Source: Thermoplasmata archaeon (GTDB lineage: Archaea > Thermoplasmatota > E2 > DHVEG-1). From it: a DNA stretch of 61,425 bases. Below the pieces are notes generated by a model. It made no database searches. It worked only from the letters and a program-made list of their open reading frames with translations, and was not told the origin of the DNA. The stretch spans positions 1 to 61,425 of the forward strand of contig DQIQ01000005.1 in assembly GCA_003942085.1 (NCBI GenBank), read 5' to 3'. A program made the position numbers and the translations under genes. Below are positions 1 through 61,425 of the stretch, one piece after another (position 1 is the first letter of the stretch; each line of letters begins with the position of its first letter).

Positions 1-266
1 GTGCCTTGGTTATCGGTGGTTCCTGTCGCGATTTGGCTATAATTCAGGTCTGGTCCGTATTTCACCGTGCTACCTGTTGTTGAGGGTGTGGTCTCCCAAA
101 CCACCGTTATCGTGGTCGAAGAGTTCTGCTGCCAGTTCAGATGGATGTCATACGGCAGATCAGATGAGGTGTTGCGCTGAGTTGCTCCTGTAAGAAAGAA
201 AAGGTTGAACGCTGGCAGGATCATAAGAACACCGACAAACAAGCAAAAAAATTTTATTCCAATCAC
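1..266 (-). CDS. Secreted protein, N-terminal part (runs off window); FN3-like domain of purple acid phosphatase/metallophosphoesterase type
   Basis: Hand translation from GTG at 266: MIGIKFFCLFVGVLMILPAFNLFFLTGATQ...PYDIHLNWQQNSSTTITVVWETTPSTTGSTVKYG; signal peptide; GGGGA RBS-like sequence upstream; frame open to window edge. Confidence 0.7.
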   Translation of the reverse strand, partial: MIGIKFFCLFVGVLMILPAFNLFFLTGATQRNTSSDLPYDIHLNWQQNSSTTITVVWETTPSTTGSTVKYGPDLNYSQIATGTTDNQG

Positions 267-366
267 TAAACTATCCCCTATTAGAAGATATTTTTTCATC
301 TATTTCTTTCTCCTATAGGAAAATAAAGTGTCCGTGGTTATTTAAATCTTTGTCAGGATAAAATTA

Positions 367-392
367 GTGCTGGGGAAGGGATTTGAACTCTT
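367..392 (-). other. Orphan tRNA 3'-end fragment (T-arm plus acceptor strand, Leu-like); possible att scar
   Basis: Minus strand AAGAGTTCAAATCCCTTCCCCAGCAC has a TTCAAAT T-loop, a near-paired T stem and an acceptor-like CCCCAGC-A; no 5' half upstream. Confidence 0.55.
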
Positions 393-463
393 TGGAATTA
401 AAATCGATTTGATTTTTCTTCTGTTTTAATAACCGTGCTAATCGTAACCATGATAAATATTTA

Positions 464-546
464 CGCGGGGAGGGAGATTCGAACTCCCGAGGTCAGAGAC
501 CATAGGATTAGCAATCCTACGCCTTACCGGGCTGGGCCATCCCCGC
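464..546 (-). tRNA. tRNA-Ser(GCT)
   Basis: Minus strand GCGGGGATGGCCCAGCCCGGTAAGGCGTAGGATTGCTAATCCTATGGTCTCTGACCTCGGGAGTTCGAATCTCCCTCCCCGCG: cloverleaf, long variable arm, GCT anticodon, G discriminator, CCA not encoded. Confidence 0.95.
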
Positions 547-634
547 AGACGGAGGAGAAGATAATAAACCAGTCTGATAAAAAGGTTATGTCAAAACAAA
601 TCTTAAAATACCCACTGGTTCTTCTCCGATACCA

Positions 635-2074
635 ATGGAGGACTGGACTGAGAAATACCGACCGAAAACATTGCGTGATGTGGTAGGTAACGAACGCGCC
701 ATCTCTACCTTGCGCGCTTGGGCTGAACAGTGGAACCAAGGAAGAATACCGAAGAGCCGCGCCGCGATCCTCTCTGGAAAACCAGGGACCGGAAAGACCA
801 GCAGCGCCCTTGCTCTTGCTCATGACCTTGGATGGACGGTCCTTGAGCTTAACGCCTCAGATGCACGCAATGAAACATCCATCAAAAGAGTCGCTACTGC
901 AGGAGCGATCAATGAAACCTTTGATAACGCTGGGGAATTCACGCCATCGCGGAAGGGAGGACGAAAACTTATCATTCTTGACGAAGCAGATAATCTTTAT
1001 GAAAAGCTCGACAGATCAGAGGCAGAAGGTAATCTCGGGGACAAAGGCGGTAAAAAAGCAATCATCGACACCATAAGAATAACAAAACAACCGATCATCC
1101 TTATTGTCAACGATTATTATGATCTGACGAAAGGGGGAGGGGAAGCGCTCAAAAGCCTCTGCACCGTCATTCAATTCTATGATGTGAACCCAAATCATAT
1201 TGTTGAGCTGTTGAAACGAATCTGCAGACAGGAAGATATCGTTGCAGATATACAAGTATTAAAAACAATCACCGACCGGTCGAAAGGGGACGTCCGCTCA
1301 GCGGTCAACGACCTCCAATCACTTGGTTCGAACCGGAAGCAAATCAGCATCGAAGATGTGGACGTCCTCGGGTATCGAGATCGAGAAACTCTTATTTTTG
1401 ATGCTTTACGGGAGGTGTTCAAAACAAAAAGTCTTCAGAACGGCAGGGATTGCATGAGAAACACCGACGTGCAACCTGAGATGCTCTTGCTGTGGATTAC
1501 CGAAAATCTCCCCAGAGAGTATCTGGACATCGAAGATCTCGTGCGAGGATATGATGCGGTCTCAAAGGCAGATTTGTTTTTTGGCAGGGTTAAAAGAGGA
1601 AGAGCCTATGAACTCTGGTCGTATGCCTGCGATCTGATGAGCGGCGGGGTTTCGGTAGCAAAAACCCATAGCTACGGCAACACCCACTACATGTTCCCCC
1701 TGTGGATGAAGGAGATGAAAGGCAATCAATCCGCACGGATGCTCCGAGATGGTGTTGTAAAAAAGATCTCAATGCTGAATCATACCTCAGATCAAAAGAC
1801 CAAAGAAATGATCCTTCCACATTTCCAGGCTATGTTCCGAAACAACACGAGATTTGCCTGTAGGATGATCAAAATGTTGGATTTCTCAGAAAGCGAAGTA
1901 AAATTCCTTCTAGGGGAAAAACATCTTCATAAGATGAAAGATGTTGTGCAATGCGCTGAGAAAACCGACGAAAAACAAGGAGAAATCGAAATCACCGCTG
2001 TTGTTAAAAAGAAAGTTGAAGAAGAGAAAAAAGAAAGCAGTGATCTGAAACAACCAAGCATCTTTGATTTTTGA
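635..2074 (+). CDS. rfcL: Replication factor C large subunit
   Basis: WTEKYRP box, Walker A GKPGTGKT, ELNASD, DEAD-like Walker B, C-terminal PIP box QPSIFDF. Confidence 0.95.
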   Translation: MEDWTEKYRPKTLRDVVGNERAISTLRAWAEQWNQGRIPKSRAAILSGKPGTGKTSSALALAHDLGWTVLELNASDARNETSIKRVATAGAINETFDNAGEFTPSRKGGRKLIILDEADNLYEKLDRSEAEGNLGDKGGKKAIIDTIRITKQPIILIVNDYYDLTKGGGEALKSLCTVIQFYDVNPNHIVELLKRICRQEDIVADIQVLKTITDRSKGDVRSAVNDLQSLGSNRKQISIEDVDVLGYRDRETLIFDALREVFKTKSLQNGRDCMRNTDVQPEMLLLWITENLPREYLDIEDLVRGYDAVSKADLFFGRVKRGRAYELWSYACDLMSGGVSVAKTHSYGNTHYMFPLWMKEMKGNQSARMLRDGVVKKISMLNHTSDQKTKEMILPHFQAMFRNNTRFACRMIKMLDFSESEVKFLLGEKHLHKMKDVVQCAEKTDEKQGEIEITAVVKKKVEEEKKESSDLKQPSIFDF

Positions 2075-2076
2075 TA

Positions 2077-2892
2077 TTATTTTTTCAGGTCATCAAGCTT
2101 TTTCATCACATCGACTGCTTGCTGTTTGTATTCGTCTTTTATCTTGGTATAGGTCTCATCTGAGATGGATTGCGCACGGTATTGTTTTTCCAGGTCTTTT
2201 AACAACGACAGCAGCAATGTCTTCTTCGTCATGAGGTTTTCTTCTGATTCAGCGACCGCTTTTTTTGTTTTCGACCGTTTTTTCTTTAACAGAAGCAGCA
2301 GCAGTGCGAGCGCAACGATGACGACAACAAACACGATAACGATAATGGTGATGTTTAAGGGGGCCTCTGTTGGTTTGTATAATCGGACCTGCAGCTCGTT
2401 GCTCACATCAGATCTGTACAGGAGGTATTTGCCTTGGAAGAGATTCAAGTCGGTGTTTCCATCGTTATAGATAACCAAAAAGGAGACCGTATCATACAAG
2501 AGCGTTTGAACAAAGTATTGCTCTGTGGTCGGCAGGAAGTATGTCAGGGTAACCGTGAGTGTTTTCGTCGGTCCTATCGTCAGATTCAGGGCACTGAGGT
2601 TACAGGTCCTGGTATTCCCGGTAATCAGCGGGACGAGCTCTTTTCCTGACTGGGTCTCGACGATCTTGGTGTCTTGGGCGTTTTGTTGAATCCAAAAGCG
2701 AAGGAAGGTAGCGTTTTCCCCTCCGTTGTTTATTACTGTCACGGTTTCATCTACTTGCAGGCCTTTCGCCGCAAGGGAAATCTCGACGCGCTCTTCGGTA
2801 ACGATGACTCCTGTATCATCCGCACTCACGCAAGGGTATATGCTAATAAGTACGAGCATGCAGATGAGTAGTATTGCTCCTGTTTTCTTCAT
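2077..2892 (-). CDS. Membrane-anchored hypothetical protein (signal peptide, extracellular beta domain, TM helix, cytoplasmic coiled coil)
   Basis: 271 aa ORF with N-terminal hydrophobic signal and a TM followed by a Lys-rich stop-transfer segment. Confidence 0.75.
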   Translation of the reverse strand: MKKTGAILLICMLVLISIYPCVSADDTGVIVTEERVEISLAAKGLQVDETVTVINNGGENATFLRFWIQQNAQDTKIVETQSGKELVPLITGNTRTCNLSALNLTIGPTKTLTVTLTYFLPTTEQYFVQTLLYDTVSFLVIYNDGNTDLNLFQGKYLLYRSDVSNELQVRLYKPTEAPLNITIIVIVFVVVIVALALLLLLLKKKRSKTKKAVAESEENLMTKKTLLLSLLKDLEKQYRAQSISDETYTKIKDEYKQQAVDVMKKLDDLKK

Positions 2893-3101
2893 ATGAATTC
2901 TCCGTTACCATGTGTTACTCGTTTATGTAGTTTTCGATTTTTCTCCTCCGCAGGGTTACGAAACCGAGAATGCAGCATTCATGGTTTCTTCTGTTTTTTC
3001 ATGTTTGTTGTCGATTTCATTGGTGTTTTAGGACATGCTCAGAACTATTAATATAGAGAATGGAGTTACCCGTCTCAAAATAACAAAAAGGACGGAAAAC
3101 C

Positions 3102-3599
3102 ATGACGGTCGGAATCGTTTATTATTCAAGAACTGGAAACACCCGGGCTGCAGCACAAATTCTTGCTGAAAAACTCAAAAAGAAGCAGGCAGCTGTTGAT
3201 CTCATAGAAATCGAAGCGGTGAAACGACCAGGGTTTTTTACCGCTGGACGAGCCGCGATGAAACAATTAGAGTTACCTGTTAAAAACACCGATGTTGATT
3301 TAGGAAAATATTCTTCATTGATCGTTGGATCACCAACCTGGGGCGGATGCTGCTCACCGTTTGTTAAAACATTCTTTTCCTCTGCGAAAAACATCAAAGG
3401 GAAAAAAACCGCTCTGTTCATCACGGGTGGTGGTATACCAGATCCACAGGGAAAACCAAGAGAAATGATGCAACAAAGCCTTACGAATGTCGGGGTGAAC
3501 CTCTCTGACTCATTCCTTGGGCTGCAGATGAAAAAAGGCTCGATAGTAGTAGGGGAACAACATATTGATGGGTTCGTCCAATCAATACTCGAAAAATAA
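3102..3599 (+). CDS. Flavodoxin-like protein
   Basis: YYSRTGNT FMN-phosphate loop and GSPTWGG motif. Confidence 0.9.
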   Translation: MTVGIVYYSRTGNTRAAAQILAEKLKKKQAAVDLIEIEAVKRPGFFTAGRAAMKQLELPVKNTDVDLGKYSSLIVGSPTWGGCCSPFVKTFFSSAKNIKGKKTALFITGGGIPDPQGKPREMMQQSLTNVGVNLSDSFLGLQMKKGSIVVGEQHIDGFVQSILEK

Positions 3600-3638
3600 C
3601 TCCTTATTCTTTTATTTAAAAAAAAATAAAGAATCAGG

Positions 3639-4547
3639 TCACATCGTTCGTAACCGACGGATACGCTCATCGAGTGGTGGATGTGTGGACCATACCGAGT
3701 CACGAAGCGCTCTTTTAAAAGGATTAGAAATGTAGAGCGGTGCAACGGTCTTTGAGCCTTTTGGATCGTCAGGGAAATCCTCTCGTATTTGCTCAAGAGC
3801 TTGGGCAAGTCCCTCAGGGTTCCGAGTCAGATAAGCTCCATCGGCATCAGCAAGGTATTCTCGTTTCCGTGAAATCGCTAGATACGTCAACCGCGAGAAG
3901 ATAGGTGCAAGCACAATGAAAATAATCGCTATAATGATAATGATCCCGCCACTACTATCTCTTTTATTTCCCCGACCAGCTCCACCAAAGAACAGCATCC
4001 GTAACGCTATTTCTGCGATCAATGCAATCGCACCGACAACTCCAACGGTGACGGTCATGACCAGGATATCACGGTTCCGTATATGGCTCATCTCATGGCC
4101 AATGACACCTTCAAGTTGTTCGGTGTTCAGTTTCTGTAGCGCCCCCGATGTTGCACAGATGATGGCATCATCAGGTTTATGCCCCGTGGCAAACGCGTTG
4201 ATGTGATGGGATTCCTGTACATAGACCTTCGGGGTGGGCAGTCCAGCAGCAAGCGCCATTTCCTCGACCTTGTAGATAAGGAGTTTTTCCTCACGGATTT
4301 GCGGGTTTGCCAGTCGTGCACCAGCCGCTGAAATCACGCTTTGCACGGAAAATGAATACGTAATAAAGATGTAGAACAATGCGATCGGCAGCCCGATCAT
4401 CATGGTCAGAATTGGTGGCGCCCCGAACAGTAGACCTATTACAAAAATAAAAGAAAAAAGGAGAATGACCATGAACATACAGATGACGACGGTTTCCCGT
4501 TTGTTTTTCCGTATATGGTCCTCTATGAGTAGCGGTTGTTTTTCCAT
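3639..4547 (-). CDS. htpX: M48 family Zn metalloprotease HtpX
   Basis: NAFATG, HEMSH, SRKREYLAD, STHPP motifs; TM helices; adjacent to lemA. Confidence 0.92.
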   Translation of the reverse strand: MEKQPLLIEDHIRKNKRETVVICMFMVILLFSFIFVIGLLFGAPPILTMMIGLPIALFYIFITYSFSVQSVISAAGARLANPQIREEKLLIYKVEEMALAAGLPTPKVYVQESHHINAFATGHKPDDAIICATSGALQKLNTEQLEGVIGHEMSHIRNRDILVMTVTVGVVGAIALIAEIALRMLFFGGAGRGNKRDSSGGIIIIIAIIFIVLAPIFSRLTYLAISRKREYLADADGAYLTRNPEGLAQALEQIREDFPDDPKGSKTVAPLYISNPFKRALRDSVWSTHPPLDERIRRLRTM

Positions 4548-4568
4548 AGTATCAATCGGTTGTTACGC

Positions 4569-5132
4569 TTAGAATGATACTTTGGGCACTTCTTTTGATG
4601 CTTCCGGGATTTGCAGCATTTCTCGTGCTTTCTTCCCCATCATGTTGGCAAAAATGTTGCCGGGGAACGTCTCGACTGTGTTGTTGAACTTTAGTACTGT
4701 ATCATTGAAATGTTGCCGTGAGTACGCGATCTTATCTTCCGTATGTGTCAGTTCATCCTGAAGCTGCAAGAAATTCTGATTCGCTTTGAGATCAGGGTAA
4801 CTTTCCGCGACCGCAAACAGGCTTTTTAACGCACCGGTGAGCATGTTATCGGCGTTGATGCTTTCCTGAGGTGATTTTGCCGTCATAATAGCAGAGCGTG
4901 CCTTGGTGACGTTCTCAAGGGTCTGTCGTTCATGAGACATATATCCCTTGACGGTCTCCATGAGATTCGGGATAAGGTCCGCCCGTCGTTTGAGCTGCAC
5001 ATCTATCTGAGCCCATGCATTATCAATTTGGTTTTCGTATCTGATGACTCGGTTGTAGTAGCTGAAAAACCATAGCAGAACAACCACAACTATCAGCAGT
5101 ACGATGAGTCCTATTATCAATGTTAGGTCCAT
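4569..5132 (-). CDS. lemA: LemA family protein
   Basis: QLKRRADLIPNL and AVAESYPDLKANQNF motifs; N-terminal TM. Confidence 0.95.
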   Translation of the reverse strand: MDLTLIIGLIVLLIVVVVLLWFFSYYNRVIRYENQIDNAWAQIDVQLKRRADLIPNLMETVKGYMSHERQTLENVTKARSAIMTAKSPQESINADNMLTGALKSLFAVAESYPDLKANQNFLQLQDELTHTEDKIAYSRQHFNDTVLKFNNTVETFPGNIFANMMGKKAREMLQIPEASKEVPKVSF

Positions 5133-5212
5133 AGTTTGCCTCCTCTGGGGTAGGTGTAATAAGATGTTTTATTTAAACATATCGTGATGCATGAGCTGCC
5201 CTCAGGATTGTC

Positions 5213-5995
5213 TTATTTTTTCTTTGCATTGAAGACCTCAAATGCTTCTTTCGGGGTTGCGTTTTTATGGACGATTGCGTTCACCGCTTTCACCATACTT
5301 ACGGGGTTTGAGCTCTGGAAGATATTCCGCCCCATGTCAACACCGATGGCTCCTGCATGAATCGCATCATAGGCCATCTTGAGCGCTTCATCTTCCGGTT
5401 GTTTCTTCCCACCTGCGATCACGACAGGGACCGGACAGGACTCTATTACTTTTTCAAACTCAGGCACAAAATAGGTCTTTACGATATGTGCGCCGAGCTC
5501 AGCAGCCATCCGTGAAGCAAGACCCATGTACCGGGCATCTCGTTTCATTTCTTTGCCCACTGCGGTCACTGCAATAACCGGGATTCCGTATCGTTCCGCC
5601 AGGTCGATATACTGGGTCATCCCTAGGATGGTATCGCGCTCAAACTCAGCACCGACAAGAATCGAGTAGGCGACACCTGACGCGTTCAAGCGAATCGCAT
5701 CCTCGATAGAAACGACTGTCCCTTCGTGCAAGAGTTCTTTTCCAATGATGCTTGTTCCCCCTGAGACTCGGAGGACTATCGGGACATCGATCGTTGGATT
5801 TATGTAGTTGCGTAGCGCGCCGCGAGTGAGCATCAACGTATCCGCATATGGTAGCAAAGAGTTCACCATGGAATCAAGCTGTTCAAGCCCTGATGTCGGA
5901 CCCATGAAGTATCCATGGTCGACAGCGAGCATCACCGTTCGGCCGTCTTTTGGTTTAATGATCCTTGAAAGTCGATTTTTCATACCCCAATCCAT
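5213..5995 (-). CDS. lsrF: LsrF-like class I aldolase/thiolase (DhnA family)
   Basis: MDWGMKNRL start after GGAGG; AVDHG, AAELGAHIVKTY (Schiff-base Lys), AGGKK, GVDMGRNIFQ. Confidence 0.85.
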   Translation of the reverse strand: MDWGMKNRLSRIIKPKDGRTVMLAVDHGYFMGPTSGLEQLDSMVNSLLPYADTLMLTRGALRNYINPTIDVPIVLRVSGGTSIIGKELLHEGTVVSIEDAIRLNASGVAYSILVGAEFERDTILGMTQYIDLAERYGIPVIAVTAVGKEMKRDARYMGLASRMAAELGAHIVKTYFVPEFEKVIESCPVPVVIAGGKKQPEDEALKMAYDAIHAGAIGVDMGRNIFQSSNPVSMVKAVNAIVHKNATPKEAFEVFNAKKK

Positions 5996-6406
5996 AAGCG
6001 TATTCCTCCATTTCTCTTGTAAACAGACGAGCAATATATAAATTATTACTGTTGATGCCCAGGAGAGCGTCTTACTTGGGATATCAGGAGGTTTTTTTAT
6101 TTAGAACGTCCGAACAATTGTAGCTTCGGTGTAATTTATCATTATTAAGGCAGGATTTTCTCCTTTGATTCATCATGCGAGCTTAATTGTGTAGCCGTGT
6201 AAAGATAACTCACAGATGAACGTGTAACAATAAAAGAATCTCGAGGGGAGTGTTTTTATTTAAATATAAAAAACATATATAAGAGATTATTAAATATGTA
6301 AAGAGAAATATTGTTATATATATTATGAATATATTTTTTTCAAAACATTTATATGCATCTACAAGATAATATTCTCAAACCTGATTATTAGGAAAGATTA
6401 CAAAAA

Positions 6407-7765
6407 ATGGAACACTTACCTTCAAGACCACTTGGTATTGACATACTCAAAGAAGTACCTTGGGGGACGCATCTATGCTGTTTTTATGAATCAATCGAAG
6501 ACTACTTCGATATCGTCAATCCCTATCTTAAAACAGGTCTCGAAAACAATGAATTCTGCACCTGGGTCATTCCAAAATGCATTGAAAAGGAAAAAGCAAT
6601 CGATGTTTTACAAAAAGTAGTCCCTGATCTTCAGAACTATATTCGAAAGAACCATCTCGAGATTCTTGAATATGATGAATGTTATATCAATAAAAAAAGA
6701 TTCGACGGGGAAGTCATCCTTGCTGGTTGGAGAAAAAAATTCAAGACAGCGCTCTCCACAGGATTTGAAGGAGTCAGGCTCGCTGGGGACATTTCATGGA
6801 TTGAAAAGAATCAATGGGATGACTTTGCCAGGTATGAATATGAAGTCAACAAAGAGTTCTACAATAAAAGAATGCTTGCCATCTGCTCGTACCCTCTTGA
6901 GATCCTTGGAGCAAAAGAAATCTTTGACGTTTTAGAGAATCATCACTATACCTTGATCAGGCGCAACGGCAAATGGATCGTTGCAAGAAGTTTTGTAGAC
7001 ATGCTCAACAAGCTGCTTGAAATCCACTATCACCTCAGGGGAGAAAATATTGATTTAATTCGACAGATCGGGATATCATCCCATGAGATAAAGACACCGT
7101 TGACATCAATGAAAGGGTACACACAAATCCTGTTAAAAGGACAACTCGGTACAATCACGGGACCACAAAAGAACGCCCTTGAAATCCTGGAAAAAAATAT
7201 TAACCATTTGAACACCCTGGTTGGCAATTATCTTAGCTTGGTGCAACTAAAAACAGGGACAATGACCATTATAACAGAGAAGATCTCACTGCACAGTCTC
7301 ATCAAAGAGACCATGAACATTATTTCCCCCTTGGCTGATTCAGAGGAAATAAAAATAAATGTCCGATTGGAGGCGGGTTTACCGCAGCTCAGTATTGATT
7401 TTATAAAGATGCAGCAGGTCCTCATAAATATCATTGGGAACGCCCTGAAATTTTCATCAAAAGGGTCATCGATCAATGTTCATATCAGCAAAAAAAATAA
7501 AGACATCCTGTTTGAGATCCAGGATTATGGTCTAGGCATCCCCAAGGATGAACATAAAAAAATTTTTGATATGTTCTTCCAATCTGAATCAACTAAAAAG
7601 AAAAACGTAAAAGGAACCGGCCTGGGACTTCCCATCGCAAAGACCATCATTGAAGCACACGGGGGGCAGATATGGGTTGATAGCACCCTGGGCAAAGGAA
7701 GCACGTTTAGTTTCACTCTTCCCATCAAATCAGTGAAAACACCAAAAATAATTCCCCTGTTATAG
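6407..7765 (+). CDS. MEDS-domain sensor histidine kinase
   Basis: WGTHLCCFY...GVRLAGD...AICSY (MEDS); SHEIKTP H-box; NALKF, DYGLGI, GTGLGL boxes. Confidence 0.9.
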
Positions 7766-7909
7766 AATTCGAAGATTCAAATCTCCCTTTTTTATTTAAT
7801 TTTGTTCCCATGTCTCGATATTTCTCAGGAGGTCATATCCAGTTTTGGGTTGGCAAACCTTTTTTATGTGCCGTGGTGTTACCAGTCCGTACTATAAGGG
7901 AGGCAACCT

Positions 7910-9358
7910 ATGCCAAGTATTGAGAATTTAGAGCCAAAACTCGTATGGAAACATTTTGATGAGATTAGGAAAATCCCACGCTGTTCAAAACATGAGGAAA
8001 AAATCAGGGAATACATTGTTAATTTTGGTAAGAAACAAGGGCTGAAAACAAAAGTAGATTCTGTCGGAAACGTCGTCATATTAAAACCGGCATCCTCCGG
8101 GATGCAAAACAAACCCACAGTGATTCTGCAAGGCCACATGGACATGGTCTGCGAAAAGAACAGTGACGTGAAATTCGATTTTTCCAAAGACCCCATCCAG
8201 CTAAAAATCAACGGAGATCTGCTCACCGCGGATGGAACGACCCTTGGTGCAGACAACGGCATAGGGCTTGCGATTAGTCTAGCAATCCTGGAGGATAAGA
8301 ATCTTCGACACGGACCGATCGAATCATTATACACCATCGATGAGGAGACCGGGCTTACTGGCGCGTTTGCCATGAAATCAGACATGCTGACCGGCAAGGT
8401 AATGCTTAACCTTGATAGCGAGGATTTCGGGGTTATTACAGTCGGATGCGCAGGCGGAGGAGACTCAGTACTAGAACTTCCAGTAAAAATGCAACCCGTT
8501 CAAGGAGGAATGGAAAACATAGTCGTCAAAGCCTCCGGTCTTCGAGGGGGACACTCAGGGGTTGATATCCACGAACAGCGAGGAAACGCCATAAAAATCC
8601 TGACGCGGCTGTTATGGAAGACGTCACAGAAGTTCGATTTCTTCCTCTTTGACATCAAAGGTGGGGACAAACATAATGCAATTCCACGTGAGGCGTATGC
8701 AAAAGTTGCTATCGAAAAGAAAAATAAAAACGCTTTTGTCACTGCGTTGAAGACAGAAGAAAAAGATATCTTTGATGAAATCAGACCGATTGACCCGAAT
8801 TTCAAAGTCGATGTTGAGTCCTGCGAACCATCCAAGACAGCCTTGGATAAAACATCTCAGGCTAAAATTCTCAACCTTTTACATGGACTACCGCACGGTG
8901 TCCATCAGATGAACTACGATATCAAGACACTGGTCAATACCTCCACGAACCTTGCCACGGTCTCCGTTAAGGAAAACACGGTATCCATTGGGATGAGCTC
9001 CCGAAGTCCGATGAAATCCGCGCTCCAGGACATGCGGGATCGCATCAAAGCGATCGCATCACTCTCTGGTGCTACCGTATCAGAAGGAACGCCCTATCCT
9101 GGCTGGAAACCTGATCTTCAATCAAAGATCCTAGCGCTATCAAAGAAAACATTCAAAGACATGTTCAACGCTGAACCTAAAATAGAGGCGATACACGCGG
9201 GACTTGAATGCGGCATTATTGGTGAGAAATTCCCAGGGATGGACATGATCTCCATCGGACCAACCTTGAAAAACCCGCATTCACCTGAGGAGCAGCTTCA
9301 TATCAGCACTGTCCCTAAATTCTACAAATATCTCCTCAAGATCCTCGAGTCGGTCTAA
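7910..9358 (+). CDS. pepD: Aminoacyl-histidine dipeptidase (M20C)
   Basis: QGHMDMVCEK, TTLGADNGIG, DEETG, GGHSG, IHAGLECG motifs. Confidence 0.95.
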   Translation: MPSIENLEPKLVWKHFDEIRKIPRCSKHEEKIREYIVNFGKKQGLKTKVDSVGNVVILKPASSGMQNKPTVILQGHMDMVCEKNSDVKFDFSKDPIQLKINGDLLTADGTTLGADNGIGLAISLAILEDKNLRHGPIESLYTIDEETGLTGAFAMKSDMLTGKVMLNLDSEDFGVITVGCAGGGDSVLELPVKMQPVQGGMENIVVKASGLRGGHSGVDIHEQRGNAIKILTRLLWKTSQKFDFFLFDIKGGDKHNAIPREAYAKVAIEKKNKNAFVTALKTEEKDIFDEIRPIDPNFKVDVESCEPSKTALDKTSQAKILNLLHGLPHGVHQMNYDIKTLVNTSTNLATVSVKENTVSIGMSSRSPMKSALQDMRDRIKAIASLSGATVSEGTPYPGWKPDLQSKILALSKKTFKDMFNAEPKIEAIHAGLECGIIGEKFPGMDMISIGPTLKNPHSPEEQLHISTVPKFYKYLLKILESV

Positions 9359-9367
9359 GGGAGACCT

Positions 9368-10072
9368 GTGCCGGAAAGCTTTAGGTTTTCAATCATCATT
9401 CCCGTACTGCATGAATCAGAAATAATTAATGCACACCTGGAATCATTAAAAAAAATCGAGACAGACGAGCCTTTTGAAATCATCGTCGTTGATGGAAGCC
9501 CGGCTCTGGATACAATTAAGGTCATCACGGACAAAACAATCATCACCATCCCGTCCCAACAGGGTCGAGGACGGCAGATGAACGCTGGAGCAGCACGCGC
9601 AACTGGTGATATCCTTGTTTTTCTGCATGTCGATACCTTCCTTCCAACAAACGCTCTTGTCCTGATTCATAAACACCTTCAAAACCATCAGCTTGTCGGA
9701 GGTGCGTTTACCTTACGGATTCGATCACACAATCCTTTGCTCAGAATGATCGCTGCATTCTCCACGCTGCGTTCTCAGATCACTCGAGCCCCGTACGGGG
9801 ATCAGACCATCTTTCTTCGAAAAACCTCTTTTGATGCGCTCGGAGGATACTGGGACATCCCCTTGATGGAGGATGTTGAACTGATGCGACGACTCAAAAA
9901 AAAGAAAGGAAAAATCATCATCCTTCCAAATCCGGTCATCACCTCTGATCGACGATGGAACCAAGAAGGACTCTTGTATACGACTTTACGTGATAGCATC
10001 ATCATCACCCTATACTGGTGCGGAATACCAGCAGAAAAACTCGCGAAATTCTATCCCTGGCAAGAACAATGA
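9368..10072 (+). CDS. GT2 glycosyltransferase, TIGR04283-like
   Basis: SIIIPVLHE, GRGRQMNAGA, PYGDQ, PLMEDVEL, TSDRRW; adjacent to arsS. Confidence 0.85.
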   Translation: MPESFRFSIIIPVLHESEIINAHLESLKKIETDEPFEIIVVDGSPALDTIKVITDKTIITIPSQQGRGRQMNAGAARATGDILVFLHVDTFLPTNALVLIHKHLQNHQLVGGAFTLRIRSHNPLLRMIAAFSTLRSQITRAPYGDQTIFLRKTSFDALGGYWDIPLMEDVELMRRLKKKKGKIIILPNPVITSDRRWNQEGLLYTTLRDSIIITLYWCGIPAEKLAKFYPWQEQ

Positions 10073-10171
10073 ACCTAATAAATAGGTGAATATGAACCCT
10101 CCTTATACAAATTGATAAATAGAGGTATGGAATTCCGAACACAGAAATCGACACCGGGGAAACTATAAGAT

Positions 10172-11131
10172 ATGTCTCAGATGAAAAATGAGTTCGAGCA
10201 GCGTGTTTTCGACGTCATCCACCATCGATTGCAGTGCATTGATCTCCAAACCATACAGATAAATCTCGGGTTTACCTGTAATCAAACCTGCATGCATTGC
10301 CATGTGAAAGCATCGCCACATAGGAAAGAGCAGATGAACTGGAAAACAATGGAATTGATACTTTCAGTTACCGAAAAATTACCATCGGTCTGTATTGATA
10401 TCACCGGTGGAGCACCTGAGCTTCATCCGCATATCGAAAAATTCCTCAGAAGCCTCGTTTCCCAACACCATCGAATCCAACTACGAACAAATCTTACGAT
10501 TCTCTTAGACCCGCTCTATAAACATTTTCCCTTGCTCTATAAAGAATTAGGAGTAGAGCTGGTTGCATCATTGCCGTGCTATCTTGAAGAGGAGGTCCGT
10601 CTGCAACGCGGAAAAGGTGTGTTTGAGAAAAGCATCGAAGCACTCCAAGTATTAAATAAAATCGGTTATGGGACAACAGAAAAGCTTCCGCTCACGCTTG
10701 TATTCAACCCTCTTGAACCCGTTTTGCCACCAGAACAAAAAGCACTTGAAAACGAGTACCGCAAGCGTCTCGCAGAATGCTATAATATACAGTTCACACG
10801 ACTGATCACCCTGACGAACATGCCGATCGGACGATTCCTCGATGTCTTAAAAGATAAAAAACCAGAGTATATGGCGCTGCTGAAACAATCATTTAATCCA
10901 CAGACCTTACCTTCACTGATGTGTCGTCATCAAATTAACATCGGCTGGGACGGCATCCTTTATGACTGCGATTTTAATCTTGCTGCCGAGCTTTCGGTGA
11001 CATCAACTGTACCACGTCACATCCAGCAATTTGACCAATCGGTGTTATCGACACGGGAGATTCTAACAGGGGATCATTGCTTTGGATGTACCGCGGGTCA
11101 TGGGTCTTCCTGCGAGGGAGCACTAGTGTAA
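10172..11131 (+). CDS. arsS: Radical SAM protein ArsS-like with Cys-rich C-terminus
   Basis: CNQTCMHCHV (CxxxCxxC), DITGGAPE, ASLPCY, LMCR...DCDFN, HCFGCTAGHGSSC. Confidence 0.88.
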   Translation: MSQMKNEFEQRVFDVIHHRLQCIDLQTIQINLGFTCNQTCMHCHVKASPHRKEQMNWKTMELILSVTEKLPSVCIDITGGAPELHPHIEKFLRSLVSQHHRIQLRTNLTILLDPLYKHFPLLYKELGVELVASLPCYLEEEVRLQRGKGVFEKSIEALQVLNKIGYGTTEKLPLTLVFNPLEPVLPPEQKALENEYRKRLAECYNIQFTRLITLTNMPIGRFLDVLKDKKPEYMALLKQSFNPQTLPSLMCRHQINIGWDGILYDCDFNLAAELSVTSTVPRHIQQFDQSVLSTREILTGDHCFGCTAGHGSSCEGALV

Positions 11132-11155
11132 TGGGAGATTATTACTGAAGAAATT

Positions 11156-11875
11156 ATGAAAAAGGAAAAACTAAAAAATAATGAACCAAACGACTGGTGG
11201 AAACCGGTCGTCTTGATCACACTCATCATAACAGTCTTTATTGTCGTAAATGTATATGGATTCGGGGGGAAAATCGAGGAGTTACAACACTGGATCAGAT
11301 CATTAGGTCTTTGGGGACCGCTTGCGTTCTTTGTCGTCTACCTCGGGGCGGTGATTGCGACAATCCCTGGGACCATCTTTGGGGTGATTGCTGGCGCGCT
11401 GTTCGGCTCATTCGTAGGGGTCATCCTCATCAGTGTCGCATCAACGGTCGGCGCGAGCCTTACATTCCTTATCGCCCGCTATTTTGCTCGTGATGCAGTG
11501 GCTCGATGGCTCTCAAAAAACAAGACAATGAAACGGCTTGATACCCTCACCGAGGAACACGGCATGTTCATCGTCGGGTTAACCAGATTGATCCCGTTAT
11601 TCCCCTTCACCTTATTGAATTACGGGTTTGGTCTGACGAGAGTCTCATTTAAGACCTACTTGTTCTGGTCGTGGCTCTGCATGCTCCCTGGCACTATAAT
11701 CGTGGTTGTCGGTACTGATGCTCTCACCCAGGGGCTCACCCAAGGACGAGTTCCCTGGGTGTTAGTAGGTGTTTTAATCATTACTGTACTCACACTCGGA
11801 CTTATCGTTTGGTACGCACGACGACAATTACAAGAGAAAAGAAAAAACCAGGATGAATCACCAATAAAAAAATAA
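11156..11875 (+). CDS. TVP38/TMEM64 (DedA/SNARE-associated) membrane protein
   Basis: GALFG, FLIARY, RLIPLFPF..LNY motifs; multiple TM helices. Confidence 0.9.
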   Translation: MKKEKLKNNEPNDWWKPVVLITLIITVFIVVNVYGFGGKIEELQHWIRSLGLWGPLAFFVVYLGAVIATIPGTIFGVIAGALFGSFVGVILISVASTVGASLTFLIARYFARDAVARWLSKNKTMKRLDTLTEEHGMFIVGLTRLIPLFPFTLLNYGFGLTRVSFKTYLFWSWLCMLPGTIIVVVGTDALTQGLTQGRVPWVLVGVLIITVLTLGLIVWYARRQLQEKRKNQDESPIKK

Positions 11876-11908
11876 TATTTGATTCCCTAAAAAAGATTTG
11901 AGATTGCC

Positions 11909-13057
11909 ATGGTTGGACAAAACGATGGAACCAAAAAATCATCAAATACAAAAGAAATAATGGCTACCGTTGTTTCTGAATATATCGAGAGATGCACCAG
12001 CTGTCATTGTTGCATGGACGTCTGTCCAGTCACTAAAGATGCGTTTTCTATTGATGAGCTGAACCAGGCATCAAAAGAAGGCCAAGAGGTCCCTACGAAC
12101 ATCAAAGAGTTCGCGTTCCACTGCATACAATGTGGGAAATGCGTTCCGGTCTGCCCGGTGAGCATTCGCAGAGATTTAATGGTTCGATACATTAAATGGA
12201 AAGTAAGGGACCAAAAGCCTTGGAACTATAGGCGATACCTTTTCATCAAAGGACCGGATCTGACTGGTTTAAAAGGAATTATACAGCGACTGTATATTGT
12301 ATTAAAAAAAATAACAACCCGCAATCTTTCTTGCTTCATGGAAACAACACCAACCAAGAAGGCTGATGTGCTTTTCTACCCGGGCTGTTACATCTACTCA
12401 ACAAAAACGGTTCGACAGACGCTCCGATTACTTGATCATCTCGGTTGTTTGTATACGGTTCTGGGGGGTGTTACTTCATGCTGTGGCGCACCGCATATGT
12501 TACAGGGTGAGTTTGAACAGGCTGATCACGCCTGTGAGGTATTATCAAAGAAAATAAAATTTATCGATCCTAAGATAGTAATTACTGCGTGTGCTGAATG
12601 CTTTGAAGTCCTCGAACAAATAAAAAAATCATCTGATGAAAAATTCGAGGTTCTCAGCGTCGCACAATACCTCATACAACAGAAGAACAAATTCCCTGAT
12701 ATGAAAATCAGAGGGAAGATAACGGTCCATGACTCCTGCCGATTCCAGAAAGAGACGCCGCAAGGCTTGGCAGCGCGAGACGCAGCATCTACCTTCGGCC
12801 AATTCGTAGAGTTTCCCTTAGGTCACCAGTCCTCCTGCTGTTATCAGTGGAACCATGGGAACGACCCGGGGAATAACCTTCGTTTGGCCAACTACTTTTC
12901 AGCGATAAAAAATCTTGCCCCAACCCTGGCGTGTAACTGTCTTACCTGCTATGAAGAGCTGAAAAAGATACGCACCGATATCGAGATCATTGATGTGTTG
13001 CAACTCTTCGAAGAAGCACTTGATGCAACATCATCAAAGGAGCAAAAACACCGATGA
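11909..13057 (+). CDS. Fe-S oxidoreductase (two 4Fe-4S ferredoxin motifs plus CCG domains, HdrD/GlpC-like)
   Basis: CTSCHCCMDVCP, CIQCGKCVPVCP, FYPGC, CCG, CAEC, HDSC. Confidence 0.85.
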   Translation: MVGQNDGTKKSSNTKEIMATVVSEYIERCTSCHCCMDVCPVTKDAFSIDELNQASKEGQEVPTNIKEFAFHCIQCGKCVPVCPVSIRRDLMVRYIKWKVRDQKPWNYRRYLFIKGPDLTGLKGIIQRLYIVLKKITTRNLSCFMETTPTKKADVLFYPGCYIYSTKTVRQTLRLLDHLGCLYTVLGGVTSCCGAPHMLQGEFEQADHACEVLSKKIKFIDPKIVITACAECFEVLEQIKKSSDEKFEVLSVAQYLIQQKNKFPDMKIRGKITVHDSCRFQKETPQGLAARDAASTFGQFVEFPLGHQSSCCYQWNHGNDPGNNLRLANYFSAIKNLAPTLACNCLTCYEELKKIRTDIEIIDVLQLFEEALDATSSKEQKHR

Positions 13058-13761
13058 AGAACCATAATGCCTGCCTATTGTTGTTCGTAAAATACCCGGA
13101 AAAGGGCCAGGTGAAACTCAGGCTCTCCGCAGATCTTAACGTTGATATTGTTCAAGAACTGTATCGTCGTTTTGTGTACGATACACTTGCTACAGTAAAA
13201 AAAATTGATGCCGAGATCTTTGTCTGTTTTTTTCCGCCTGACGCTCAGAAAAAATTTCAAGAATGGCTAGGGTCAGACTTAGTGTTTCTTCCTCAGCAAG
13301 GAACTGATCTAGGGGAGCGGATGAAAAACAGTTTTTCTTCTGCGTTTTTACAAGGGTTTCGACGAGTCATCCTCATGGGAAGCGACAGCCCTGATCTTCC
13401 CGCAAGCTTTCTTCAAAACAGTCTTGCAGAGCTACAAACCCATGATGTGGTGCTAGGACCATCATCTGACGGTGGATACTATCTCATCGGATTTCGAGAC
13501 ACCAGCTTTGATCCCTTGGTATTTGATGATATTCACTGGAGTAGCCCACGCGTGCTAAAAGAAACAATGGAGAAGATACAATGCAAGAAGAATCGTCTTA
13601 GTCTTTTACCGGTATGGAGTGATGTCGATACCATAATCGATTTGAAAAATCTGATTCAACGAAACCGAAATACATCCTTTAAATCCTCCCAGACGATAAC
13701 CTTTGTGCAACAAAATAAGATACTACTGGAGGACGATGATGTCACCAAACCAAAAAAGTAA
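13054..13761 (+). CDS. TIGR04282/DUF2064-like transferase
   Basis: KYPEKGQVKLRL, QQGTDLGERM, GSDSPDL, LGPSSDGGYYLIG, DVD. Confidence 0.88.
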   Translation: MKNHNACLLLFVKYPEKGQVKLRLSADLNVDIVQELYRRFVYDTLATVKKIDAEIFVCFFPPDAQKKFQEWLGSDLVFLPQQGTDLGERMKNSFSSAFLQGFRRVILMGSDSPDLPASFLQNSLAELQTHDVVLGPSSDGGYYLIGFRDTSFDPLVFDDIHWSSPRVLKETMEKIQCKKNRLSLLPVWSDVDTIIDLKNLIQRNRNTSFKSSQTITFVQQNKILLEDDDVTKPKK

Positions 13762-14170
13762 AACAGAAACCACATTTTTGAAAGACAAAAAAACCCTGCT
13801 CCTCTACTCATTATATCTTTCGATCGGGAGCGTATCATTATTTGCCTCGATGGTTGCTCTGAACACCGCATACCAAGGATTGATCTGGAGCTACTCGACC
13901 AGATATATCGTGAACTCAATTGCTCTAGCACTCGCCTTGTTTCTCGCCGGCATCTTGCTCATTATCGCATGCATCGGGCTTCTGAAGGAAAGGCCGTCTG
14001 CTCGGGTATTTGGATTTGCTGGGTTTGGGTTTCTCATCGCGTATTCCTTGTTCGTCCTGTTTATCGACCATTATGTCGCCTACACACTGGTTTACATGCT
14101 CATCCTGCTTATTCTCTTCGCTCTCATCCTTGCAGTAGCGGTATTCTTCTTGCATAAAAAACGTCGTTGA
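13736..14170 (+). CDS. Hypothetical four-TM membrane protein
   Basis: Hydrophobic ORF; GGAGG at 13728-13732 precedes ATG 13736. Confidence 0.7.
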   Translation: MMSPNQKSKTETTFLKDKKTLLLYSLYLSIGSVSLFASMVALNTAYQGLIWSYSTRYIVNSIALALALFLAGILLIIACIGLLKERPSARVFGFAGFGFLIAYSLFVLFIDHYVAYTLVYMLILLILFALILAVAVFFLHKKRR

Positions 14171-14190
14171 TCAATCTTGAGTCTCGGTGA

Positions 14191-15069
14191 TCATATAGAC
14201 AGTTTTCTGAACACCAGATAAACAAAGAAAACCAGCATTCCGAAGATAAAGACGGTACACACCATCGCGTCACGCTCTTCTTCTAATGAGAAGACGTTCT
14301 GAGTAAAAGTATTGTCTCGTACGACGGTATGATACTCAGGAGACGGTTTATGGAGCCCGATTTGATCTTGGATGAAGGTATTGCCGATCACCTGGTTGTC
14401 GTAGGATTCTCGGATGTTCACCCCAGTGTATCCGTTCTGAGAAAACGTGTTGTTCAGGATACAATTGTTATTTGAGAACTCATACAACCCGAACCCATTG
14501 GCAGGCTGATCAAAAACGACATTCCCAATGAGCCTGTTGTTTGATGCGTGGTTGAAATAGACCCCACAGCGCCCATTATGAAAAATCGTGTTATTGGCAA
14601 TGAGATTGTAGCCTGCGGTAAACCCAAGCTGCATCCCATAAAAATTATCAGTGATGATGTTGTTTGAAATCGTGTTATTATCTGAGTTGATGTAGATGCC
14701 AGCGAACGGAAATTTTTTCTCACTATGGGTGATCGTAAAACCAGAGACCGTGCTATGACCTGCATCAAGGCTGATGACGTATCCTTCAGCATCCCCATCA
14801 AGTATCGTACTACCTTTCTTATCGCCAATGAGATGAACAGGCGTGGAAATTATGATCTGTCCGTGATACGTCCCTGAAAAAACCTGGATGGTAACGCCAG
14901 AGGAGACATTATCCAGTGCATCCTGAATCATTGTGTAATTCCCTGGTCCGTTCCCTCCGACAAAGAGAGTTGGTATGGCAATCTCCTCAGCGGATGCACT
15001 TGAGAAAATAAATGGAAAAATACAAAATAATGTAAGGATTCCAACCCCAAGGATACTTGTTTTTTTCAT
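14191..15069 (-). CDS. Cell-surface parallel beta-helix (NosD/CASH) protein with C-terminal anchor
   Basis: Signal peptide, VGGNGPGNYTMIQDA, repeated NxIxxN-G units, C-terminal TM. Confidence 0.85.
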   Translation of the reverse strand: MKKTSILGVGILTLFCIFPFIFSSASAEEIAIPTLFVGGNGPGNYTMIQDALDNVSSGVTIQVFSGTYHGQIIISTPVHLIGDKKGSTILDGDAEGYVISLDAGHSTVSGFTITHSEKKFPFAGIYINSDNNTISNNIITDNFYGMQLGFTAGYNLIANNTIFHNGRCGVYFNHASNNRLIGNVVFDQPANGFGLYEFSNNNCILNNTFSQNGYTGVNIRESYDNQVIGNTFIQDQIGLHKPSPEYHTVVRDNTFTQNVFSLEEERDAMVCTVFIFGMLVFFVYLVFRKLSI

Positions 15070-15171
15070 ACGTCTTTATACCTGACATCAGGAGAGAGAA
15101 CTAATAGTTTTTGGAACGCATAAGTTTTTAGTTCAGGATGTGTTTTCCTTGCTTCATCTAGAGGTGAAACC

Positions 15172-15510
15172 ATGACAAAAACAACCGTTATTTTACATAG
15201 TGAATCCCTAGGAAGAGGAAGTGATGAGCTAGGAAAATCAATGACTGGAGCATTCCTGCTAAAGTTATGGGGATCAGACAGAAAACCAGATACGATTATT
15301 TTTTATAACTCAGCGGTGCATCTGCTTACCGAAAAGTCATCGGTGTTGGACTCCTTAACCGGGCTTTCCAAGGCTGGTGTTGATCTTGTCGCCTGCCAGA
15401 AATGCATCGGATATTATGAACTCGAAAAGAAGGTCGTCATCGGTCGGATAGTCGAGATGCAGGAAATCGTAGGGATTTTGATGAAATCAGATAAAGTGAT
15501 TACTCCATAA
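15172..15510 (+). CDS. DsrE/YedF-like sulfur or selenium transfer protein
   Basis: LGRGSDELG..L, IIFYNSAV, GVDLVACQKC. Confidence 0.8.
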   Translation: MTKTTVILHSESLGRGSDELGKSMTGAFLLKLWGSDRKPDTIIFYNSAVHLLTEKSSVLDSLTGLSKAGVDLVACQKCIGYYELEKKVVIGRIVEMQEIVGILMKSDKVITP

Positions 15511-15586
15511 TGAACTCATCATTAGAGTAAAATAAATACAGCGGGGGTTCTCAGTTAGATTCCCGTAAATGAACACATCAGCAATC

Positions 15587-16261
15587 CTAATGTAGAAGCT
15601 CAGACGATAACGCTTTTTTCTCCCCAAATAAAAAAGAAGTCTCCAGAGGGAGCTTTGTCGGTTTACTCATCTCTAGTTTCAAGATGGTATCGATACCTTG
15701 TGAGGGAAGATGGGCTAGCGCCCCCATCTTTGCGTCAAATAAGAGAATGAACGTGTTGCATACCATACTGATCTCCTGCTTTCGCAGATCATGTAAAAAA
15801 TTATAGAACTCATCTAATTCCTCTCCTGTTGGTTTTGAGAAGTTGATGAGTTGTGAGAGGGAATCGATGATGACGATATCCGGGTTTGTTTTCTCAATGC
15901 CGTAGTGGATGATTTCTTTCATCGTGTGAAGATCCCGCGGTGGTTTATGGTACAGAACCCTATCGATGTTTTCTTCTACAGGGAATGCAAATCCGGAGAC
16001 GCAATCGATGAAAAAAACTCGTTTTTGATCAAGGGGTTTTTGCTCTAACGCATGTCTCATGTAGTCGTGACTTCGTGTCAATGAAACATAGAGGACATTG
16101 GTGAAATGATTTGATTTGATTTTATTAAAAAAATCAATCAGCTGAGTAAATTCCATTGAGTCATGGAGCACGAGGAGGATTCCGTCGAGGTTTTTCATTT
16201 CCTCATCAACATCATTGTGTATCGCGCGCCAGTACCTTATTTCGCCTTCTTTTTCCATCAT
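15587..16261 (-). CDS. Inactive KaiC/RecA-fold protein (no Walker A)
   Basis: LYVSL, FFIDCVSG, VIIDSLSQ strands of RecA-like fold; paralog of 16272-16910. Confidence 0.7.
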   Translation of the reverse strand: MMEKEGEIRYWRAIHNDVDEEMKNLDGILLVLHDSMEFTQLIDFFNKIKSNHFTNVLYVSLTRSHDYMRHALEQKPLDQKRVFFIDCVSGFAFPVEENIDRVLYHKPPRDLHTMKEIIHYGIEKTNPDIVIIDSLSQLINFSKPTGEELDEFYNFLHDLRKQEISMVCNTFILLFDAKMGALAHLPSQGIDTILKLEMSKPTKLPLETSFLFGEKKALSSELLH

Positions 16262-16271
16262 ATGAATCGCT

Positions 16272-16910
16272 CTAATCTTTCCATTCTGGTTTTTCTTTTA
16301 TGACTTCTAGCTTCATGATCGTGTCCGTGAACAGGGTAGGGAGTGTTTTCATTGACCCCATTTTATCATCATAGAGGAGGATGATGGCATCGCGAGTGAT
16401 GTTGAGGGTGTCTTCTTTTACAGATCTAAGAAAGGTGTAGAAATCGTGAAGTTCTTCTTCTGTCGGCATGGTGAAATTTATAAATTGTGAGATTGAGTCG
16501 ACGATGATGACATTGGGGTTTGACCACCGAATGTTATCCAAAATCAAATGTTTCATTTCCTCTAAATTACTGGGAGGGCTTCGGTAGACGCAGTCTGCCG
16601 TATCATGATGGTCAAGGAGGAAGCCGGAGACACAGTCGACGATAAAGAGCTTCTTTGAAGGCAAGGGAAACATTTGTAGGGTTTTTTTGATATGATCATA
16701 ACTGTTGATCAGGGAGATATAAAGGATCGTTATCTCCTTGTTTTTTCGCAGGTTTTTTAGAAAATCGACAAGGTCTGAGAACTCTATGGAGTTGTGGGTA
16801 AGCAAGATTAAGCCATGGAGAGATTCAAAGGTTATACTGATTTCTTTTCGTATTTCTTTCCAATAGTTTATCTGAACTATATTGAGTTCTTCCATAGGTC
16901 CTCTCATCAT
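16272..16910 (-). CDS. Inactive KaiC/RecA-fold protein (no Walker A)
   Basis: LYISL, IVDCVSG, IIVDSISQ; paralog of 15587-16261. Confidence 0.7.
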   Translation of the reverse strand: MMRGPMEELNIVQINYWKEIRKEISITFESLHGLILLTHNSIEFSDLVDFLKNLRKNKEITILYISLINSYDHIKKTLQMFPLPSKKLFIVDCVSGFLLDHHDTADCVYRSPPSNLEEMKHLILDNIRWSNPNVIIVDSISQFINFTMPTEEELHDFYTFLRSVKEDTLNITRDAIILLYDDKMGSMKTLPTLFTDTIMKLEVIKEKPEWKD

Positions 16911-16927
16911 CAGTCCAGCGTAATTGT

Positions 16928-17302
16928 TTAGATAGCAGGACTACGCAGGATATGTTGGTGGATCGTGTTGATGAGGTCAGGAAACTCAAATGGTTTGGTG
17001 ATGTAATCGACGATTCCCAGTTGGAAGAGTTTTCGTTTTTCTTCATCTGAATATCGCACGACCGAGAGAAGGATTATCTTTGGTTTGGTTTTTTTTGCTT
17101 TGAGTTGTTCAAGGATTTCTCTGGTGGTAAGACCCGGCATCATGACGTCAAGGGTGACAAGGTCTGGTGTGAAATCATCGATTTTTTTGAGAAAATCATC
17201 ACCATTCTCCGCGGTGACGGTCACAAATCCTTCTTTGTGGAGCATGAGATTAATCATTTCTCTCAGATCGGGTTCATCATCTACGATCATTATTTTCGTC
17301 AT
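16928..17302 (-). CDS. Stand-alone receiver (REC) protein
   Basis: IVDDE, DVMMPG, ITKPF. Confidence 0.92.
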   Translation of the reverse strand: MTKIMIVDDEPDLREMINLMLHKEGFVTVTAENGDDFLKKIDDFTPDLVTLDVMMPGLTTREILEQLKAKKTKPKIILLSVVRYSDEEKRKLFQLGIVDYITKPFEFPDLINTIHQHILRSPAI

Positions 17303-17321
17303 TTTCCCTCACTTTACTTAA

Positions 17322-17337
17322 GTAATGTTAATGTAAT
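17322..17337 (-). promoter_or_regulatory. Two ATTAC boxes (GTAAT on +) 11 bp apart upstream of receiver gene
   Basis: GTAAT at 17322 and 17333. Confidence 0.55.
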
Positions 17338-17371
17338 GTTTTTTTTAATAGTTTCCGTTCATGTTCTATGT

Positions 17372-19909
17372 TCACACAGAGGTCTCTGCCAGCTCCTTAA
17401 TCTTGTTTACAGTAACATCATTTGATTTAATGGGGAGAACAAATCGAAAAATACTGCCTTTGCCCTCTGAGCTTTCAACCCATATTTTTCCACCATGCAA
17501 CTTAATGATACCCTTACAAAGAGCAAGACTAAGACCAACACCACCTAACAATCGGTCATCACCAGAATCTACCTGATAAAATGGCTCAAAAATCATTTCC
17601 TGTTTATCCTTTGATATCCCACGACCAAAATCCTGCACCTCAAACAAAATATCGTCATTTTCCTTCCTTGCTCTAATGTTAATCACCGAGCCGTCTGGTG
17701 AAAACTTTATCGCATTACCAACAAGATTCTGTATCACCTGCTTTATCTTGTCACAGTCAACGATCAAATCAGGCAATTCTTTTTCCACATCGACGTTGAT
17801 TACCATCTCCTTTTCATAATCATACGCTTGCAAGGTCTTGGTTGTTTCTTCGACAAGAGTTTTTGGATTCACGTTACAGGGAGTAATAATCAGGGTCCCT
17901 GTTTGTACATTGGAAATATCAAGAATATTCTGTATGGTATGATCAAGACGGTTGGTATTACGCAAGATTACCTCAAGACCTTTCATCTGCTCTGCATTTG
18001 TGCCACCGAAACTCTGTTTTAACAACATCTGCGTATATCCCTTTATCGCCGTAATCGGAGTACGCAGCTCATGAGAGGTGTTTTTCAGAAATGTCGTCTT
18101 GATGTCATTCAGTTTTTGCAATTGTATATTCTGAAATTCAAAATACTTGTTGAGGTCCTTAATTTCTTTAATGGCATTATTACGTTGAATGGCGATCGCG
18201 GCTTGGTTGATAAACGTCTCAATAACTTCAAGGTTCTGGATCTTGCAATCATTTTTTGCAGCCACAAATATATTCCCAAATATTTTTCCGTCTTTAACAA
18301 GGGCGATTGTGTATAACTCATTTAGGTTCATTAACTTGTCAATAATGAGAGATATCGCTTTTGGAAACTGAGGGAGAACAAATCTATTAAAATCATCGAC
18401 AGAGAGATGTATGAACTTTCCTTGGATTAACTGTTGCCGTATTCCCTCATCGTTTAACACAAAATTTGTACCGGCAGGATCTTTACCCAGGATTTGTAAA
18501 AATTTTTCCATGTATTTTCCATATCCTAGGACCTTGTTAATAATAAAATTGCTCGAATTTTCATCAAAATACGCAATCGTCACGAAAGCATTACTTACCA
18601 TTTGTTGTATTTTTTCTCCAATGTATTGGTAAATATCACCACCAATTGGAAAATTCGCTAGTTCAATTGCGGTTGTCGATAAAAATTGAGCGTTTTCTAT
18701 ACATTTGTTCTGGGTCTCATCTAAAATTTTACATGACGAACAGGATAAATCTACCGCTTTGAAGGAATCCTGAGGTATGATTACTTGTTTCTCAAGCTCA
18801 TTCATTTCTCCAGGTTTTTCACCAAGAAGAGGGTTTTCTGCTGTATTTGTACCTGTCCCCAGCCCAAACAGATCAACTCCCTTGAACCGTTTTTCAATGC
18901 CGGTTATGGATTCCACGGGCAAAACGAACTTAAACGTGCTCCCCTTGCCAGGGATCCCTTCGCTTTCAACCCAGATTCGTCCGCCATGAGCAACAACAAT
19001 ACCATAACAAATGGCAAGACCAAGACCGGCTCCTCCAAACTTTACATCCGTACTGGAATCTACCTGATAGAATGTCTGGAAAATTTTCTGATGATGTTCA
19101 GTAGATATTCCCCGACCGAAATCCTGTATCTCAAACAGGATATCCTGGTCTTGTTTTTTCACTCTAACATTAATAACAGACCCATTTGGTGAGAACTTGA
19201 CTGCGTTGGTTAAAATATTTATAATAACCTGTGTAATCCGATTGTTATCAATACCTAATTCAGGGATTGCTTTTTCTACTTCGGTATCAATTTTTATTCC
19301 TTTTAAACCAGCGGTAATTTGCATTGCGTCATAAACTTCTTTTATCATTTTTTCGATATTTGTTTTTTCAACAACAAACTTCATCGTTCCAGATTCCAGT
19401 CGCGAAACATCAAGAATATCTTGGATGAGACGAGCTAATCGATCTGAATTACGTTGAGCGATGTCCAATGCATTTTTTTGTTCATCATTGATCGGCCCAA
19501 GAGTTCCTCTCAAAATCATTTGGATGTATCCTTTTATTGCAACTATTGGTGTACGGAGCTCATGAGAGGTCATGTTCAGAAAAGCTGATTTTATTTCACT
19601 TAGTTTTTTCATTTTATCAGTAGTTTCGTATAAATCCTCCATGATGTTCAACGTCGCCAGATCATTTCCTTCCAAAATGTTAATTTTTTCCTGCAACAAC
19701 TCTTGATTTTTTTTATTTTCTTTAAAACTCTCCCCGAGGTCTTCAATCATCATGTTTATACCAATCGCAAGTGAATCAAAGTCATCGTTTTTGTTTGAAA
19801 TTACAATCTGAGTAGAATAATCTCCTCTCGCCACTCGTTCTATCGCTATGACCATTTTACTTATACGATCTTTCTCCGATATTTGATCCATTATCAGCTT
19901 CATTTTCAC
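17372..19909 (-). CDS. Tandem double histidine kinase (HAMP-HisKA-HATPase-GAF-HisKA-HATPase)
   Basis: Two TSHELRTP H-boxes and two N/G1/G2 sets; N-terminal HAMP-like segment without TM. Confidence 0.9.
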   Translation of the reverse strand: MKMKLIMDQISEKDRISKMVIAIERVARGDYSTQIVISNKNDDFDSLAIGINMMIEDLGESFKENKKNQELLQEKINILEGNDLATLNIMEDLYETTDKMKKLSEIKSAFLNMTSHELRTPIVAIKGYIQMILRGTLGPINDEQKNALDIAQRNSDRLARLIQDILDVSRLESGTMKFVVEKTNIEKMIKEVYDAMQITAGLKGIKIDTEVEKAIPELGIDNNRITQVIINILTNAVKFSPNGSVINVRVKKQDQDILFEIQDFGRGISTEHHQKIFQTFYQVDSSTDVKFGGAGLGLAICYGIVVAHGGRIWVESEGIPGKGSTFKFVLPVESITGIEKRFKGVDLFGLGTGTNTAENPLLGEKPGEMNELEKQVIIPQDSFKAVDLSCSSCKILDETQNKCIENAQFLSTTAIELANFPIGGDIYQYIGEKIQQMVSNAFVTIAYFDENSSNFIINKVLGYGKYMEKFLQILGKDPAGTNFVLNDEGIRQQLIQGKFIHLSVDDFNRFVLPQFPKAISLIIDKLMNLNELYTIALVKDGKIFGNIFVAAKNDCKIQNLEVIETFINQAAIAIQRNNAIKEIKDLNKYFEFQNIQLQKLNDIKTTFLKNTSHELRTPITAIKGYTQMLLKQSFGGTNAEQMKGLEVILRNTNRLDHTIQNILDISNVQTGTLIITPCNVNPKTLVEETTKTLQAYDYEKEMVINVDVEKELPDLIVDCDKIKQVIQNLVGNAIKFSPDGSVINIRARKENDDILFEVQDFGRGISKDKQEMIFEPFYQVDSGDDRLLGGVGLSLALCKGIIKLHGGKIWVESSEGKGSIFRFVLPIKSNDVTVNKIKELAETSV

Positions 19910-19936
19910 AAGTAACCTCGTTTTTATCTTCTCATC

Positions 19937-20329
19937 CTACTCCTTTAGCCATGCAAGACTACTTTCTTTTGAATTGAAAATTTTTATATTTTTATTCTTA
20001 GAAAAACCAATGACAAAAGACGCAATCACTCTGACAACTGGATTATAGCCATATATGGCGATTTTTCCGACCGATTCATCTTCGGTCATTTTTGCGAAAA
20101 TCTTTCTTGCTTCCGATGTTGGTTTCTTACATACACTGTTATTTATCAACAGATCCACTTTCCTTGTAGTGTTCCCTTCAATCCTGCGCATCAGTTTCGT
20201 AGATGCATCCTTCAACGCAAATGCATCTTGCACATCGAAGTCTCCAACAAGATCAATATACATAATGCCATCTTCACCGAGATAAAATCTACTTTCTCCC
20301 ACTCGAATTTCCCTTTCTTCTTTGTTCAA
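19937..20329 (-). CDS. STAS/SEC14 (SpoIIAA-like) small protein, copy 2
   Basis: KPTSEARK, KIAIYG.NPVVRVIASF, IFNSKE.ALAWL; TTG start. Confidence 0.75.
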   Translation of the reverse strand: MNKEEREIRVGESRFYLGEDGIMYIDLVGDFDVQDAFALKDASTKLMRRIEGNTTRKVDLLINNSVCKKPTSEARKIFAKMTEDESVGKIAIYGYNPVVRVIASFVIGFSKNKNIKIFNSKESSLAWLKE

Positions 20330-20388
20330 TTTTTCACATTTCCGTTTAGTTCATTTATTCTTTTTTTCAATTCTTCAAATTTCCTCAT
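20326..20388 (-). CDS. 20-aa mini-ORF MRKFEELKKRINELNGNVKN, a copy of the CHASE4 protein tail
   Basis: Hand translation; ATG 1 nt after the upstream TAA; TGA overlaps the downstream TTG start. Confidence 0.5.
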   Translation of the reverse strand: MRKFEELKKRINELNGNVKN

Positions 20389-20389
20389 T

Positions 20390-20782
20390 TTACTCCTTAA
20401 ACCATGCAAGAGCATCTTCTTTTGAATTGAAAATTTTTATATTTTTATTCTTAGAAAAACCAATGACAAAAGACGCAATCACTCTGACAACAGGATTACT
20501 TCCATATATGGCGATTTTTCCGACCGATTCATCTTCCATCAATTTTGAGAACATCTTTCTTGCTTCCGGTGTTGGTTTCTTTGCCGCGTTGCTATTTACT
20601 AAGATTTTTATTTTCCCTTCATCATTTTTTTTAGCCATACCTAACATTTCCAAAAAAGCATCCCTTATTGCCAATGCATTTTGCTCATTGTATTCCCCGG
20701 CAATTTCGATATACAATATATCATCTTCATCATAACAAAATCTACTTTCGCCCACTTGCATTTCTTTTATTAATTCGTTCAA
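20390..20782 (-). CDS. STAS/SEC14 (SpoIIAA-like) small protein, copy 1
   Basis: C-terminal half nearly identical to 19937-20329 in protein and DNA. Confidence 0.75.
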   Translation of the reverse strand: MNELIKEMQVGESRFCYDEDDILYIEIAGEYNEQNALAIRDAFLEMLGMAKKNDEGKIKILVNSNAAKKPTPEARKMFSKLMEDESVGKIAIYGSNPVVRVIASFVIGFSKNKNIKIFNSKEDALAWFKE

Positions 20783-21996
20783 CTCTTCACTTTTCCAGCC
20801 AGTTCATTTATTCTTTTTTTCAATTCAATCATTTTCATTTCTCTTTCGATAGTCACTTTTTTAAAACGTTGAAGCTCATCAACTTTCTTCATAAGAGCAT
20901 CTGTCGAACCTTGCAAAGAGCGATGCGTTTCATCCAATTTCACTTGACTTTGTTGAAGCTGCAGAAGCATTTCATTTATTGTTTGAGTGAGCAGAGTGAT
21001 TTCATCGTTTCTCCCGCTACTCTTCACCCTGGAGGAGAAATCTTTGAGCTCACCGATGCTTTTAATTTGTTTTTTCAGACGATTCAACCGGGAGATGATT
21101 ATCCTGTCCACGAGAAGAACGATGGCACATGACACAACAACGATAACACCGACAATAATGACAAGGAATTGAATCATTGCATTTTGACCAAGGATGGCGG
21201 TTGATCGAGGACTATCTGTCCGTAAGATAATACCGGATTGCCCATAGATGTCTTTTAATGCTGTGTACCCTACGACAAATGTAGTGTTTAGTGGTCGAAC
21301 AACGATTGGGTTTTTTTCAGATAACAATGAAATCGCTTGCTGATAGTCTTTTGGTAATTGAGGATTGTCAATGAATTCAAATTGTATCGATAATTGGGTT
21401 GTTAAAGAGATTTCATTTATTTCTTCATCATTTAGATATATTCCAATGAGCAATGTTCCTTGGATTGGACCGTCCATATAATTGGTGAGAATAGGTCTGG
21501 ATGTAAGGATTACAGCCTGTTGTTGAAAGATAAGGATTCCACTGATTGTACTATTGAGTGTAGGATGCTCCAAGAGTATTGACCCAGAGCGAAGATGATC
21601 TATTAATTCTGGAGGGATAGGGGTCTCTTCGTTTTTTTGTAAATCAAATGCTTTACCGTAGATAATCTGATCTGAGGTGTTAATAAATATCATGAAATTG
21701 ATATTGAGGTTTGTGAATGTATTATCCATAAGATTATTTGCAATATATTCTGGGTTTTTTCCTTGAACGAAGGTATAGGTATCATTCCACTGTGCCCAAT
21801 CCCCTGCGATCGTATCAAGAGTATATTGTTCATTTGAAAAGGCATTAATTATTCTTTCAATGTTCTTTGTGATTATATCTTTTTCAATGATTTCAATAGA
21901 TTTGGTTAATACCAAATTTGACAGGAAGAATAAAATAGAAACTAAGCAAACGACTATTACTGTAATTGAAAATATGATTTTTCTACGAAGCATCAT
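20779..21996 (-). CDS. Membrane sensor TM-CHASE4-TM-HAMP-coiled coil, no catalytic output
   Basis: DWAQWNDTYTF (CHASE4), two TMs, HAMP (NDEITLLTQTINEML), tail EREMKMIELKKRINEL. Confidence 0.85.
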   Translation of the reverse strand: MMLRRKIIFSITVIVVCLVSILFFLSNLVLTKSIEIIEKDIITKNIERIINAFSNEQYTLDTIAGDWAQWNDTYTFVQGKNPEYIANNLMDNTFTNLNINFMIFINTSDQIIYGKAFDLQKNEETPIPPELIDHLRSGSILLEHPTLNSTISGILIFQQQAVILTSRPILTNYMDGPIQGTLLIGIYLNDEEINEISLTTQLSIQFEFIDNPQLPKDYQQAISLLSEKNPIVVRPLNTTFVVGYTALKDIYGQSGIILRTDSPRSTAILGQNAMIQFLVIIVGVIVVVSCAIVLLVDRIIISRLNRLKKQIKSIGELKDFSSRVKSSGRNDEITLLTQTINEMLLQLQQSQVKLDETHRSLQGSTDALMKKVDELQRFKKVTIEREMKMIELKKRINELAGKVKS

Positions 21997-24900
21997 GTTC
22001 TTTTCGACTCCTCTTGTAATTGCATGATTTTATTCTTCAATTCGACCATTTTTAGTTCTCTGTCGACCGTGACTTTTTTGAATCTCTCCAGTTCGTTTAT
22101 TTTTTCTTTTAACGCTTCTTCGGCTTTTTTATGTTCGGTGATATCGTGGACCATAATCATATCCGCAGATTTTCCGTGGTATGTAATAACATCTCCGCTG
22201 AGTTCAACATTTATCTTCCGGCCATCTTTGTGCACAAGCACTGAATCATATACTCCCGGGACATCTTCACCGGCCAAACGTCGTTTGTAGTATTCAACAA
22301 CCTTTGGAATTTCGTCAGGGTGGACGTAGTCAGACATCGGAGTACCAATAATCTCTGCAGGGTTGTAACCAAGTATGTTAAACGCTCGGGGATTGACGTA
22401 TTTGATGATGTTTTTGTCCTGTAAAATGACGATGGCGTCGTGAGCCCGCTCCACCACGTTACGGTATTTCTCCTCGCTCTCGTTTAGTTCTTTTTCCATT
22501 TTCTTGCGTTCGGTTATGTCTCTAATAACACCAAGCACAGTTATGGTTTTTCCAGCATCATTTTTCACAGGACTAAGAATTGAACTTGCCCAAAATTCAT
22601 TCTCACCAACAAACTGTTTTTCTTCAAATGAAAAAACTTGACCTGTTTTGAATACTTTTTTCACATTTTCGATATTTTTAGCAGCAATTTCTTTGGGGAA
22701 TAATTCAGAAATAGTTCTTCCAATTATTTCGTTTTGTGTTTTTCCAAAGAGCTCCAATGCGGCTCTATTTACGGATATCATTTTGAATTCATCATCAATC
22801 ATAACAATCTGATCGGAAGCATTTTCAACAAGAGATCTGTATTTCTCTTCGCTTTCTTTCAGCGAATCCTCCATTTTCTTCCGTTCAGAAATATCAACAG
22901 CAAAACCTCGAAAGCCAACAAATTTATTTTCTTTGAAAATTGGAACTGAATGAAATATCGCTGGGAAAGTCATTCCATCTTTCCTTTGAACTAAATATAC
23001 CTCCCCTGTTGTCGATTCACCATTCTGTATTTTCTGGATGACACTTTGTAGTTTCTCACGTTCGCAAGGAGCAATCATCTGAAAAATATTCAATCCCTTT
23101 TTGAAATCTTCCTGTGTGTACCCTAACGAAATAAAAGAAGCTTTATTAGTATAAGTTATATTCCCATGTTCATTGGTCTCGTAGACGATCTGTGGTAACG
23201 AATCCGCCAATTCACGATATTTTTTTTCACTTTGTAAGATAGCTTCCTCCGCTTGCTTGCGCTCGGTGATGTCTCGGATGACGCCCACGACGAACTTTTC
23301 GCCCGAGGGATTGACATACCTAGTCTTCCTTGTGACAATTTCCCTGACATCCCCGCCGCCGGTGGTAAGCTTTTCCTCGCACAGGTTCTCTTCGCCCGAA
23401 GATAAAACTTTGTTGTCCATCTCCAGGAAATGTTCCATCTCGCTTTCCAACAGAAATTCAGCGCCGGTCTTTCCTAACAACTCCTCGCGCGACTTCTTTA
23501 GGATTTTACAGAGGGCGTCGTTTACGGTAACAAATCGGCATTGGCCGTCTTTTACAAAGAGGGGGTCGCCGGCGGCATCTATGATGTTCATAAAATAGTC
23601 CCTTGACTTGTTTAAAAGATCTTCCATTTTCTTGCGCTCGGTGACGTCGGTATTCACGCCACGATAACCTAAAAGATTACCATCTTTATCCAGAAAAGGG
23701 AAAGTACATGTTTCCAACAACACAATTTTACCATTCTTGTGTACGTTTGCATATAAAACGTTTTTAGCGGGTTCTTTCGTCGTTAATTTTTCAATTCCTA
23801 CTTTCATTAATTGTTCTTTGATATCAGGGGTGAAAAAATCATACCAATATTTCTTTGTAACGATTTCTTCTGATTTGTAGCCAAGTATTTTTTCGACAGC
23901 TGGACTTGTGTATGTGAATAAACCTTTTACATCGATTTCCCAGATCCATTCACCGACATTTTCGGAAATATGTCTAAACCGTTCTTCACTGGTCTTGATA
24001 TTTTCTTCTGCTTTCTTCTGATCAGTAATGTCCCTACCGATTACTTGGACGGTTTTCTTCCCGTCGGAATATGTAATAGGGACGTAAATATTGTGAAAAT
24101 ACCTTTCCCCTCGTGCATCCTCTGTTTCTTGATTTTTCCCTTCATGCAATGCCTTTCTGGCAATGCTTGAGCGTTGTTCAGCGATTTCTTTTGGTAGAAT
24201 GCTTAGAATATTTTTACCAATCAACTTTTCAAGCGGAGCGCCCAGGCTTCTAGCCAGGGGTTCATTTGCAGATAGAATATTTCCTGCATCATCGGTTTCG
24301 ATGATTAAATTTGGAGACGAATCAAACAACTTTTTATATTTTTCTTGAGACGCTTGGAGTTCTTGCTCAGCCTTCTTCCGCTCGGTGATGTCATGACCAT
24401 AAACATTTGCATATCCGGCTTCTATAATAGGTGCAATGACAAACGAAAAAACCTTGCCACTAGCATCTTCTTCTTCTTCTTCTTCTGCTTTTATTTTTCC
24501 AGATTTTAAAGAATTCTCAATGAAATGACGCCACCGCTCGGGAGCAACATCACCAACATTTGATTTCCATTTTGCAAGTAGTCCAACGCTCGCATCGTTC
24601 GCATACAAGATTTTTCCATCTTTTGAAATACGCAACACAGGATAAGGATTTTCAGCAGGCAATCTGGCTAAATTACGTATTTCTTTTTCTGCATTTTTTT
24701 CTTTGGTGATATCAACAAATGTTATCGCAAAAAAATCTTCTTTTATTGAATAAGAATCCATTTTTAGATATTTGTTATAAAATGGGGTATAATCTACCCA
24801 ACTGTATGGTTTTCCTGTAATAACTGAGCTTCCATTCATCTCAGCATATTTTTTTCCTGCGTCCTTACCAATGAGATCTGTCGCAGTCTTGTTTATTAAA

Positions 24901-25664
24901 GTTTCAGGTTTACAACCAAGATGTCTTTCTACCGCAGGGTTGGCAGAAATATGGATGTAATCTATGGGTCTGCCTTTTTCATCTTTAATCAATTTACAGA
25001 TGACGATACCATTCTGGGAATTTTCAAACAATTTACCTAATTTTTCTTCACTTTCTTTTAAAGCTTTTTCTATTTTCTTTCGGTCAGTAATATCATGGCC
25101 AATCCCTTGAATAGCATACGGTTTTCCATTGTGATACAATATTTCTGCTGTTGTTTCTATATCGACGGTAGCGCCATTTTTGGTTTTTACTCTGTATTCC
25201 ATTGGTTCTTTTTGATGGCCATATTTTCTGATTTCTCTATTAGTTTTTATTGCTTTCAAAAGTTGGCCTTTGTCGAGCAATGTAGAAAAATTTATTGAAT
25301 TGAGTTCCTCTTTCCCATAACCAAATAGTTTGAATGCCGCAGGGTTAGCATCAATGAATCTTCCTTTGAAATCGTAGAGATATACCAATTCAAATGTACT
25401 GTTAAATAATGCTTGATACCGTTCTTTCATCTCCTGCAGAGCCGCTGCGATTTGCTTATGTTCATCGATGAACCCCGGCGCATCTTTATCCAATGCATCG
25501 GTCTTTTGTAAATCCTTAATAGAATTAACGCTATCGTCTAGTGCACCCTCTGGCATTGTGTCCTGCAGTTCAATTTCTTCACTACTGCTTTGTTCGCTAA
25601 AGAGAAGTTTTCCTTGCTTTTCCTCTTCTTTTAACTGTTTGACAATATCGGGTTCATCATTCAT
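21993..25664 (-). CDS. Cytoplasmic nine-PAS sensor, no catalytic output
   Basis: Nine PAS/PAC units ending in DITxRK-type motifs; tail DRELKMVELKNKI; likely start MNDEP after GGAG. Confidence 0.88.
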   Translation of the reverse strand: MNDEPDIVKQLKEEEKQGKLLFSEQSSSEEIELQDTMPEGALDDSVNSIKDLQKTDALDKDAPGFIDEHKQIAAALQEMKERYQALFNSTFELVYLYDFKGRFIDANPAAFKLFGYGKEELNSINFSTLLDKGQLLKAIKTNREIRKYGHQKEPMEYRVKTKNGATVDIETTAEILYHNGKPYAIQGIGHDITDRKKIEKALKESEEKLGKLFENSQNGIVICKLIKDEKGRPIDYIHISANPAVERHLGCKPETLINKTATDLIGKDAGKKYAEMNGSSVITGKPYSWVDYTPFYNKYLKMDSYSIKEDFFAITFVDITKEKNAEKEIRNLARLPAENPYPVLRISKDGKILYANDASVGLLAKWKSNVGDVAPERWRHFIENSLKSGKIKAEEEEEEDASGKVFSFVIAPIIEAGYANVYGHDITERKKAEQELQASQEKYKKLFDSSPNLIIETDDAGNILSANEPLARSLGAPLEKLIGKNILSILPKEIAEQRSSIARKALHEGKNQETEDARGERYFHNIYVPITYSDGKKTVQVIGRDITDQKKAEENIKTSEERFRHISENVGEWIWEIDVKGLFTYTSPAVEKILGYKSEEIVTKKYWYDFFTPDIKEQLMKVGIEKLTTKEPAKNVLYANVHKNGKIVLLETCTFPFLDKDGNLLGYRGVNTDVTERKKMEDLLNKSRDYFMNIIDAAGDPLFVKDGQCRFVTVNDALCKILKKSREELLGKTGAEFLLESEMEHFLEMDNKVLSSGEENLCEEKLTTGGGDVREIVTRKTRYVNPSGEKFVVGVIRDITERKQAEEAILQSEKKYRELADSLPQIVYETNEHGNITYTNKASFISLGYTQEDFKKGLNIFQMIAPCEREKLQSVIQKIQNGESTTGEVYLVQRKDGMTFPAIFHSVPIFKENKFVGFRGFAVDISERKKMEDSLKESEEKYRSLVENASDQIVMIDDEFKMISVNRAALELFGKTQNEIIGRTISELFPKEIAAKNIENVKKVFKTGQVFSFEEKQFVGENEFWASSILSPVKNDAGKTITVLGVIRDITERKKMEKELNESEEKYRNVVERAHDAIVILQDKNIIKYVNPRAFNILGYNPAEIIGTPMSDYVHPDEIPKVVEYYKRRLAGEDVPGVYDSVLVHKDGRKINVELSGDVITYHGKSADMIMVHDITEHKKAEEALKEKINELERFKKVTVDRELKMVELKNKIMQLQEESKRT

Positions 25665-25795
25665 TGGCCAGCTCCGCAGCATATTTATAAAAAAATCCTA
25701 TCGGTACGGCAACAGTGATGTAGCTATCAACAAATATATGCATTAGTGCATCATCCTTCACCTAGACCCTCCTAGCGAGTCCGTTTAGATGTAAC

Positions 25796-25844
25796 ATTAC
25801 ATAAACATTACATTGGAATTACAAATCTTTTGTTAGTATTTAAA
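25796..25844 (-). promoter_or_regulatory. Promoter: TATA box TTTAAATA plus three phased ATTAC boxes
   Basis: ATTAC at 25796, 25807, 25818; TATA at 25837-25844 (minus). Confidence 0.7.
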
Positions 25845-25980
25845 TATATATGATATAAACGAAAAACAGCCTCTCGGGGGAGATGGTTCGATAAGGGCGA
25901 AATGAAAAATTTAAGACCTCTACGTCATCAGAATTCTCATGTCAATTTCTACTCCAATGACATCAATAATTCGATTCGTT

Positions 25981-26032
25981 GAAGAGAGAAAAAAAAGGAA
26001 GGTACCATTGGGTGGGAGATAACTTTCCCCAA
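25981..26032 (-). terminator. Hairpin plus pyrimidine/U-tract after ORF 26040-26441
   Basis: Imperfect stem-loop TTGGGTGGGAG-ATAA-CTTTCCCCAA (26008-26032) followed on the minus strand by CCTTCCTTTTTTTTCTCTC. Confidence 0.45.
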
Positions 26033-26039
26033 GGGCACT

Positions 26040-26441
26040 CTAAATCCAAGATGGACTTGTTCGGATGATCGTTTTCATTGGGTCATTTTTCTTACAAAGA
26101 GATGTTATTTTAAAAAAAACGCCGTCGGTCGATATTCCTGCTGCACCAGGGGAGAGGATGCGATCTACCAATTGTGGAGTAGAGATATGAGATTCAATTA
26201 CAAAAAAGAGGTTCGTTGTCCAGAGTATGGACTCTGAACAAAATACACTCCATCTATTTTTGATGCGAAAGCAGTCAATATCTTGGACACCTTCTAAATA
26301 GGTTACATCATCCAGTCGAGTCGTATTGTCAGCAGTTTTCTCCCAAATTCCCGTAGGCTGAGGTCTAACAAAAACAGTCATTGTGTAAGCGTTGGATTCG
26401 TTAATCGTGTCAATTTTTTGATCAGGCATCCGTCGTTTCAC
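26040..26441 (-). CDS. Hypothetical protein (unrecognised ORF)
   Basis: 133 aa ORF flanked by an ATTAC/TATA promoter and a terminator-like element; no recognisable domain. Confidence 0.4.
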   Translation of the reverse strand: MKRRMPDQKIDTINESNAYTMTVFVRPQPTGIWEKTADNTTRLDDVTYLEGVQDIDCFRIKNRWSVFCSESILWTTNLFFVIESHISTPQLVDRILSPGAAGISTDGVFFKITSLCKKNDPMKTIIRTSPSWI

Positions 26442-26468
26442 GTTCCATCCTTTTTACGTTCTTTTCAC

Positions 26469-26517
26469 ATTACCAAAAAATTACAATTAAATTACGAATC
26501 TCTTTTTAACATTTAAA
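26469..26517 (-). promoter_or_regulatory. Promoter: TATA box TTTAAATG plus three phased ATTAC boxes
   Basis: ATTAC at 26469, 26480, 26491; TATA at 26510-26517. Confidence 0.7.
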
Positions 26518-26637
26518 TCTTATGGTTTTTTTTATAAAAAAGGGGAAAATTTTTACCGCTTTATTTTCTGCATACTTTTTCAAGTTATCGATCTATTTGA
26601 GGACACCAATTACAAAAAGACCCGAAACTTTAGTGGT

Positions 26638-28188
26638 TTATTTCCATTTTCTTATGATCACAATAATTATAATAACTATTACTATCAAGAAGGCAAAAAT
26701 GACCACATTGAACAGTGGGTTCTTTTCTCCAGCACCATTTGGTTCGCCTGGACCAACAATAACGGTAAGATATTTTGATACCGTGCTTGAAGCACCATCA
26801 TTATCAGTAACTTTTAAGGTAACCGTGCGAGTTCCTCCGGTCATGTATTGATGAGGAGGATTTTTTTCAGCTGAAGAGGTTTTATCTCCGAAATCCCACA
26901 ACCATGAAACAATGGTTCCATCTCCGTCGGTTGAGGTATCAATAAAGAGAATCGTGTCATTCACGACGACAAGAATATTAGGCGATGAATAAGAAAAGCT
27001 GACTGCTGGTCCAACATTTGAAACAGATATCTGCTGAGATTTTGTACTCGCATCCCTGTCATCATCGGTGATATTTAATCTAACCGTGTAGATTCCGTTA
27101 TCGTTAAACTTATGTGTCGGGTTCTGCAATGGAGAAGTAAATCCATCTCCGAAATCCCATAACCAGACGACAATATTTCCATCCAAATCAACCGAGGTAT
27201 CTTTAAAAGTCACGATCTGTAGATCAGAAGGATTTAATGGAGAGAAGATAAAATTTGGGGCTGGTCTTCCATTGAGAACGATAATTTTCTGAGATGTTAT
27301 ATTTGCCACCCCATATTCATCCGTGACATTCAGGGTCACAATGTATGTTCCATTGTCAATATAGCGGTGAGTTGGGCCCTGCCCCGTTGATGCTGTTCCA
27401 TCGCCAAAATTCCAGGTGTACTTTACAATGTTCCCTTCAAGGACCGTTGATGTATCAGTAAATCGAATAACATCTAGAGTCGTTGGCTTGGAAGGCACAA
27501 ACGTAAAGCCAGCAACCGGTGACTCGTTAAACGGCTTCATCATCGGATATCGGTCCTTATTGCTCCCACCAGATATCGTGTAAGGCGTGTCTCCAAATCC
27601 ATCGCTGTTTGCATTGTTTCCTGTATAATCACTCCAGTAGTTTCCACCAAAAACGGCGCCATCATCCCAACTGTTACTTCCTTGATCATAGGCGTTTTGC
27701 GTGTTGTGGAGTAAATTGTTCCGATAGATTGTATTGTTGTGAGACAAACTTTCGATAAAAATCCCGTAAGCCGTGTCTCTGATAGTATTGTCTTTGATTG
27801 TCACATTGCTTGCGTTGTGTATTCTTATACCGTCGATACCATGTTGAATCCGAAAACCACTCAGGTTGACATCATCAACAGAAATATCCACAACATTTCC
27901 ACTCCCACCACCGTCGATAATCGTCGGTGGGTTCTTGCTACAAAATAAGTTGATCGCTTTGTCAATTTCTATCTTTGCATAATACGTGCCGCTGTACACA
28001 AAGACAGTATCACCAGTCACTGTATGATCGATCGCATCTTGGATTTTAATATAATTTGCGCCACCATTGCAATTAACGTAAATTGTTAGGCCCACAGCTT
28101 GCACCCGGTTCACTGAAAAAACACCGATAAGGGAAGAGAGCAGAATAAAGCTCATTACAGCAATAGAAATCTTCTTTTTTATAGACAT
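26638..28188 (-). CDS. Cell-surface protein: beta-helix (NosD/CASH) plus three PKD domains plus TM anchor
   Basis: GNYWSDY, three W[ND]FGD PKD motifs, signal peptide, C-terminal TM with basic tail. Confidence 0.9.
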   Translation of the reverse strand: MSIKKKISIAVMSFILLSSLIGVFSVNRVQAVGLTIYVNCNGGANYIKIQDAIDHTVTGDTVFVYSGTYYAKIEIDKAINLFCSKNPPTIIDGGGSGNVVDISVDDVNLSGFRIQHGIDGIRIHNASNVTIKDNTIRDTAYGIFIESLSHNNTIYRNNLLHNTQNAYDQGSNSWDDGAVFGGNYWSDYTGNNANSDGFGDTPYTISGGSNKDRYPMMKPFNESPVAGFTFVPSKPTTLDVIRFTDTSTVLEGNIVKYTWNFGDGTASTGQGPTHRYIDNGTYIVTLNVTDEYGVANITSQKIIVLNGRPAPNFIFSPLNPSDLQIVTFKDTSVDLDGNIVVWLWDFGDGFTSPLQNPTHKFNDNGIYTVRLNITDDDRDASTKSQQISVSNVGPAVSFSYSSPNILVVVNDTILFIDTSTDGDGTIVSWLWDFGDKTSSAEKNPPHQYMTGGTRTVTLKVTDNDGASSTVSKYLTVIVGPGEPNGAGEKNPLFNVVIFAFLIVIVIIIIVIIRKWK

Positions 28189-28305
28189 GGTCCAATCATT
28201 CCAAGGAGATTAAAAAATTAATAATCACCTTTTCTTTCCATATCATATTCCACTTTGAGTTGAGGCTCGATCAAAGTCAATGCCATGATTGCTTTTTTCC
28301 ATTCA

Positions 28306-28863
28306 TTATATTTTCACAATCCGATCACATAGTTGAGCAATTTCTGCATAGATATATTTGTCTGCTTCACCTTTCAGAGAGACAAGCAGACCATTGACCT
28401 CATCAATCCTCATTTTAGTCAAAATCCCGTGTATGAACTGAGCAAAAACCTCAGGTTTGTTATGAATAAGCATGCTATTAATAGTGTCAATAAAAACAAA
28501 TTTATCCCCCGGGATTCTCTGTGTACTCTCTGTTATTGCGATAGAAATATTTGTCAGATCAGATACTGATTCAAGATATAAAACATTGTCAGCCTCTTCA
28601 AGATTCATACTCTGACTTTTTGAGATACAGTCAAGAATGAGAATTTTTTTTATATCGATGTTGTTTTGTTGATAGAGTTGCACTAAATTCTTTTGAGGTC
28701 TGCTTGCCAGCACGATAATTCCAATGTATTTTTTTTCGGCGGATAAATATTTTATTGTCGACAAAGAAACCTCTAACATCTTCTCTGCAGAAGTTTCTAG
28801 CATCACAATCCAACCTTTTGGTAGATTGTTCAGTTCTTTAGAAATTTTTTCGATATCATTCAT
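28306..28863 (-). CDS. Inactive KaiC/RecA-fold protein
   Basis: RP, ILDCIS, FVFIDTINSMLIHN; no Walker A; start overlaps upstream stop. Confidence 0.75.
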   Translation of the reverse strand: MNDIEKISKELNNLPKGWIVMLETSAEKMLEVSLSTIKYLSAEKKYIGIIVLASRPQKNLVQLYQQNNIDIKKILILDCISKSQSMNLEEADNVLYLESVSDLTNISIAITESTQRIPGDKFVFIDTINSMLIHNKPEVFAQFIHGILTKMRIDEVNGLLVSLKGEADKYIYAEIAQLCDRIVKI

Positions 28864-29443
28864 TTTCTTCAACACTTATGACATGGTCAACATGAAAGGC
28901 TACATTTCTGATGAATTTTTTTTGAACAAGGTCCTTTGCTACATTAAAAACGAGGAGAACTTTTTCCTCGTTTTCTTTCCGTACAGTTTCCATTAAGAAC
29001 TCAGAAAATCTCATGATTTCTGATAAGGGTTTATACAGAGCCATTGTAGTTAAGGAATCAATAAAGATGAACTTTTTTTGGGTTTTTAATTTTGGTAAAG
29101 ACTGATAGATAGCTTTTACCAATTCATCAATATCCAGTTCCTGCGAAATATGAACACAACGAGCATCAACATTTTGCTGCCTACCAGAAAGCGCAGAAGC
29201 AGCATCGATAAATAAAAGGTTATTTACATCTATCCCCTCGGATTCGAAAAAGGAAGAAACATTTTTAAAAGGTCTCTGAAAGCTAATATATATTCCTTGA
29301 AAACCTTGATTCATCAATAGTTTAATCGTAGAAGAATTCACTTCAAAATAAGCATTTATCGGAAGCTCAATCATGATTATAGCGCCATGTTTGTCCATCT
29401 GTATCGCTTGTTCAATAGATTTTGTTGTTTCATCTTTTAACAT
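28856..29443 (-). CDS. Inactive KaiC/RecA-fold protein
   Basis: GIYISFQRP, FIDAAS, FIFIDSLTTMALY; no Walker A. Confidence 0.75.
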   Translation of the reverse strand: MLKDETTKSIEQAIQMDKHGAIIMIELPINAYFEVNSSTIKLLMNQGFQGIYISFQRPFKNVSSFFESEGIDVNNLLFIDAASALSGRQQNVDARCVHISQELDIDELVKAIYQSLPKLKTQKKFIFIDSLTTMALYKPLSEIMRFSEFLMETVRKENEEKVLLVFNVAKDLVQKKFIRNVAFHVDHVISVEENE

Positions 29444-29464
29444 TATATCACGTTGAGAAATTTT

Positions 29465-32400
29465 TTATTTAATTTCTTCAGTGTCCTCATCTTGTTTTAA
29501 TCCAAATAAGTCTACGTCTCTAAATTTTGTTTGGATATTATCAACTGGTTTTATTGGTAATGTAAATCTAAAAATACTTCCTTTACCATCTTTGCTTTCC
29601 ACCCACATCTTACCACCATGAACGGTGACGATACTACGGGATAGCGCAAGCCCAATACCACCTCCGGAGTATTCTCTACTCTTGCCTTCATCAGATCGAT
29701 AAAACGCATTAAAAATTTTTTTCTGTTTATCCTTTGATATACCTTTTCCCGAGTCTTGAATTTCGAACAATATATCAGTTTCTTGTTTTTTTACGCGCAG
29801 AATAACCGTAGATTTATCCGGCGAGAATTTTATTGCATTTTCAAGAATATTTAGAATAACTTGTTTTATCCTCTCTGGGTCAACGATTAAATCCGGTATT
29901 TCATCCTCCATTTCAACATTGATTGCTATGTTTTTTACTTTTACAGATGGTTGCATTTTTTCGACTGCTTGGTTCACTATCGTTCCAACAATCGTTTTTT
30001 TCGGAGTAAAAATCATTTCTCCTGCTTCGATATGTGAAATATCTAAAAGACCAGACACAAGGTCGTCAAGACGATTTGCATTCCGTAACATTATCTCAAG
30101 ATATTTTTTTTGCTCATCGGTTATTTCACCAACGAGTTGATTTGACAACATCTGCGTATACGCTTTTATTGTCGTCAACGGAGATCTTATTTCGCGTGTA
30201 GTAACATCTAAAAAATCTGATTTTATTTGATTGAGTTTTTCCAGTTGAATGTTTTGGTGTTTGATTTTTTCTTCCCCCTGCTTATGCTCAAGCCATAGAC
30301 CAAGGGCTTTTGCAATGCTGTTGAGCATGTTCTGCTCTTCAGGGATCCAGAAGAGCTTGTCTTCGACGTAGTAGACCCACAACTGCCCACGGGCTTCACC
30401 CCTCACAATAATCTCTGCATGGAGACTGTACAACAACCCCTCGGTGAACATCTCGGAGGTAAATCGTCTACCATCCAGTTCAATAACGGGTACGGTGATC
30501 TCTGGGAACTGCATGGCTGACTTCAAGTGCTCGATAGTTCGCTGGCAAAGCTCATCCACGGACAGGTTTTCTTTCATGTCGCTGTTCACTGCGTAGATAC
30601 AGGTCTGCTCCTTCATCCTTTCCCGCAGTGCTGTCTCAATTTTCTTGCGCTCGGTGATCTCTCGTGCGACGCCTTGAATAAGATATGGTTTATTATCTTT
30701 GTAAATAACAGAAGCCTGCGTCTCTACAATAATAGTCTCTCCATCTTTCCTTCGTAGTTTGTATTCTGAGATCATTTTTTGAGAACCGGTTTTTTTAAGT
30801 TCAGAAGTAGTTTCATATGTTTTTCGTAGTTCATCTTCATTCAGGATTAAAGATGCAAAATTCAGTTTTACAACTTCATCTTTTGTGTAACCAAACATGT
30901 GGAGAGCTGCAGGGTTTGCATCAATGAAGTTACCCTGAAAATCATGGATATAGATGGCATCCATTGAACGGTCATAAAGGGCGAGATATCGGTCTTTACT
31001 TTCTTTAAATCTCTGCTCTGCAAAGTCGCGTTGAATAACACGAGCGACAGTGTTACTGATTTCATCCAGCATGGTTTCTTCAACAGGTATTATAGGATGT
31101 TTTGAAAAAAGGGCTAGAACACCTAACGGTTCTTCGTTGGAAAAACGAATCTGATATCCTACAAACGATACAAGTCCTAGTTCACGCGCCCATTCGTTGT
31201 TGTGAATACGTGAATCATTCTGTACATCATTTGTGATAAATTTGTGTTCTTCTCCTGACGCGATACGTCCGATCTTGTAGCAGCCCAATGGGACACGATG
31301 GTGGATTTTACCATCAGTATGGGTGTAGCGACCAGAGCTTGCCAGTAAATGCAGACACCGGTCGCGGTAACGACAGACGTGCGGTCCTTCATGCACTTCA
31401 GCATGGATGCATCCCTGGTCACAAAGATCTCCTGATTGGACAAGCCAAATTCTGCAGAAATCAGCGTCGAAGAGATGAACGACTTCATCGGTTATCATTT
31501 TAAGTTTGTCTTCAAATGCTCCTGGTAGAAGAAGAGACTGTTGAAGTATGTTAACACCTTGTTGCCACAGAAGCATTTTCTCACGTTCCGTCTCAACCTG
31601 TTTTTGTTCGGTAATATCTCTGACGGTAGCTTGTAAGAATCGTCGTCCTTTGATTTCCATTCTATTCAACAGAACGGTCGTTGAAAAACTAGTGCCATCT
31701 AAACGCTTGTGTATCCACTCGAAAAAGTGGGAACCTTCGCGCATAGCTGTTTCAATCATCTCTTTAGCCTTCTCTGCAGAAGTGCGTCCATCTGGTTGGT
31801 ACTCGGGAGATAAATCCCCAGGTCCACAGGAAATGAATTCCTCTACGTTCCTCGCCTTAAACATTTTTACTGTCGCCGGGTTTCCGGTTGTGAAATTCCA
31901 GGATGGAGGTTCAAGAAACATCATAGCATCTCGGGAGCTATCAAAAAGAACTCGATGACGTTCTTCGCTCTCCTTTAATATATCTTCTGCATGCTTGCGT
32001 TCGGTGATATCACGAATGATTCCGACCGCGTGCAATTGACCACGTATTTGAACTGGTGACACCGATAGATCCAGAGGAAATTTAGTCCCATCTTTTCGTA
32101 ATCCCTCCATCTCGATTGTTTTATTCAGTCCTGGTCCTTCACCAGTCTTCTGGAAATGGATGAACCCTTTCATAAATGCGTCGAGGTACTGATTGGGAAC
32201 TAGTATCGTATGGAAGTTCTTTCCAGATATCTCTTCAGTTGAATACCCAAAGATTCTTTTCGCAGATTCATTCCAAAATGAAACACATCCTTGCGAATCT
32301 ATCATGATGATTGCATCAAGAGCTGCACTACTAATTCTACGGAATTTCTCTTCGCTTTCCTGCAAGGCATTTTCCGCTGTTTCTTTCTGTTTTATGATTT

Positions 32401-34003
32401 CCTTAAGCTCCTTGCTTTCTTTCTCAAGTTCAGCAATTTTTTTACTCACGCCGGTGGTTACTCCCTCATAACCTTCGAGACTTTTACCGACAACGATACC
32501 TTTATCGGTGATGTCATATAATCGAAGATTTTTACTATGTTCACTGCCCCTCATTTTGATAACGTTTATGACAGATTGTACATTACCTTGCATTTCAACA
32601 TATCGTAACAAGATAATATTATCTGATATTGTGGAAAGATTTGAATCAACATCTTTTGAATTGCTTATGAGCGAAGTTGTGGCTGATGTAAATAATGGGG
32701 TTACCTCACGAGTTTTCAAATATCCGTTCAATCGTTTTGAAAAACTCATAAATTCTTCTACTGAGAAAGCATTTGAAATGGCAGATAAAGGATCGACAAC
32801 GCATCGTCTGATTTTTTTTCCTTCCACTATTTGTTTTATTTCTGCCAGATGCTCTTCAAGATGCTTTTCGTTTGGATAAATGCATCGCATTATAAGAAGA
32901 CCTTCTCGTTCGTACTGTTCAAAATCCCATCCAAAGTTTTTAGCGTTTCTTAGCACTTGTTTCTTGCTTTCTTCGAATCCAGCATACAGACAGATCTCCC
33001 CGTTTTTCAATCCATCGGCAATGAAACTTAAACCTAACGTAGATTTTCCCGTACCAGGTGAACCTGTTATGAGAGTGGAGGAACCGACAAAAATTCCACC
33101 ACCTAACATTTCGTCCAATGCAGAAATTCCAATCGATATACGGTCTGTTGAAGAAAAATGTTCAAGAGGGACTCTGAGTTTAGGAAAAACGTTAATGCCA
33201 TCTTTTGAAATTTTGAATTGGATGTCATCTGATCTGAAATTTCTGCCTCTGACTTTGATAATCTGTATTATTCTTTGTGGTTCATCTTTTACTTTAATCT
33301 GATCAAATCGTAAAATAGCATCGGATATAAATTCCTCAACTTCGTACTTAGAATATTTATTCATTTCAGCAATTTCACTGATTAAAATAGTTGTACAGCC
33401 GAGTGTTGCTAGTGTTGTGCCTAAAGCAAAAATAAATGCTCTGATTTTAGCCCGGTCATCGATCTGATACGCAATCGCGGTAATTGAATCAATGCATACT
33501 CGTTTCGCATTTGTTCGTTTGACCTCTTCTCCAATAAAATCGAGAATTTTTCGCTGATCAAAACCTTCTTTCCCGTAGATCTCCCGCAGGTCAATGATTC
33601 TCAGCTTTTCATTTTCTACTGCATCTTTATTGTAATAACTCAATTTTTCAAGGTTTTCTAAGGTTTTAAAAAGTGGCTCGGTCAGCGTTATGTAAATTCC
33701 ATTTTCGTTGTGCTTAATTCCTTCAAAGAGCCACTGGAAAGAAAAAATAGTTTTACCACTCCCTGATGAACCAGCGAGTAAAATAATTGAACCCTTGGTA
33801 AATCCACCATCAAGAAGTTCATCAAAGTCTTTTATACCAGTTATGGAAACATTGCTTGTAGGTGGACAATACGTATTAGCAGCCAAAAGAACTTGTTCAG
33901 ACGGTTTTATGGGGGATTCTTTTTCCAATAGTATTTGATCTACTTCTTGTTCAGTATTCTGGTGTTGTTGGGAAAATTTGGTTAACATTTTTTCGTTTTG
34001 CAT
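29465..34003 (-). CDS. kaiC: KaiC(CI+CII)-PAS-PAS-GAF-PAS-GAF-like-HisKA(His to Arg)-HATPase fusion
   Basis: Walker A GSSGSGKT and GSPGTGKS, VEEFISD, FEES, DSNLSTISD, KVRG/KMRG fingers; H-box reads TTREIRSP; intact N/G boxes. Confidence 0.88.
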   Translation of the reverse strand: MQNEKMLTKFSQQHQNTEQEVDQILLEKESPIKPSEQVLLAANTYCPPTSNVSITGIKDFDELLDGGFTKGSIILLAGSSGSGKTIFSFQWLFEGIKHNENGIYITLTEPLFKTLENLEKLSYYNKDAVENEKLRIIDLREIYGKEGFDQRKILDFIGEEVKRTNAKRVCIDSITAIAYQIDDRAKIRAFIFALGTTLATLGCTTILISEIAEMNKYSKYEVEEFISDAILRFDQIKVKDEPQRIIQIIKVRGRNFRSDDIQFKISKDGINVFPKLRVPLEHFSSTDRISIGISALDEMLGGGIFVGSSTLITGSPGTGKSTLGLSFIADGLKNGEICLYAGFEESKKQVLRNAKNFGWDFEQYEREGLLIMRCIYPNEKHLEEHLAEIKQIVEGKKIRRCVVDPLSAISNAFSVEEFMSFSKRLNGYLKTREVTPLFTSATTSLISNSKDVDSNLSTISDNIILLRYVEMQGNVQSVINVIKMRGSEHSKNLRLYDITDKGIVVGKSLEGYEGVTTGVSKKIAELEKESKELKEIIKQKETAENALQESEEKFRRISSAALDAIIMIDSQGCVSFWNESAKRIFGYSTEEISGKNFHTILVPNQYLDAFMKGFIHFQKTGEGPGLNKTIEMEGLRKDGTKFPLDLSVSPVQIRGQLHAVGIIRDITERKHAEDILKESEERHRVLFDSSRDAMMFLEPPSWNFTTGNPATVKMFKARNVEEFISCGPGDLSPEYQPDGRTSAEKAKEMIETAMREGSHFFEWIHKRLDGTSFSTTVLLNRMEIKGRRFLQATVRDITEQKQVETEREKMLLWQQGVNILQQSLLLPGAFEDKLKMITDEVVHLFDADFCRIWLVQSGDLCDQGCIHAEVHEGPHVCRYRDRCLHLLASSGRYTHTDGKIHHRVPLGCYKIGRIASGEEHKFITNDVQNDSRIHNNEWARELGLVSFVGYQIRFSNEEPLGVLALFSKHPIIPVEETMLDEISNTVARVIQRDFAEQRFKESKDRYLALYDRSMDAIYIHDFQGNFIDANPAALHMFGYTKDEVVKLNFASLILNEDELRKTYETTSELKKTGSQKMISEYKLRRKDGETIIVETQASVIYKDNKPYLIQGVAREITERKKIETALRERMKEQTCIYAVNSDMKENLSVDELCQRTIEHLKSAMQFPEITVPVIELDGRRFTSEMFTEGLLYSLHAEIIVRGEARGQLWVYYVEDKLFWIPEEQNMLNSIAKALGLWLEHKQGEEKIKHQNIQLEKLNQIKSDFLDVTTREIRSPLTTIKAYTQMLSNQLVGEITDEQKKYLEIMLRNANRLDDLVSGLLDISHIEAGEMIFTPKKTIVGTIVNQAVEKMQPSVKVKNIAINVEMEDEIPDLIVDPERIKQVILNILENAIKFSPDKSTVILRVKKQETDILFEIQDSGKGISKDKQKKIFNAFYRSDEGKSREYSGGGIGLALSRSIVTVHGGKMWVESKDGKGSIFRFTLPIKPVDNIQTKFRDVDLFGLKQDEDTEEIK

Positions 34004-34153
34004 CCCTTCACCGAGAATTTAAAATGCCTTGTTTTTTAAACAACGAAAGTAATGGTTTTGCTGTCGCAAATATCATGATTGATAACATTTTCGTTAATCT
34101 ACTTTTGATTGAAACGTTTTTTTTGCATCCCATCGTTCCAGCTCACAATACAC

Positions 34154-34202
34154 ATTACAAATCAATTACATAATAATTACGAATAGTTTGATTACATATA
34201 AA
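34154..34202 (-). promoter_or_regulatory. Promoter: TATA box TTTATATG plus phased ATTAC boxes
   Basis: ATTAC at 34154, 34165, 34176 (and 34191); TATA at 34195-34202. Confidence 0.7.
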
Positions 34203-34328
34203 TATTTCTTTGCGACGATGGCAGGTATGCTTTATTTTTCAAATCCATTGAGCATAACAGATTATCAAAATAGGAATTAAATTATGTGATGACTTTTACT
34301 TAAGATCTATATTATTTCTTTAGTTATT

Positions 34329-34385
34329 ATGCTCATTGAGCATTACTTTTTAATTTACATTACAATCGTAATGTTTATAAATTAC
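34329..34385 (+). promoter_or_regulatory. Pilus-operon upstream region: 15-bp palindrome and ATTAC/GTAAT boxes
   Basis: ATGCTCA-T-TGAGCAT at 34329-34343; CATTAC-AATC-GTAATG at 34358-34373; ATTAC at 34381. Confidence 0.55.
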
Positions 34386-34514
34386 AGAACGTATATCTGA
34401 AAATCACAGAAACAGAGGACGGATGATGCACCAAATGGACTATACGTTTGTAGTTAGTTTTGGAAAAGACATCCATTGTTCAGAGCCTGGTGAAGTTGTT
34501 TTAAGGTTGGTTTA

Positions 34515-36494
34515 ATGAAAAACGAACCTGAAATTATAAAAATACTACGTAAAGAAGAAATTCTGAAAAAAAAAAGGAAAAAAAATCAGGGATTAGATTT
34601 ATCCACACCGTCAACAGAAATTTTCCGTGATAAAACCACTGAAATAGGAAAAGACCTGCCAGATAGTCCAGTCGCTCGTAATCCTGATTTAAAAATTAGG
34701 TCTGTTCTTGAGCAACATTTAGAAAATATTTTTGAAATAAAAACAACCGATGCGGATAGAAATCAGTCAGAAAATCAAGAGTTTCACACCAGGTTAATAG
34801 AGGACAATGACAATGAAATGGTCCAGAAAAAATCATCTGATCTTTCAATAGCACCACAAGGAAACAAGACTTTGGAAGAACCAGAAACGATTCAAATACC
34901 ACACTTGGAAAAAAAATATGAAGAGACAATAGATCCTAACAAAAAAACTCTCCAACAAAAGACAAACCACCCTGAAAAACAGACTACTGAAGAAACAATA
35001 CAACAGAGCCGAGAGCAAGAGGAACGAACAGGTTTTGGGTGGAAGGGTCTCGGAAGCCGAATCATTAAGTTTGATGAAAAAACAAGAACCCACATCTATG
35101 AGGTACATGAGCCTTTACTGGATGAAAATGAAAAGAAGATAAAAAACAGACTCATTGCACTGTTTGAATTACGCACCACCATTGATACGTTTAATAGCAG
35201 CACAACAGAAAAAATAACCATGCTGAATGAAGCATTAGAAAAGATTATCATTGATAACCATATTAAACTAAACGAGATATCAAAGGATAAAATTTTTTAC
35301 TATATTTTTCAAGAGTTCATAGGATACGGCAAAGTCGACATCTTGATGCATGATGAAGGGATTGAGGATATCTCCTGCGACGGCCCCAACATCCCTATCT
35401 TTATTTATCATAAAACACATGAATCGATTAGAAGCAACATCGTCTATGAAAACCCTGATGAGCTGGATTCCTTTGCCGTGAAACTGGCTCAGATCTGCGG
35501 CAAACAAATATCGATTTATGAGCCAATTGTCGATGGGAAACTTGCGGATGGGTCCCGGTTATCGGTCATGCTTGCAAAAACCGTGACACCATTTTCGACA
35601 TTTACCATTCGGAGATTCCGCACCGATCCTTTTACCCCCATCGATCTGATCAATTCTGGCACGATGTCCCTAGAGATGGCCGCGTATTTCTGGCTCGCGA
35701 TTGAAAACGGCGCATCCATCCTCTTCTGCGGAGGGACCGCCTCTGGAAAAACATCGACATTGAATGCCTTTGCACTCTTTTTACCAGCAGCATATAAGAT
35801 TTTTTCCATTGAGGACACTCGAGAGGTCATGCTCCCTCATGAGAACTGGGTCGCAGGGACCACAAGAACTGGTTTTTCGCAGTCTGTAGAACATAAAACA
35901 AGCAAAGATATTGATATGTTTGATCTTACAAGAGCAGCTCTGCGCCAGCGCCCCCAAGTCGTCATTGTCGGTGAGATACGGGGTCAGGAAGCCTATGCTC
36001 TTTTCCAGGCGATGGCAACTGGTCATATCTCTTACTCAACCATTCATGCAAGTGATATTCACACCTTGGTTCAAAGACTGGAAAACCCCCCGATATCCTT
36101 ACCAAAAGCACTGTTGACCTCCCTTAATCTGGTCGTGTTTTTAAAATCCACGGTGATAAATGGTCAACCTGCGCGAAGAATCACCAATGTCATCGAAATA
36201 ATAAAAATGGATGCCAGTACCAATAAACTAATTTTTACTGCCCCTTTTTCATGGGTTTCAGAGACAGAGGACCGCTTTAAAAGGGAAGCAAAAAGCATAT
36301 TACTTGATAGAACTAAAAACAAGAGAGGATGGAGTGATGAACAGCTTGTTTCAGAGCTGAGAAACAGGATCATTGTACTGGAATGGATGAGGAAAAACAA
36401 CATACGATCTTTTAGAGATGTTGGGAAGATTGTCGCACAATATAGCGAAGAATCTGATGCCGTTCTTGCAAAGGCAAAAGGAGCTTCTATATGA
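34515..36494 (+). CDS. Type IV pilus/archaellum-type assembly ATPase (PilB/ArlI/TadA-like) with long N-terminal extension
   Basis: EDISCDG, FTIRRF, GGTASGKT, IEDTRE, LRQRP..IVGEIRG, TGH...TIHA. Confidence 0.93.
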   Translation: MKNEPEIIKILRKEEILKKKRKKNQGLDLSTPSTEIFRDKTTEIGKDLPDSPVARNPDLKIRSVLEQHLENIFEIKTTDADRNQSENQEFHTRLIEDNDNEMVQKKSSDLSIAPQGNKTLEEPETIQIPHLEKKYEETIDPNKKTLQQKTNHPEKQTTEETIQQSREQEERTGFGWKGLGSRIIKFDEKTRTHIYEVHEPLLDENEKKIKNRLIALFELRTTIDTFNSSTTEKITMLNEALEKIIIDNHIKLNEISKDKIFYYIFQEFIGYGKVDILMHDEGIEDISCDGPNIPIFIYHKTHESIRSNIVYENPDELDSFAVKLAQICGKQISIYEPIVDGKLADGSRLSVMLAKTVTPFSTFTIRRFRTDPFTPIDLINSGTMSLEMAAYFWLAIENGASILFCGGTASGKTSTLNAFALFLPAAYKIFSIEDTREVMLPHENWVAGTTRTGFSQSVEHKTSKDIDMFDLTRAALRQRPQVVIVGEIRGQEAYALFQAMATGHISYSTIHASDIHTLVQRLENPPISLPKALLTSLNLVVFLKSTVINGQPARRITNVIEIIKMDASTNKLIFTAPFSWVSETEDRFKREAKSILLDRTKNKRGWSDEQLVSELRNRIIVLEWMRKNNIRSFRDVGKIVAQYSEESDAVLAKAKGASI

Positions 36495-38254
36495 AATCTA
36501 CAAGATATTCACAGTACTGTTCAGGGATATTTGACAGGTTTTTTTCAATAAAAACAAAACAGAAGTTCGAGGAAAAAAACATTACCTTAAAACAAGCCAA
36601 CATCAACATGATGTATCAGGAATACTCCTCGATGTTTTTAATGACCTTTATCCTAGGATTTATTATCACTACGGTCACTGCCCTCTTGCTTTTTGTGTTA
36701 TTCCCATCTCTTACTACACTTTTACTCGCAGTCCTTTTACCGCTGTGCATACCACTTGGCATATGGGGAGTGTGTCTATTCATCCCACATTCCGCCATTA
36801 AAAGAAGAGGAGCCAATATTGACAGGTTTCTACCATATGCGGTGAACTTTATCAGCACCATGGCGATTGCAGGCGTCTCACCTGCAGATATCTTCCGCTC
36901 ATTCGCAGCAATCGACGTCTACGGGGAAGTACAGACCGAAGCAAAAAAAATCATCAAAGAACTCGACATCATGGGTGTTGATACGATCACTGCGTTAAAA
37001 CACGCCATCGAAAAAACCCCTTCAAAAAAATTCAAATCGTTCCTCCAAGGGATAATTGGTGCTCTTCAATCAGGCAGTGATCTTCACATCTACCTTTCCA
37101 ACATCGTCGATCAGTACATGGCAGATGAATTTTTATCACGAAAGAAAAGTCTCGATACCCTTGGCATTCTCGCAGAAACATTTGTCACCACGCTCATTGC
37201 ATTTCCGATATTTCTCGTCATCATTATTTCCGTGATGGGGTTTATGAACGGTGACTCAAATTTCACAGTACAAATCTTATACATTTTTTCATTCATTGTT
37301 CTGCCAGTCGCCTATGGTGGGTATTACTTCCTCATAAAATCAACAAGTATAGAGGAGATTCGAAACCCAGAGGGGAAGAAAAAAAAAATTTCTCTGAAAG
37401 AGTATTACATAAAAAACAAACCATATGTTTTAATCCTACTTCTCTCCACAGCTGTTCTCCTTTCTTTTTACAGTGTTATTTTTATATTGAGTTATTATAA
37501 ATACATGATTTTTACGACCTATTTATTTTTTGATATTTTTTTCATCTCTGTGCTGGTTATCATAGGACCCTTTACGTTCTACTCTCATAAACAAGCGCAA
37601 AAACAGCGAGAAATCGAGAAAAGACTACCTGATTTTGTAATTGAACTGGGGAACTGTATCTCCGCTGGGATGACGGTCTTTGATGCAATTTCTATAGCTG
37701 CGAAAGGCCGCTATGGGAAATTAACCCCGGAAATACTAAAAATGAAAGCTGAACTCTCGTGGCATATACCGGTGACAAAGGTTTTTGATAATTTTGCATA
37801 CCGGATGAAATCAGCCATCGTCAAAAGAATAATCGTCTCGATAAATACCGGGCTAAAAATGGGAGGTATGACATCAAAAGTTTTTATGGCAGCAGCTAAA
37901 GAAATCAATCAAATTAATAATATCGAAGATCAGAGAAAATCAGAGATGTCGACGTACACCGCTGTCATCCTGGTGAGTTTTTTTGTGTTCCTAGGAATAA
38001 TAATGATCCTTAATTTAACGTTGTTTAAGTCATTTTTCTCAAACCAAAAAAATACGGTAAAAATGATTGGTATGATGATTAGCAATATGAATCCTAAGGC
38101 ATTAGAGTATGCGTTGTCTTCGTTTACGTTTGTTCAAGGTCTTGGCGCAGGACTCATAGCGGGATTTATGATGGATGGGAAGCTTTCTTCCGGACTTCGG
38201 TATAGCTTTGTTCTTGGCATTATTTCGCTTTTTGTGTTTAAATTTTTATTTTGA
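36491..38254 (+). CDS. Type IV pilus membrane platform protein (TadC/ArlJ-like, two T2SSF domains)
   Basis: IDRFLPYA...YGEV, TPSKKF and IEKRLPDF...YGKL halves; many TMs; coupled to the ATPase. Confidence 0.9.
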   Translation: MKSTRYSQYCSGIFDRFFSIKTKQKFEEKNITLKQANINMMYQEYSSMFLMTFILGFIITTVTALLLFVLFPSLTTLLLAVLLPLCIPLGIWGVCLFIPHSAIKRRGANIDRFLPYAVNFISTMAIAGVSPADIFRSFAAIDVYGEVQTEAKKIIKELDIMGVDTITALKHAIEKTPSKKFKSFLQGIIGALQSGSDLHIYLSNIVDQYMADEFLSRKKSLDTLGILAETFVTTLIAFPIFLVIIISVMGFMNGDSNFTVQILYIFSFIVLPVAYGGYYFLIKSTSIEEIRNPEGKKKKISLKEYYIKNKPYVLILLLSTAVLLSFYSVIFILSYYKYMIFTTYLFFDIFFISVLVIIGPFTFYSHKQAQKQREIEKRLPDFVIELGNCISAGMTVFDAISIAAKGRYGKLTPEILKMKAELSWHIPVTKVFDNFAYRMKSAIVKRIIVSINTGLKMGGMTSKVFMAAAKEINQINNIEDQRKSEMSTYTAVILVSFFVFLGIIMILNLTLFKSFFSNQKNTVKMIGMMISNMNPKALEYALSSFTFVQGLGAGLIAGFMMDGKLSSGLRYSFVLGIISLFVFKFLF

Positions 38255-38264
38255 AGATAGCGTG

Positions 38265-38711
38265 ATGGATTTGAAAAGAGAAGGGAAAAAAAAAGATGAG
38301 GCGGTTTCAGATGTCCTTGGAGCGGTCCTCATGCTCAGTATGGCGGTAGCACTTTTCGCTATTGTGTATATTGTGGTGATGTCCTTTCCGTTTCATTCAT
38401 CTGCACCTCGAGTGGATATTGTTGGAACGATACAGGGAAATACTATTGTTCTAGAACATCTCGGTGGTGAATCAATATCTGCTACTTCGAAGGTTTCTGT
38501 TGTGATAAATAGTACACAACATAGTCTAAATGTCAGTCAATATCTCGTTGATTCCAATGGGAATAAACTGTGGGATATGGGTGAACGACTGGTTTATCCA
38601 TCTGGAAATATAACAAATCTTCGGGTTGTAGCTACCGTAATCGACATGGGGAGCAATTCCATAGTGATGACGGGAGTTCTACAGGAGGGGAAAGCAATTG
38701 CAACACCTTGA
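38265..38711 (+). CDS. Archaeal type IV pilin (class III signal peptide)
   Basis: KKKDEA/VSDVLGAVLMLSMAV; HLGGESI; WDMGE. Confidence 0.85.
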   Translation: MDLKREGKKKDEAVSDVLGAVLMLSMAVALFAIVYIVVMSFPFHSSAPRVDIVGTIQGNTIVLEHLGGESISATSKVSVVINSTQHSLNVSQYLVDSNGNKLWDMGERLVYPSGNITNLRVVATVIDMGSNSIVMTGVLQEGKAIATP

Positions 38712-39024
38712 TGGTACTGCTCTTGATACTACTGAGATTACTGGTTCTTCAGCAATATTATGGTTGATTTATAAATTCATAAACTACGCAGGATCTAACC
38801 GGTTCACCTATAAACTTTCTGGAGACAGTTGGACAAATATCGCTTGGTGCCCCAAGTCAGGTTCAAGCTCTTACAATCAGAGCATTAGCGGTTTATTTCA
38901 GGGCATAGTTTATAATTTTAAGGCTCAGCTTCCTCAGGATTCTACTTCGATTGAGGGTGAAGTCAAGGTAAAAAAAAATGGAGAGAAAGAAAAGAAATCA
39001 CTTGCAATCAATAGCCTCAAATGA
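38698..39024 (+). pseudogene. Out-of-frame FN3-like segment, probably the frameshifted C-terminal domain of the preceding pilin
   Basis: +1 frame overlapping the pilin stop reads TTEITGSSAILW...FTYK...W...SISGLFQGIVYNFKAQL; only a TTG start. Confidence 0.45.
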
Positions 39025-42000
39025 AGCGGTTTCAGAGGTTCTTGGAGCCATTCTTATGCTCGCTATAGCGGTAGCACTTTTTGCTCTTGTGTATATTATT
39101 GTGATGGCCTATCCGTTTAATTCTTCTCCACCTCGAGTGGATATTGTTGGGACGATACAGGGAAATACTATCGTACTGGAGCATCGCGGTGGTGAATCAA
39201 TATCTGCTTCTTCGAAGGTTTCTGTAGTGGTAAATGGTTCAGAGTATAGTCTAAAGGTAAGCGAATATCTTGTTGATACCAATAGGAATAACCGGTGGGA
39301 TGTGGGTGAACAACTGATTTATTATCCATCAGTGGACATCAAGGGTCTGCGTGTTGAAGCCACCGTTGTCGATGTAAATACCAATTCTATTGTAATGATG
39401 GAGATTATTCAGCAGGGTGGTGATACTCAGATTCCGCTCGAGACCACAGTAAATCCTATCAGCCCCTATGATCAACCGTCACCGTCTCTTTCTCTTACAG
39501 CATCTGGTGATTTTCGTCTCAATAATGTAACACTGTTTTATCGTTGGAGCAATGATAACAGTAGCTGGAATGGAGGATTACATGTAATATATGACAGTGT
39601 TGACAGCAACTCCAGTAATATGGATGGCAGCACTGATAAAGGAGTAGAAACCAACTTCGCCAACGCACAAGGAATAACCAAAGATGGCAACTCCATGACA
39701 ATCCAAGAAACAGACACAGCAGGCCAAGACCATAAAACAGCAATCACAGGAAACACCTGCAACGTCGACAGCAGCCCAGACAAAGGAACAGAAACCAACT
39801 TTGTAAATGCACAAGGGACTTCCCGTGACACGAATAACATGGTAATTACTGAGGTAACCTCTGGTTTACCTGCAGTTAATGAGCATTTGTATGTTGATTC
39901 ATTCACCGCCACGACGACAGGTTGGACGAACACGGGGACAACACCTTATCTTAGTGCTATTGATGGCACGAACTATATCCAAACAAGTACGAACGGTCGG
40001 GTTGGTCGATGGTTCACATTTACAAACACTGCATCAACTGGAAACATTCTAACGGTTGCCCTCAGCATCTACGTCACTGCCGGTGATGGGGACGATGATG
40101 TCACCTGGAGTATTGATACGAATGGGGACAACACTGCTGAGTACACAGGGACAATCAATAATCCCGTTGGGTCCAATTGGTATAGCACAGGGACAATCGC
40201 TGGTCTCACCACAAGTGCTCTGGTGAACAGCTCACGGGCTTCATTCACATATGTCAGGAGTCTACCAGCAAACATCATTAGGATTGATTGTGCCCAGTTG
40301 AATGTCACCCGTACATCCACAATAAACTACCAGATAGACTTCGAATACAACTGGACAAAAGCCAACAACAGCGACACAACCGAATATCTGTGTTTCTATG
40401 TAACATCACACACAGGCTCTGAAACCCTGAACATCAACTACAGAAACGGAACAACCTGGACAAACCTAGGAACAATCACAACAACAGGATGGAAAAACAT
40501 AACAGCCACAGGCCTAACCAGCAAAACCTACACCATACAAATAATCGGAACAACAGAAACAAGCGACACCACCCAAGACACCTGGAACATCGACTGCATC
40601 TTCCTACACTCATACAACACATCCAACTACCAAATCGACATCGAATACCAATGGATAGCAATCAATTATACACAAGTAAATAAACAAGTGTGTTTCTATA
40701 TTACATCTCATACCGGAACTGAGAACCTGCTGGTAAATTATTGGACTGGATCTGCATGGTCATTACTGGGAACAATAACCAGTACAGGTTGGTCGAATTT
40801 TACTGCGACAGGCCTTTCATCATCGCCCTATACCATCCAATTGAAAGGTGTAACAGAATCAAGTGACATAGTGAAGGATACTTGGAATATCGATGTGATA
40901 ATGCTTCGCACATGGAATGGTGGGATATGGTATGATGCTAATTGGGCGTATAGAAAGAAGATTAATATTACTGGTCAAATTGGAGCTGGACCTAACTATC
41001 AAGTACTTTTGAATATCGGAGAAACATCTGGTGCTTCAGGGGTTAATTTTAATTTGGGTGGACATTCATCAAACTTTCCTACCGGGAAAAATACAGGGGG
41101 AGACTTGGGGTTTACTAATAAAAGTGATACAGTCCCCCTTGATTTCTGGGTAGAAGATATATCCGGGATAGCCCCAAACAGAGTTGCAAAGGTATGGGTG
41201 GAAGTAAAAGATAGCTTGGATAGCAGTTCCACCATTTATTGCTATTACGGCAATCCATCTGCTACAAACGCTAGTAATGGAACTAACACCTTTAATTTCT
41301 TTGATAACTTTGATGATAATTCTATCGATGTGAACAAATGGACTACATACCAAGGTACTTGGAGTGAGACGGGTAGGGTGATGAAACAAACATCCACAGC
41401 GACCGGTGACCCTAAGAAATGTATTGCAAAATCAGCCTCCCAATCTGATTATTACGCAATTAGAGCAAAAGTGAGACCAGATTCTGGAACAAGCAGTGAT
41501 GCGAGAGCGGGCTTAAGTATTAAAACTGACCTGAGTAATGGTCAAGGTCTCAACTATGTTTTTCATGATTTCAATGCAAAGACAACAGACCAATTCTTAG
41601 ATGACTTACGAACATGGGGAACATCGTATTCTCGAGCTGTATGGTCATTTGGAACATGGTATTGGTTTGAAATCTATCATGATGGAACAAATGTTAACGG
41701 AAGAATCTGGGATATTAATAGTACACCAGGTGGTTTTCATTCGTGGGCAAGAGGTGGAAGGTCAGGTTATCCTGCTCTTAATGGAGGAAGCATGGGAGAA
41801 ACTGCTTCTTTTGATGATGTCTTTGTTAGAAAATGCATTGAAAATGAGCCATCCTACAGTTCAGCTGGAAATGAAGAAACACTCAGTATAAATAATGGAG
41901 AAGGGCATAATTGGAGTATTTATACAGGTGATATTAATCCTGACTCAAATAGCCCCTGGCTTTGGTCTTTTGATTTTCCAAATAATATCGGGTATTATGA

Positions 42001-42076
42001 ATTTTACAGTAGAGGGATGTATAATGGTGTGGCAGAGACCGCACCAATTAATGCTGATGCAAGCTGTAAAAATTAG
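38978..42076 (+). CDS. Large pilin-like adhesin (pilin N-domain, internal repeats, DUF2341-like and lectin-like domains)
   Basis: NEA/VSEVLGAILML; duplicated DKG.ETNF.NAQG and NYQID.EY.W...DTWNID modules; W.YRKKI...LDFWVE...YYGNP. Confidence 0.85.
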   Translation: MERKKRNHLQSIASNEAVSEVLGAILMLAIAVALFALVYIIVMAYPFNSSPPRVDIVGTIQGNTIVLEHRGGESISASSKVSVVVNGSEYSLKVSEYLVDTNRNNRWDVGEQLIYYPSVDIKGLRVEATVVDVNTNSIVMMEIIQQGGDTQIPLETTVNPISPYDQPSPSLSLTASGDFRLNNVTLFYRWSNDNSSWNGGLHVIYDSVDSNSSNMDGSTDKGVETNFANAQGITKDGNSMTIQETDTAGQDHKTAITGNTCNVDSSPDKGTETNFVNAQGTSRDTNNMVITEVTSGLPAVNEHLYVDSFTATTTGWTNTGTTPYLSAIDGTNYIQTSTNGRVGRWFTFTNTASTGNILTVALSIYVTAGDGDDDVTWSIDTNGDNTAEYTGTINNPVGSNWYSTGTIAGLTTSALVNSSRASFTYVRSLPANIIRIDCAQLNVTRTSTINYQIDFEYNWTKANNSDTTEYLCFYVTSHTGSETLNINYRNGTTWTNLGTITTTGWKNITATGLTSKTYTIQIIGTTETSDTTQDTWNIDCIFLHSYNTSNYQIDIEYQWIAINYTQVNKQVCFYITSHTGTENLLVNYWTGSAWSLLGTITSTGWSNFTATGLSSSPYTIQLKGVTESSDIVKDTWNIDVIMLRTWNGGIWYDANWAYRKKINITGQIGAGPNYQVLLNIGETSGASGVNFNLGGHSSNFPTGKNTGGDLGFTNKSDTVPLDFWVEDISGIAPNRVAKVWVEVKDSLDSSSTIYCYYGNPSATNASNGTNTFNFFDNFDDNSIDVNKWTTYQGTWSETGRVMKQTSTATGDPKKCIAKSASQSDYYAIRAKVRPDSGTSSDARAGLSIKTDLSNGQGLNYVFHDFNAKTTDQFLDDLRTWGTSYSRAVWSFGTWYWFEIYHDGTNVNGRIWDINSTPGGFHSWARGGRSGYPALNGGSMGETASFDDVFVRKCIENEPSYSSAGNEETLSINNGEGHNWSIYTGDINPDSNSPWLWSFDFPNNIGYYEFYSRGMYNGVAETAPINADASCKN

Positions 42077-42090
42077 TAAGAGGATTTGAA

Positions 42091-42933
42091 ATGAACGTGA
42101 ATCAGATAAAAAACTCAAATGACGCAGTCGCAGGTGTCGTTGTCGCAATTTTACTGCTCGGATTATTTGTCACCGTCCTTGGCGTTATACAAACCATGTA
42201 TGTGCCAAAATGGATGAAGCAAATAGAATCAGAGCACATGGATGAAGTTGCAGGGCAGTTTGCCCAGTTGAAATATGCGATAGATACGCAATCTACTATT
42301 CAAAAAAAAGGCACAATAGCTACATCAATTACTCTTGGAAGCAGTGAACTGCCTTTCCTTCCTTCAAGCAAGGCATTCGGTTCTCTATTTATTTTATCAG
42401 ATGAATGCAATGTGACAGTTACTAGCAGTATTGATCCAACATTTCATTGTTCCCTGGGAACCATAAAATATTCATCAAAAAACTCATATTTTCTTGATAA
42501 ATCATATATTTTTGAGGCAGGAGCATTGATAGCGAGTCAATCTGAAGGAAATATTATGCTCATACGACCTTTTTCCGTGACGAACGAAAACGGTCTTATT
42601 AGCGCATCTTTCAGCATTACAAATATCTCTGGTGAGGGTGGAAAAACCTCTGCAGGTGGATATGGGGTTTATCCGATACAGACAGAATATTTAAGCAATA
42701 AAACCACAATTTTACACGGTGTTACAAGTATCACAATTACCTCGGACTACCCTAACGCGTGGCACAAAGCTTTTAACAGTACTTTAGTAGAATCAGCAGG
42801 GTTAATTTATAGTCATCATTTTTTAATATCTAACAACAGTAACGAGGTAACTATAACATTCATCGGGGTAACTGTAAATCTCACCATAGCCGTTACTAAA
42901 ATCGACGCCCAGATAGCGATCGGATGGATTTAA
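42091..42933 (+). CDS. Minor pilin-like protein
   Basis: NDA/VAGVVVAILLLG...QTMYVPKW...E.EHM; class III-like signal. Confidence 0.8.
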   Translation: MNVNQIKNSNDAVAGVVVAILLLGLFVTVLGVIQTMYVPKWMKQIESEHMDEVAGQFAQLKYAIDTQSTIQKKGTIATSITLGSSELPFLPSSKAFGSLFILSDECNVTVTSSIDPTFHCSLGTIKYSSKNSYFLDKSYIFEAGALIASQSEGNIMLIRPFSVTNENGLISASFSITNISGEGGKTSAGGYGVYPIQTEYLSNKTTILHGVTSITITSDYPNAWHKAFNSTLVESAGLIYSHHFLISNNSNEVTITFIGVTVNLTIAVTKIDAQIAIGWI

Positions 42934-43017
42934 CAAAAAAAGATAGCCTCTGACCCAAGTAACTTATTTTTAAAACAATCGTTTCGATCAGATATGAAGT
43001 CACTCTACCAATGAATT

Positions 43018-43938
43018 TTATTTGGTCCCCAATCCACCAAATACCTCCTGTTTTGGATATACGATCATGCCTTTATCAGAAATTTTCATCGCAACGATTC
43101 TTTCTTGATGTTTTGTCCCCCGCATCTTCAACACTTCAATAGCCCGCTGTCTCATCCCCTCCCGCTTGATATGATAAATCACGATCACCCCGTCAGCAAG
43201 GAATTCTTCAACACCTGTTTGAGAAAAGGTTTCAGGCATCTGTCCGGTCTCGGTGATAAAAAAATTTGTGCTGCCCATATTTTCAAAAAACCTGAATAAC
43301 CGCTCAGCATAGAACCGATACGAACCGTCTTTTCCCATGAACGCTGAAGCTATCGCGGTGAGTGAATCAACAATGACAAAATCAGGTTTATAGTCTTCCT
43401 CCAGGGTGATCGGTTCCAGCTGTAACAGCTGGCTGTCCTCCTCCTTTGAAAACATCGCATCAACGCTACCTCGTTCAGATAAATAATGAATGTCACTAGG
43501 GAGATACCTTTTGATTTTTAGGTTGCCTGTCTCAAGAAGTTTTTCAGGATCCCAACTAAAATCCTTCATATGTTCCATCAATCTTTTTTCAGATTCTTCA
43601 AAGCTCATGTAGAAACATTTTTTACCATGTAAGATATGATATTGAAGCATCTGCAAACAAAAAATGGTTTTCCCGGAACCTGCACCCCCAGCTACCAGGA
43701 CATTAGAGCCTCGGGGTATGCCGTTTTCAAAGAGCTCATCAAATCCCGGTATCCCTGTTATTACATATTTTTTCGTATCGTTTACTTCTTTTAAGTCTTC
43801 AACAGTACGTTGTGTTTTTGATTCTAACGTCTGGCCATCTTGTTTTTTACTTTCACCGTCCCCTAATTTTTTTTCTATTATTGATTTGATTTTTGACATA
43901 TCGAAAATAGTATCCTGTTCGCTCTCCTTTTTTGTCAT
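43018..43938 (-). CDS. Single-domain KaiC/RAD55-like ATPase
   Basis: TGIPGFD, GGAGSGKT, SFEE, IVDSL, VEEFLADG, KMRG. Confidence 0.92.
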   Translation of the reverse strand: MTKKESEQDTIFDMSKIKSIIEKKLGDGESKKQDGQTLESKTQRTVEDLKEVNDTKKYVITGIPGFDELFENGIPRGSNVLVAGGAGSGKTIFCLQMLQYHILHGKKCFYMSFEESEKRLMEHMKDFSWDPEKLLETGNLKIKRYLPSDIHYLSERGSVDAMFSKEEDSQLLQLEPITLEEDYKPDFVIVDSLTAIASAFMGKDGSYRFYAERLFRFFENMGSTNFFITETGQMPETFSQTGVEEFLADGVIVIYHIKREGMRQRAIEVLKMRGTKHQERIVAMKISDKGMIVYPKQEVFGGLGTK

Positions 43939-44150
43939 TTCTAATCAACTCGTCTTACAACCTTTTTAAAAAAAAATGCGACATTTTCTCAATGAGATTT
44001 CCTTCACTCATCGGTGTTGATAATACCACGATTTTTGTATTATTCGCTGCGGCGTTTTCAATAACAGTCTTACCGGTCACACTATTGCCGATGGCATATA
44101 GTGTCTGTAGATTCTTCAATTTTATATCCCATCCTCATCTGAATAATAAC

Positions 44151-44199
44151 ATTACAATTAAATTACTTATAAATTACTAATATCTTTTTGACATTTAAA
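44151..44199 (-). promoter_or_regulatory. Promoter: TATA box TTTAAATG plus three phased ATTAC boxes
   Basis: ATTAC at 44151, 44162, 44173; TATA at 44192-44199. Confidence 0.7.
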
Positions 44200-44266
44200 C
44201 CTTATGCTATAAAAATAGTTGATGAAAAAAGATTCTACAAAAGAAAAAAGAAAGTTATTTGACCTT

Positions 44267-44644
44267 TTATTTCTCCAGCATCCTGTCGATCCGTCTCATC
44301 AAATCATCGATATCATAGGGCTTCAGGATATAATCCAATATATCCAACTCTTTGAGCATTTGTTTCCCATAGCCGCCAAACGCAGCGACCGTTAAAAAAG
44401 CAAGTTTAAGATTCTTCAACTGTGCATCGTTCCGTATGCTTTCACACACTTCTCTGCCGCTCATCTCAGGCATGAACATGTCGACCAGGACCAAATCTGG
44501 TTTTTTTTCCAAATTTTTAAGAATTTTAAGGGCTTCTTTCCCATTGGCTGCTCCCACGACATTATAATCATGGGACCGAAGTAGAATAGTGAGCATCTCT
44601 CGCAAATCGGGTTCATCATCAATAACCATCACGGTCTTTACCAT
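44267..44644 (-). CDS. Stand-alone receiver (REC) protein
   Basis: VIDDE, DMFMPEMSG, FLT, ILKPY. Confidence 0.92.
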   Translation of the reverse strand: MVKTVMVIDDEPDLREMLTILLRSHDYNVVGAANGKEALKILKNLEKKPDLVLVDMFMPEMSGREVCESIRNDAQLKNLKLAFLTVAAFGGYGKQMLKELDILDYILKPYDIDDLMRRIDRMLEK

Positions 44645-45429
44645 TTCACATCACCTGTCACCTTATCCACAAACATGGTGATATCATTCATCGTCTGTAC
44701 CCCAAGGTCTTCCATTTTACCAATAAAAAACCCCTGCGCCCTATTGGCCTTAATCAATAAGGTCATATCCTGCACAAACTTCGGCAGCTCAAACCTCTTA
44801 ATTGCCTTTACTGCAGAGACATTATCGATGACCACAATGTTGATGTTTTTTTCTTTAAGCACCTTATCCAAGATGGCTTTTATATCATCAGGAGTGTTTT
44901 TTACCACAATAACGTTAACAGAATCTGCTTTTTCCCCGGTCGCATCGATAAAATGTATTGCTGATGAATCAATGCCGTACAAACTGAAGAGATCCACTAA
45001 TTTTTTATACGGTTTTTCCATCGTAACAATGCACACACCTCGGACATTCTTGACGATGGACACAAGCGTATCCTCGTATTTCTCTTTAGAAGTAAGCACG
45101 AACGCCTGACCATAGTCTGATAAATCCATGATTAGTGTTCTTAATTTCCACATGCCAGCAACCAGTAGCACAATGAAGAGGATCTCCAAAAAGTTCGTAA
45201 TCATAAAGTCCGTGATAATAGTCTGGTTTATGATACCGAATATCCCTAAAACCTGAACCGTCTGCAGCAGAAAAAAAACAACCATGCCCCCTAAGACAAA
45301 GAGCAGCCCCAATCGCATCTTATCTTTTGTTCTTTTGACAATACCAAAGACGATCAACACCCCGAAAAGACCGACAATAAAAGTAAGGATGTAGATTATT
45401 TCACTCAGACCTATCTGATTCATAATCAT
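44638..45429 (-). CDS. Three-TM membrane protein with inactive KaiC-like (DUF835-like) cytoplasmic domain
   Basis: Three N-terminal TMs; EKPY, FIDAT, VVIDNVS; no Walker A. Confidence 0.7.
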   Translation of the reverse strand: MIMNQIGLSEIIYILTFIVGLFGVLIVFGIVKRTKDKMRLGLLFVLGGMVVFFLLQTVQVLGIFGIINQTIITDFMITNFLEILFIVLLVAGMWKLRTLIMDLSDYGQAFVLTSKEKYEDTLVSIVKNVRGVCIVTMEKPYKKLVDLFSLYGIDSSAIHFIDATGEKADSVNVIVVKNTPDDIKAILDKVLKEKNINIVVIDNVSAVKAIKRFELPKFVQDMTLLIKANRAQGFFIGKMEDLGVQTMNDITMFVDKVTGDVKW

Positions 45430-45629
45430 TTTTTGCCTGTTTGCCTGACAAATCTCTGAAGGTCTTTTACTGAGACTTTCAATACCTTATTGGAGGGCTG
45501 CCCGTATTCAATTAATCGTCGCACCCCGTCTCGTACCGCTTCGGACCTATTAGGATAGGTGCCTTCTTTTATCAATTCGTCTAACTGTTCCAGCATATTT
45601 TTTGTGAGTCTAATTTGAATGGTTTCCAT
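45426..45629 (-). CDS. Ribbon-helix-helix (CopG/Arc/MetJ-like) transcription regulator
   Basis: TIQIRL beta strand, LDELIKEG.YPNRSEAVRDGVR; GGTGA RBS before ATG 45629. Confidence 0.9.
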   Translation of the reverse strand: METIQIRLTKNMLEQLDELIKEGTYPNRSEAVRDGVRRLIEYGQPSNKVLKVSVKDLQRFVRQTGKK

Positions 45630-45659
45630 TTCTATCACCGATTGTTTTCATCGCTTCGC

Positions 45660-45699
45660 ATTACAAAGCAATTACAGGTAAACGATTGTATGATATAAA
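45660..45699 (-). promoter_or_regulatory. RHH gene promoter: two phased ATTAC boxes plus TATA box TTTATATC
   Basis: ATTAC at 45660 and 45671; TATA at 45692-45699. Confidence 0.65.
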
Positions 45700-45741
45700 A
45701 CTAACCTTTCCGGATACGCTGAAACGATTGTTCATACCCAC

Positions 45742-46359
45742 CTATTTTTTCTTCTGTCCATCGATATATTTATTCAGTTCTTTTCCGGAAATCCTCAGCT
45801 TCGATATCCTTCGATGTTCATAAAACCATACTACCCCAGTAAAAACAAAAGCCGCGACCACCACGTACTGGATAAGGTTCTGCTCACCCGTTGGTACGAT
45901 GACTACATTAAAAGACCGGTGCACCTCGCTTGATTTACTCCCGTCAAGATTACTCACATTCGCCGTAAGAAAATAGACGCCTTCCTCAATACTAACTGGC
46001 AGATTAAAAGTCGCAACAAAGGAGCTCTTAGTCTCAACCGCAACCGTCTCACTGGAAGAAAGAATCATTTTTCCGTCAGCATCTAAAATTTTATAAAAAA
46101 CGACAACATCAACCCTACCCAGTGCTTCCCGGTTTCTAATTTCCGTGATCGTATGAAAGGAATTGCCTGGCCTAAACGCATCACCTTCCACAATCGAAAG
46201 AGAAATCGAAAGAGATGGGTCGGATGAGACAGCAGCGCCAACTGCATTAGTACAGAGGAACATACCGACAAGTAGCACTACCAAAAAAAATTGGAAATGT
46301 ACACGTCTCCTTTTGACCGAATGTTTGCTCTCGTAAGCTGGTATAGGTAACATCCTCAT
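45742..46359 (-). CDS. Exported Ig-like domain protein with C-terminal TM
   Basis: Signal peptide, beta-sandwich resembling the C-terminal domain of 55583-58471, TM anchor. Confidence 0.7.
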   Translation of the reverse strand: MRMLPIPAYESKHSVKRRRVHFQFFLVVLLVGMFLCTNAVGAAVSSDPSLSISLSIVEGDAFRPGNSFHTITEIRNREALGRVDVVVFYKILDADGKMILSSSETVAVETKSSFVATFNLPVSIEEGVYFLTANVSNLDGSKSSEVHRSFNVVIVPTGEQNLIQYVVVAAFVFTGVVWFYEHRRISKLRISGKELNKYIDGQKKK

Positions 46360-46764
46360 GGAAATGAATAGATCATCCTCTAAAAACGTTTATTGTTATT
46401 CATTGGCGATGATACATTTCGTATTTGTTGGTAACCAGGATAAAAAATCTGCTCCTGGTGGAAGAACGATTTTTTCAGAGCCGAATATAAATTGGGGGAG
46501 GGCGTGTGGGGGTCGTCTGTGGGATGGGTATATCGGTGAAACTATACTCATACAATATTTCACAAGCGTTTTCCCCCACAACGAGGATATTTGTGCATAG
46601 GGAATTTTTCAGATGGATATTTTCAGAAGTCGCGACGCTTTCTACAGCGGGCCTGTCGACCCTTCTCTCCAGATCAGGGGAATATTTCTCCTCACCATCG
46701 ATTGTTTCTGGCTCTCCAACAGTAGTCAGCGCCACTCCTTCACATCCCATTTCATTTGCTATAC

Positions 46765-46806
46765 GTAATTGCTTTGTAATGTTTATGTAATGTCTATGTA
46801 TTTAAA
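46765..46806 (-). promoter_or_regulatory. Promoter: TATA box TTTAAATA plus three phased boxes in inverted orientation (GTAAT on +)
   Basis: GTAAT at 46765, 46776, 46787; TATA at 46799-46806. Confidence 0.65.
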
Positions 46807-46950
46807 AAGTTTTTGTCAGCCCAGATCTAAAAAAAGGAACCACCAAAACCCTGAGAAGATCCTAAAAAAAAACAAATGATACGAGAAATCACAGAACGCA
46901 TTCAAGAGACCTTATCGACTCTTTTAGGAACCTGCCAGATCAACAAGACG

Positions 46951-47352
46951 TCAATATATTCCACTAGATGCAGCATCCAGCTTTTGCGCAGAACCTACGT
47001 GTTTATTAATTCGCACCAGCAAATCATCCAGATCAAACGGCTTGGTGATATAATCAACGACGTTACCGGTCTGAAAAATAATCTGCTTTTCAGCTTCAGA
47101 ATAACGGACGACGGTCACCAAAATAATCTTTGGCTTGCACGTTTTCTCCTTAAGCTTTTCCAGTATCTCCGTCGTTTTTAGCCCAGGCATCATCACATCA
47201 AGGGAGACCAGATCAGGCTGAAAGCTATCGATTTTATCGAGAAGATCCTGCCCGTCACACGCAGTCTCAGTGACAAAACCCTCCTTCCGAAGATACAGAT
47301 TAAGCATCTCCCGTAAATCGACCTCATCGTCCACAATCATTATTTTCGTCAT
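46951..47352 (-). CDS. Stand-alone receiver (REC) protein
   Basis: MTKIMIVDDE, DVMMPG, ITKPF; close paralog of 16928-17302. Confidence 0.92.
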   Translation of the reverse strand: MTKIMIVDDEVDLREMLNLYLRKEGFVTETACDGQDLLDKIDSFQPDLVSLDVMMPGLKTTEILEKLKEKTCKPKIILVTVVRYSEAEKQIIFQTGNVVDYITKPFDLDDLLVRINKHVGSAQKLDAASSGIY

Positions 47353-47515
47353 TTTTTTACCACCCACCACTTTTTTTACCAAACAACCTCTCGCAACACC
47401 CCATCACCATATGAAACGAAAAAATATCGCTGATGAATAGGAAAAAATAACTGACTATTCATACTCATTCACATTCCCATCCGTTTTTCCGTTAAATGTT
47501 AAGATAACCACAAAT

Positions 47516-47534
47516 GTAATGCTTATAAATTACA
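47516..47534. promoter_or_regulatory. GTAAT-N8-ATTAC element upstream of receiver gene
   Basis: GTAATGCTTATAAATTACA matches GTAATGTTTATAAATTACA at 34368-34386 at 18 of 19 positions. Confidence 0.55.
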
Positions 47535-47610
47535 ATGTTGATAAACGCTGGGTTCTATAAAACATTTACGGACAAAAAGTAAAATTCCCGTCAACTTCCA
47601 CTGATTAACA

Positions 47611-47976
47611 CTATTTATTAAGATTTTTAAGTATCTTATCTTTAAATTCATCGATATCAAAGGGTTGAGTGATACAGTCAACGACATTCCCCGACTCTTG
47701 CATGATGCGTTTCTCTTTTTCAGAGTACCGCACGGTATTTAACAGAATGATCTTTGACTTGTTTTTCTTCTTCTTTAACGCAGCAAGGATCTTTTGTGTG
47801 GTCGTCCCTGGCATCAACACATCAAGGGTGATCAGATCTGGCTCGAACTCATTAATTATTTCAAGAAAACCAGAGACATCCTCAGCAATCGTTGTTTCAA
47901 ATCCCTCTCTACGAAGATAAAGGTCGAGCATCTCCCTAAAATCTTTTTCATCATCGACAATCAATATCCTAGTCAT
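47611..47976 (-). CDS. Atypical receiver protein (conserved Lys to Gln, Thr/Ser to Asn)
   Basis: IVDDE, DVLMPG, ILLNT, ITQPF; GGAGGTGA RBS. Confidence 0.85.
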   Translation of the reverse strand: MTRILIVDDEKDFREMLDLYLRREGFETTIAEDVSGFLEIINEFEPDLITLDVLMPGTTTQKILAALKKKKNKSKIILLNTVRYSEKEKRIMQESGNVVDCITQPFDIDEFKDKILKNLNK

Positions 47977-47984
47977 AGTTTTTC

Positions 47985-50900
47985 TCACCTCCTTTTTCTT
48001 TCCAATCCAAATAAATCCATTTCGCTAAATCTCCGTTCGACATCCTCAACAGGTCGGAGCGGCAATGTAAAATAAAAAGTGCTGCCTGTCCCATCAGCGC
48101 TTTCAACCCAGATTTTTCCACCGCTCGCAATGACAATACCTTGCGAGATAGCAAGGCCAAGACCAGCACCACCAAATTTTCTATCAGCACCAGTATCGAC
48201 TTGATAAAACAAATCAAAAATCTTCTCTTGCTTGTCCTTTGGAATGCCTCGTCCGAAATCCTGAATTTCAAACAACACCGTTTCGTGCTGCTTTTTTACT
48301 CGTATATTAATATGAGAACCGTATGGTGAGAACTTTACCGCATTATCGATCAGGTTGATGATGACTTGTTTGATACGCTCTGTATCGGCAATCAACTCGG
48401 GGATGCCTGATTCGATTTCCGTATTGATCTTAATCTGCTTTTGACCGGAAAAAGGCTGCATGGTATCAACAACCTCAGCCAGCATACCTCTTATTTCTAT
48501 TTCATCAACGACAAATTTCATCGTACCTGACTCTAAACGCGACACATCAAGGATATCTTGAATGAGGCGGTCTAACCGATTCGTGTTCCGTAAAACAACA
48601 TCCAATGCCTGTCGTTGATCATCGTTGATCTGGCCAAGTGTCTGTTTCAACAGGATTTGTGAATACCCTTTAATCGCGGACATCGGCGTGCGCAGCTCAT
48701 GGGAGGTGATGTTAAGAAAATCTGTCTTTAGCTGATCTGTTTTTTTCAACTGAATATTCTGTTGTTCGATTTCCCGCTGATAGTTCTTCAGTTGGATATT
48801 CTGCGAATTGACTTGCTCTTCAGCATCCTTACGTTCAATGGCTAAGGATGCTTGATTGATAAACGTCTTAATGGTCTCCAGATTTTCAACCTTACAATCT
48901 TTATATGCGGAGAGAAAAACAAAACCAAATAATTTATTTTCAGCTATTAGCGGTATGACATAAATTTCATCAAAATTAATAATTTTTTTAATGTGTTGAG
49001 AAATATTTCTTGGCATTTGAGGAAGAATAATTGACTCAAAATCCTCCTCCGATATTTTTTCGAGATTTCCCCGAGTAAATTTATTTCGCCATTTATCATC
49101 TTCATAATCTAATTTCATACCTACTGGACTTCTACCAAGTATTTTCAGAATGGTTTCCATGTAACTACTATAACCAAAAAGTTTGTACACAACAAATTTA
49201 TTTGTTTTTTCATCATATTTTACTATCGTGATATAGGTATTTTTTGTCAACATTTGGAGTTTTTCTCCAACGAAATCAAAAATATGATCACAGGTCGGCA
49301 AAAGAGCAAGTTTCATGACAGCATCAGATAAAAACAGTTGGTTCTCAAGATATATTTTTTCCGTTTCCTCTGCTTTTTTACGATCGGTGATATCTATGGC
49401 AAATCCTCTTACACCGACAATCCTGCTTTCGTTTATTACCGGAGTTGAAGAAAATATTGCCGGGAAGGTCGTTCCATCTTTCCGTTGTAGTAAATATTCA
49501 TTAGCTGATGTTGATTCTCCGTTCATTACTTTTAGTATATTACTTTTTATCCGTTCGCGATCATGAGGCGCAACCGTCTGAAAAGCGTTCAAGCCCTTTT
49601 TGAATTCTTCCTGTGTATAACCAGTCAAATCAATGGATGCTTGATTGATAAACGTAAAATTCCCATGTCCATCAATCTCGAACACCATCTGTGGTAATAA
49701 ATTCACAAATTCACGATATTTTTTTTCACTTTGTACGATAGCATCCTCTGTTTTCTTCCGTTCACTAATATCAGCCGAACTGCTGATTAAAGCAACTATT
49801 TCATTGTTCATAAAGATCGGGCCAACATGTACCTCAAAAAAGCGTGATACGCCATCTCTTGTTATATATTCAGTATGATAAATATCCGGCTTGCTACTCT
49901 GTAAAACACGCTTAAAACAATTAGCTGCATCCTTTTTCCATTCTCCTGGAGTAAAATCGTAAACGCTTTTTCCGATTACATCTTCTTTGGAAAGGTCTGA
50001 AACAGGACGATTTATAAATAAAATCCGTGCTTCTTTGTCAAGTAACATTATGTGGTCAGGAGAGTTTTCTGTAATGGACCTCCATTTTTCTTCACTTTCC
50101 TTTAATTTTTCGTCTGCTTTTTTACGCTCGGTGACATCTCGTAGTATCGCAAGAAATCCTTGGTTTTTTCCATTCTTTACAATCGGGACGGCGTTGATTT
50201 CAACATAGTACTCTTCACCTTTACGGTTCATCAATTTTACTTCGTAAGCCGGGGGATGAATCCCCAGTTTACGTTGTTGAAAATTCTTCAACATATATTG
50301 CTTGCTTTCTTTTGCAATAATTTTATCCAAAACACTAAAATTTTTACCAATTAAATCTTTTCGTTCATATCCAATGCGTTGTATCCCGGCATCATTGATG
50401 TCCACTATAACCCCTTCGTTATCTAAGGAAATGATGCTGTCGCCAGCAGAATTAAAAATCGTTTTATACTTCTCTTCGCTTTCTCTAAGAATGTGCTCTG
50501 CTTTTTTTTCATTTGTGATATCTCTTACAATTAGTTGGATGGTTTTCTTTCCACCAGGATGGATGATGGGAACGTAAATATTTTGAAAATACCTACCTGC
50601 TCGTTCATCCTCAGATTCTAGATTTTTTCCTTCTTCAAGTGCCTTTCTAGCAATTTTTGCGCGTTTTTCACCTATCTCTTTAGAAAGAAGGTTAAGAATA
50701 TTTTTACCAATTAATTTTTCAGCGGGAACGCTCAAGTTTTTAGCCATTGCCGAATTAACAGATAGAATATTTCCGTCTTCATCAACTTCAATAATTAATT
50801 CAGGAGACGAATCGAACAATCTTTTATATTTTTCTTGAGAGCTGTGGAGTTCTTGTTCCGCTTTCTTCCGCTCGGTGACATCCCAGGAAATTCCTCGATA

Positions 50901-52544
50901 CCCAAGTAATCCACCGTGGTCATCAAAAAAAGGAACCACGTTCGTTTCCACGAAAACCAATCGACCCTGACTATCGTAAGCAGTTGTTTCCATTCCACTA
51001 AACGGTTTTGGAGAATCTCCTGTTGCCCTAAACTTTTTTAGTGTTTTTTCTTTATCGCCCGGAGGCATAACATCAAAAGGTGTCTTCCCAATCATTTCTT
51101 CAGGCTTAAATCCCCATAATTTCTCAATTTGTGGGCTACAATAAGTATATCGCCCCTGAGAGTCCATTTCCCAGATAAACTCACCGGTTGTTTCTATCAA
51201 ATTCTGAAATTTTTTCTGGCTTTCCCTAAGTGATATCTCCACCATTTTACGCTTGGTGATATCCTGGTTAATTGCTACGACTCCAATTTCTTTCCCGGCA
51301 ATATCTTTGATGACATTCATTGATGCATAAATGGTGATCGGTGTTCCATCCTTGTGTCTCTCGATGACATCTCCAGTCCAGTATCCATTTTTTTTAAGTT
51401 GTTTTAAGGCGTCTTCACTCGTGGTGTTGATATATTCAATTTTGAGGACATCATGGACCTTTTTATTGATTACTTCGTGTTCTTTCCATCCGAATATTCG
51501 TTCTGCGGCCACATTCCAGGTTTTTATAGTAAAATCAAAATCACTAGAAATGACTGCATCAGATACGTTTTGCAGAAGTTCTGCCTGATACCTGATTTTA
51601 TCTTCTGCTTTTTTTTGTTCAGTGATATTTCTGCAAATTCCTTCAGCCCCGATGATCTTTCCATTTCCATCATAGATCCCTTTGTTTGACTGCCGTATCC
51701 ATCGTTCGTTTCCTTCAGGGTCAATGATCTTATATTCCAATGTTTGGTGAACTCTATCGTTTATAAAATCATTCCATTTTTCTTTGATATACGCCGCTGA
51801 ATCCGGGTGGATGATCGTGCTGACAAAACGCGGCGTGTGCAGAAAATCTTCTTCACTGTACCCGAAAACAGACCGTACTGCAGGACTTATGTAATTGTAG
51901 TTTCCATCGGGAAACGAGAGACGAAAGACACACTCGTTTAACCCTTCAATGATCTCACGATATTTTTTTTCACTTTGTAAAAGAGCTTCCTCCGCCTGTT
52001 TACGCTCGGTGATGTCCATCACCACGATGCGGCATTCCTGCCCATCCTCAGCAACTTTTGCTTCAAGGTGCACCCAAAACGGTGGATGCCCCTCTCGAAG
52101 GATTGGCGTCTCGCAGGATGCTGATGCCTGACCGGTAAAAACCTGCTTGAGGAAGGAATTGAAGATGGGGCGAAAATCATCGGATACAAAAAGTGAGAAT
52201 CGTCGGTTCATCAGCTGCGAACGGTTCACGCCAAGAAGACGAGCGCCAGGGAGGTTGACCTGGCGGACCGTCCCGACACGATCCAAGGTAAAATAGCTGA
52301 CCGGGGCGAAATCATACAGATCGGTGTGTTGAGCAAGAACCACCTTTGCCTTATTCGCCCGCCTAAGCTCCTCATTTTGTAGCTCAAGCTCAATCTGATG
52401 GACTTGCAGTTCATGAAGAAGCCGCTGCGCGTCCTGTTGGGTTGGTTGCAGAGCACTAGGTTCAGACCACTGACTCTTCAGTCGTTTCTCTGCCCTGCGA
52501 CGCAGATCAGCAGCATCCGGGGGATCGCCGGGGTTCTTTTTCAT
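47985..52544 (-). CDS. Eight-PAS-GAF sensor histidine kinase
   Basis: LLHELQVHQIELELQNEELR N-terminus, eight PAS units, TSHELRTP, NAVKF, DFGRGI, GAGLGL. Confidence 0.92.
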   Translation of the reverse strand: MKKNPGDPPDAADLRRRAEKRLKSQWSEPSALQPTQQDAQRLLHELQVHQIELELQNEELRRANKAKVVLAQHTDLYDFAPVSYFTLDRVGTVRQVNLPGARLLGVNRSQLMNRRFSLFVSDDFRPIFNSFLKQVFTGQASASCETPILREGHPPFWVHLEAKVAEDGQECRIVVMDITERKQAEEALLQSEKKYREIIEGLNECVFRLSFPDGNYNYISPAVRSVFGYSEEDFLHTPRFVSTIIHPDSAAYIKEKWNDFINDRVHQTLEYKIIDPEGNERWIRQSNKGIYDGNGKIIGAEGICRNITEQKKAEDKIRYQAELLQNVSDAVISSDFDFTIKTWNVAAERIFGWKEHEVINKKVHDVLKIEYINTTSEDALKQLKKNGYWTGDVIERHKDGTPITIYASMNVIKDIAGKEIGVVAINQDITKRKMVEISLRESQKKFQNLIETTGEFIWEMDSQGRYTYCSPQIEKLWGFKPEEMIGKTPFDVMPPGDKEKTLKKFRATGDSPKPFSGMETTAYDSQGRLVFVETNVVPFFDDHGGLLGYRGISWDVTERKKAEQELHSSQEKYKRLFDSSPELIIEVDEDGNILSVNSAMAKNLSVPAEKLIGKNILNLLSKEIGEKRAKIARKALEEGKNLESEDERAGRYFQNIYVPIIHPGGKKTIQLIVRDITNEKKAEHILRESEEKYKTIFNSAGDSIISLDNEGVIVDINDAGIQRIGYERKDLIGKNFSVLDKIIAKESKQYMLKNFQQRKLGIHPPAYEVKLMNRKGEEYYVEINAVPIVKNGKNQGFLAILRDVTERKKADEKLKESEEKWRSITENSPDHIMLLDKEARILFINRPVSDLSKEDVIGKSVYDFTPGEWKKDAANCFKRVLQSSKPDIYHTEYITRDGVSRFFEVHVGPIFMNNEIVALISSSADISERKKTEDAIVQSEKKYREFVNLLPQMVFEIDGHGNFTFINQASIDLTGYTQEEFKKGLNAFQTVAPHDRERIKSNILKVMNGESTSANEYLLQRKDGTTFPAIFSSTPVINESRIVGVRGFAIDITDRKKAEETEKIYLENQLFLSDAVMKLALLPTCDHIFDFVGEKLQMLTKNTYITIVKYDEKTNKFVVYKLFGYSSYMETILKILGRSPVGMKLDYEDDKWRNKFTRGNLEKISEEDFESIILPQMPRNISQHIKKIINFDEIYVIPLIAENKLFGFVFLSAYKDCKVENLETIKTFINQASLAIERKDAEEQVNSQNIQLKNYQREIEQQNIQLKKTDQLKTDFLNITSHELRTPMSAIKGYSQILLKQTLGQINDDQRQALDVVLRNTNRLDRLIQDILDVSRLESGTMKFVVDEIEIRGMLAEVVDTMQPFSGQKQIKINTEIESGIPELIADTERIKQVIINLIDNAVKFSPYGSHINIRVKKQHETVLFEIQDFGRGIPKDKQEKIFDLFYQVDTGADRKFGGAGLGLAISQGIVIASGGKIWVESADGTGSTFYFTLPLRPVEDVERRFSEMDLFGLERKRR

Positions 52545-55309
52545 TACGTTTCCTTCCGTAATACGGCAGACTTTGACACATTTCCCGTGCCCTTCGCAGA
52601 TTTATCACGCTGTATTTCATCCTGCAGTTTCGTTTCGACCTGCTCCAGCATTGTGTCTTGTTTCATGATGCGTTTTTTCAATCCGACCTGCGTTTTCCGT
52701 AGCGCAGTCTCCAGCATCTTCGATGCAGTGATATCCATAAAGGTAATCACCACCCCGTCAATCATGTTCTCCAAGGTGCGATAGGGGACGACACGCACCA
52801 TGAACCAGCGCCCATCGCGCGTGGCCGCCTGCTGCTCGCGAAAGACCAGCGTTTGCAACACCTCGCGGATATGATCAACCAGCTCAGGATAGAGCAGATC
52901 AGAGGCAATATCCGTAATCGGCCTGCCTACATCACCGGGGATCAACTTGAAAATATTGTTCGAACCGGTCGTAAACAAGCGCACACGCAAATCATTGTCA
53001 AGGAACACGGTGGCGATTTCAGTGTTCGCAAGCAGGTTCTTCAGGTCATTGTTGAGCCGTGACAGATCATCGACCTTGGCCAGTAACTCATGATTGAGCG
53101 TCTGCAGCTCCTCGTTCATGGACTGCATCTCTTCTTTTGAGGTGGTCAACTCCTCATTCGTGGACTGGAGTTCCTCATTGGCGGACTGCATCTCCTCGTT
53201 AGCAGACTTGTATTCCTCCTGAGACGTCTGCATCTCTTCACGAAGGGTTTCCACATCCTGACGGGCTTGACCTATCTCCCGCTCCATCTGAGCAAGCAGC
53301 ACGCGACTCGCATGAGGCCTGACCTTATCCGACGCTTTAAGCTTCGTTTCAAAAGGCGCTACCACATCAGTAAAGACGATCATCACCAATCCCCGTAACG
53401 CTTCCGGTTCAGCAATGGTCTGAACGGTCAGGTCCAGAACCTGCACTCCACCGTTTATCCCCACCTTGAGATTTTTGAGTGTGACGGCGTGCTTTTGCCG
53501 CAACGCGTTACGGAACGCGCTGGTAAGCTCGAAACGCAACCCTTCACGAGCCATAGCAAAGATGTTCCAGTTTGCCTTTCCAGCAGCCGGTTCCAGGTAT
53601 TTACCGGTTCGCCCACTGACGTAAAGGATGTCGCCTTGGCTGTTGACCAACACCGCGGCCGGAGAATAAGTCTGCAGGAGCAGTTGGTCAGCCAACGTTT
53701 GAAGGTTGATCGGCTTCACCTTCGGTACCGATGACACGTTTGATCTGGTGGGGACAAACGAGGAGGGAAACTCAACGGCCTCTGCCCGCAAACCAGATTC
53801 AAGCCGCTTGTAGAGCCGTGATTTATCATCCAGGGACATGAAGAGATCATCAAACCCCGCGATGTTCTCCGCGCTGCCCAGAAACAGAACACCCCCAGGA
53901 TTCAGACTGTAATGAAAAAGAGGCAACAGCTTTTTCTGCAGCTCAGGAGTCAAGTAGATAAGCAGGTTCCGACAACTAACGAAATCAAGCTTGGTGAACG
54001 GTGGATCCATGATGACGTTCTGCGGGGCGAAAATCACCATATCCCGGATCGACTTAGCAACCTGGTAACCCCGCTCGACCTGCACGAAGAACCGGTTCAG
54101 TCGCTCCGACGACACATCAGCAGAGATGTTTGAAGGGAAAATACCAGAGCGAGCTTTCTCAACAGCATCCTGATCAAGGTCTGTTGCGAAGATCTGTATC
54201 CTGAAATTCCTGGACAGTTTCAGTTGATCAAGCTCCTCTTTGAAGACAATCGCCAGGGAATACGCCTCTTCCCCAGTGGAACAGGCAGGCACCCACACCC
54301 GCAGTGCCTGATTTGACGGATGTGCACCCAGCAGTGCCGGGATGACCTCATCTTTCAGTTTTTCCCATGCTTCATGGTCGCGGAAAAAGCTCGTAACCCC
54401 GATCAACAGCTCCTTGAACAACAACTCCAGTTCCTGGGAATTCTCCTGCAAATACCTGACATAATTGGTAATCTTGTCAATCTGATGAATTCCCATACGC
54501 CGTTCGATCCGGCGGTAGATCGTGTTCTTTTTATAAAGTGAGAAATCATGGCCTGTCTGCGATCGCAGCAGGATTACGATCTTTTCAAAGGCGCTATGGG
54601 TTTTATCCGCCCTGGCCATTCCTGCTTCATTAATCAGGGGAATATGCTGCAGATAGCTAAAGATCTTATCGGGCAACGCCTCAACCGAGGCGACGACATC
54701 CGCCAGTCCAGCATCGATGACACTGCGGGGCATACCGTCGAATTTCGCTGAAGCAGGATCCTGCACAAACACCACACCGGCTTTCTCCTTGATTGCACGC
54801 AGACCCAGTGTACCATCGGAGCCCATCCCCGAGAGGATGACGCCGATGCTGTGGTCTTTCAGGTCATCGGCAAGCGAGCGGAAAAAGAAATCAATCGGCA
54901 GACGCTGACCCCGTGGCGCCATCGGCTCCAGCAGATGCAGGACCCCGCGTAAGATAGACATATCTTTGTTCGGAGGGATCACATAGACGCTGTTCGGCTT
55001 GACCTTCGTTCGGTCTATGACCTGAACGACCTTCATGGCAGTCACCCGCTGAAGAAGCTCAGGCATGATGCACTTGTGGACCGGGTCCAGGTGTTGAATG
55101 ATGACAAAAGCCGCACCACTGGTGGCTGGCACGTTCTGCAGGAATAGTTCGAGTGCTTCCAGCCCTCCCGCGGAAGCACCGATGCCGACGATGGGAAAAG
55201 AGGATTGACTCGTAGAAAACAGGCTGTCCTGCTGCAGAGATGTTTCTGGTTTTAACGCCTCCATGATCGGCTCTTTTTTACGGGTAGTTTTCTTGTTTTG
55301 TCTGCGCAT
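52544..55309 (-). CDS. CheB methylesterase-CheR methyltransferase-coiled coil-PAS fusion
   Basis: GASAGG, QHL, GMGSDG (CheB triad); VTSFFRD, ACSTGEEAYS, CRNLLIY (CheR); NEELQS heptads. Confidence 0.95.
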   Translation of the reverse strand: MRRQNKKTTRKKEPIMEALKPETSLQQDSLFSTSQSSFPIVGIGASAGGLEALELFLQNVPATSGAAFVIIQHLDPVHKCIMPELLQRVTAMKVVQVIDRTKVKPNSVYVIPPNKDMSILRGVLHLLEPMAPRGQRLPIDFFFRSLADDLKDHSIGVILSGMGSDGTLGLRAIKEKAGVVFVQDPASAKFDGMPRSVIDAGLADVVASVEALPDKIFSYLQHIPLINEAGMARADKTHSAFEKIVILLRSQTGHDFSLYKKNTIYRRIERRMGIHQIDKITNYVRYLQENSQELELLFKELLIGVTSFFRDHEAWEKLKDEVIPALLGAHPSNQALRVWVPACSTGEEAYSLAIVFKEELDQLKLSRNFRIQIFATDLDQDAVEKARSGIFPSNISADVSSERLNRFFVQVERGYQVAKSIRDMVIFAPQNVIMDPPFTKLDFVSCRNLLIYLTPELQKKLLPLFHYSLNPGGVLFLGSAENIAGFDDLFMSLDDKSRLYKRLESGLRAEAVEFPSSFVPTRSNVSSVPKVKPINLQTLADQLLLQTYSPAAVLVNSQGDILYVSGRTGKYLEPAAGKANWNIFAMAREGLRFELTSAFRNALRQKHAVTLKNLKVGINGGVQVLDLTVQTIAEPEALRGLVMIVFTDVVAPFETKLKASDKVRPHASRVLLAQMEREIGQARQDVETLREEMQTSQEEYKSANEEMQSANEELQSTNEELTTSKEEMQSMNEELQTLNHELLAKVDDLSRLNNDLKNLLANTEIATVFLDNDLRVRLFTTGSNNIFKLIPGDVGRPITDIASDLLYPELVDHIREVLQTLVFREQQAATRDGRWFMVRVVPYRTLENMIDGVVITFMDITASKMLETALRKTQVGLKKRIMKQDTMLEQVETKLQDEIQRDKSAKGTGNVSKSAVLRKET

Positions 55310-55582
55310 ATCCTCCTCATCACCCCCATGTTTCGCATCTACAAAACCATTCAGGGTTCAATCCATGACTTCTACAATGAGAAATAGCTTTAGCATTAAC
55401 GAAAGCTTTACGCATACTATTCACCAAGATTCCTCGCCCATTAAAATATAAAAAAAAGAACGCACTGTCCCTATATAAAGCCTTCATTTTTCAATCGCTT
55501 TGTAATGAATATCTAAGGTTCCAATGTCTGCGATTATGAACAACCGGAAATATGCTGGCGAAAGAAATTGAAACGTTCTTTT

Positions 55583-58471
55583 TTATTTCCCTCCTTCTTT
55601 GATCTGCTCCTTGTCAACACCCCTTTCCCAATAGAGATATCCCTTTTTCCAGGCGACAGCGAGAATAAACCCAACAATAATGATAATTCCAAGGATTGCA
55701 ATGACCCAGAACCATGGGAACCCTGAGGTCGGAGAGGTAACGGTAAAGCTCTTTTGTGAACTTGCAGTCTGATTCACTCCATATCGATAGACCACGGTAT
55801 ACGTGTAGGTCCCTGGCTCAAGATCCTTAGTCACTATTGCCTTGTTGAACGAGATCTGCCCGAGAACTGATACGCTTTCTTCAGGTAACCAGATGATGAC
55901 CTGCCCATTTTTCGATAACGTGAAATTTACGACACCAACAACGGTTCCAGGTTCCCCGACATTAACCAACGTAATCAGTGCGGTGGTGCCCTCAGCAGCA
56001 GTGACCGTATCTTTGGTTAGCTCCACGGTGACATCGAAAAGCGGTCCTTTTCCTGCGAAGCTGTAGATAAACACGTATTGTGCGGCCGGGTCGTCAAAGA
56101 TGTACACCTTGCCGTTTTCACGCCAGATCATATCAGATGAAATAGCCCTTCCATCCGCTGTCCTTACGATGAGATCAAGGTTATCAGGATAGATATCGAT
56201 TGCTTCGATGTACGTCCATCCATCTTTTTCAATAGAAATCGTCACGGTTTTTGTTTTTAAGAGTGTGTCGTTAACCATAACAATAATATTTCCTGCACTA
56301 TAATGGATGAATGTGATGGTATCGATTGTAGGGTCCCAAAAGAACTCAGGGATGGTATCTCCATCGATAGAAAGCAGGATGATCACAGTTCCATTGATGC
56401 TGGCAAAGTGAACCTCGGTAAGACTATCGTTGGGATCGGTAAAATCATCAAGGATGCCGTCTCCGTTGGTGTCGTTGGCATAGAAGAGCTCGACAAGGTG
56501 GACATTATATTCAGCAAGGATTAAATCCAAGACGTGTTGTGATGTGGTGATTCCTGGACGTGCCGTGATATTAACCAGGGCAGTATCGGTATCAGTGATG
56601 TCACTACCATCCTTGACCCGGAGTTTCACGATGTATGTCCCTACAGTAGTGTATGCATGGGTTGCGGTGGCACTTGCTGACCAGTTGGTTTCATAGGTCC
56701 CATCATTGGTCCAGTCCCAGCGGTATCCTGTGATTGATCCACCGGTTTCGCTACTTCTTGATCCGCTGAAAGCGATGGTCTCGTTGATGTAACCTGAGTA
56801 CGGGCCTCCTGCTTCTGCAATTGGTGTTGGAGTAAGTCCATCACCTCCAACTCCCCCGTCACCTCCGCTTGATGCAGTGGTAAACGTATAATCTGTAGAG
56901 TTAACTTGATTTCCAGCTGGATCTATAGATATTACTTTATAATGATATACTGTAATTGAAGATAAACCTGTGAGTGGGACTTCATGCGCAGTCACATATG
57001 AAGAGTATTCTGACCATGACCCATAGGCAGTGGTGGTTCCATAGGTTACGTTGCCGTTGGCATTTTCATTCGTTGTCCAGGTGATAGTTGCTGATGTTGT
57101 AGAGGGAGTACCCGATGATATGAAAGAGATCACGGGAGCAATGGCATCCTTTGTAGTGCTAACGTTAGCGGACCACGTCCCACAATTAGTCGCATTATCT
57201 ACTGCCAAAGCTCTGAAAAAGACCGTAGTACCCTCAGTCGTATTCGCAATCAACCATGTAGCAGATCGAACGGTATAACTTACATTCGTTAACCACGCAG
57301 TCCACGTTCCAGAGATATTTTCCTTTCGCTGCACCGTCCAACGTGCTATACCACTCGTCGCCTCAACACCTTTTGCCCACTGAACCAAGAAATTCGCTTT
57401 CTTATACGTAGACAACGCAGTCATCGTTACCGTAGGAGCAACCGCATCATATCCACAGAACGCCTCAGCGCTCGCTACTTTGGATTCAGCATTTGTTACA
57501 TTATCCTTCGCCTTACTATAGAATTGATAATGACCGCTTGCGTTCGGGAAGTTGAAATGCCAATGTCCAGCCCATGGTATTACATCCGGGTTACTTGCGT
57601 TGCTCCATGTGACCCATCCATCCCAAGTTGAAGCATTCGTTGCTCTATATCGATAGAAAAGTGTGGTGTTTTTTACACCGATTGCATTATCGTGAGATGT
57701 GTAGGATATCGTCTGAGGTGATGTAGCTTTCCAATACCCAGAAATTGAAGTCACCGACGACGTAGGTGGATCGTTGTCAGATATATCTACCAAGTGTGGA
57801 CCAGAATGATTCATGTTTCCGGATGTGTCATTGACCCAGATTGTGTAACTTAGATCATCAATGCTGTTTGGATTAGTTGTATTTATGCCGATAAAATAAT
57901 TGCCACCAACGGGAGAGAGTGTTTTATTATAGGAAAGGCTTCCATGCGACCAGCTCACGTTCACCCGAAGTTTGCTGGGAATATCGACATAGTCTGTAGC
58001 CGTGACATTAAATGTAAAGGAATCACCAGTGGTACTTGTAGTTGGAGAATTATCCGTTATTCGTGGCCTATCAACGATAGTGAGGTTATAGAATTGTGAA
58101 TAACCAATGTTCATTCCGCCAGTAACAAACGTAACGGTCTGTGTTGTATTATCTGTCCCGATATAGAAAAAAATCGGGCGTCCATTGTTATCGTCATTTA
58201 AATCAAGAACATTGAAATCATAGTTCTTTCCAGATAATGAATTGTTCACTGTCGTCGTATAATTTTCAGTTGCGCCACCGACATTTACCAACATCGCACG
58301 GATTGTCGTTCCGGTTTTTACAGGATGAAGACCAGTATCGGTTGCATAACCTTTGAAACGATGCGGAGGAGACGCTGCAAATCCAAAAGGCATAACCGAT
58401 ATAACTACTACCGCAGCGGAGAGTAATATCATACTAATAACAAGTATTTCTGCATTTGATGTTCTATTCAT
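55583..58471 (-). CDS. Large cell-surface protein (Ig/FN3/PKD domains, C-terminal TM)
   Basis: Signal peptide, PPHRFKGY domain, ATITWTT...YG FN3, AGGPY...WDW PKD, TM with basic tail. Confidence 0.85.
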   Translation of the reverse strand: MNRTSNAEILVISMILLSAAVVVISVMPFGFAASPPHRFKGYATDTGLHPVKTGTTIRAMLVNVGGATENYTTTVNNSLSGKNYDFNVLDLNDDNNGRPIFFYIGTDNTTQTVTFVTGGMNIGYSQFYNLTIVDRPRITDNSPTTSTTGDSFTFNVTATDYVDIPSKLRVNVSWSHGSLSYNKTLSPVGGNYFIGINTTNPNSIDDLSYTIWVNDTSGNMNHSGPHLVDISDNDPPTSSVTSISGYWKATSPQTISYTSHDNAIGVKNTTLFYRYRATNASTWDGWVTWSNASNPDVIPWAGHWHFNFPNASGHYQFYSKAKDNVTNAESKVASAEAFCGYDAVAPTVTMTALSTYKKANFLVQWAKGVEATSGIARWTVQRKENISGTWTAWLTNVSYTVRSATWLIANTTEGTTVFFRALAVDNATNCGTWSANVSTTKDAIAPVISFISSGTPSTTSATITWTTNENANGNVTYGTTTAYGSWSEYSSYVTAHEVPLTGLSSITVYHYKVISIDPAGNQVNSTDYTFTTASSGGDGGVGGDGLTPTPIAEAGGPYSGYINETIAFSGSRSSETGGSITGYRWDWTNDGTYETNWSASATATHAYTTVGTYIVKLRVKDGSDITDTDTALVNITARPGITTSQHVLDLILAEYNVHLVELFYANDTNGDGILDDFTDPNDSLTEVHFASINGTVIILLSIDGDTIPEFFWDPTIDTITFIHYSAGNIIVMVNDTLLKTKTVTISIEKDGWTYIEAIDIYPDNLDLIVRTADGRAISSDMIWRENGKVYIFDDPAAQYVFIYSFAGKGPLFDVTVELTKDTVTAAEGTTALITLVNVGEPGTVVGVVNFTLSKNGQVIIWLPEESVSVLGQISFNKAIVTKDLEPGTYTYTVVYRYGVNQTASSQKSFTVTSPTSGFPWFWVIAILGIIIIVGFILAVAWKKGYLYWERGVDKEQIKEGGK

Positions 58472-58482
58472 ATTTGTCTCCT

Positions 58483-59994
58483 CTAGGACTTATTTTTTTT
58501 CCTTCTTACTTTATAAACGACACTGATAATCACAATTATTATTGCAATAAAAATTATTACCAACAGTACAAGTATGTAATCATAGGAACCAGCACCTAAG
58601 GATTTTTGATAGGGGATAATGGCGCTTGTCGCAGGTGTGTAACTATATTCGTATTTCCCATCGCCATTGACATCAATCAGAAATGTTCCATTCCCTGAGC
58701 TAAACAATGTGGTCACAACGCCGTTTGATTGGTTGTAGTGTGAATCGAAGACCTTATCTGCATTGGTATCAAGCAAGAAAAATAATCCATAATCATTGAG
58801 GATTCGAAGAACATCAGCGTTATTTGTTGGATCAGTTCCAAGTCGTAGTTCCTCTACATCGGTCAGACCATCGTTATCATCGTCAGGATCAACGCTATCT
58901 GGGATTCCATCGGAATCACTATCTTTTGGATAACTTAAGGCGTTACGCGAATCTGTCCCATAGTACCGTTCTGCTGCATCGCTCCAGCCATCTCCGTCGC
59001 TATCGTTTGTAGAGATATACGCTTTCGACCTGTTCACATTGGTCGCACCTTTGTTATCAGTAACCGTTAATGTGATAGTATAATTACCAACTCTGGAATA
59101 TGCATGATTGGTACGAACCTGAGTCGTTGTCACAGTAGTTCCATCGCCAAGGTTCCACGTATAATTCACAATGTAACCATCTGTATCATTTGATTTCGAT
59201 GCGTCAAATACGATAGATTCGTTCACCAGACCATAGTAAGGTCCGTTCGCATGAGCCAGAGGAGGCACATTTATCTCACTTGGACTTTCTCCAACTCCGC
59301 CATCACCTCCAGGCCCGCCTTGCTGTTGCTGTGCTGTCGTAAAATGATAGAACTGACCAGTGGAATTATCCTTTGCTTTATGTCCTGAATAATCGTACGA
59401 TATGACTTCGAAATAATAGGTGGTCTCCGGTTGTAAACTACTGAGGACAATCGCATGATTTTTCAAAAATTGATCATCATGTTTTACAGACCCAAGACTT
59501 GTCGTTATCCCATAATTTACTGTTGAATTAGCAAATTTATCAGTAGTCCATGATATTGTTGCCTGCGACTCTGTTAATGAGGAAATAGTAACGGTGCTTA
59601 TGATTACCGATGTCGTGTCTAATGAGACATTAAAATATGGTTCAAAATTACTATTTAATCCTCCGGTAACATACACTGCTGTTTGAGAAATAAGCGTACC
59701 ATCAATATAAAAAAGAATCGTTTTTCCTGCGTCACCCGAAGAACCGTTTACATAAAATGGCTGAGTTACCGTGGTAAAACCATAGGTTCCATTTTTTACT
59801 GTTGTATTGTAATAGATATTGTTGAGGTTGGCAGACACGATCGTTCCATCGATAGCAAGTTCTCCGGTTTCATCGATGACATATCCTTTGAACCGATGAG
59901 GAGGTGTTGGAATATCTACCGCTGCTGAAAATAACGACGAAGCAGCAAGGACAAAGATTAAGATAATTGAAAGTTCGACTGTTTTTTTTATCAT
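58483..59994 (-). CDS. Cell-surface protein (FN3, PKD, Asp-rich Ca-binding TSP3-like repeats, TM)
   Basis: PPHRFKGY domain shared with neighbour; DSDGDG and DDDNDGL repeats; TM anchor. Confidence 0.85.
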   Translation of the reverse strand: MIKKTVELSIILIFVLAASSLFSAAVDIPTPPHRFKGYVIDETGELAIDGTIVSANLNNIYYNTTVKNGTYGFTTVTQPFYVNGSSGDAGKTILFYIDGTLISQTAVYVTGGLNSNFEPYFNVSLDTTSVIISTVTISSLTESQATISWTTDKFANSTVNYGITTSLGSVKHDDQFLKNHAIVLSSLQPETTYYFEVISYDYSGHKAKDNSTGQFYHFTTAQQQQGGPGGDGGVGESPSEINVPPLAHANGPYYGLVNESIVFDASKSNDTDGYIVNYTWNLGDGTTVTTTQVRTNHAYSRVGNYTITLTVTDNKGATNVNRSKAYISTNDSDGDGWSDAAERYYGTDSRNALSYPKDSDSDGIPDSVDPDDDNDGLTDVEELRLGTDPTNNADVLRILNDYGLFFLLDTNADKVFDSHYNQSNGVVTTLFSSGNGTFLIDVNGDGKYEYSYTPATSAIIPYQKSLGAGSYDYILVLLVIIFIAIIIVIISVVYKVRRKKNKS

Positions 59995-60062
59995 TTGTTT
60001 TTTCTCCTGTTATTTCCCATAATGAAAAAGAAAGAAAAGAAAGATAAGAGAGATGTCATGGT

Positions 60063-61425
60063 TTAACTCGGGGTATACTGTTTATTTCCAGTGGTTTCTT
60101 TCCACATCCAGAATCCTTGACCAGGAACCATTTTTTGTGCACCGTTCAAGATGTTGACATATCCGGTACCAGTAAACTTGAACAAGGATCCAATGTCGTC
60201 ATCTGAGAGACTTGTAAGACCGCCTCCGTAGTTTGTCGAAGCAGTCTGGTTATAGGTTTGCCAATGTCCGATCAAATTCCATTTCTGTCCCGCTAAATTG
60301 AAGTATGGTGGTGAGGTAGGAGTCTCTGGCATTAAATTATAGTTCCCTATCAAGGTATCAGCAGAAGTCATATACACCCAATATCCTTGACCTGGTTCTA
60401 GTCTGAATTCTCCGTTATCGCCGATATCAGTCCATTGGCTCCAAGCATTAGCACTTGCATTGTAGTGCCATATTACAGCGAGGTTACTATCTATACCAGA
60501 AACAACTGTTGATATAAGGGTATTGGAGGTATCTGCCGGGAGAGATATTAAATTCCAACCTGATCGCATGGAGATTCTATAGGTATTGATAGTGATCGTT
60601 CCTGATGTTAGTGCGTTACCAGCTAGGTCAGCAACCGATCCTGCAATGCCAATGGTCGGCGAGTCACCAGTTTGGAACGTTCTATTGCATTTTAAAGTGA
60701 CAAGGTTTCCGGCCTTTGTTTGGATAGCAGTGATGCCGATATTTGTATCATTTATGCTGAAATCAGTGTAGAGCTCAGTAGCAGTATCCATCGCTTCGGT
60801 AAAGTAGACATCCACATAGGTGTAGTTCGTACCATCGTTATCTGCATCGAGAACTGCATACCATAATTGAGGCGATGTCACATCACCAGATGTTATTGCA
60901 GCATCTGTAAGAGCCGTGTTCGAAAGTAAATCAGCTAACGTTCCTGCAGTATAACCTGTGGTAACCGTTGTTGTACCAGAAATTGTAACCTCCAATGTGA
61001 AATATTTATCATTCACCACATCAGGATCTTTGGGATTTGCCGTTCCTACTCCATTTACACCTATAGAATTAATAGAACCAGAACTTAATGAGAAATGAGC
61101 CTTATTTACAGTTGCGTCAGAAATTGATTCGCTCATCTCAATAACAATTTCATCGAGGTTTCCATTGTCATCAGTATCGTACTGCCATGCTTTGACAAAT
61201 GTTGGTTTGACTTGATCCGCAGCATTCGCAGTCGCACCATTAGCCATCTCATTCGTAGCAGCAGACGCATCAAGCAAATTACCAGACGCAGCAACATACG
61301 CCACCGCAGGTGTCGAAGAAGTACTCGAAAGACCAGTTGTAGTAATAGTCATCGTAGTACCTGCCTCCACACCAGGGACAGTAATAACAGTAGCACCAGC
61401 AACAGTCCACGCTGAAGTCTCAGCA
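60063..61425 (-). CDS. S-layer-like/surface glycoprotein, C-terminal part (start outside window)
   Basis: Frame open to window end; Thr/Ala-rich Ig-like repeats; GWNLISLP...PGQGYWV C-terminal domain. Confidence 0.8.
   Translation of the reverse strand, partial: AETSAWTVAGATVITVPGVEAGTTMTITTTGLSSTSSTPAVAYVAASGNLLDASAATNEMANGATANAADQVKPTFVKAWQYDTDDNGNLDEIVIEMSESISDATVNKAHFSLSSGSINSIGVNGVGTANPKDPDVVNDKYFTLEVTISGTTTVTTGYTAGTLADLLSNTALTDAAITSGDVTSPQLWYAVLDADNDGTNYTYVDVYFTEAMDTATELYTDFSINDTNIGITAIQTKAGNLVTLKCNRTFQTGDSPTIGIAGSVADLAGNALTSGTITINTYRISMRSGWNLISLPADTSNTLISTVVSGIDSNLAVIWHYNASANAWSQWTDIGDNGEFRLEPGQGYWVYMTSADTLIGNYNLMPETPTSPPYFNLAGQKWNLIGHWQTYNQTASTNYGGGLTSLSDDDIGSLFKFTGTGYVNILNGAQKMVPGQGFWMWKETTGNKQYTPS

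Follow-up and report, generated by a model that had tools for sequence, protein, structure and literature searches.

The window analysed here, a stretch of 61,425 nucleotides from an uncultured wetland archaeon of the Thermoplasmatota (the label that the nearest named relatives also carry), contains at positions 15587-55309 an accessory signalling and surface island of about 40 kb (Table 1). Pfam searches and ORF calls recovered the entire gene inventory listed in the initial annotation: one double-domain KaiC fusion (KaiC2HK), one single-domain KaiC (KaiC1), five KaiC-like proteins without Walker A motif (KaiCl1 to KaiCl5), four receivers without output domain, three HisKA and HATPase_c genes, two output-less sensors, CheBR, a pilus operon, and an RHH regulator. 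KaiA, KaiB, CheA, CheW, and MCP genes had not been recognized, and our domain search of the scanned island ORFs gave no match to any of them either. The peptides that had been taken as shared tags linking these parts do exist, but they are no separate tags and represent conserved core regions of paralogous domains (kinase, PAS, receiver, STAS, and pilin); the kinase, PAS, and receiver genes of the island are recent paralogues.

Table 1. Features of the island (positions in the window; promoter-operator modules are putative)
Feature	Position	Strand	Remarks
KaiCl1, inactivated KaiC (iKaiC), 224 aa	15587-16261	-	Pfam KaiC E 0.0039; no Walker A; keeps IVIIDS
KaiCl2, iKaiC, 212 aa (207-aa form suggested by relatives)	16272-16910	-	Profile match
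REC1, stand-alone receiver	16928-17302	-	PF00072 E 7.5e-26
ATTAC-N6-ATTAC box	17322-17337	-	20 nt before REC1 start; TATTAAAA stretch ahead of box
HK2x, HAMP and two tandem HisKA-HATPase_c modules	17372-19909	-	Both H-boxes SHELRTP
Two DUF7793/SpoIIAA-like (STAS-like) genes	19937-20329, 20390-20782	-	Domain scan
CHASE4-HAMP membrane sensor, no output domain	20779-21996	-	Two hydrophobic segments
7xPAS protein, no output domain	21993-25682	-	PAS repeats paralogous to those of 47985-52544
Promoter-operator module	25796-25845	-	ATTTAAAT, 15 nt, (GTAAT-N6)x3 on - strand; upstream of 7xPAS operon
ORF, 133 aa, doubtful gene	26040-26441	-	No family
Promoter-operator module, ATTTAAAT layout	26469-26518	-	Upstream of ORF 26040-26441
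NosD/beta-helix and 3xPKD surface protein	26638-28188	-	Domain scan
KaiCl3, iKaiC, 185 aa	28306-28863 (ORF 28306-28875)	-	Start is the ATG used by relatives
KaiCl4, iKaiC, 195 aa	28856-29443	-	Pfam KaiC 26.6 bits, at cut-off
KaiC2HK, double-domain KaiC fusion	29465-34003	-	KaiC x2, PAS, GAF, PAS, HisKA-like, HATPase_c (Pfam)
Promoter-operator module of KaiC2HK	34154-34203	-	(ATTAC-N6)x3, fourth ATTAC, then ATATAAAT
Second candidate ATTAC/GTAAT cluster	34343-34385	+	Around TTTATAAA stretch; pilus-ATPase side of divergent region; read by eye
Type IV pilus operon	34515-42933	+	Divergent from KaiC2HK; Pfam
T2SSE ATPase	34515-36494	+	Pilus operon
T2SSF	36491-38254	+	Pilus operon
Pilin	38175-38711	+	Pilus operon
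ORF	38698-39024	+	Pilus operon
Pilin_N-DUF2341 protein	38978-42076	+	Pilus operon
DUF7289 protein	42091-42933	+	Pilus operon
KaiC1, single-domain KaiC	43018-43938	-	Walker A, FEES, Walker B intact; convergent with pilus operon
Promoter-operator module	44151-44200	-	Upstream of KaiC1
REC2, stand-alone receiver	44267-44644	-	RHH operon
KaiCl5, membrane-anchored iKaiC	44638-45429	-	RHH operon
RHH regulator	45426-45638	-	PF01402 E 7.9e-8
ATTAC-N6-ATTAC box	45660-45675	-	22 nt upstream of RHH start; conserved in four congeners
Membrane-anchored protein, 205 aa	45742-46359	-	Always adjoins RHH operon
TTTTTAAATA then (ATTAC-N6)x3	46765-46810	-	Heads 400-nt stretch before 46359 without credible gene
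REC3, stand-alone receiver	46951-47382	-	
REC4	47611-47988	-	ITQPF replaces conserved Lys of other three receivers
8xPAS-HisKA-HATPase_c kinase	47985-52544	-	Canonical H-box
CheB-CheR-PAS_10 fusion (CheBR), no receiver	52544-55309	-	Domain scan

The island has a lower GC content than the genome (0.389 vs. 0.431), its distribution in the genus is patchy, and weak PADLOC matches were obtained (mad8 P-loop; PDC-M43B on the HATPase part). These properties would fit a chimeric assembly, which had been named as a caveat in the initial annotation, a mobile element, or an anti-virus defence locus. However, contigs from other samples span the key junctions (27598-28745, 32870-34656, 42237-43499, 43678-45990) with 0-2 differences, and thus the island is not chimeric at these places. 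No integrase or transposase domain was found among the scanned window ORFs, the PADLOC matches are generic and 8 of 10 proteins had none, and the island orthologues have diverged to about the same degree as a housekeeping protein (75-85% vs. 82-84%). We consider an origin of this kind highly improbable.

When KaiC2HK was compared with KaiC from the PDB, we obtained an E-value of 1.7e-99 and its LSTISD motif aligned to ISTITD. In this protein, both Walker A motifs are present, as are the two catalytic Glu residues of CII and the motif of the Ser/Thr phosphosites, and with 410.6 bits it scored just above the cut-off (408) of the NCBI KaiC equivalog model NF006799. Judged by its sequence, KaiC2HK is a genuine double-domain KaiC. 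Its H-box carries an Arg in place of the acceptor His, and this His was absent in all 14 KaiC fusions examined, although the kinase-like module is retained. Thus, the kinase module of KaiC2HK is unable to feed receivers in the standard way.

The two genes following KaiC2HK encode the iKaiC proteins KaiCl4 and KaiCl3, and this gene order (KaiC, KaiCl4-like, KaiCl3-like) was observed in 15 of 30 archaeal loci. All five KaiC-like proteins lack GK[ST] and G....GK[ST], and their Pfam KaiC matches are weak (E 5e-6 to 7e-3), but their KaiC homology is backed by hhalign and one fold match. The profiles of KaiCl3 and KaiCl4 matched in hhalign with 99.8%, and for the AF2 model of KaiCl4 (pLDDT 88.8), the top fold matches were PH0284, KaiC, and FlaH. 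Structure prediction of complexes, which had been suggested as a check, was applied to one pair with a positive result: KaiCl4 and KaiCl3 are predicted to form a heteromer with an ipSAE of 0.80, compared with 0.00 for the best of three controls. Of 80 solved complexes, 58 attained the mark applied here, compared with 2 of 110 mismatched pairs. At least 96% of the contacts agreed between runs (partner pLDDT 88), and in the modelled interface, KaiCl4 contributes its degenerate P-loop face and KaiCl3 contributes residues that are invariant in its family. This result may stem from a resemblance to RecA/KaiC ring interfaces in solved structures.

A KaiC of this type might work as a timer or hourglass that cycles slowly between phosphorylation states, so that pilus production would track elapsed time and not a stimulus only; here, the iKaiC pair and the His-less kinase module would replace KaiB and SasA/CikA. 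The conserved phosphosite motif and CII catalytic residues, the equivalog score, the persistence of a kinase-like module without acceptor His, and the two conserved partner genes that always follow KaiC while KaiB was not found in the genome are all compatible with this idea. On the other hand, KaiB may simply be unassembled since the genome is only 82.9% complete, the first CI catalytic Glu of KaiC2HK is replaced by Thr, and the stricter TIGR02655 cut-off is missed (333 vs. 546 bits). Moreover, non-cyanobacterial KaiC homologues in print serve stress- or age-dependent signalling without rhythm, and a timer function appears unlikely to us.

The pilus operon is of the euryarchaeal type IV kind, and orthologues of its ATPase with at least 74% identity were detected in only four congeners. 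In three congeners, the first gene of this operon is an orthologue of the NosD/PKD surface protein gene. Seven loci labelled Thermoplasmatota contain KaiC with the iKaiC pair followed by KaiC1 and convergent DUF7289/pilus genes, and a KaiC1 orthologue also adjoins DUF7289 in locus L055 (congener G021). The core cassette of KaiC2HK, KaiCl4, KaiCl3, and KaiC1, tail to tail with the pilus operon, is conserved, and the synteny expected from the initial annotation was indeed present despite rearrangement. KaiC1 was also considered as a candidate ArlH, but was rejected because its score (57 bits) is below the cut-off of the ArlH model (215).

Two more modules couple stand-alone receivers with iKaiCs. 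In the first one (kinase-REC1-KaiCl2-KaiCl1), the kinase HK2x has an internal repeat spacing of 1491 nt. KaiCl1 and KaiCl2 are 40% identical, their family profile matches those of KaiCl4 and KaiC1, and there was no informative name among the 212 database relatives of KaiCl2. A receiver gene lies directly upstream of the KaiCl2-KaiCl1 orthologues in all six loci with flanking sequence and is preceded by a kinase gene in five of five loci; this module is kept across genera and has a wider range than other island parts. In the second module, the RHH-KaiCl5-REC2 operon (44267-45638), neighbouring starts and stops overlap, and the operon is intact in all five genomes bearing these genes. The cytoplasmic domain of KaiCl5 matched the KaiCl3 profile (97%, E 9.6e-11), and the 205-aa protein next to the operon is probably a surface protein of the Ig-like or CARDB-like type. 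The best NCBIfam match of the RHH protein is CdrS, likewise a small RHH regulator, but with 40.6 bits (cut-off 100) it is not a CdrS member. Three more RHH_1 genes are present elsewhere in the genome. The two DUF7793 proteins are 60% identical with near-identical C-termini. CheBR differs from the rest of the island in GC content (0.52 vs. 0.39), and its orthologue was found in 1 of 21 other congeners (G021), where it adjoins a double KaiC.

The promoter motif that had been reported to link these parts proved to be a real common cis-element. In the window, there are 12 matches to ATTAC-N6-ATTAC, whereas 100 shuffles gave 0.14 on average and 2 at most, and these copies account for 12 of the 22 matches in the genome. 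All 12 lie within the island (17322 to 46791), at seven intergenic sites with a repeat spacing of 11 bp, and four of the seven share a fixed layout of a TATA-like box of the ATTTAAAT type, 15 nt, and three repeats. Paralogous copies of a single unit of about 70 nt make up the intergenic modules. Two congeners show about 80% conservation over the 200 nt surrounding the KaiC2HK module, and modules are also located upstream of the KaiC-fusion orthologues (two congeners), the PKD-pilus operon (three), and the RHH gene (four). There is no ATTAC pair upstream of the CheBR operon, and an Rfam search of the 400-nt stretch following the module at 46765-46810 gave nothing. Where the KaiC cassette is retained in more distant Thermoplasmatota loci, no copy of the motif was detected; thus, the regulatory layer is genus-level and the cassette is older. 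The link between the RHH regulator and the motif rests on co-occurrence in related, non-independent genomes.

The co-occurrence in relatives that the initial annotation had called for was observed: of 22 genomes in the genus, the same five contain the triple motif, the RHH-KaiCl5-REC2 operon, and the pilus ATPase (at least 74% identity). This finding and the nearly identical gene set of G021, again on one contig, argue against a mere neighbourhood of independent two-component, KaiC, pilus, and CheBR-kinase units gathered in an accessory stretch, in which a promoter module spread by local duplication would merely put some units under one transcription factor. The paralogy of the intergenic modules and the recent paralogy of the kinase, PAS, and receiver genes would suit such a neighbourhood, and so would the variable gene order among genomes and the differing phyletic ranges (of 22 congeners, 3 have the KaiC fusion and 5 the KaiCl5 operon; KaiCl1/KaiCl2 also occur in other genera; CheBR is found in 1 of 21 other congeners). 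However, the KaiC cassette remains beside the pilus operon through rearrangement, distant Thermoplasmatota loci included, and we regard independent modules as a serious but rather less probable explanation.

Makarova, Galperin, and Koonin reportedly proposed in 2017 that archaeal KaiC-family ATPases and iKaiC domains serve as signalling hubs. As far as the accessible part of this proposal goes, the island shares with it an expanded set of KaiC paralogues, the presence of inactivated KaiC domains, and receiver links. In contrast, in the conserved modules of the island the receiver and the iKaiC are encoded by two adjacent genes, the iKaiC genes are paired, a kinase module without His is attached to a genuine double-domain KaiC, and the units are tied by a shared operator. 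The iKaiC-REC, REC-DUF835, and MEDS-REC fusions given in Table 2 of PMC5847659 support the receiver-iKaiC coupling since they join receivers with inactivated KaiC domains. The accessible text of Makarova, Koonin, and Albers (2016; PMC4858521) describes KaiC-family genes next to or within type IV pilus operons of euryarchaeal clade 2, interprets a DUF2341 protein as tip adhesin, and predicts KaiC regulators of pili, and the island resembles these loci in its KaiC adjoining a pilus operon and in its DUF2341 protein. According to the same text, the KaiC-like ATPase mostly has no evident second component, whereas the island has two iKaiC partners, receivers, and an RHH protein; the term Thermoplasmat* does not occur in its main text. 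In the ArlH (FlaH)/ArlI model, as outlined in the accessible literature, phosphorylation-dependent binding controls the archaellum motor. The island also encodes a single-domain KaiC-like ATPase together with a T2SSE-type ATPase, but KaiC1 is convergent with the operon and not inside it, and the filament genes encode pilins, not archaellins. In the accessible literature, CirA of Haloferax volcanii, encoded by a KaiC-like gene of the arl cluster, is a repressor of motility and represents a KaiC-like ATPase within a surface-filament locus with a known regulatory phenotype; filament and phylum of the island differ from those of CirA and CdrS. With cyanobacterial KaiABC, SasA/CikA, and RpaA, the island shares a double-domain KaiC with Ser/Thr phosphosites, and in the accessible part of a Pseudomonas preprint (10.1101/2022.01.26.477890), KaiC, a kinase, and a single-domain receiver interact. 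By analogy to these sets, output via kinase and receivers may apply to the island too, but no KaiA or KaiB was found there, its KaiC-fused kinase module has no acceptor His, its partners are iKaiC proteins, and its linked genes are a pilus operon. Among six KaiC loci labelled as bacterial, four (L046, L049, L050, L053) have kinase and receiver downstream, L051 only a kinase, and L047 neither. The initial claim of an undescribed system therefore does not hold for its kind, because KaiC-pilus regulation and receiver-fused inactivated KaiC are in print, but in the literature that we searched, there was no mention of the cassette, the kinase fusion without His, or the operator. The island is a dense new form of an archaeal kind of signalling already proposed in print.

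Taken together, we favour with modest confidence a correctly assembled island, in which the KaiC cassette, the receiver-iKaiC modules, and the shared operator would control pilus and surface state. Dimers of the RHH protein would stack along one face of the DNA at the ATTAC repeats, covering the transcription start, and would repress the RHH operon itself as well as the KaiC, sensor, and pilus operons; promoter direction and repressor role are read here from the DNA and should be taken as putative. Input via PAS, CHASE4, and CheBR would reach the canonical kinases, and the receivers phosphorylated by them would act on the inactivated KaiC adaptors, which in turn would tune the KaiC ATPases. 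KaiC1 may then gate the pilus ATPase, as ArlH gates ArlI. As its output, this circuit would decide whether or not the adhesive pilus is assembled and the surface proteins are made.

Every gene that the initial annotation had listed for the island was borne out by our ORF listing and by Pfam scans, and the positions are collected in the table. Its statement that no KaiA, KaiB, CheA, CheW or MCP gene is recognizable fitted the Pfam scans of the island ORFs. The flanks of the window carry ordinary metabolism genes (left) and genes for PKD surface proteins (right). For several island proteins the closest named relatives carry Thermoplasmata, Thermoplasmatota or Thermoplasmatales labels, and wetland metagenome runs contain the island's DNA; for 28300-38250, RNA runs were looked for and none was listed. 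When we checked for a chimeric assembly, the region proved to be sound where tested, and contigs from other samples and studies matched the window with 0-2 differences. Such contigs spanned the PKD/KaiCl3 junction (27598-28745), the divergent region between the KaiC fusion and the pilus operon (32870-34656), the DUF7289/KaiC1 junction (42237-43499 and 42018-43212, in two runs) and the stretch from KaiC1 to the ribbon-helix-helix (RHH) gene (43678-45990).

Features of the island and positions of its ATTAC repeat sites in the window (KaiCl, inactivated KaiC protein; REC, receiver)
Feature	Position	Strand	Description
KaiC fusion, KaiCl4, KaiCl3	34003 down to 28306	-	three genes; 1512 aa, then two of about 190 aa
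KaiC fusion domains	29465-34003	-	two KaiC, PAS, GAF, PAS, HisKA, HATPase_c (Pfam)
Second gene string	25682 down to 15587	-	7xPAS, CHASE4-HAMP sensor, two DUF7793/SpoIIAA-like, kinase, REC1, KaiCl2, KaiCl1
Kinase of second string	17372-19909	-	845 aa, two tandem HisKA-HATPase modules
Type IV pilus operon	34515-42933	+	T2SSE ATPase, T2SSF, pilin, Pilin_N-DUF2341 giant, DUF7289; divergent from KaiC fusion
KaiC1	43018-43938	-	306 aa, single-domain KaiC, convergent with end of pilus operon
REC2, membrane-anchored KaiCl5, 70-aa RHH	44267-45638	-	starts and stops overlap
unk205	45742-46359	-	205-aa membrane protein beyond the RHH operon
REC3, REC4	46951-47382, 47611-47988	-	receivers
8xPAS kinase	47985-52544	-	
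CheB-CheR-PAS_10 fusion	52544-55309	-	
Three-copy ATTAC sites	25796, 26469, 34154, 44151, 46765		11-bp spacing
Two-copy ATTAC sites	17322, 45660		

Rfam and tRNA scans of the window gave a tRNA-Ser (463-547) as their sole match. Positions 46360-46950 comprise 590 nt without a credible gene; on the minus strand, three ATTAC repeats and a TATA-like box lie 5' of this stretch. A 91-aa ORF within this gap has no relative in the genome, Rfam found no known RNA family there, and the stretch could serve as a long leader or encode an unknown RNA. A reading of the island as an anti-phage defence locus was rejected, as PADLOC matched two of ten proteins and these by generic P-loop and HATPase domains only.

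Two kinds of shared sequence had been proposed to link the parts of the island, peptide tags and a promoter motif. The tags were rejected as a separate link since the common 6-mers of the island proteins all lie in paralogous domain cores. The promoter motif is real. A repeat search first showed an AT-rich direct repeat at four intergenic places, and the motif ATTAC-N6-ATTAC occurs 12 times in the window vs a mean of 0.14 and a maximum of 2 in 100 shuffles. These matches correspond to seven sites, all of them intergenic and all within the island. Across the 2.02-Mb genome we counted 22 matches vs 9 for the reversed control, and 12 of the 22 lie in the window. Three further matches form a single four-copy site (contig C32:13648-13685; locus L001 9649-9686), which is the only multi-copy site of the genome besides those in the window. 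A cold-shock-domain gene lies about 245 nt 3' of this site and precedes sugar-nucleotide genes (epimerase, UDP-glucose dehydrogenase, nucleotidyl transferase); the site may belong to the regulon as an outlier.

At four sites, the distance from the last repeat to ATTTAAAT, ATTTAAAC or ATATAAAT is exactly 15 nt. In the orientation of the adjacent genes, these sites consist of a TATA-like box, 15 nt and three GTAAT repeats, and with this layout a protein bound to the repeats would cover the predicted transcription start. An apparent further ATTAC/GTAAT cluster, read from the sequence, surrounds the stretch TTTATAAA in the part of the divergent region that faces the pilus operon. The ATTAC pair before the RHH gene lies 22 nt from the RHH start codon. 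Among the 36 loci of a scan with one genome per species, the motif was found upstream of the cassette (KaiC fusion, KaiCl4, KaiCl3 and KaiC1 with the pilus operon) in L019 and L020 only; L041 has one ATTAC pair, which is unrelated. A triple-motif match in the related genome G036 was discarded as a simple repeat that the reversed control matched too.

To judge conservation, we turned to related genomes. Among the 41 searched, orthologues of the double KaiC part (84-85% identity) were found only in the congeners G003 and G014; a 256-aa single KaiC was nearly universal. In G014 and G003 the KaiC fusion, KaiCl4, KaiCl3 and KaiC1 follow each other on the same strand and are convergent with DUF7289, pilin, T2SSF and T2SSE genes. 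The window differs in that the pilus operon stands between the first three of these genes (KaiC fusion, KaiCl4, KaiCl3) and KaiC1, and the linkage between KaiC and pilus genes has therefore outlived a rearrangement. The scan with one genome per species, followed by local tblastn, yielded 30 archaeal-labelled and 6 bacterial-labelled loci. A KaiC gene followed by a KaiCl4-like and then a KaiCl3-like gene was present at 15 of the 30 archaeal loci, a KaiCl4-like gene alone followed KaiC at six, and neither was detected at nine, where several of the contigs end early. Seven loci with labels beginning with Thermoplasmat or reading 'Methanobacteriota' have a KaiC1 orthologue (46-77% identity) together with a convergent DUF7289 gene, and at five of them pilin, T2SSF or T2SSE matches lie past DUF7289. 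Of the 15 loci with the full cassette, eight bear DPANN-type labels and are without the pilus part. At the bacterial-labelled loci, a kinase and a receiver lie 3' of KaiC in four of six cases (L046, L049, L050, L053), L051 has a kinase only and L047 has neither. Double KaiC orthologues (48-66% identity) were also seen in MAGs with DPANN labels (Aenigmatarchaeota, Nanoarchaeota, Micrarchaeota, Woesearchaeota, Undinarchaeota, 'ainarchaeum'; loci L021, L022, L024, L025, L028, L029, L031, L032, L035, L036 and L038-L042), for which misbinning is possible, and several of these loci also have the pair of inactivated KaiC genes.

Within the genus, the triple motif, the KaiCl5 operon and the pilus ATPase occur in the same 5 of 22 genomes (own genome, G001, G003, G014, G021), which we call bearers. 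For the pilus ATPase, the matches in the bearers have at least 74% identity, and every other match stays at or below 65%. In G001, G014 and G021, a three-copy ATTAC site lies 5' of the PKD-pilus operon. Identity of a housekeeping-type protein was 82-84% in three bearers and 83-85% in four non-bearers, and with such similar values the bearers do not seem to form a tight clade of their own, as judged from one gene and from related genomes that are not independent samples. Taken together, the motif, the synteny and the co-occurrence support in part the proposal of the initial annotation that the island is a co-regulated unit tied to the pilus.

The RHH protein is the candidate regulator. Its RHH_1 domain (PF01402) scored 32.4 bits vs a cut-off of 20.5 and DNA binding is predicted. 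In all five bearer genomes the genes for unk205, RHH, KaiCl5 and REC2 adjoin, and in all five an ATTAC pair lies between unk205 and RHH. Assignments of the RHH protein to CdrS (40.6 bits vs a cut-off of 100) and to NikR were rejected on the family cut-offs. The unk205 protein, whose gene always adjoins the RHH operon, has hydrophobic segments at its N- and C-terminal ends; an atlas search placed it near surface proteins of the Ig-like, CARDB or MG2 type, and we take these neighbours as leads only.

The KaiC fusion contains two RecA-like domains, both with Walker A (GSSGSGKT at residue 78, GSPGTGKS at 314) and Walker B motifs, and its residues 55-518 align full-length with PDB KaiC (E 1.7e-99). 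The CII domain retains the Glu pair (FEES), and CI reads TLTEP vs TFEES in PDB KaiC, so that the first catalytic Glu is replaced by Thr. The sequence LSTISD (456-461) matches the ISTITD phosphosite stretch of PDB KaiC and constitutes a predicted phosphosite. The protein scored above the cut-off of the NCBI KaiC equivalog NF006799 (410.6 bits vs 408) and below that of the older TIGR02655 (333 bits vs 546). A search of the genome (82.9% complete) for KaiB gave no PF07689 match, and no KaiA was found among the island ORFs scanned by Pfam. At least 26 database clusters consist of KaiC-PAS fusions no shorter than 831 aa, some of which have a kinase part; this is a lower bound obtained from the best 8000 candidates scored, and the taxon-labelled ones among these clusters carry the label Thermoplasmatota.

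The H-box of the fused kinase module reads TREIRSP and that of the island's other kinases SHELRTP. When we aligned 14 fusions (window, G014 and 12 database proteins), the position of the acceptor His was occupied by Arg in 13 and by Gln in one, and none carried His. All four unfused kinase modules of the window have His at this position, and the H-box His is present in the 8xPAS kinase and in both modules of the tandem kinase. Because the acceptor His is absent, the fused module cannot catalyse standard His autophosphorylation. The window's copy of the module retains the ATP-binding boxes (N, G1, F, G2), of which G1 is degenerate in some orthologues, and possible roles of the module are those of a scaffold, a phosphatase or a kinase for another substrate.

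The motif GK[ST] of Walker A is absent from all five KaiC-like proteins, and the catalytic Glu is lost (YISFQRP, SASRPY and YISLINSY vs YMSFEES of KaiC1). Comparison by hhalign identified KaiCl4 and KaiCl3 as paralogues (99.8%, E 6.5e-29). Profile comparison of the KaiCl1/2 family gave 96% with KaiCl4 and 92% with KaiC1, that of the cytoplasmic domain of KaiCl5 gave 97% with KaiCl3 and 92.5% with KaiCl4, and direct comparison of KaiCl4 with KaiC1 gave just 42%. Since a PDB profile search with the KaiCl4 and KaiCl3 alignments returned weak matches (E 0.0037-0.2), a fold search of KaiCl4 was needed. The top Foldseek matches of its AlphaFold model (pLDDT 88.8, pTM 0.88) were the RecA-superfamily ATPase PH0284, KaiC and FlaH (E 9e-6 to 1e-4, TM 0.55-0.68), and Elp4/5/6 were also among the best fold matches.

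Structure prediction had been suggested as a check for complexes, and we ran it on one pair. KaiCl4 with KaiCl3 reached an ipSAE of 0.80, and the best of three controls 0.00; for comparison, 58 of 80 solved complexes attained that mark, as did 2 of 110 mismatched pairs. At least 96% of the contacts agreed between runs and the partner pLDDT was 88. In the predicted interface, KaiCl4 contributes its degenerate P-loop, the place where the catalytic Glu has been lost and the terminal part of its Walker B strand, and KaiCl3 contributes two C-terminal helices with the invariant residues F143, H145, R152, Q177 and D180. The predicted geometry is head-to-tail as in RecA/KaiC rings, so that the score may partly reflect likeness to solved rings. 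The model thus supports, but does not show, binding of KaiCl4 to KaiCl3. The same genome has a separate pair (contig C135:971-6187), in which a KaiC of 256 aa is accompanied by a KaiC-like gene of 198-202 aa without Walker A, and such a pair is present in most genus genomes searched. Pairs of an active and a dead KaiC look like a general design of the lineage.

The four receivers carry the receiver domain (PF00072, E 1.8e-17 to 7.5e-26), and reading by eye showed DDE and LDV/VDM motifs in each. REC4 has ITQPF vs I(T/L)KP(F/Y) in the other three, which replaces the conserved Lys by Gln. Orthologues of KaiCl2 are more widely spread than the rest of the island; nine other genomes, which belong to several genera, contain them at 55-76% identity. 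The gene immediately 5' of KaiCl2-KaiCl1 is a REC1 orthologue at all six loci with upstream flank (window, G014, L060, L062, L063, L064), and a kinase lies 5' of that receiver at all five loci with longer flank. Fusions between receivers and inactivated KaiC domains (iKaiC-REC, REC-DUF835 and MEDS-REC) appear in published domain tables (PMC5847659). This conserved module, together with the published receiver fusions, suggests that the dead KaiC proteins are the targets of these stand-alone receivers.

The two HisKA-HATPase modules of the tandem kinase are duplicated with a spacing of 1491 nt and 65-72% DNA identity, and congener matches to this protein span just 244-389 aa. Outside the island, positions 6407-7765 (plus strand) encode a MEDS-HisKA-HATPase kinase of low GC content, the catalytic core of which is paralogous to the island kinases. 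Orthologues with 59-61% identity adjoin the RHH operon in three congeners (G001, G014, G021), two of which (G001, G014) have ATTAC pairs close by; a similar pair is present in the G003 locus.

The CheB-CheR-PAS_10 fusion has both catalytic domains, and its CheB part is without a receiver. A role as chemotaxis adaptation set was rejected because the MCP, CheA and CheW companions were not found as a set. None of them is located near this gene, the single MCP of the genome lies beside a separate CheR on another contig, and a genome search gave no CheW and no CheA dimerisation domain above the cut-off. The GC content of the gene is 0.52 vs 0.39 for the island. Apart from a partial orthologue in G002, the only one found is that of G021 (69% identity). 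In G021 (L064 13676-17926) it lies directly 5' of a paralogous double KaiC, two inactivated KaiC genes, KaiC1 and the pilus operon, and this contig also carries KaiCl1/2.

The archaeal type IV pilus set is complete for ATPase (PF00437), membrane protein (PF00482, two stretches) and pilins (PF07790, two genes). The operon also encodes DUF2341 and DUF7289, and no prepilin peptidase was found among the island ORFs scanned. Identification of KaiC1 as ArlH (57.2 bits vs a cut-off of 215) and of the pilus ATPase as ArlI/FlaI (355.7 bits vs 550) was rejected. The Pilin_N-DUF2341 gene has a start codon in which an A9 run (38970-38978) terminates, and contigs of two other samples have A8 at this place. 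The A8 form, at low depth (2.6-5.3), would join the ORF 38698-39024 in frame with the pilin gene. The pilin gene 38175-38711 and this ORF are in different frames, paralogues on contig C103 (11053-11733) are contiguous in one frame, and the pilin of the window may have a frameshift or an assembly error. Elsewhere in the genome (contig C111:4006-6849), a DUF7289-like gene precedes two KaiC genes, the first of which is KaiC1-like (48% identity).

The proposal that the island is an undescribed system was upheld in part, as the kind of system has already been put forward in print. Galperin et al. (2018; PMC5847659) describe inactivated KaiC domains and credit a 2017 paper on 'KaiC hubs', and the main text of Makarova et al. 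states that a second component for the KaiC-like ATPase is usually not evident (PMC4858521). ArlH-ArlI and CirA as well as the Pseudomonas KaiC-kinase-receiver network (10.1101/2022.01.26.477890) serve as working analogues of the island. Three elements were not found in the literature searched: a KaiC fused to a His-less kinase, the ATTAC operator, and a cassette of KaiC with two inactivated KaiC genes, with or without a second KaiC, which the 2017 paper or the supplements of PMC4858521 and PMC5847659 might list.

A reading that brings these elements together is a KaiC hourglass free of KaiA and KaiB and common to Thermoplasmatota and DPANN-labelled archaea. Here, a KaiC hexamer would carry its own sensors and a His-less DHp/CA part, and the latter may act as a receiver phosphatase dependent on the state of KaiC, or as a scaffold. 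A heteromer of dead KaiC proteins would read or set this state in place of KaiB, slow phosphorylation would provide a delay switch, and the timing of an adhesive pilus would be decided via KaiC1 and an RHH repressor. This reading appears rather improbable to us.

Archaeal signalling beyond chemotaxis is mostly prediction. The locus bears on how stand-alone receivers relay their signals and on what the many KaiC paralogues do. It offers a compact testable set, which includes a defined putative operator with a candidate regulator, a module of receiver and inactivated KaiC across genera, a KaiC-kinase fusion without His in every copy examined, a predicted pair of inactivated KaiC proteins and a pilus as candidate output. 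The organism is uncultured, yet every component lends itself to expression and assay in vitro. If the links hold, named proteins would connect bacterial-type two-component input with the archaeal KaiC network.

Follow-up and report, generated by a model that had tools for sequence, protein, structure and literature searches.

Phased GTAAT boxes at promoters of a signalling and pilus gene island in an uncultured Thermoplasmatota archaeon: candidate operators of an autoregulated RHH repressor

A GTAAT (ATTAC) box repeated in strict 11-bp phase is found at promoters of a gene island in an uncultured Thermoplasmatota archaeon with a genome of 2.02 Mb. The island encodes KaiC-like ATPases, PAS histidine kinases, receiver-only regulators, and a type IV pilus operon; it lies in a stretch of 61,425 nucleotides, referred to here as the window. 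The boxes are a conserved cis-element with a fixed position by the TATA box, and they co-occur with the gene of a 67-aa RHH protein. We consider it probable (roughly 70%) that they are the operators of an autoregulated repressor regulon, bound by this RHH protein, which would occlude the start site or the TATA box. As in the class represented by F55, an RHH repressor of an archaeal virus, repeated boxes are found at several targets and in the regulator's own promoter. The proposed system is a regulatory switch of a solid but conventional type.

Phased boxes and their promoters

The consensus unit is wtwY-GTAAT-K-tww, present in 2 to 4 copies at a spacing of strictly 11 bp, one helical turn. 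The GTAAT core is invariant and the spacers are variable. ATTAC-N6-ATTAC-N6-ATTAC triplets occur five times in the window, on the plus strand at 25796, 26469, 34154, and 44151 and on the minus strand at 46765, while 100 dinucleotide shuffles of the window give no triplet at 11-bp phase. Phased pairs, including those at 17322 (-), 45660 (+), and 46765/46776 (-), number 12 against 0.14 expected (shuffle maximum 2). The first-pass annotation had named equal frequency of triplets in shuffled intergenic DNA as an outcome that would speak against an operator. When the 2855 bp of intergenic DNA of the island (GC 33%) are shuffled 2000 times with dinucleotides kept, the means are 8.95 boxes, 0.0145 pairs, and 0 triplets; 29, 12, and 5 are observed, and none of the 2000 shuffles reaches the observed count of boxes, pairs, or triplets. 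Box density is 10.2 per kb in intergenic and 2.1 per kb in coding DNA. The phased pattern is real and far beyond chance.

Across the 2.02-Mb genome there are seven exact triplet matches, all with period 11 and none with periods 8, 9, 10, 12, 13, or 14. Five are those of the window, and the other two overlap in a single four-box site on contig C32. Twenty-two pairs are found genome-wide: 12 in the window, three on C32, and one each on C54 and C65, where the flanks are motif-like. The remaining five are chance-like, about four being expected by chance from the 5-mer frequency. Nine sites are found in the window (Table 1) and three on other contigs. The operator had been described as island-wide, which is not fully accurate given the sites on C32, C54, and C65.

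A recount of the window returns every ATTAC box coordinate given earlier. It also returns the 17-nt identity of 45659-45675 with the exact reverse complement of 46765-46781, and the minus-strand TATA 8-mer that begins exactly 19 bp after the start of the third box (4/4 triplets; 8-mers in Table 1). The sites listed at that time are right, but the list lacks the composite at the pilB promoter (34342-34385), and at 47516-47533 its end coordinate touches an inverted pair that it does not describe. Likewise, a fixed layout describes the four triplets, which are alike, but not the pairs, the sets inverted relative to the gene, and the inverted pairs flanking the TATA box.

Table 1. Operator sites and genes of the island (window coordinates)
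Position	Strand	Feature	Description
16928-17302	-	Receiver gene	
17322-17337	-	Operator site	Two boxes, GTAAT on plus (inverted relative to the minus-strand gene); 69-bp gap between double histidine kinase and receiver gene 16928-17302; after an A-rich TATA-like run
25682 to 17372	-	Gene run	PAS x7 / CHASE4-HAMP / DUF7793 x2 / double-HK
25796-25844	-	Operator site	Three phased boxes 25796-25822; TATA box 25837-25844, TTTAAATA on minus; predicted promoter of the run 25682 to 17372
26040-26441	-	133-aa ORF	Without family match
26469-26517	-	Operator site	Three phased boxes; TATA box 26510-26517, TTTAAATG; predicted promoter of the 133-aa ORF
29465-34003	-	KaiC-PAS-GAF-HK gene	
34154-34202	-	Operator site	Three phased boxes; TATA box 34195-34202, TTTATATG; predicted promoter of 41-aa ORF, KaiC-PAS-GAF-HK gene, two small KaiC-like genes, and probably PKD gene
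34342-34385	+	Operator site	Composite: ATTAC, then ATTAC-N4-GTAAT-N8-ATTAC around TTTATAAA element; pilB promoter, upstream of the pilus operon
34515-42933		pilB-pilC-pilin operon	
43018-43938	-	KaiC gene	
44151-44199	-	Operator site	Three phased boxes; TATA box 44192-44199, TTTAAATG; predicted promoter of 54-aa ORF and KaiC gene
44267-44644	-	Response regulator	Receiver-only
44638-45429	-	KaiC-like protein	Membrane-anchored; without Walker A motif; start overlaps RHH stop
45426-45629	-	RHH gene	True start ATG 45629; 67 aa; CopG/NikR-type; first in RHH / membrane KaiC-like / receiver run
45660-45699	-	Operator site	Two boxes 45660-45675; TATA box 45692-45699, TTTATATC; RHH gene's own promoter
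45742-46359	-	Membrane protein gene	
46475-46750	-	91-aa ORF	
46765-46806	-	Operator site	Three exact boxes and a fourth degenerate one (GTATT), inverted relative to minus-strand genes; directly downstream of TATA 46799-46806, TTTAAATA on minus; predicted promoter of 91-aa ORF and membrane protein gene
46951-47382	-	Receiver gene	
47516-47533	-	Operator site	Inverted pair GTAAT-N8-ATTAC, spacer is the TATA element (TTTATAAG on minus); upstream of receiver gene 46951-47382; same architecture seen again in related loci

The TATA-to-box distance differs between promoters and is not uniform. Measured from the TATA box it is fixed at 22 bp for the four triplets and at 24-25 bp for the RHH promoter. 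Behind the TATA 8-mer, the boxes begin after 14 nt at the four triplets, after 16 nt in front of the RHH gene, and after 7 nt at 46765; in relatives, PKD and kinase promoters leave 1-2 nt. With respect to the gene, boxes are seen in both orientations (inverted at 17322, 46765, and C32), which an RHH protein may tolerate.

The RHH protein and conservation in relatives

In the island ORFs scanned against Pfam, the RHH domain (PF01402, RHH_1) is the one DNA-binding domain found; its score is 32.4 bits (cut-off 20.5; E 7.9e-8) over residues 7-44 of a 70-aa reading. The response regulators of the island are receiver-only. An AF2 monomer model, of low confidence (mean pLDDT 57), has helices at residues 10-22 and 28-42 and an extended N-terminus. 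T3, Q5, and R7, on the strand predicted to read the DNA, do not vary among 12 orthologues, in line with the constancy of the GTAAT core, and the strand residues are identical across all orthologues compared. The same strand aligns with that of NikR, the closest solved structure. Outside the RHH domain the tail is also conserved, with L50, S53, D56, L57, Q58, and F60 invariant. The order RHH / KaiC-like / receiver is kept in all ten loci with enough flank.

Several named families were considered and rejected for this protein. The best NCBIfam NikR model gives 34 bits (cut-off 83), and the protein is 67 aa long without the C-terminal nickel-binding domain. For CdrS (NF058555) the score is 40.8 bits against 100, and the downstream gene is the membrane KaiC-like one, not ftsZ; aCcr1 (NF053762) reaches 17.6 bits of 60. 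A ParD/RHH type II antitoxin (TIGR02606, 29.5 bits against 46.2) does not fit the neighbours, a KaiC-like membrane protein and a receiver. A type II ParR/parC partition system does not fit sites dispersed at promoters, nor is an actin-like or ParA gene adjacent.

Forty-one related genomes were compared, the window's genome and 40 relatives, of which 21 belong to the same genus. Triplets are found in the window's genome and in four of the 21 (G001, G003, G014, G021), and in none of the 17 same-genus genomes without the island. RHH orthologues are found in exactly the same four (60-63% identity, E 1e-23 to 1e-25), the next best match in any of the 40 relatives having E 2.7e-7. Note that island-type PilB and other mapped island genes occur in these four as well. 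Such a distribution would suit any factor encoded in the island, an unrecognised small protein included, and is not peculiar to the RHH protein.

The first-pass interpretation is partly supported, and each of its points open to an in silico test came out in its favour. Orthologous promoters of the relatives keep the boxes, and the cis-element is placed by the TATA box. In the KaiC-HK promoters of G000, G014, and G003, three boxes are kept and the 6-nt spacers are changed. Phased boxes immediately behind a TATA box are also present in front of the PKD gene in G014, G001, and G021 and at several kinase promoters. The pilB composite is exact in three of four genomes (G014 and G001 among them) and has one mismatch in the fourth, G021. 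As negative controls, around distant RHH paralogues (25 loci) there are no triplets and just two isolated pairs, and 25 paralogous pilB loci (106.7 kb) contain no pair.

Boxes had also been noted in the RHH gene's own promoter. A GTAAT-N6-GTAAT pair lies upstream of the gene in 4/4 same-genus relatives carrying the orthologue, in 10/11 loci of a species-genome collection (the exception, L068, has no boxes), and in 21/23 metagenome loci with a visible promoter, the other two (L119, L120) having one-mismatch boxes. Overall, 30 of the 33 promoters measured carry the exact pair. Counted from the first T of TTTATA, the first box begins at 24 bp (17 promoters) or 25 bp (13) in every one of these 30, while anything from 15 to 61 bp separates the site from the ATG. 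It is thus the promoter and not the coding sequence that sets its position. Of all the sites, the one in the RHH gene's own promoter is the best conserved, which is the classic mark of an autoregulator.

Proposed mechanism and alternatives

On sequence evidence, the most likely binder is the RHH protein encoded at 45426-45629. We infer which protein binds, in what stoichiometry, where transcription starts, and the direction of the effect as follows. RHH dimers would bind cooperatively, one per box, lined up along a single face of the helix. An overlap of boxes and start site is predicted from the usual spacing between TATA box and start in archaea, by which the pair at the RHH promoter should bracket the expected start. 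The sites either flank the TATA box or begin immediately behind it and reach to about +20; RHH occupancy would therefore repress, by blocking the recruitment of RNA polymerase or of TBP/TFB. Proposed targets are about nine promoters, of KaiC-like ATPases, PAS histidine kinases, receiver-only regulators, a surface PKD protein, and the type IV pilus operon, and at least three promoters elsewhere in the genome. The presence of two boxes only at the RHH promoter implies negative autoregulation through what would be a weaker site than the three-box targets.

It is unlikely that the operator is real but belongs to another binder, with the RHH gene merely a target. Such a binder could be a host transcription factor or an unrecognised small island protein; the shared phyletic pattern of the island genes would suit the latter, and the scan finds no family match for the island ORFs of 133, 108, 91, 54, and 41 aa. 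These same ORFs, however, show no DNA-binding domain even at E up to 1, and a genus-wide host factor predicts sites in the 17 same-genus genomes that lack both island and triplets. The rank of the RHH promoter as best conserved site (30/33) also argues against another binder. Archaeal activators typically act upstream of BRE/TATA, while in the promoters inspected the boxes follow the TATA box or surround it. This makes activation through the boxes, by the RHH protein or another factor, quite improbable, even though RHH proteins can work in both directions, as is reported for AmrZ and AvtR (PMC3325190, PMC5569661). The same low probability applies to boxes as a structural promoter element (intrinsic bending, or initiator-proximal), which would call for neither an unchanging GTAAT core amid variable spacers nor a restriction to island-bearing genomes.

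Some leaders would be long, the annotated start codons lying 114-213 nt from the boxes, so part of a box set could be transcribed, and GUAAU in the 5' leader might be recognised by an RNA-binding protein. We regard this as very improbable: boxes in both orientations (17322, 46765, C32) and inverted pairs flanking the TATA box fit DNA recognition and not RNA, the 11-bp period is a DNA helical turn, and box position is fixed to the TATA box and variable to the ATG. An RHH protein with 11-bp iterons is reminiscent of type II partition systems, and the GC content of the island (34-43%) is below that of its flanks (44-52%). A role of the boxes in partition or replication, as iterons of an integrated mobile element with a ParR-like RHH protein on an 11-bp centromere, is nevertheless extremely improbable. 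The RHH gene has the membrane KaiC-like and receiver genes beside it and no ParM- or ParA-like gene; the sets of 2-4 boxes are dispersed, each by a TATA box, and form no single array; and neither an integrase nor a replication gene is seen among the island ORFs scanned.

The preferred reading, an RHH autorepressor, has known parallels. RHH dimers of omega of pSM19035, Arc/Mnt, MetJ, and ParR/parC bind short direct or inverted repeats cooperatively and autoregulate, the repeats of omega and MetJ being 7-8 bp. These systems differ from the present one in repeat length and in their bacterial promoter context. Cooperative binding to repeats and autoregulation by RHH proteins are also stated in general terms in the F55 paper (PMC5569661). 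There, F55 is a small RHH dimer whose tandem-repeat sites have an 11-nt consensus. At several promoters, its own among them, these sites overlap the start site and BRE, and its own promoter has fewer of them than its targets (PMC5569661). Three boxes at targets and two at the RHH promoter would be the same logic. F55, however, is viral and works as a lysogeny switch in a crenarchaeal host with a different repeat word, whereas the system here is cellular and serves a signalling and pilus island of Thermoplasmatota.

The archaeal context of the island is seen in a domain scan, which finds archaeal type IV pilins together with KaiC and MEDS domains. KaiC-like genes adjoining archaeal pilus loci were predicted to be regulatory in the cited portion of Makarova et al. 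2016, a pattern that the island fits, but that portion names no RHH protein or operator for KaiC/pilus loci (PMC4858521). It is possible, though doubtful, that the RHH protein is the missing transcriptional output of an archaeal KaiC/two-component network. Its conserved tail would then be a docking motif, receiver phosphorylation or the state of the inactive, membrane-anchored KaiC-like partner would hold or release it, and signals from the many PAS kinases of the island would lift repression from the pilus operon and from the signalling genes as well. If true, this would give archaeal response regulators without DNA-binding domains a concrete route to transcription control.

Among solved structures, NikR (1q5v, E 1.3e-5, residues 1-43) is the closest by sequence and shares the helix-2 motif G-x-Y-x-NRSEA-x-RD, differing in that the 67-residue protein here has no C-terminal nickel-binding domain. 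The matches in the PDB extend over residues 1-43 only. The small archaeal RHH regulators aCcr1 and CdrS differ as well, since the targets here are not cell-division genes and the boxes here come in 2-4 copies at strict 11-bp phase. As a lead only, the published 9-bp aCcr1-box contains GTAAT if the first-named base is taken at each position.

Phased GTAAT boxes in the window and the genome

The repeated word is GTAAT (ATTAC on the other strand). Two or three such boxes at 11-bp phase, separated by N6 spacers, form a pair or a triplet. The phasing described in the first-pass annotation is borne out: the window has five ATTAC-N6-ATTAC-N6-ATTAC triplets (see table), and none arose in 100 dinucleotide-preserving shuffles of the window. 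Box pairs number 12 against 0.14 expected from the shuffles. Comparison with shuffled intergenic DNA had also been proposed, and for this the intergenic DNA of the island (the low-GC signalling and type IV pilus region) was shuffled alone (2855 bp, GC 33%) 2000 times. None of these shuffles equalled the observed 29 boxes (shuffle mean 8.95), 12 pairs (0.0145), or 5 triplets (0). The density of boxes in the island is 10.2 per kb in intergenic DNA vs. 2.1 per kb in coding DNA.

Across the entire genome (2.02 Mb in 135 contigs, 83% complete), exact triplets occur seven times at period 11 and at none of the periods 8-10 and 12-14. These seven matches are the five in the window and two overlapping ones in a four-box site on another contig (C32). 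The unit derived from 83 distinct box instances is W-T-W-Y-GTAAT-K-T-W-W, where the GTAAT core is fixed by construction because the instances were drawn from exact pairs. Note that the reversed word TAATG is not an independent control, since many boxes are GTAATG. Therefore, the shuffles and the period scan are relied on.

In the reading direction of the minus-strand genes that they would regulate, four of the triplets have a TATA 8-mer followed after 14 nt by GTAAT-N6-GTAAT-N6-GTAAT. The fixed TATA distance noted earlier was confirmed by script: the minus-strand 8-mers found 19 bp after the start of the third box are TTTAAATA, TTTAAATG, TTTATATG, and TTTAAATG. The script likewise showed 45659-45675 and 46765-46781 to be exact reverse complements of each other. 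In archaeal promoters the TATA box is centred near -26. With the TATA box of the triplets taken as centred there, their boxes are predicted to span about -8 to +19.

All sites listed in the first-pass annotation are present, but the list was incomplete: it lacked the composite site of the pilB promoter and a description of the inverted pair upstream of a receiver gene. Candidate target promoters in the genome number about a dozen. The sites on contigs C32, C54, and C65, outside the window, are all upstream of genes whose products have weak Pfam matches or none. By count, inverted arrangements are not enriched genome-wide; GTAAT-N8-ATTAC has four copies in the genome, two of them at island promoters. 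The reality of these putative inverted sites rests on conservation in relatives.

Another word, ATGGGATG, lies downstream of several sites. Whether it might be a second cis-motif or a box in degenerate form was considered, and both were rejected: counted by eye, it is off the 11-bp phase. It has 136 copies in the genome and is best read as the start regions of small ORFs.

Box sites and selected genes (window forward-strand coordinates unless a contig is named)
Feature	Position	Description
Triplet	25796	Minus-strand gene
Triplet	26469	Minus-strand gene
Triplet	34154	Minus-strand gene
Triplet	44151	Minus-strand gene
Triplet, inverted	46765	Three exact boxes and a fourth degenerate, inverted relative to own genes; begins 7 nt after TATA box
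RHH promoter pair		Two boxes, 16 nt after TATA 8-mer
Inverted pair	17322	Two boxes, both inverted relative to the minus-strand gene, between kinase gene and receiver gene
pilB promoter composite	34342-34385	ATTAC-N4-GTAAT-N8-ATTAC around TTTATAAA element
Inverted pair	47516-47533	Spacer itself is a TATA element; upstream of receiver gene
Four-box site	C32:13648-13685	287-aa ORF downstream
Degenerate box and two boxes	C54:17221-17247	118-aa ORF, then ODP-type metallo-beta-lactamase
Phased site	C65:1836-1873	321-aa ORF with weak CopC match
RHH gene	45426-45629 (-)	67-aa CopG-type protein
KaiC-like gene	15587-16910
KaiC-like gene	28306-29443
KaiC-like gene	29465-34003
KaiC-like gene	43018-43938
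KaiC-like gene	44638-45429	Among the short or degenerate ones; membrane-anchored; no Walker A motif (by eye)
Small ORF	34008-34133 (-)	41 aa, hydrophobic middle; between operator and KaiC-kinase gene
Histidine kinase gene	17372-19909 (-)	845 aa; two tandem HisKA and HATPase modules (two Pfam stretches each)
CheB-CheR-PAS gene	52544-55309 (-)	921-aa fusion of CheB methylesterase, CheR methyltransferase, and PAS; directly upstream of 1519-aa PAS kinase

Conservation of the boxes in related genomes

Among 40 relatives, triplets are found in four genomes of the same genus (G001, G003, G014, and G021), besides a simple repeat in G036. The reversed-word control has no match in the genus. The KaiC-kinase promoters of the window's genome, G014, and G003 align throughout, with GTAAT invariant and the spacers varying. 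In the PKD-gene promoters of G014, G001, and G021, three boxes start 2 nt after the TATA box, and several kinase promoters in the relatives have two boxes 1 nt after it. G014 and G001 carry identical copies of the pilB composite and G021 a copy with one mismatch, and GTAAT-N8-ATTAC with a TATA-like spacer is also found in the loci L059, L060, L062, and L064. Conservation of the boxes extends to more than 30 loci. The boxes are almost certainly a real regulatory cis-element; the finding is real, conserved, and larger than first described.

The triplet matches of G036, a genome of the same class, were rejected as operators and left out as unrelated. They belong to a simple ATTACCTTTGC tandem repeat that also matches the control pattern; at G036:C96:3100-3137 (L006/L010) this 11-mer is present in at least four tandem copies.

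The RHH protein as candidate regulator

The first-pass annotation proposed that the ribbon-helix-helix (RHH) protein of the island represses it through these boxes. The protein is of CopG type (PF01402, 32.4 bits vs. a cut-off of 20.5), and among the ORFs scanned it is the only recognisable DNA-binding protein of the island. Its start was correctly placed at the ATG at 45629 and is fixed by orthologues. Upstream of the gene, GTAAT-N6-GTAAT is found in all four same-genus relatives, in 10 of 11 loci from the species-genome collection (a set that includes these four relatives; L068 has no boxes), and in 21 of 23 metagenome loci with a visible promoter. In the remaining two, L119 and L120, the boxes have one mismatch each. 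The exact pair is present in 30 of the 33 RHH promoters measured, a count that leaves out L101 and L103, which have the pair but were missed by the search pattern. The first base of the pair lies 24 bp (17 promoters) or 25 bp (13) after the first T of TTTATA, whereas the distance from the pair to the start codon varies from 15 to 61 bp. Therefore, the site is held in register with the promoter. When 12 promoters are aligned, nearly all columns with at least 90% identity belong either to the TATA element or to the box pair, whose two boxes would lie on either side of the predicted +1.

L119 and L120 are closely related, and their RHH starts with MDT instead of MET (E2D) and has a 5-residue N-terminal extension. 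Their boxes are GTGAT and GTAAG. These changes in protein and boxes are too few to interpret. In G014 (L047:19030-19080) and G001 (L049:4300-4345), an 8-bp inverted repeat, GCTTATAC ... GTATAAGC, flanks the box pair; G003 and G021 retain this repeat in part only.

RHH orthologues (60-63% identity, E 1e-23 to 1e-25) occur in exactly the four relatives that bear triplets, and the best match in any other genome has E 2.7e-7. Around 25 distant RHH paralogues there are no triplets and only two isolated pairs, and 25 paralogous pilB loci (106.7 kb) have no pairs. PilB of the island type was not found in genomes lacking RHH; it is confined to the same four relatives, as are the other mapped island genes, and therefore this co-occurrence cannot separate the regulator from its targets. 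Membrane protein, RHH, membrane KaiC-like protein, and receiver follow one another in this order in all 10 loci whose flanks are long enough. Of 28 metagenome loci located by means of the KaiC-like gene, 24 have RHH immediately upstream of it, and the other four contigs end there. These loci were scanned for diverged RHH proteins with a different box, but all 24 RHH proteins keep T3, Q5, and R7 together with the GTAAT word.

T3, Q5, and R7 of the predicted strand are invariant in 12 orthologues and match in alignment the strand with which NikR, the closest relative of solved structure, reads DNA. A monomer model of low confidence (pLDDT 57) has helices at 10-22 and 28-42 and a possible third at 54-64. 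Beyond the RHH fold, in residues 44-67, L50, S53, D56, L57, Q58, and F60 are also invariant in the 12 orthologues, and dimers might contact each other or a partner through this stretch. Complex prediction with two RHH copies and residues 101-263 of the KaiC-like neighbour, using alignments, scored 0.00 in both runs, in which the controls were not folded; this speaks neither for nor against contact.

In the proposed mechanism, one RHH dimer would bind each GTAAT box on successive turns of one DNA face, and the dimers, binding cooperatively, would cover the start site. Where the site is the pilB composite or the inverted pair at 47516, the TATA box itself would be covered. Repression would then fall on the pilus operon, the island signalling genes, and a few genes outside. 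The two-box promoter of RHH itself would give negative autoregulation at lower occupancy than the three- and four-box targets. Both the 11-bp period and the presence of boxes in either orientation favour DNA, not RNA, as the molecule recognised. From the sequence evidence, we consider it probable (about 0.7) that RHH binds the boxes and represses; repression by RHH is the best available reading, not a proven one.

An autoregulated RHH protein on tandem repeats is in itself a conventional mechanism. The nearest functional analogue is F55 of the archaeal virus SSV1, an RHH protein described as binding tandem repeats with an 11-nt consensus; at several promoters these overlap the BRE and the start site, and its own promoter has fewer of them (PMC5569661). 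The window's RHH is nearest to the CdrS, NikR, and aCcr1 models, below every curated cut-off, and lacks the metal-binding domain of NikR; therefore, it is classed only as a CopG-type RHH. The published 9-bp box of aCcr1 appears to contain GTAAT if the first-named base is taken at each position, which is a lead only.

Content and origin of the island

The low-GC stretch covers about 15.5-55 kb (34-43% vs. 44-52% in most flanking bins and 43% genome-wide) and consists almost throughout of signalling genes. They include a KaiC-KaiC-PAS-GAF histidine kinase of 1512 aa, a KaiC of 306 aa, PAS-rich kinases of 1229, 1519, and 845 aa, one CHASE4-HAMP protein, five receiver-only response regulators, and a PKD/NosD surface protein. 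There is also a complete archaeal type IV pilus operon (PilB-like ATPase, PilC-like membrane protein, and pilins with the archaeal N-terminal pilin domain). At least seven proteins have KaiC-like domains, and at least five of these are short or have weak or degenerate matches (Pfam E 0.007 to 5e-6). Only four of the 21 same-genus genomes have the island (about 16000-52000 in the window), and its arrangement differs among them. Low GC and this patchy, rearranged distribution suggest horizontal movement. No integrase was seen among the window ORFs scanned. The mcrA family was not found in the 83%-complete genome, and therefore the organism is not called a methanogen.

To our knowledge, very few operator-regulator pairs have been defined in uncultured archaea. 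From sequence alone, the island yields a complete candidate regulon whose box is precise, strictly in helical phase, and set at a fixed place with respect to the TATA box. Through it, one small candidate repressor is linked to KaiC-like ATPases, histidine kinases, receiver-only regulators, and a pilus operon; the interest of the context lies in this gathering of KaiC-like proteins, two-component proteins, and pili under a single candidate regulator. The 67-aa protein and 30-bp probes would make a tractable in vitro system for how KaiC and two-component signalling reaches archaeal transcription. No description of this operator or of the RHH/KaiC-like/receiver operon was found in the literature searched. 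According to one account, a regulatory role had already been predicted for KaiC-family ATPases adjoining archaeal pilus loci, and regulation of type IV pili in archaea outside Sulfolobales is largely unknown (PMC4858521).

Fourteen sequencing runs match 25600-34600, and all of them are DNA metagenome contigs, with no RNA run among them. The peptide core of the 41-aa ORF within this stretch is kept in G014 (L046 near 11990) and G003 (L052 near 4960). Its translation is argued from G003, where an A-run differs by one base and a second ATG beyond it preserves the frame.

Follow-up and report, generated by a model that had tools for sequence, protein, structure and literature searches.

A putative sensor-gated KaiC joined to a PAS/GAF array and a histidine pseudokinase module in a wetland archaeon

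The fusion gene, its neighbors, and its family

The window analyzed here, a stretch of 61,425 nucleotides from an uncultured wetland archaeon of the Thermoplasmatota, carries on its minus strand a gene in which a double-domain KaiC is continued by a linker, sensor domains, and a histidine kinase (HK)-like module. The main genes of the locus are as follows.

29465..34003, minus strand: whole fusion gene, 1512 aa, ATG start; CI-CII-linker-PAS-PAS-GAF-PAS-(unassigned)-HisKA (acceptor histidine lost)-HATPase_c
28856..29443, minus strand: iK1, 195 aa, KaiC/ArlH fold without Walker A, first conserved downstream gene
28306..28875, minus strand: iK2, 189 aa, iK1 paralogue without Walker A, second conserved downstream gene, overlapping the end of iK1
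34515..42933, plus strand: archaeal type IV pilus genes, oriented divergently to the fusion gene (T2SSE ATPase, T2SSF platform, pilins, DUF7289)
43018..43938, minus strand: single-domain KaiC, 306 aa (E 1.7e-159 to L001 12320-13267)
44267..44644, minus strand: stand-alone REC protein, the nearest response regulator, 10 kb from the fusion

The single 1512-residue ORF proposed in an earlier sequence-only reading of this DNA was confirmed on the minus strand. The KaiC-PAS junction, whose coverage by reads had been named as a check, is no assembly artifact: contigs from three other wetland samples (runs of other samples and studies) span it with 0 to 1 differences (X4, 32077-32890; X5, 32331-33075; X6, 32144-32462) and the same fusion was seen again in independent assemblies.

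By its gene content, the fusion gene is the first of a conserved KaiC-hub cassette with two P-loop-less KaiC-fold partners and, in many cases, a one-domain KaiC. iK1 matches PF06745 weakly, at the cut-off, and its AlphaFold2 model (pLDDT, 87.7) has FlaH (4yds), PH0321, and KaiC as top Foldseek matches. The order KaiC-iK1-iK2 recurs in Thermoplasmatota and DPANN (of 23 loci, 12 have both iK genes and 16 have one or both), and in relatives an orthologue of the single-domain KaiC directly follows iK2. The cassette adjoins pilus genes in the window and in L001/L017, L016, L022, and L027; in the window, these genes and the one-domain KaiC are arranged differently than in the relatives.

Counted as clusters at 90% identity within a length band of 831 to 2646 aa, the fusion family comprises 26 protein clusters from Thermoplasmatota MAGs. 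The 31 KaiCs with a C-terminal extension all fall into a single clade (SH-aLRT, 95), nested among stand-alone DPANN KaiCs and kept across several genera, while none of the 44 other rows of the tree exceeds 653 aa. This phylogeny, which the earlier reading had proposed as a check, indicates a single origin for the rare fusion clade. Nor did the architecture prove common and already characterized: it is rare, with 26 clusters in that length band, and in the literature searched we found no published description of a double-domain KaiC combining an S-T pair with a PAS array and a pseudo-HK. PAS arrays without an HK module (KaiC-linker-PAS) make up 12 of the 26 clusters, including complete PAS-only ORFs in L022 and L027 that are directly followed by iK1; this argues that the C-terminal chain is an input to KaiC, not an output.

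The KaiC module and the question of a clock

By its tandem RecA-like domains and the Walker A P-loop that each contains, the N-terminal part is assigned to the double-domain KaiC family; its match to PF06745 (E 1.4e-99) falls in two stretches, residues 55-275 and the second domain.

33179..33841, minus strand: KaiC CI domain, residues 55-275 (PF06745, KaiC structure alignment, motif table)
33749-33772, minus strand: CI Walker A GSSGSGKT, residues 78-85
33677-33682, minus strand: CI T108-E109, opposite KaiC E77-E78 (alignment to KaiC structures)
32480..33145, minus strand: KaiC CII domain, residues ~287-508 (Pfam, KaiC structure alignment, motif table)
33041-33064, minus strand: CII Walker A GSPGTGKS, residues 314-321
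32969-32974, minus strand: CII catalytic E344-E345, counterpart of KaiC E318/E319
32630..32635, minus strand: S457/T458, opposite KaiC S431/T432 (phmmer alignment to Thermosynechococcus elongatus KaiC 7dy1_A, ...ESHI/STITD)

Pfam and the motif positions agree on complete CI and CII domains with both Walker A motifs, as had been read before, and the phosphosite assignment made at that time also stands: DSNLSTISDN is the translation of 32618-32647 on the minus strand, which places S457/T458 at nt 32630-32635, aligned exactly with S431/T432 of 7dy1_A. S457 is invariant in 11 of 11 relatives and nearly invariant among 19 aligned relatives, and the Arg/Lys fingers (K250/R252 and K483/R485) are invariant across a 28-sequence alignment. 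Five residues ahead of S457, V452 occupies the position of KaiC T426. In CI, a T-E-P motif typical of the whole archaeal subfamily means that one of the two catalytic glutamates is gone, and the CI ATPase may therefore differ from that of KaiC.

Cyanobacterial KaiC (7dy1 and Synechococcus elongatus 1u9i) likewise has double RecA-like domains with two Walker A motifs, a Glu-Glu pair in CII, Arg/Lys fingers, and the S-T pair. In contrast, the fusion protein has Thr-Glu for Glu-Glu in CI, Val at the T426 position, and ~990 extra C-terminal residues, and it fails the circadian model TIGR02655 (circ_KaiC), scoring 334.5 bits, below the cut-off of 546.25; it narrowly passes the broader PRK09302 (417.9 versus 408). 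The region of the CI KaiB-binding loop (B-loop) is 3 to 4 residues shorter than in all five aligned KaiC structures, while the long B-loop is kept in the canonical KaiC of relative L016. The search for kaiB that the earlier reading had suggested returned nothing: KaiB (PF07689) and KaiA (PF07688) have 0 matches each in a genome that is 82.9% complete, so that their absence is provisional. kaiB occurs in one of five fusion-bearing relatives, a same-genus genome in which it forms, with a different, canonical KaiC, a kaiBC pair adjoining the cassette. The best PDB match is the resurrected ancestral KaiC-beta 8zn5 (E 3e-101; T. elongatus 7dy1, E 3e-93), and KaiC-beta does not oscillate in vitro according to an excerpt of PMC12081879.

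The S-T pair itself is common in non-clock double-domain KaiC homologues in our alignment. Together with the circ_KaiC score, the CI Thr-Glu, the short B-loop, and the lack of KaiB/KaiA matches, this leaves the label "clock-type" that the protein had been given unsupported; by sequence criteria, no feature singles it out as a circadian oscillator.

The sensor array and the histidine-less kinase module

The remaining part of the protein contains the following features.

32348..32449, minus strand: helical, heptad-patterned linker, residues ~519-552, from the CII C terminus to the first PAS domain, conserved in all fusion proteins
32000..32347, minus strand: PAS domain 1, residues 553-668 (Pfam)
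31574..31978, minus strand: PAS-like domain 2, residues ~676-810 (TIGR00229; cross-matches PAS domains of this protein and of relatives)
31031..31510, minus strand: GAF domain, residues 832-991 (Pfam)
30665..30991, minus strand: PAS domain 3, residues 1005-1113 (Pfam)
30254..30643, minus strand: segment 1121-1250, no Pfam match and no cross-match in relatives
30020..30223, minus strand: HisKA (DHp), residues 1261-1328 (Pfam, 54.6 bits, above cut-off)
30194-30196, minus strand: Arg1270, codon CGC, at the phospho-acceptor His position (HK853 alignment, DNA read)
29549..29881, minus strand: HATPase_c (CA), residues 1375-1485 (Pfam, 102 bits, above cut-off)

The best heptad register of the linker places hydrophobic residues at 9 of 13 a/d positions. 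In relative P0124, where the linker joins KaiC directly to the HK-like module, AlphaFold2 proposes a single helix (529-593), with pLDDT <50 in the linker. TIGR00229 matches the protein in 3 stretches, and segment 1121-1250 is possibly a small GAF-like module.

The "kinase core" recognized earlier does have HisKA and HATPase_c domains above the Pfam cut-offs, but it lacks the acceptor histidine. The H box reads TTREIRSPL where HK853 has SHELRTPL, and the Arg1270 codon is invariant across 4 sequencing runs. Arg in place of the acceptor His rules out canonical autophosphorylation and His-Asp transfer. None of the 17 distinct KaiC-fused HK modules retains this histidine, as opposed to all 78 free HKs from the same searches; R or Q occupies the position in every fused module, and relative P0003 has a DHp entirely devoid of His. 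The ATP-binding motifs are gone from most fused relatives: the N-box Asn is retained in 6/17 fused modules (78/78 free HKs), G1 in 5/17 (77/78), and G2 in 6/17 (74/78). They are kept in the window protein, whose CA boxes are intact (N, ENAIKF; G1, DSGKG; F, IFNAFYR; G2, GGGIGL), so a catalytic role for its CA domain is possible. dN/dS is 0.19 to 0.26 for the HK-like module and 0.07 to 0.08 for the KaiC module, which indicates purifying selection on the former. We regard the module as a histidine pseudokinase, with an HK fold and a non-His acceptor position under selection.

These data bear on how the C-terminal chain could work. In the sequence-only reading, sensors act through an oscillator-like KaiC on a functional histidine kinase in the same chain, so that the protein would be a covalent KaiC-SasA. 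The domain order, Pfam and NCBIfam matches above cut-off, and the aligned S/T pair speak for such an arrangement, and the available part of bioRxiv 10.1101/2022.01.26.477890 describes bacterial KaiC-HK partnerships. It is nonetheless highly improbable and already contradicted by the sequence: the acceptor His is missing from 17/17 distinct fused modules with no conserved alternative His, the HK module is absent altogether from 12/26 clusters, no KaiB or KaiA was matched in the 82.9%-complete genome, circ_KaiC stays below its cut-off, and the B-loop is shortened. What survives of that proposal is the covalent joining of a complete double-domain KaiC, S/T pair included, to sensors and an HK-like module, in one protein and across a covered junction; the clock label is unsupported, and the output kinase lacks its acceptor His.

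The CA domain could instead still be an active ATP-dependent kinase with a non-His substrate (Ser/Thr on KaiC, iK1/iK2, or another protein), which would make it a true output with new chemistry; kinases of the GHKL fold that phosphorylate Ser offer a comparison. The N, G1, F, and G2 motifs are kept not only in the window protein but also in the deep-branching P0014, P0023, and P0024, the acceptor flanks T-T-R-E-I-R-S-P-L are strongly conserved, and the dN/dS of the module is consistent with this idea. However, the N-box Asn, G1, or G2 is gone in 11 to 12 of the 17 distinct modules fused to KaiC, and catalysis is therefore dispensable for the family, 12 of whose 26 clusters lack the module wholly. 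We consider this alternative unlikely.

Alternatively, the DHp/CA module might be a DivL-like reverse sensor, through which a phosphorylated stand-alone receiver would act on the helix and then on KaiC, or a CikA-like, KaiC-controlled receiver phosphatase. The PDB matches of the module include DivL (4q20), the Glu following the acceptor position is kept (R-E-I-R-S), and stand-alone REC genes lie 10 kb from the fusion in the window and close to it in L007, L010, and L028; Pfam finds no REC domain in the fusion protein itself. Yet no receiver gene consistently adjoins the fusion, and acceptor+4 is Ser or Gln, whereas the phosphatase motif has Thr/Asn there; P0024 carries Q-Q at the acceptor position and at +1. 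We consider the receiver-linked reading rather unlikely.

Finally, the C-terminal chain could be functionless debris of a chance gene fusion. The decay of catalytic motifs, sensor arrays that vary highly between close relatives, and a relative (P0015) apparently frameshifted past its PAS domains would fit such an origin, but long ORFs are intact in 26 clusters, the HK-like module has the dN/dS given above, the linker is conserved, as are the H-box flanks, and the single-origin clade is maintained in several genera. This explanation is hardly credible.

A proposed sensor-controlled KaiC switch and known systems for comparison

A KaiC with phosphosites, joined to sensors and to a His-less kinase-like tail, looks like a sensor-controlled KaiC switch rather than a clock with a working kinase. 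We therefore favor, as reasonably probable, a sensor-gated KaiC signaling ATPase that bears no mark of a circadian oscillator and is not a working histidine kinase. The KaiC part would be hexameric and would autophosphorylate S457/T458. A symmetry mismatch between the KaiC hexamer and the HisKA dimer, raised in the sequence-only reading, can fairly be inferred; the C-terminal helices may pair as coiled coils, forming three dimers per hexamer or connecting two hexamers in the manner of Rhodobacter KaiC. The sensor domains would occupy the site at which KaiC is acted on by KaiA or by the Rhodobacter coiled coil; by shifting the CII C-terminal helices, they would set the CII kinase/phosphatase balance. 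Domain order and the PAS-only relatives suggest that the signal runs from the sensors to KaiC. The His-less module would serve as a dimerizing clamp or docking module, not as a phosphodonor, and the output would pass through partner proteins instead of His-Asp phosphotransfer, with iK1, iK2, and the one-domain KaiC reading the KaiC state. Judging from the gene neighborhood alone, this readout probably controls the adjacent type IV pilus system.

Several known systems can be compared with the fusion. SasA and CikA have a histidine-kinase fold, as the fusion does, and an activity that depends on the KaiC state; SasA docks via a KaiB-like domain, and CikA dephosphorylates RpaA. Unlike the fusion, which has no KaiB-like domain, both stand as proteins of their own and have a functional His. 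DivL of Caulobacter, with Tyr at its acceptor position, likewise combines a HisKA/HATPase_c fold and a non-His acceptor with PAS domains ahead of them, but it is bacterial and not joined to an ATPase ring. A portion of PMC4211667 presents DivL as a pseudokinase sensing a response regulator, and the clock output roles of SasA and CikA, including that of CikA on RpaA, are outlined in the introduction of bioRxiv 10.1101/2022.01.26.477890.

According to part of PMC10076222, KaiC of Rhodobacter sphaeroides has a C-terminal coiled coil with allosteric coupling to the phosphosites. This KaiC (8dba), a distant relative (214 bits, versus 343 for 8zn5), resembles the fusion in having no KaiA and in a CII C terminus that continues as a helix, whereas in the fusion the helix is followed by PAS/GAF and HK-like domains, and the search for a KaiB partner gave no match. 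In Pseudomonas, a KaiC is coupled physically and functionally, in a non-circadian role, to a neighboring PAS-HK whose PAS domain it binds (bioRxiv 10.1101/2022.01.26.477890, in the sections available), and in this coupling it resembles the fusion; as described in that work, KaiC and its partner are distinct proteins and the partner is a histidine kinase, while here one polypeptide lacks the acceptor His.

Among archaea, the KaiC-like ArlH and CirA have links to the archaellum, CirA as a repressor of motility (excerpt of PMC10983859); "KaiC hubs" and inactivated iKaiC go back to Makarova et al. 2017, as cited in a passage of PMC5847659. The P-loop-less paralogues, the adjoining type IV filament genes, and the predicted FlaH-like fold of iK1 point to a likeness with this signaling (ArlH/FlaH, CirA, KaiC hubs), although ArlH and CirA are single-domain proteins and the fusion is double-domain. 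As read here, the fusion would represent a previously undescribed form of KaiC-hub signaling.

The KaiC-sensor fusion and its relatives

The fusion gene is one uninterrupted reading frame that joins two KaiC domains, sensor domains and a histidine-kinase fold, and in this the sequence-only reading was correct.

Fusion gene and its domains (Pfam)
34003 to 29465, minus strand: fusion reading frame, ATG start, no interruption, 1512 aa
N-terminal part: two KaiC domains (E 1.4e-99)
Residues 553-668: PAS
Residues 832-991: GAF
Residues 1005-1113: PAS
Residues 1261-1328: HisKA
Residues 1375-1485: HATPase_c

The NCBIfam PAS model marks three PAS stretches, and residues 676-810 cross-match PAS domains. 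The CII-linker-PAS junction is covered, with 0 to 1 differences, by contigs of three runs (X4, 32077-32890; X5, 32331-33075; X6, 32144-32462) whose samples and studies differ from those of the probable source run, itself represented by a contig covering 29300-33775; all four runs are labelled wetland metagenome. Since three independent samples span it, the KaiC-PAS fusion is not an assembly artefact.

Residues 50-530 were searched by word index against 5.8 billion protein clusters (831-2646 aa, E ≤ 1e-20). The 26 clusters returned form a single family, 14 with HisKA and HATPase_c and 12 with PAS arrays only; the search reaches relatives that share 5-residue words, and more distant KaiC-histidine kinase fusions could exist. 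The same break appeared when 1.84 billion representatives were searched exhaustively with HMMER: at ≥53% identity and with at least 492 query residues aligned, each of the eight representatives is 818-1503 aa long; three shorter rows at such identities (242, 450 and 600 aa) match only in part, and the stand-alone KaiCs that come next at full length have 541-600 aa. A search of the ESM Atlas with residues 280-700 returned generic PAS clusters alone.

In a quick IQ-TREE search (LG+G4, SH-aLRT support only) of 75 of the 142 distinct KaiC modules, the 67 others being more distant representatives, the 31 proteins with a C-terminal extension all group in a single clade (SH-aLRT 95) amid stand-alone DPANN archaeal KaiCs, the other 44 rows measuring at most 653 aa. 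This clade comprises a subclade of 15 rows (support 100) that bears the kinase-like module throughout and one of 16 rows (support 99) that is PAS-only apart from P0023 and P0024. Sensor arrays vary widely among close relatives; in the 818-aa member P0124, the linker leads directly from KaiC to the kinase-like module without PAS, resembling a clean loss of the whole array between two ESEEK-type linker motifs. In another member, P0015 (848 aa), the sequence beyond the PAS domains is unrelated, as it might be after a frameshift. Named fusion records are Thermoplasmatota or Thermoplasmatales MAGs, with one labelled Methanobacteriota, and of the 197 species genomes in the class to which the window belongs, 13 have a match at E ≤ 1e-60, among them 3 of the 22 in its genus, the window's own genome counted.

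The stand-alone DPANN KaiCs (loci L018, L020, L021, L023, L026, L029, L031, L033-L035 and L037) have a conserved C-terminal tail of 60-130 residues, in which a helix precedes a small domain containing a FIGP-like motif; the tail lies exactly where the fusion clade turns to coiled coil and PAS, and the one tail scanned, that of L018, gave no credible Pfam match. Other double-domain KaiCs (P0151, P0219, P0243 and P0171/P0197/P0260) have additions of other kinds: an independent single PAS at the C terminus, a domain of the solute-binding-protein type, a receiver at the N terminus or a third KaiC domain.

The 2017 mBio work of Makarova, Galperin and Koonin on KaiC hubs may already picture KaiC-PAS-histidine kinase architectures. 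We found no description of a KaiC-histidine kinase fusion in the literature searched; it could be listed in that survey or in the supplementary tables of PMC5847659, which are indicated to list archaeal histidine kinase architectures in a paper that cites the KaiC-hub work. The fusion of KaiC, with its Ser/Thr pair, to sensors is genuine, rare and, within the literature searched, uncharacterised.

Relation of the KaiC module to clock KaiC

The motif DSNLSTISDN is the translation of 32618-32647 on the minus strand, which places S457/T458 at nt 32630-32635, as read previously; in the alignment to KaiC of T. elongatus, the pair lies opposite residues 431/432 of 7dy1_A, the KaiC sites S431/T432. 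The module keeps both Walker A motifs, glutamates E344/E345 in CII and the pairs of K/R fingers; K250, R252 and K483 are invariant and R485 nearly so in a 28-sequence alignment. It appears to have every element that ATPase activity and a CII autokinase require.

The closest solved structures are all KaiCs, namely, 8zn5 (3e-101), T. elongatus 7dy1 (3e-93) and S. elongatus 1u9i (2e-91), whereas R. sphaeroides KaiC is a much weaker match (5e-62). The first of these is described as a resurrected ancestral KaiC-beta (PMC12081879). Since cyanobacterial KaiC was not picked out among the tree representatives, the relation to clock KaiC is read from PDB and NCBIfam scores and not from the tree. PRK09302 passed narrowly (417.9 versus a cut-off of 408), and the circadian equivalog TIGR02655 failed (334.5 versus 546.25). 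Where clock KaiC has E77-E78 in CI, the fusion protein has T108-E109, and its B-loop region is 3-4 residues shorter than that of KaiC in all five structure alignments. A valine stands five residues N-terminal of S457, where KaiC has T426. The window's genome (2.02-Mb MAG, 135 contigs, 82.9% complete) gave no match to the KaiB model, one of the checks proposed for the earlier reading, nor to the KaiA model, and the other KaiC-family genes examined in it are single-domain. The label "clock-type" is not supported by these comparisons, and nothing marks the fusion protein as a circadian clock.

The histidine-kinase-like module

The C-terminal module had been taken for an output kinase. When it is aligned to Thermotoga HK853 (2c2a, E 1e-40), TTREIRSPL falls opposite the H box SHELRTPL, so the acceptor histidine is replaced by Arg1270 (codon CGC, nt 30194-30196), and no variant occurs there in the four wetland runs. 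Among 21 KaiC-fused modules, this position is Arg in 20 and Gln in one; in the non-fused kinase modules that these searches also yielded, it is His in 86/86 aligned rows, and eight partial rows are gapped there. The ATP-binding boxes of the CA domain (HATPase_c) follow the same trend.

Motifs kept in fused modules and free kinases (rows with gaps at scored columns left out)
Motif: 17 distinct fused modules (duplicates removed); 78 free kinases
Acceptor His: 0; 78
N-box Asn: 6; 78
G1 DxGxG: 5; 77
G2 GxGxG: 6; 74

No alternative conserved histidine was found, and the DHp (the dimerisation and acceptor domain) of the member P0003 has no histidine at all. The kinase of the fusion protein is, judged by its motifs, a pseudokinase, and such a His-less tail cannot be expected to start a His-Asp relay. 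The fusion and the Ser/Thr pair of the sequence-only reading therefore stand, while its clock identity and its working kinase do not. The window's protein is among the few fused modules to keep N, G1, F and G2 together, and its intact CA domain may still have a catalytic role. Against two close relatives, dN/dS is 0.19-0.26 in the kinase-like module and 0.07-0.08 in the KaiC module, the former value indicating that the kinase-like module is not decaying freely.

The cassette, its neighbourhood and a possible signalling route

The fusion gene is followed by two P-loop-less KaiC-like genes, iK1 and iK2, and lies close to a type IV pilus locus and to further signalling genes.

Neighbouring genes in the window
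28856-29443, minus: iK1, directly after the fusion gene and overlapping iK2; weak KaiC similarity, no Walker A
28306-28875, minus: iK2, paralogue of iK1; weak KaiC similarity, no Walker A
34515-42933, plus: type IV pilus locus, across the fusion gene from iK1 and iK2; pilus ATPase at 34515-36494
43018-43938, minus: one-domain KaiC, likewise across the fusion gene from iK1 and iK2; orthologue of the one found after iK2 elsewhere
44267-44644, minus: stand-alone receiver
44638-45429, minus: 263-aa ORF, marginal KaiC match (E 9.5e-4), just upstream of a receiver gene and the one-domain KaiC
17372-19909, minus: kinase with two HisKA/HATPase_c pairs
16928-17302, minus: stand-alone receiver after that kinase
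16272-16910 and 15587-16261, minus: two weakly KaiC-like iK-type genes after the receiver
20779-21996, minus: CHASE4-HAMP protein
21993-25682, minus: 1229-aa protein, about seven PAS domains, no output domain
Within 19937-25682, minus: two DUF7793/SpoIIAA-like (STAS) genes
52544-55309 and 55583-58471, minus: two long ORFs under a GC-rich stretch

The AlphaFold2 model of iK1 (pLDDT 87.7) matches archaellum FlaH, PH0321 and KaiC. Thermoplasmatota records, like those of Aenigm-, Micr-, Woese-, Undin- and Altiarchaeales, have orthologues of iK1 and iK2 after the KaiC gene in unchanged order; of 23 loci, 12 hold both genes and 16 at least one, several of the others being short contigs. Four Thermoplasmatota loci continue after iK2 with a one-domain KaiC that abuts pilin genes. 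Prediction of a complex between iK1 (17-row alignment) and the KaiC module (residues 50-530; alignment of 19 rows) gave a score of 0.00 in two runs, a result neutral on binding. Genes 15587-19909 (minus) make up a second hybrid of two-component and KaiC-like genes, and a general output module in the window may consist of paired KaiC-like genes that lack the P-loop. The GC content reaches 0.49-0.52 at 52001-56000, in surroundings of about 0.38-0.40; rRNA was ruled out for this stretch, as Rfam finds one tRNA (464-546) in the whole window.

In a same-genus genome (locus L016, 681-3411), three genes stand immediately before the cassette (a second iK pair and the KaiC-histidine kinase fusion): kaiB of canonical type (110 aa, 68 bits), a canonical 513-aa KaiC that has Glu-Glu in CI and the long form of the B-loop, and a fusion protein of 223 aa with KaiB-like and V4R parts. 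No KaiB was found in the other four fusion-bearing relatives searched.

KaiA acts at the C-terminal end of CII in cyanobacterial KaiC. Because the His-less tail cannot start a relay and many members end after their PAS domains, the simplest reading would make the PAS/GAF chain an input to KaiC. This is supported by the way the chain leaves the CII C terminus, as a conserved heptad-patterned helix (about residues 519-552; 9/13 a/d positions hydrophobic in the best register); the AlphaFold2 model of P0124 likewise has a single helix, 529-593, running into DHp, although the linker is modelled with low confidence. A C-terminal coiled coil that shifts register with phosphorylation state is reported for R. 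sphaeroides KaiC (PMC10076222). Neighbouring helices, or helices of two rings, could pair, which would resolve the hexamer-versus-dimer question. The proteins iK1 and iK2 and the one-domain KaiC would read out the state of KaiC. Pseudomonas is reported to have KaiC and a PAS-histidine kinase as separate proteins that bind via the PAS domain (bioRxiv 10.1101/2022.01.26.477890), whereas the archaeal partners share one gene, which looks like such a pair fused, its kinase half having later lost catalysis. A possible role in pilus control is suggested by the gene neighbourhood together with the precedent of ArlH and CirA (PMC10983859).

A further-reaching model, which we consider improbable, is that in this clade the Ser/Thr autokinase of KaiC would replace the histidine autokinase of a two-component-type sensor. 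PAS/GAF signals would be stored as slow, hourglass-like phosphorylation on the hexameric ring instead of on the DHp histidine, and the conserved Arg and the DHp/CA scaffold would pass this state to partners by coiled-coil register shifts.

KaiC homologues are common outside cyanobacteria, and few of their functions and inputs are established. The fusion clade does not widen the range of true circadian clocks to include archaea. It places ligand and redox sensor domains in cis at the CII C terminus, the regulatory site of KaiA and of the Rhodobacter coiled coil, and therefore offers a direct test of how outside signals set the phosphorylation of KaiC when KaiA and KaiB are absent. The clade is, besides, an example of a histidine-kinase module demoted to a pseudokinase once fused to another phospho-signalling engine, and the KaiC/iKaiC cassette beside pilus genes is a concrete system for the proposed archaeal KaiC-hub signalling. 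Should the improbable model hold, the fusion protein would be a natural KaiA-free, ligand-gated KaiC and a hexamer-dimer allosteric machine that times or integrates signals for type IV pilus control.
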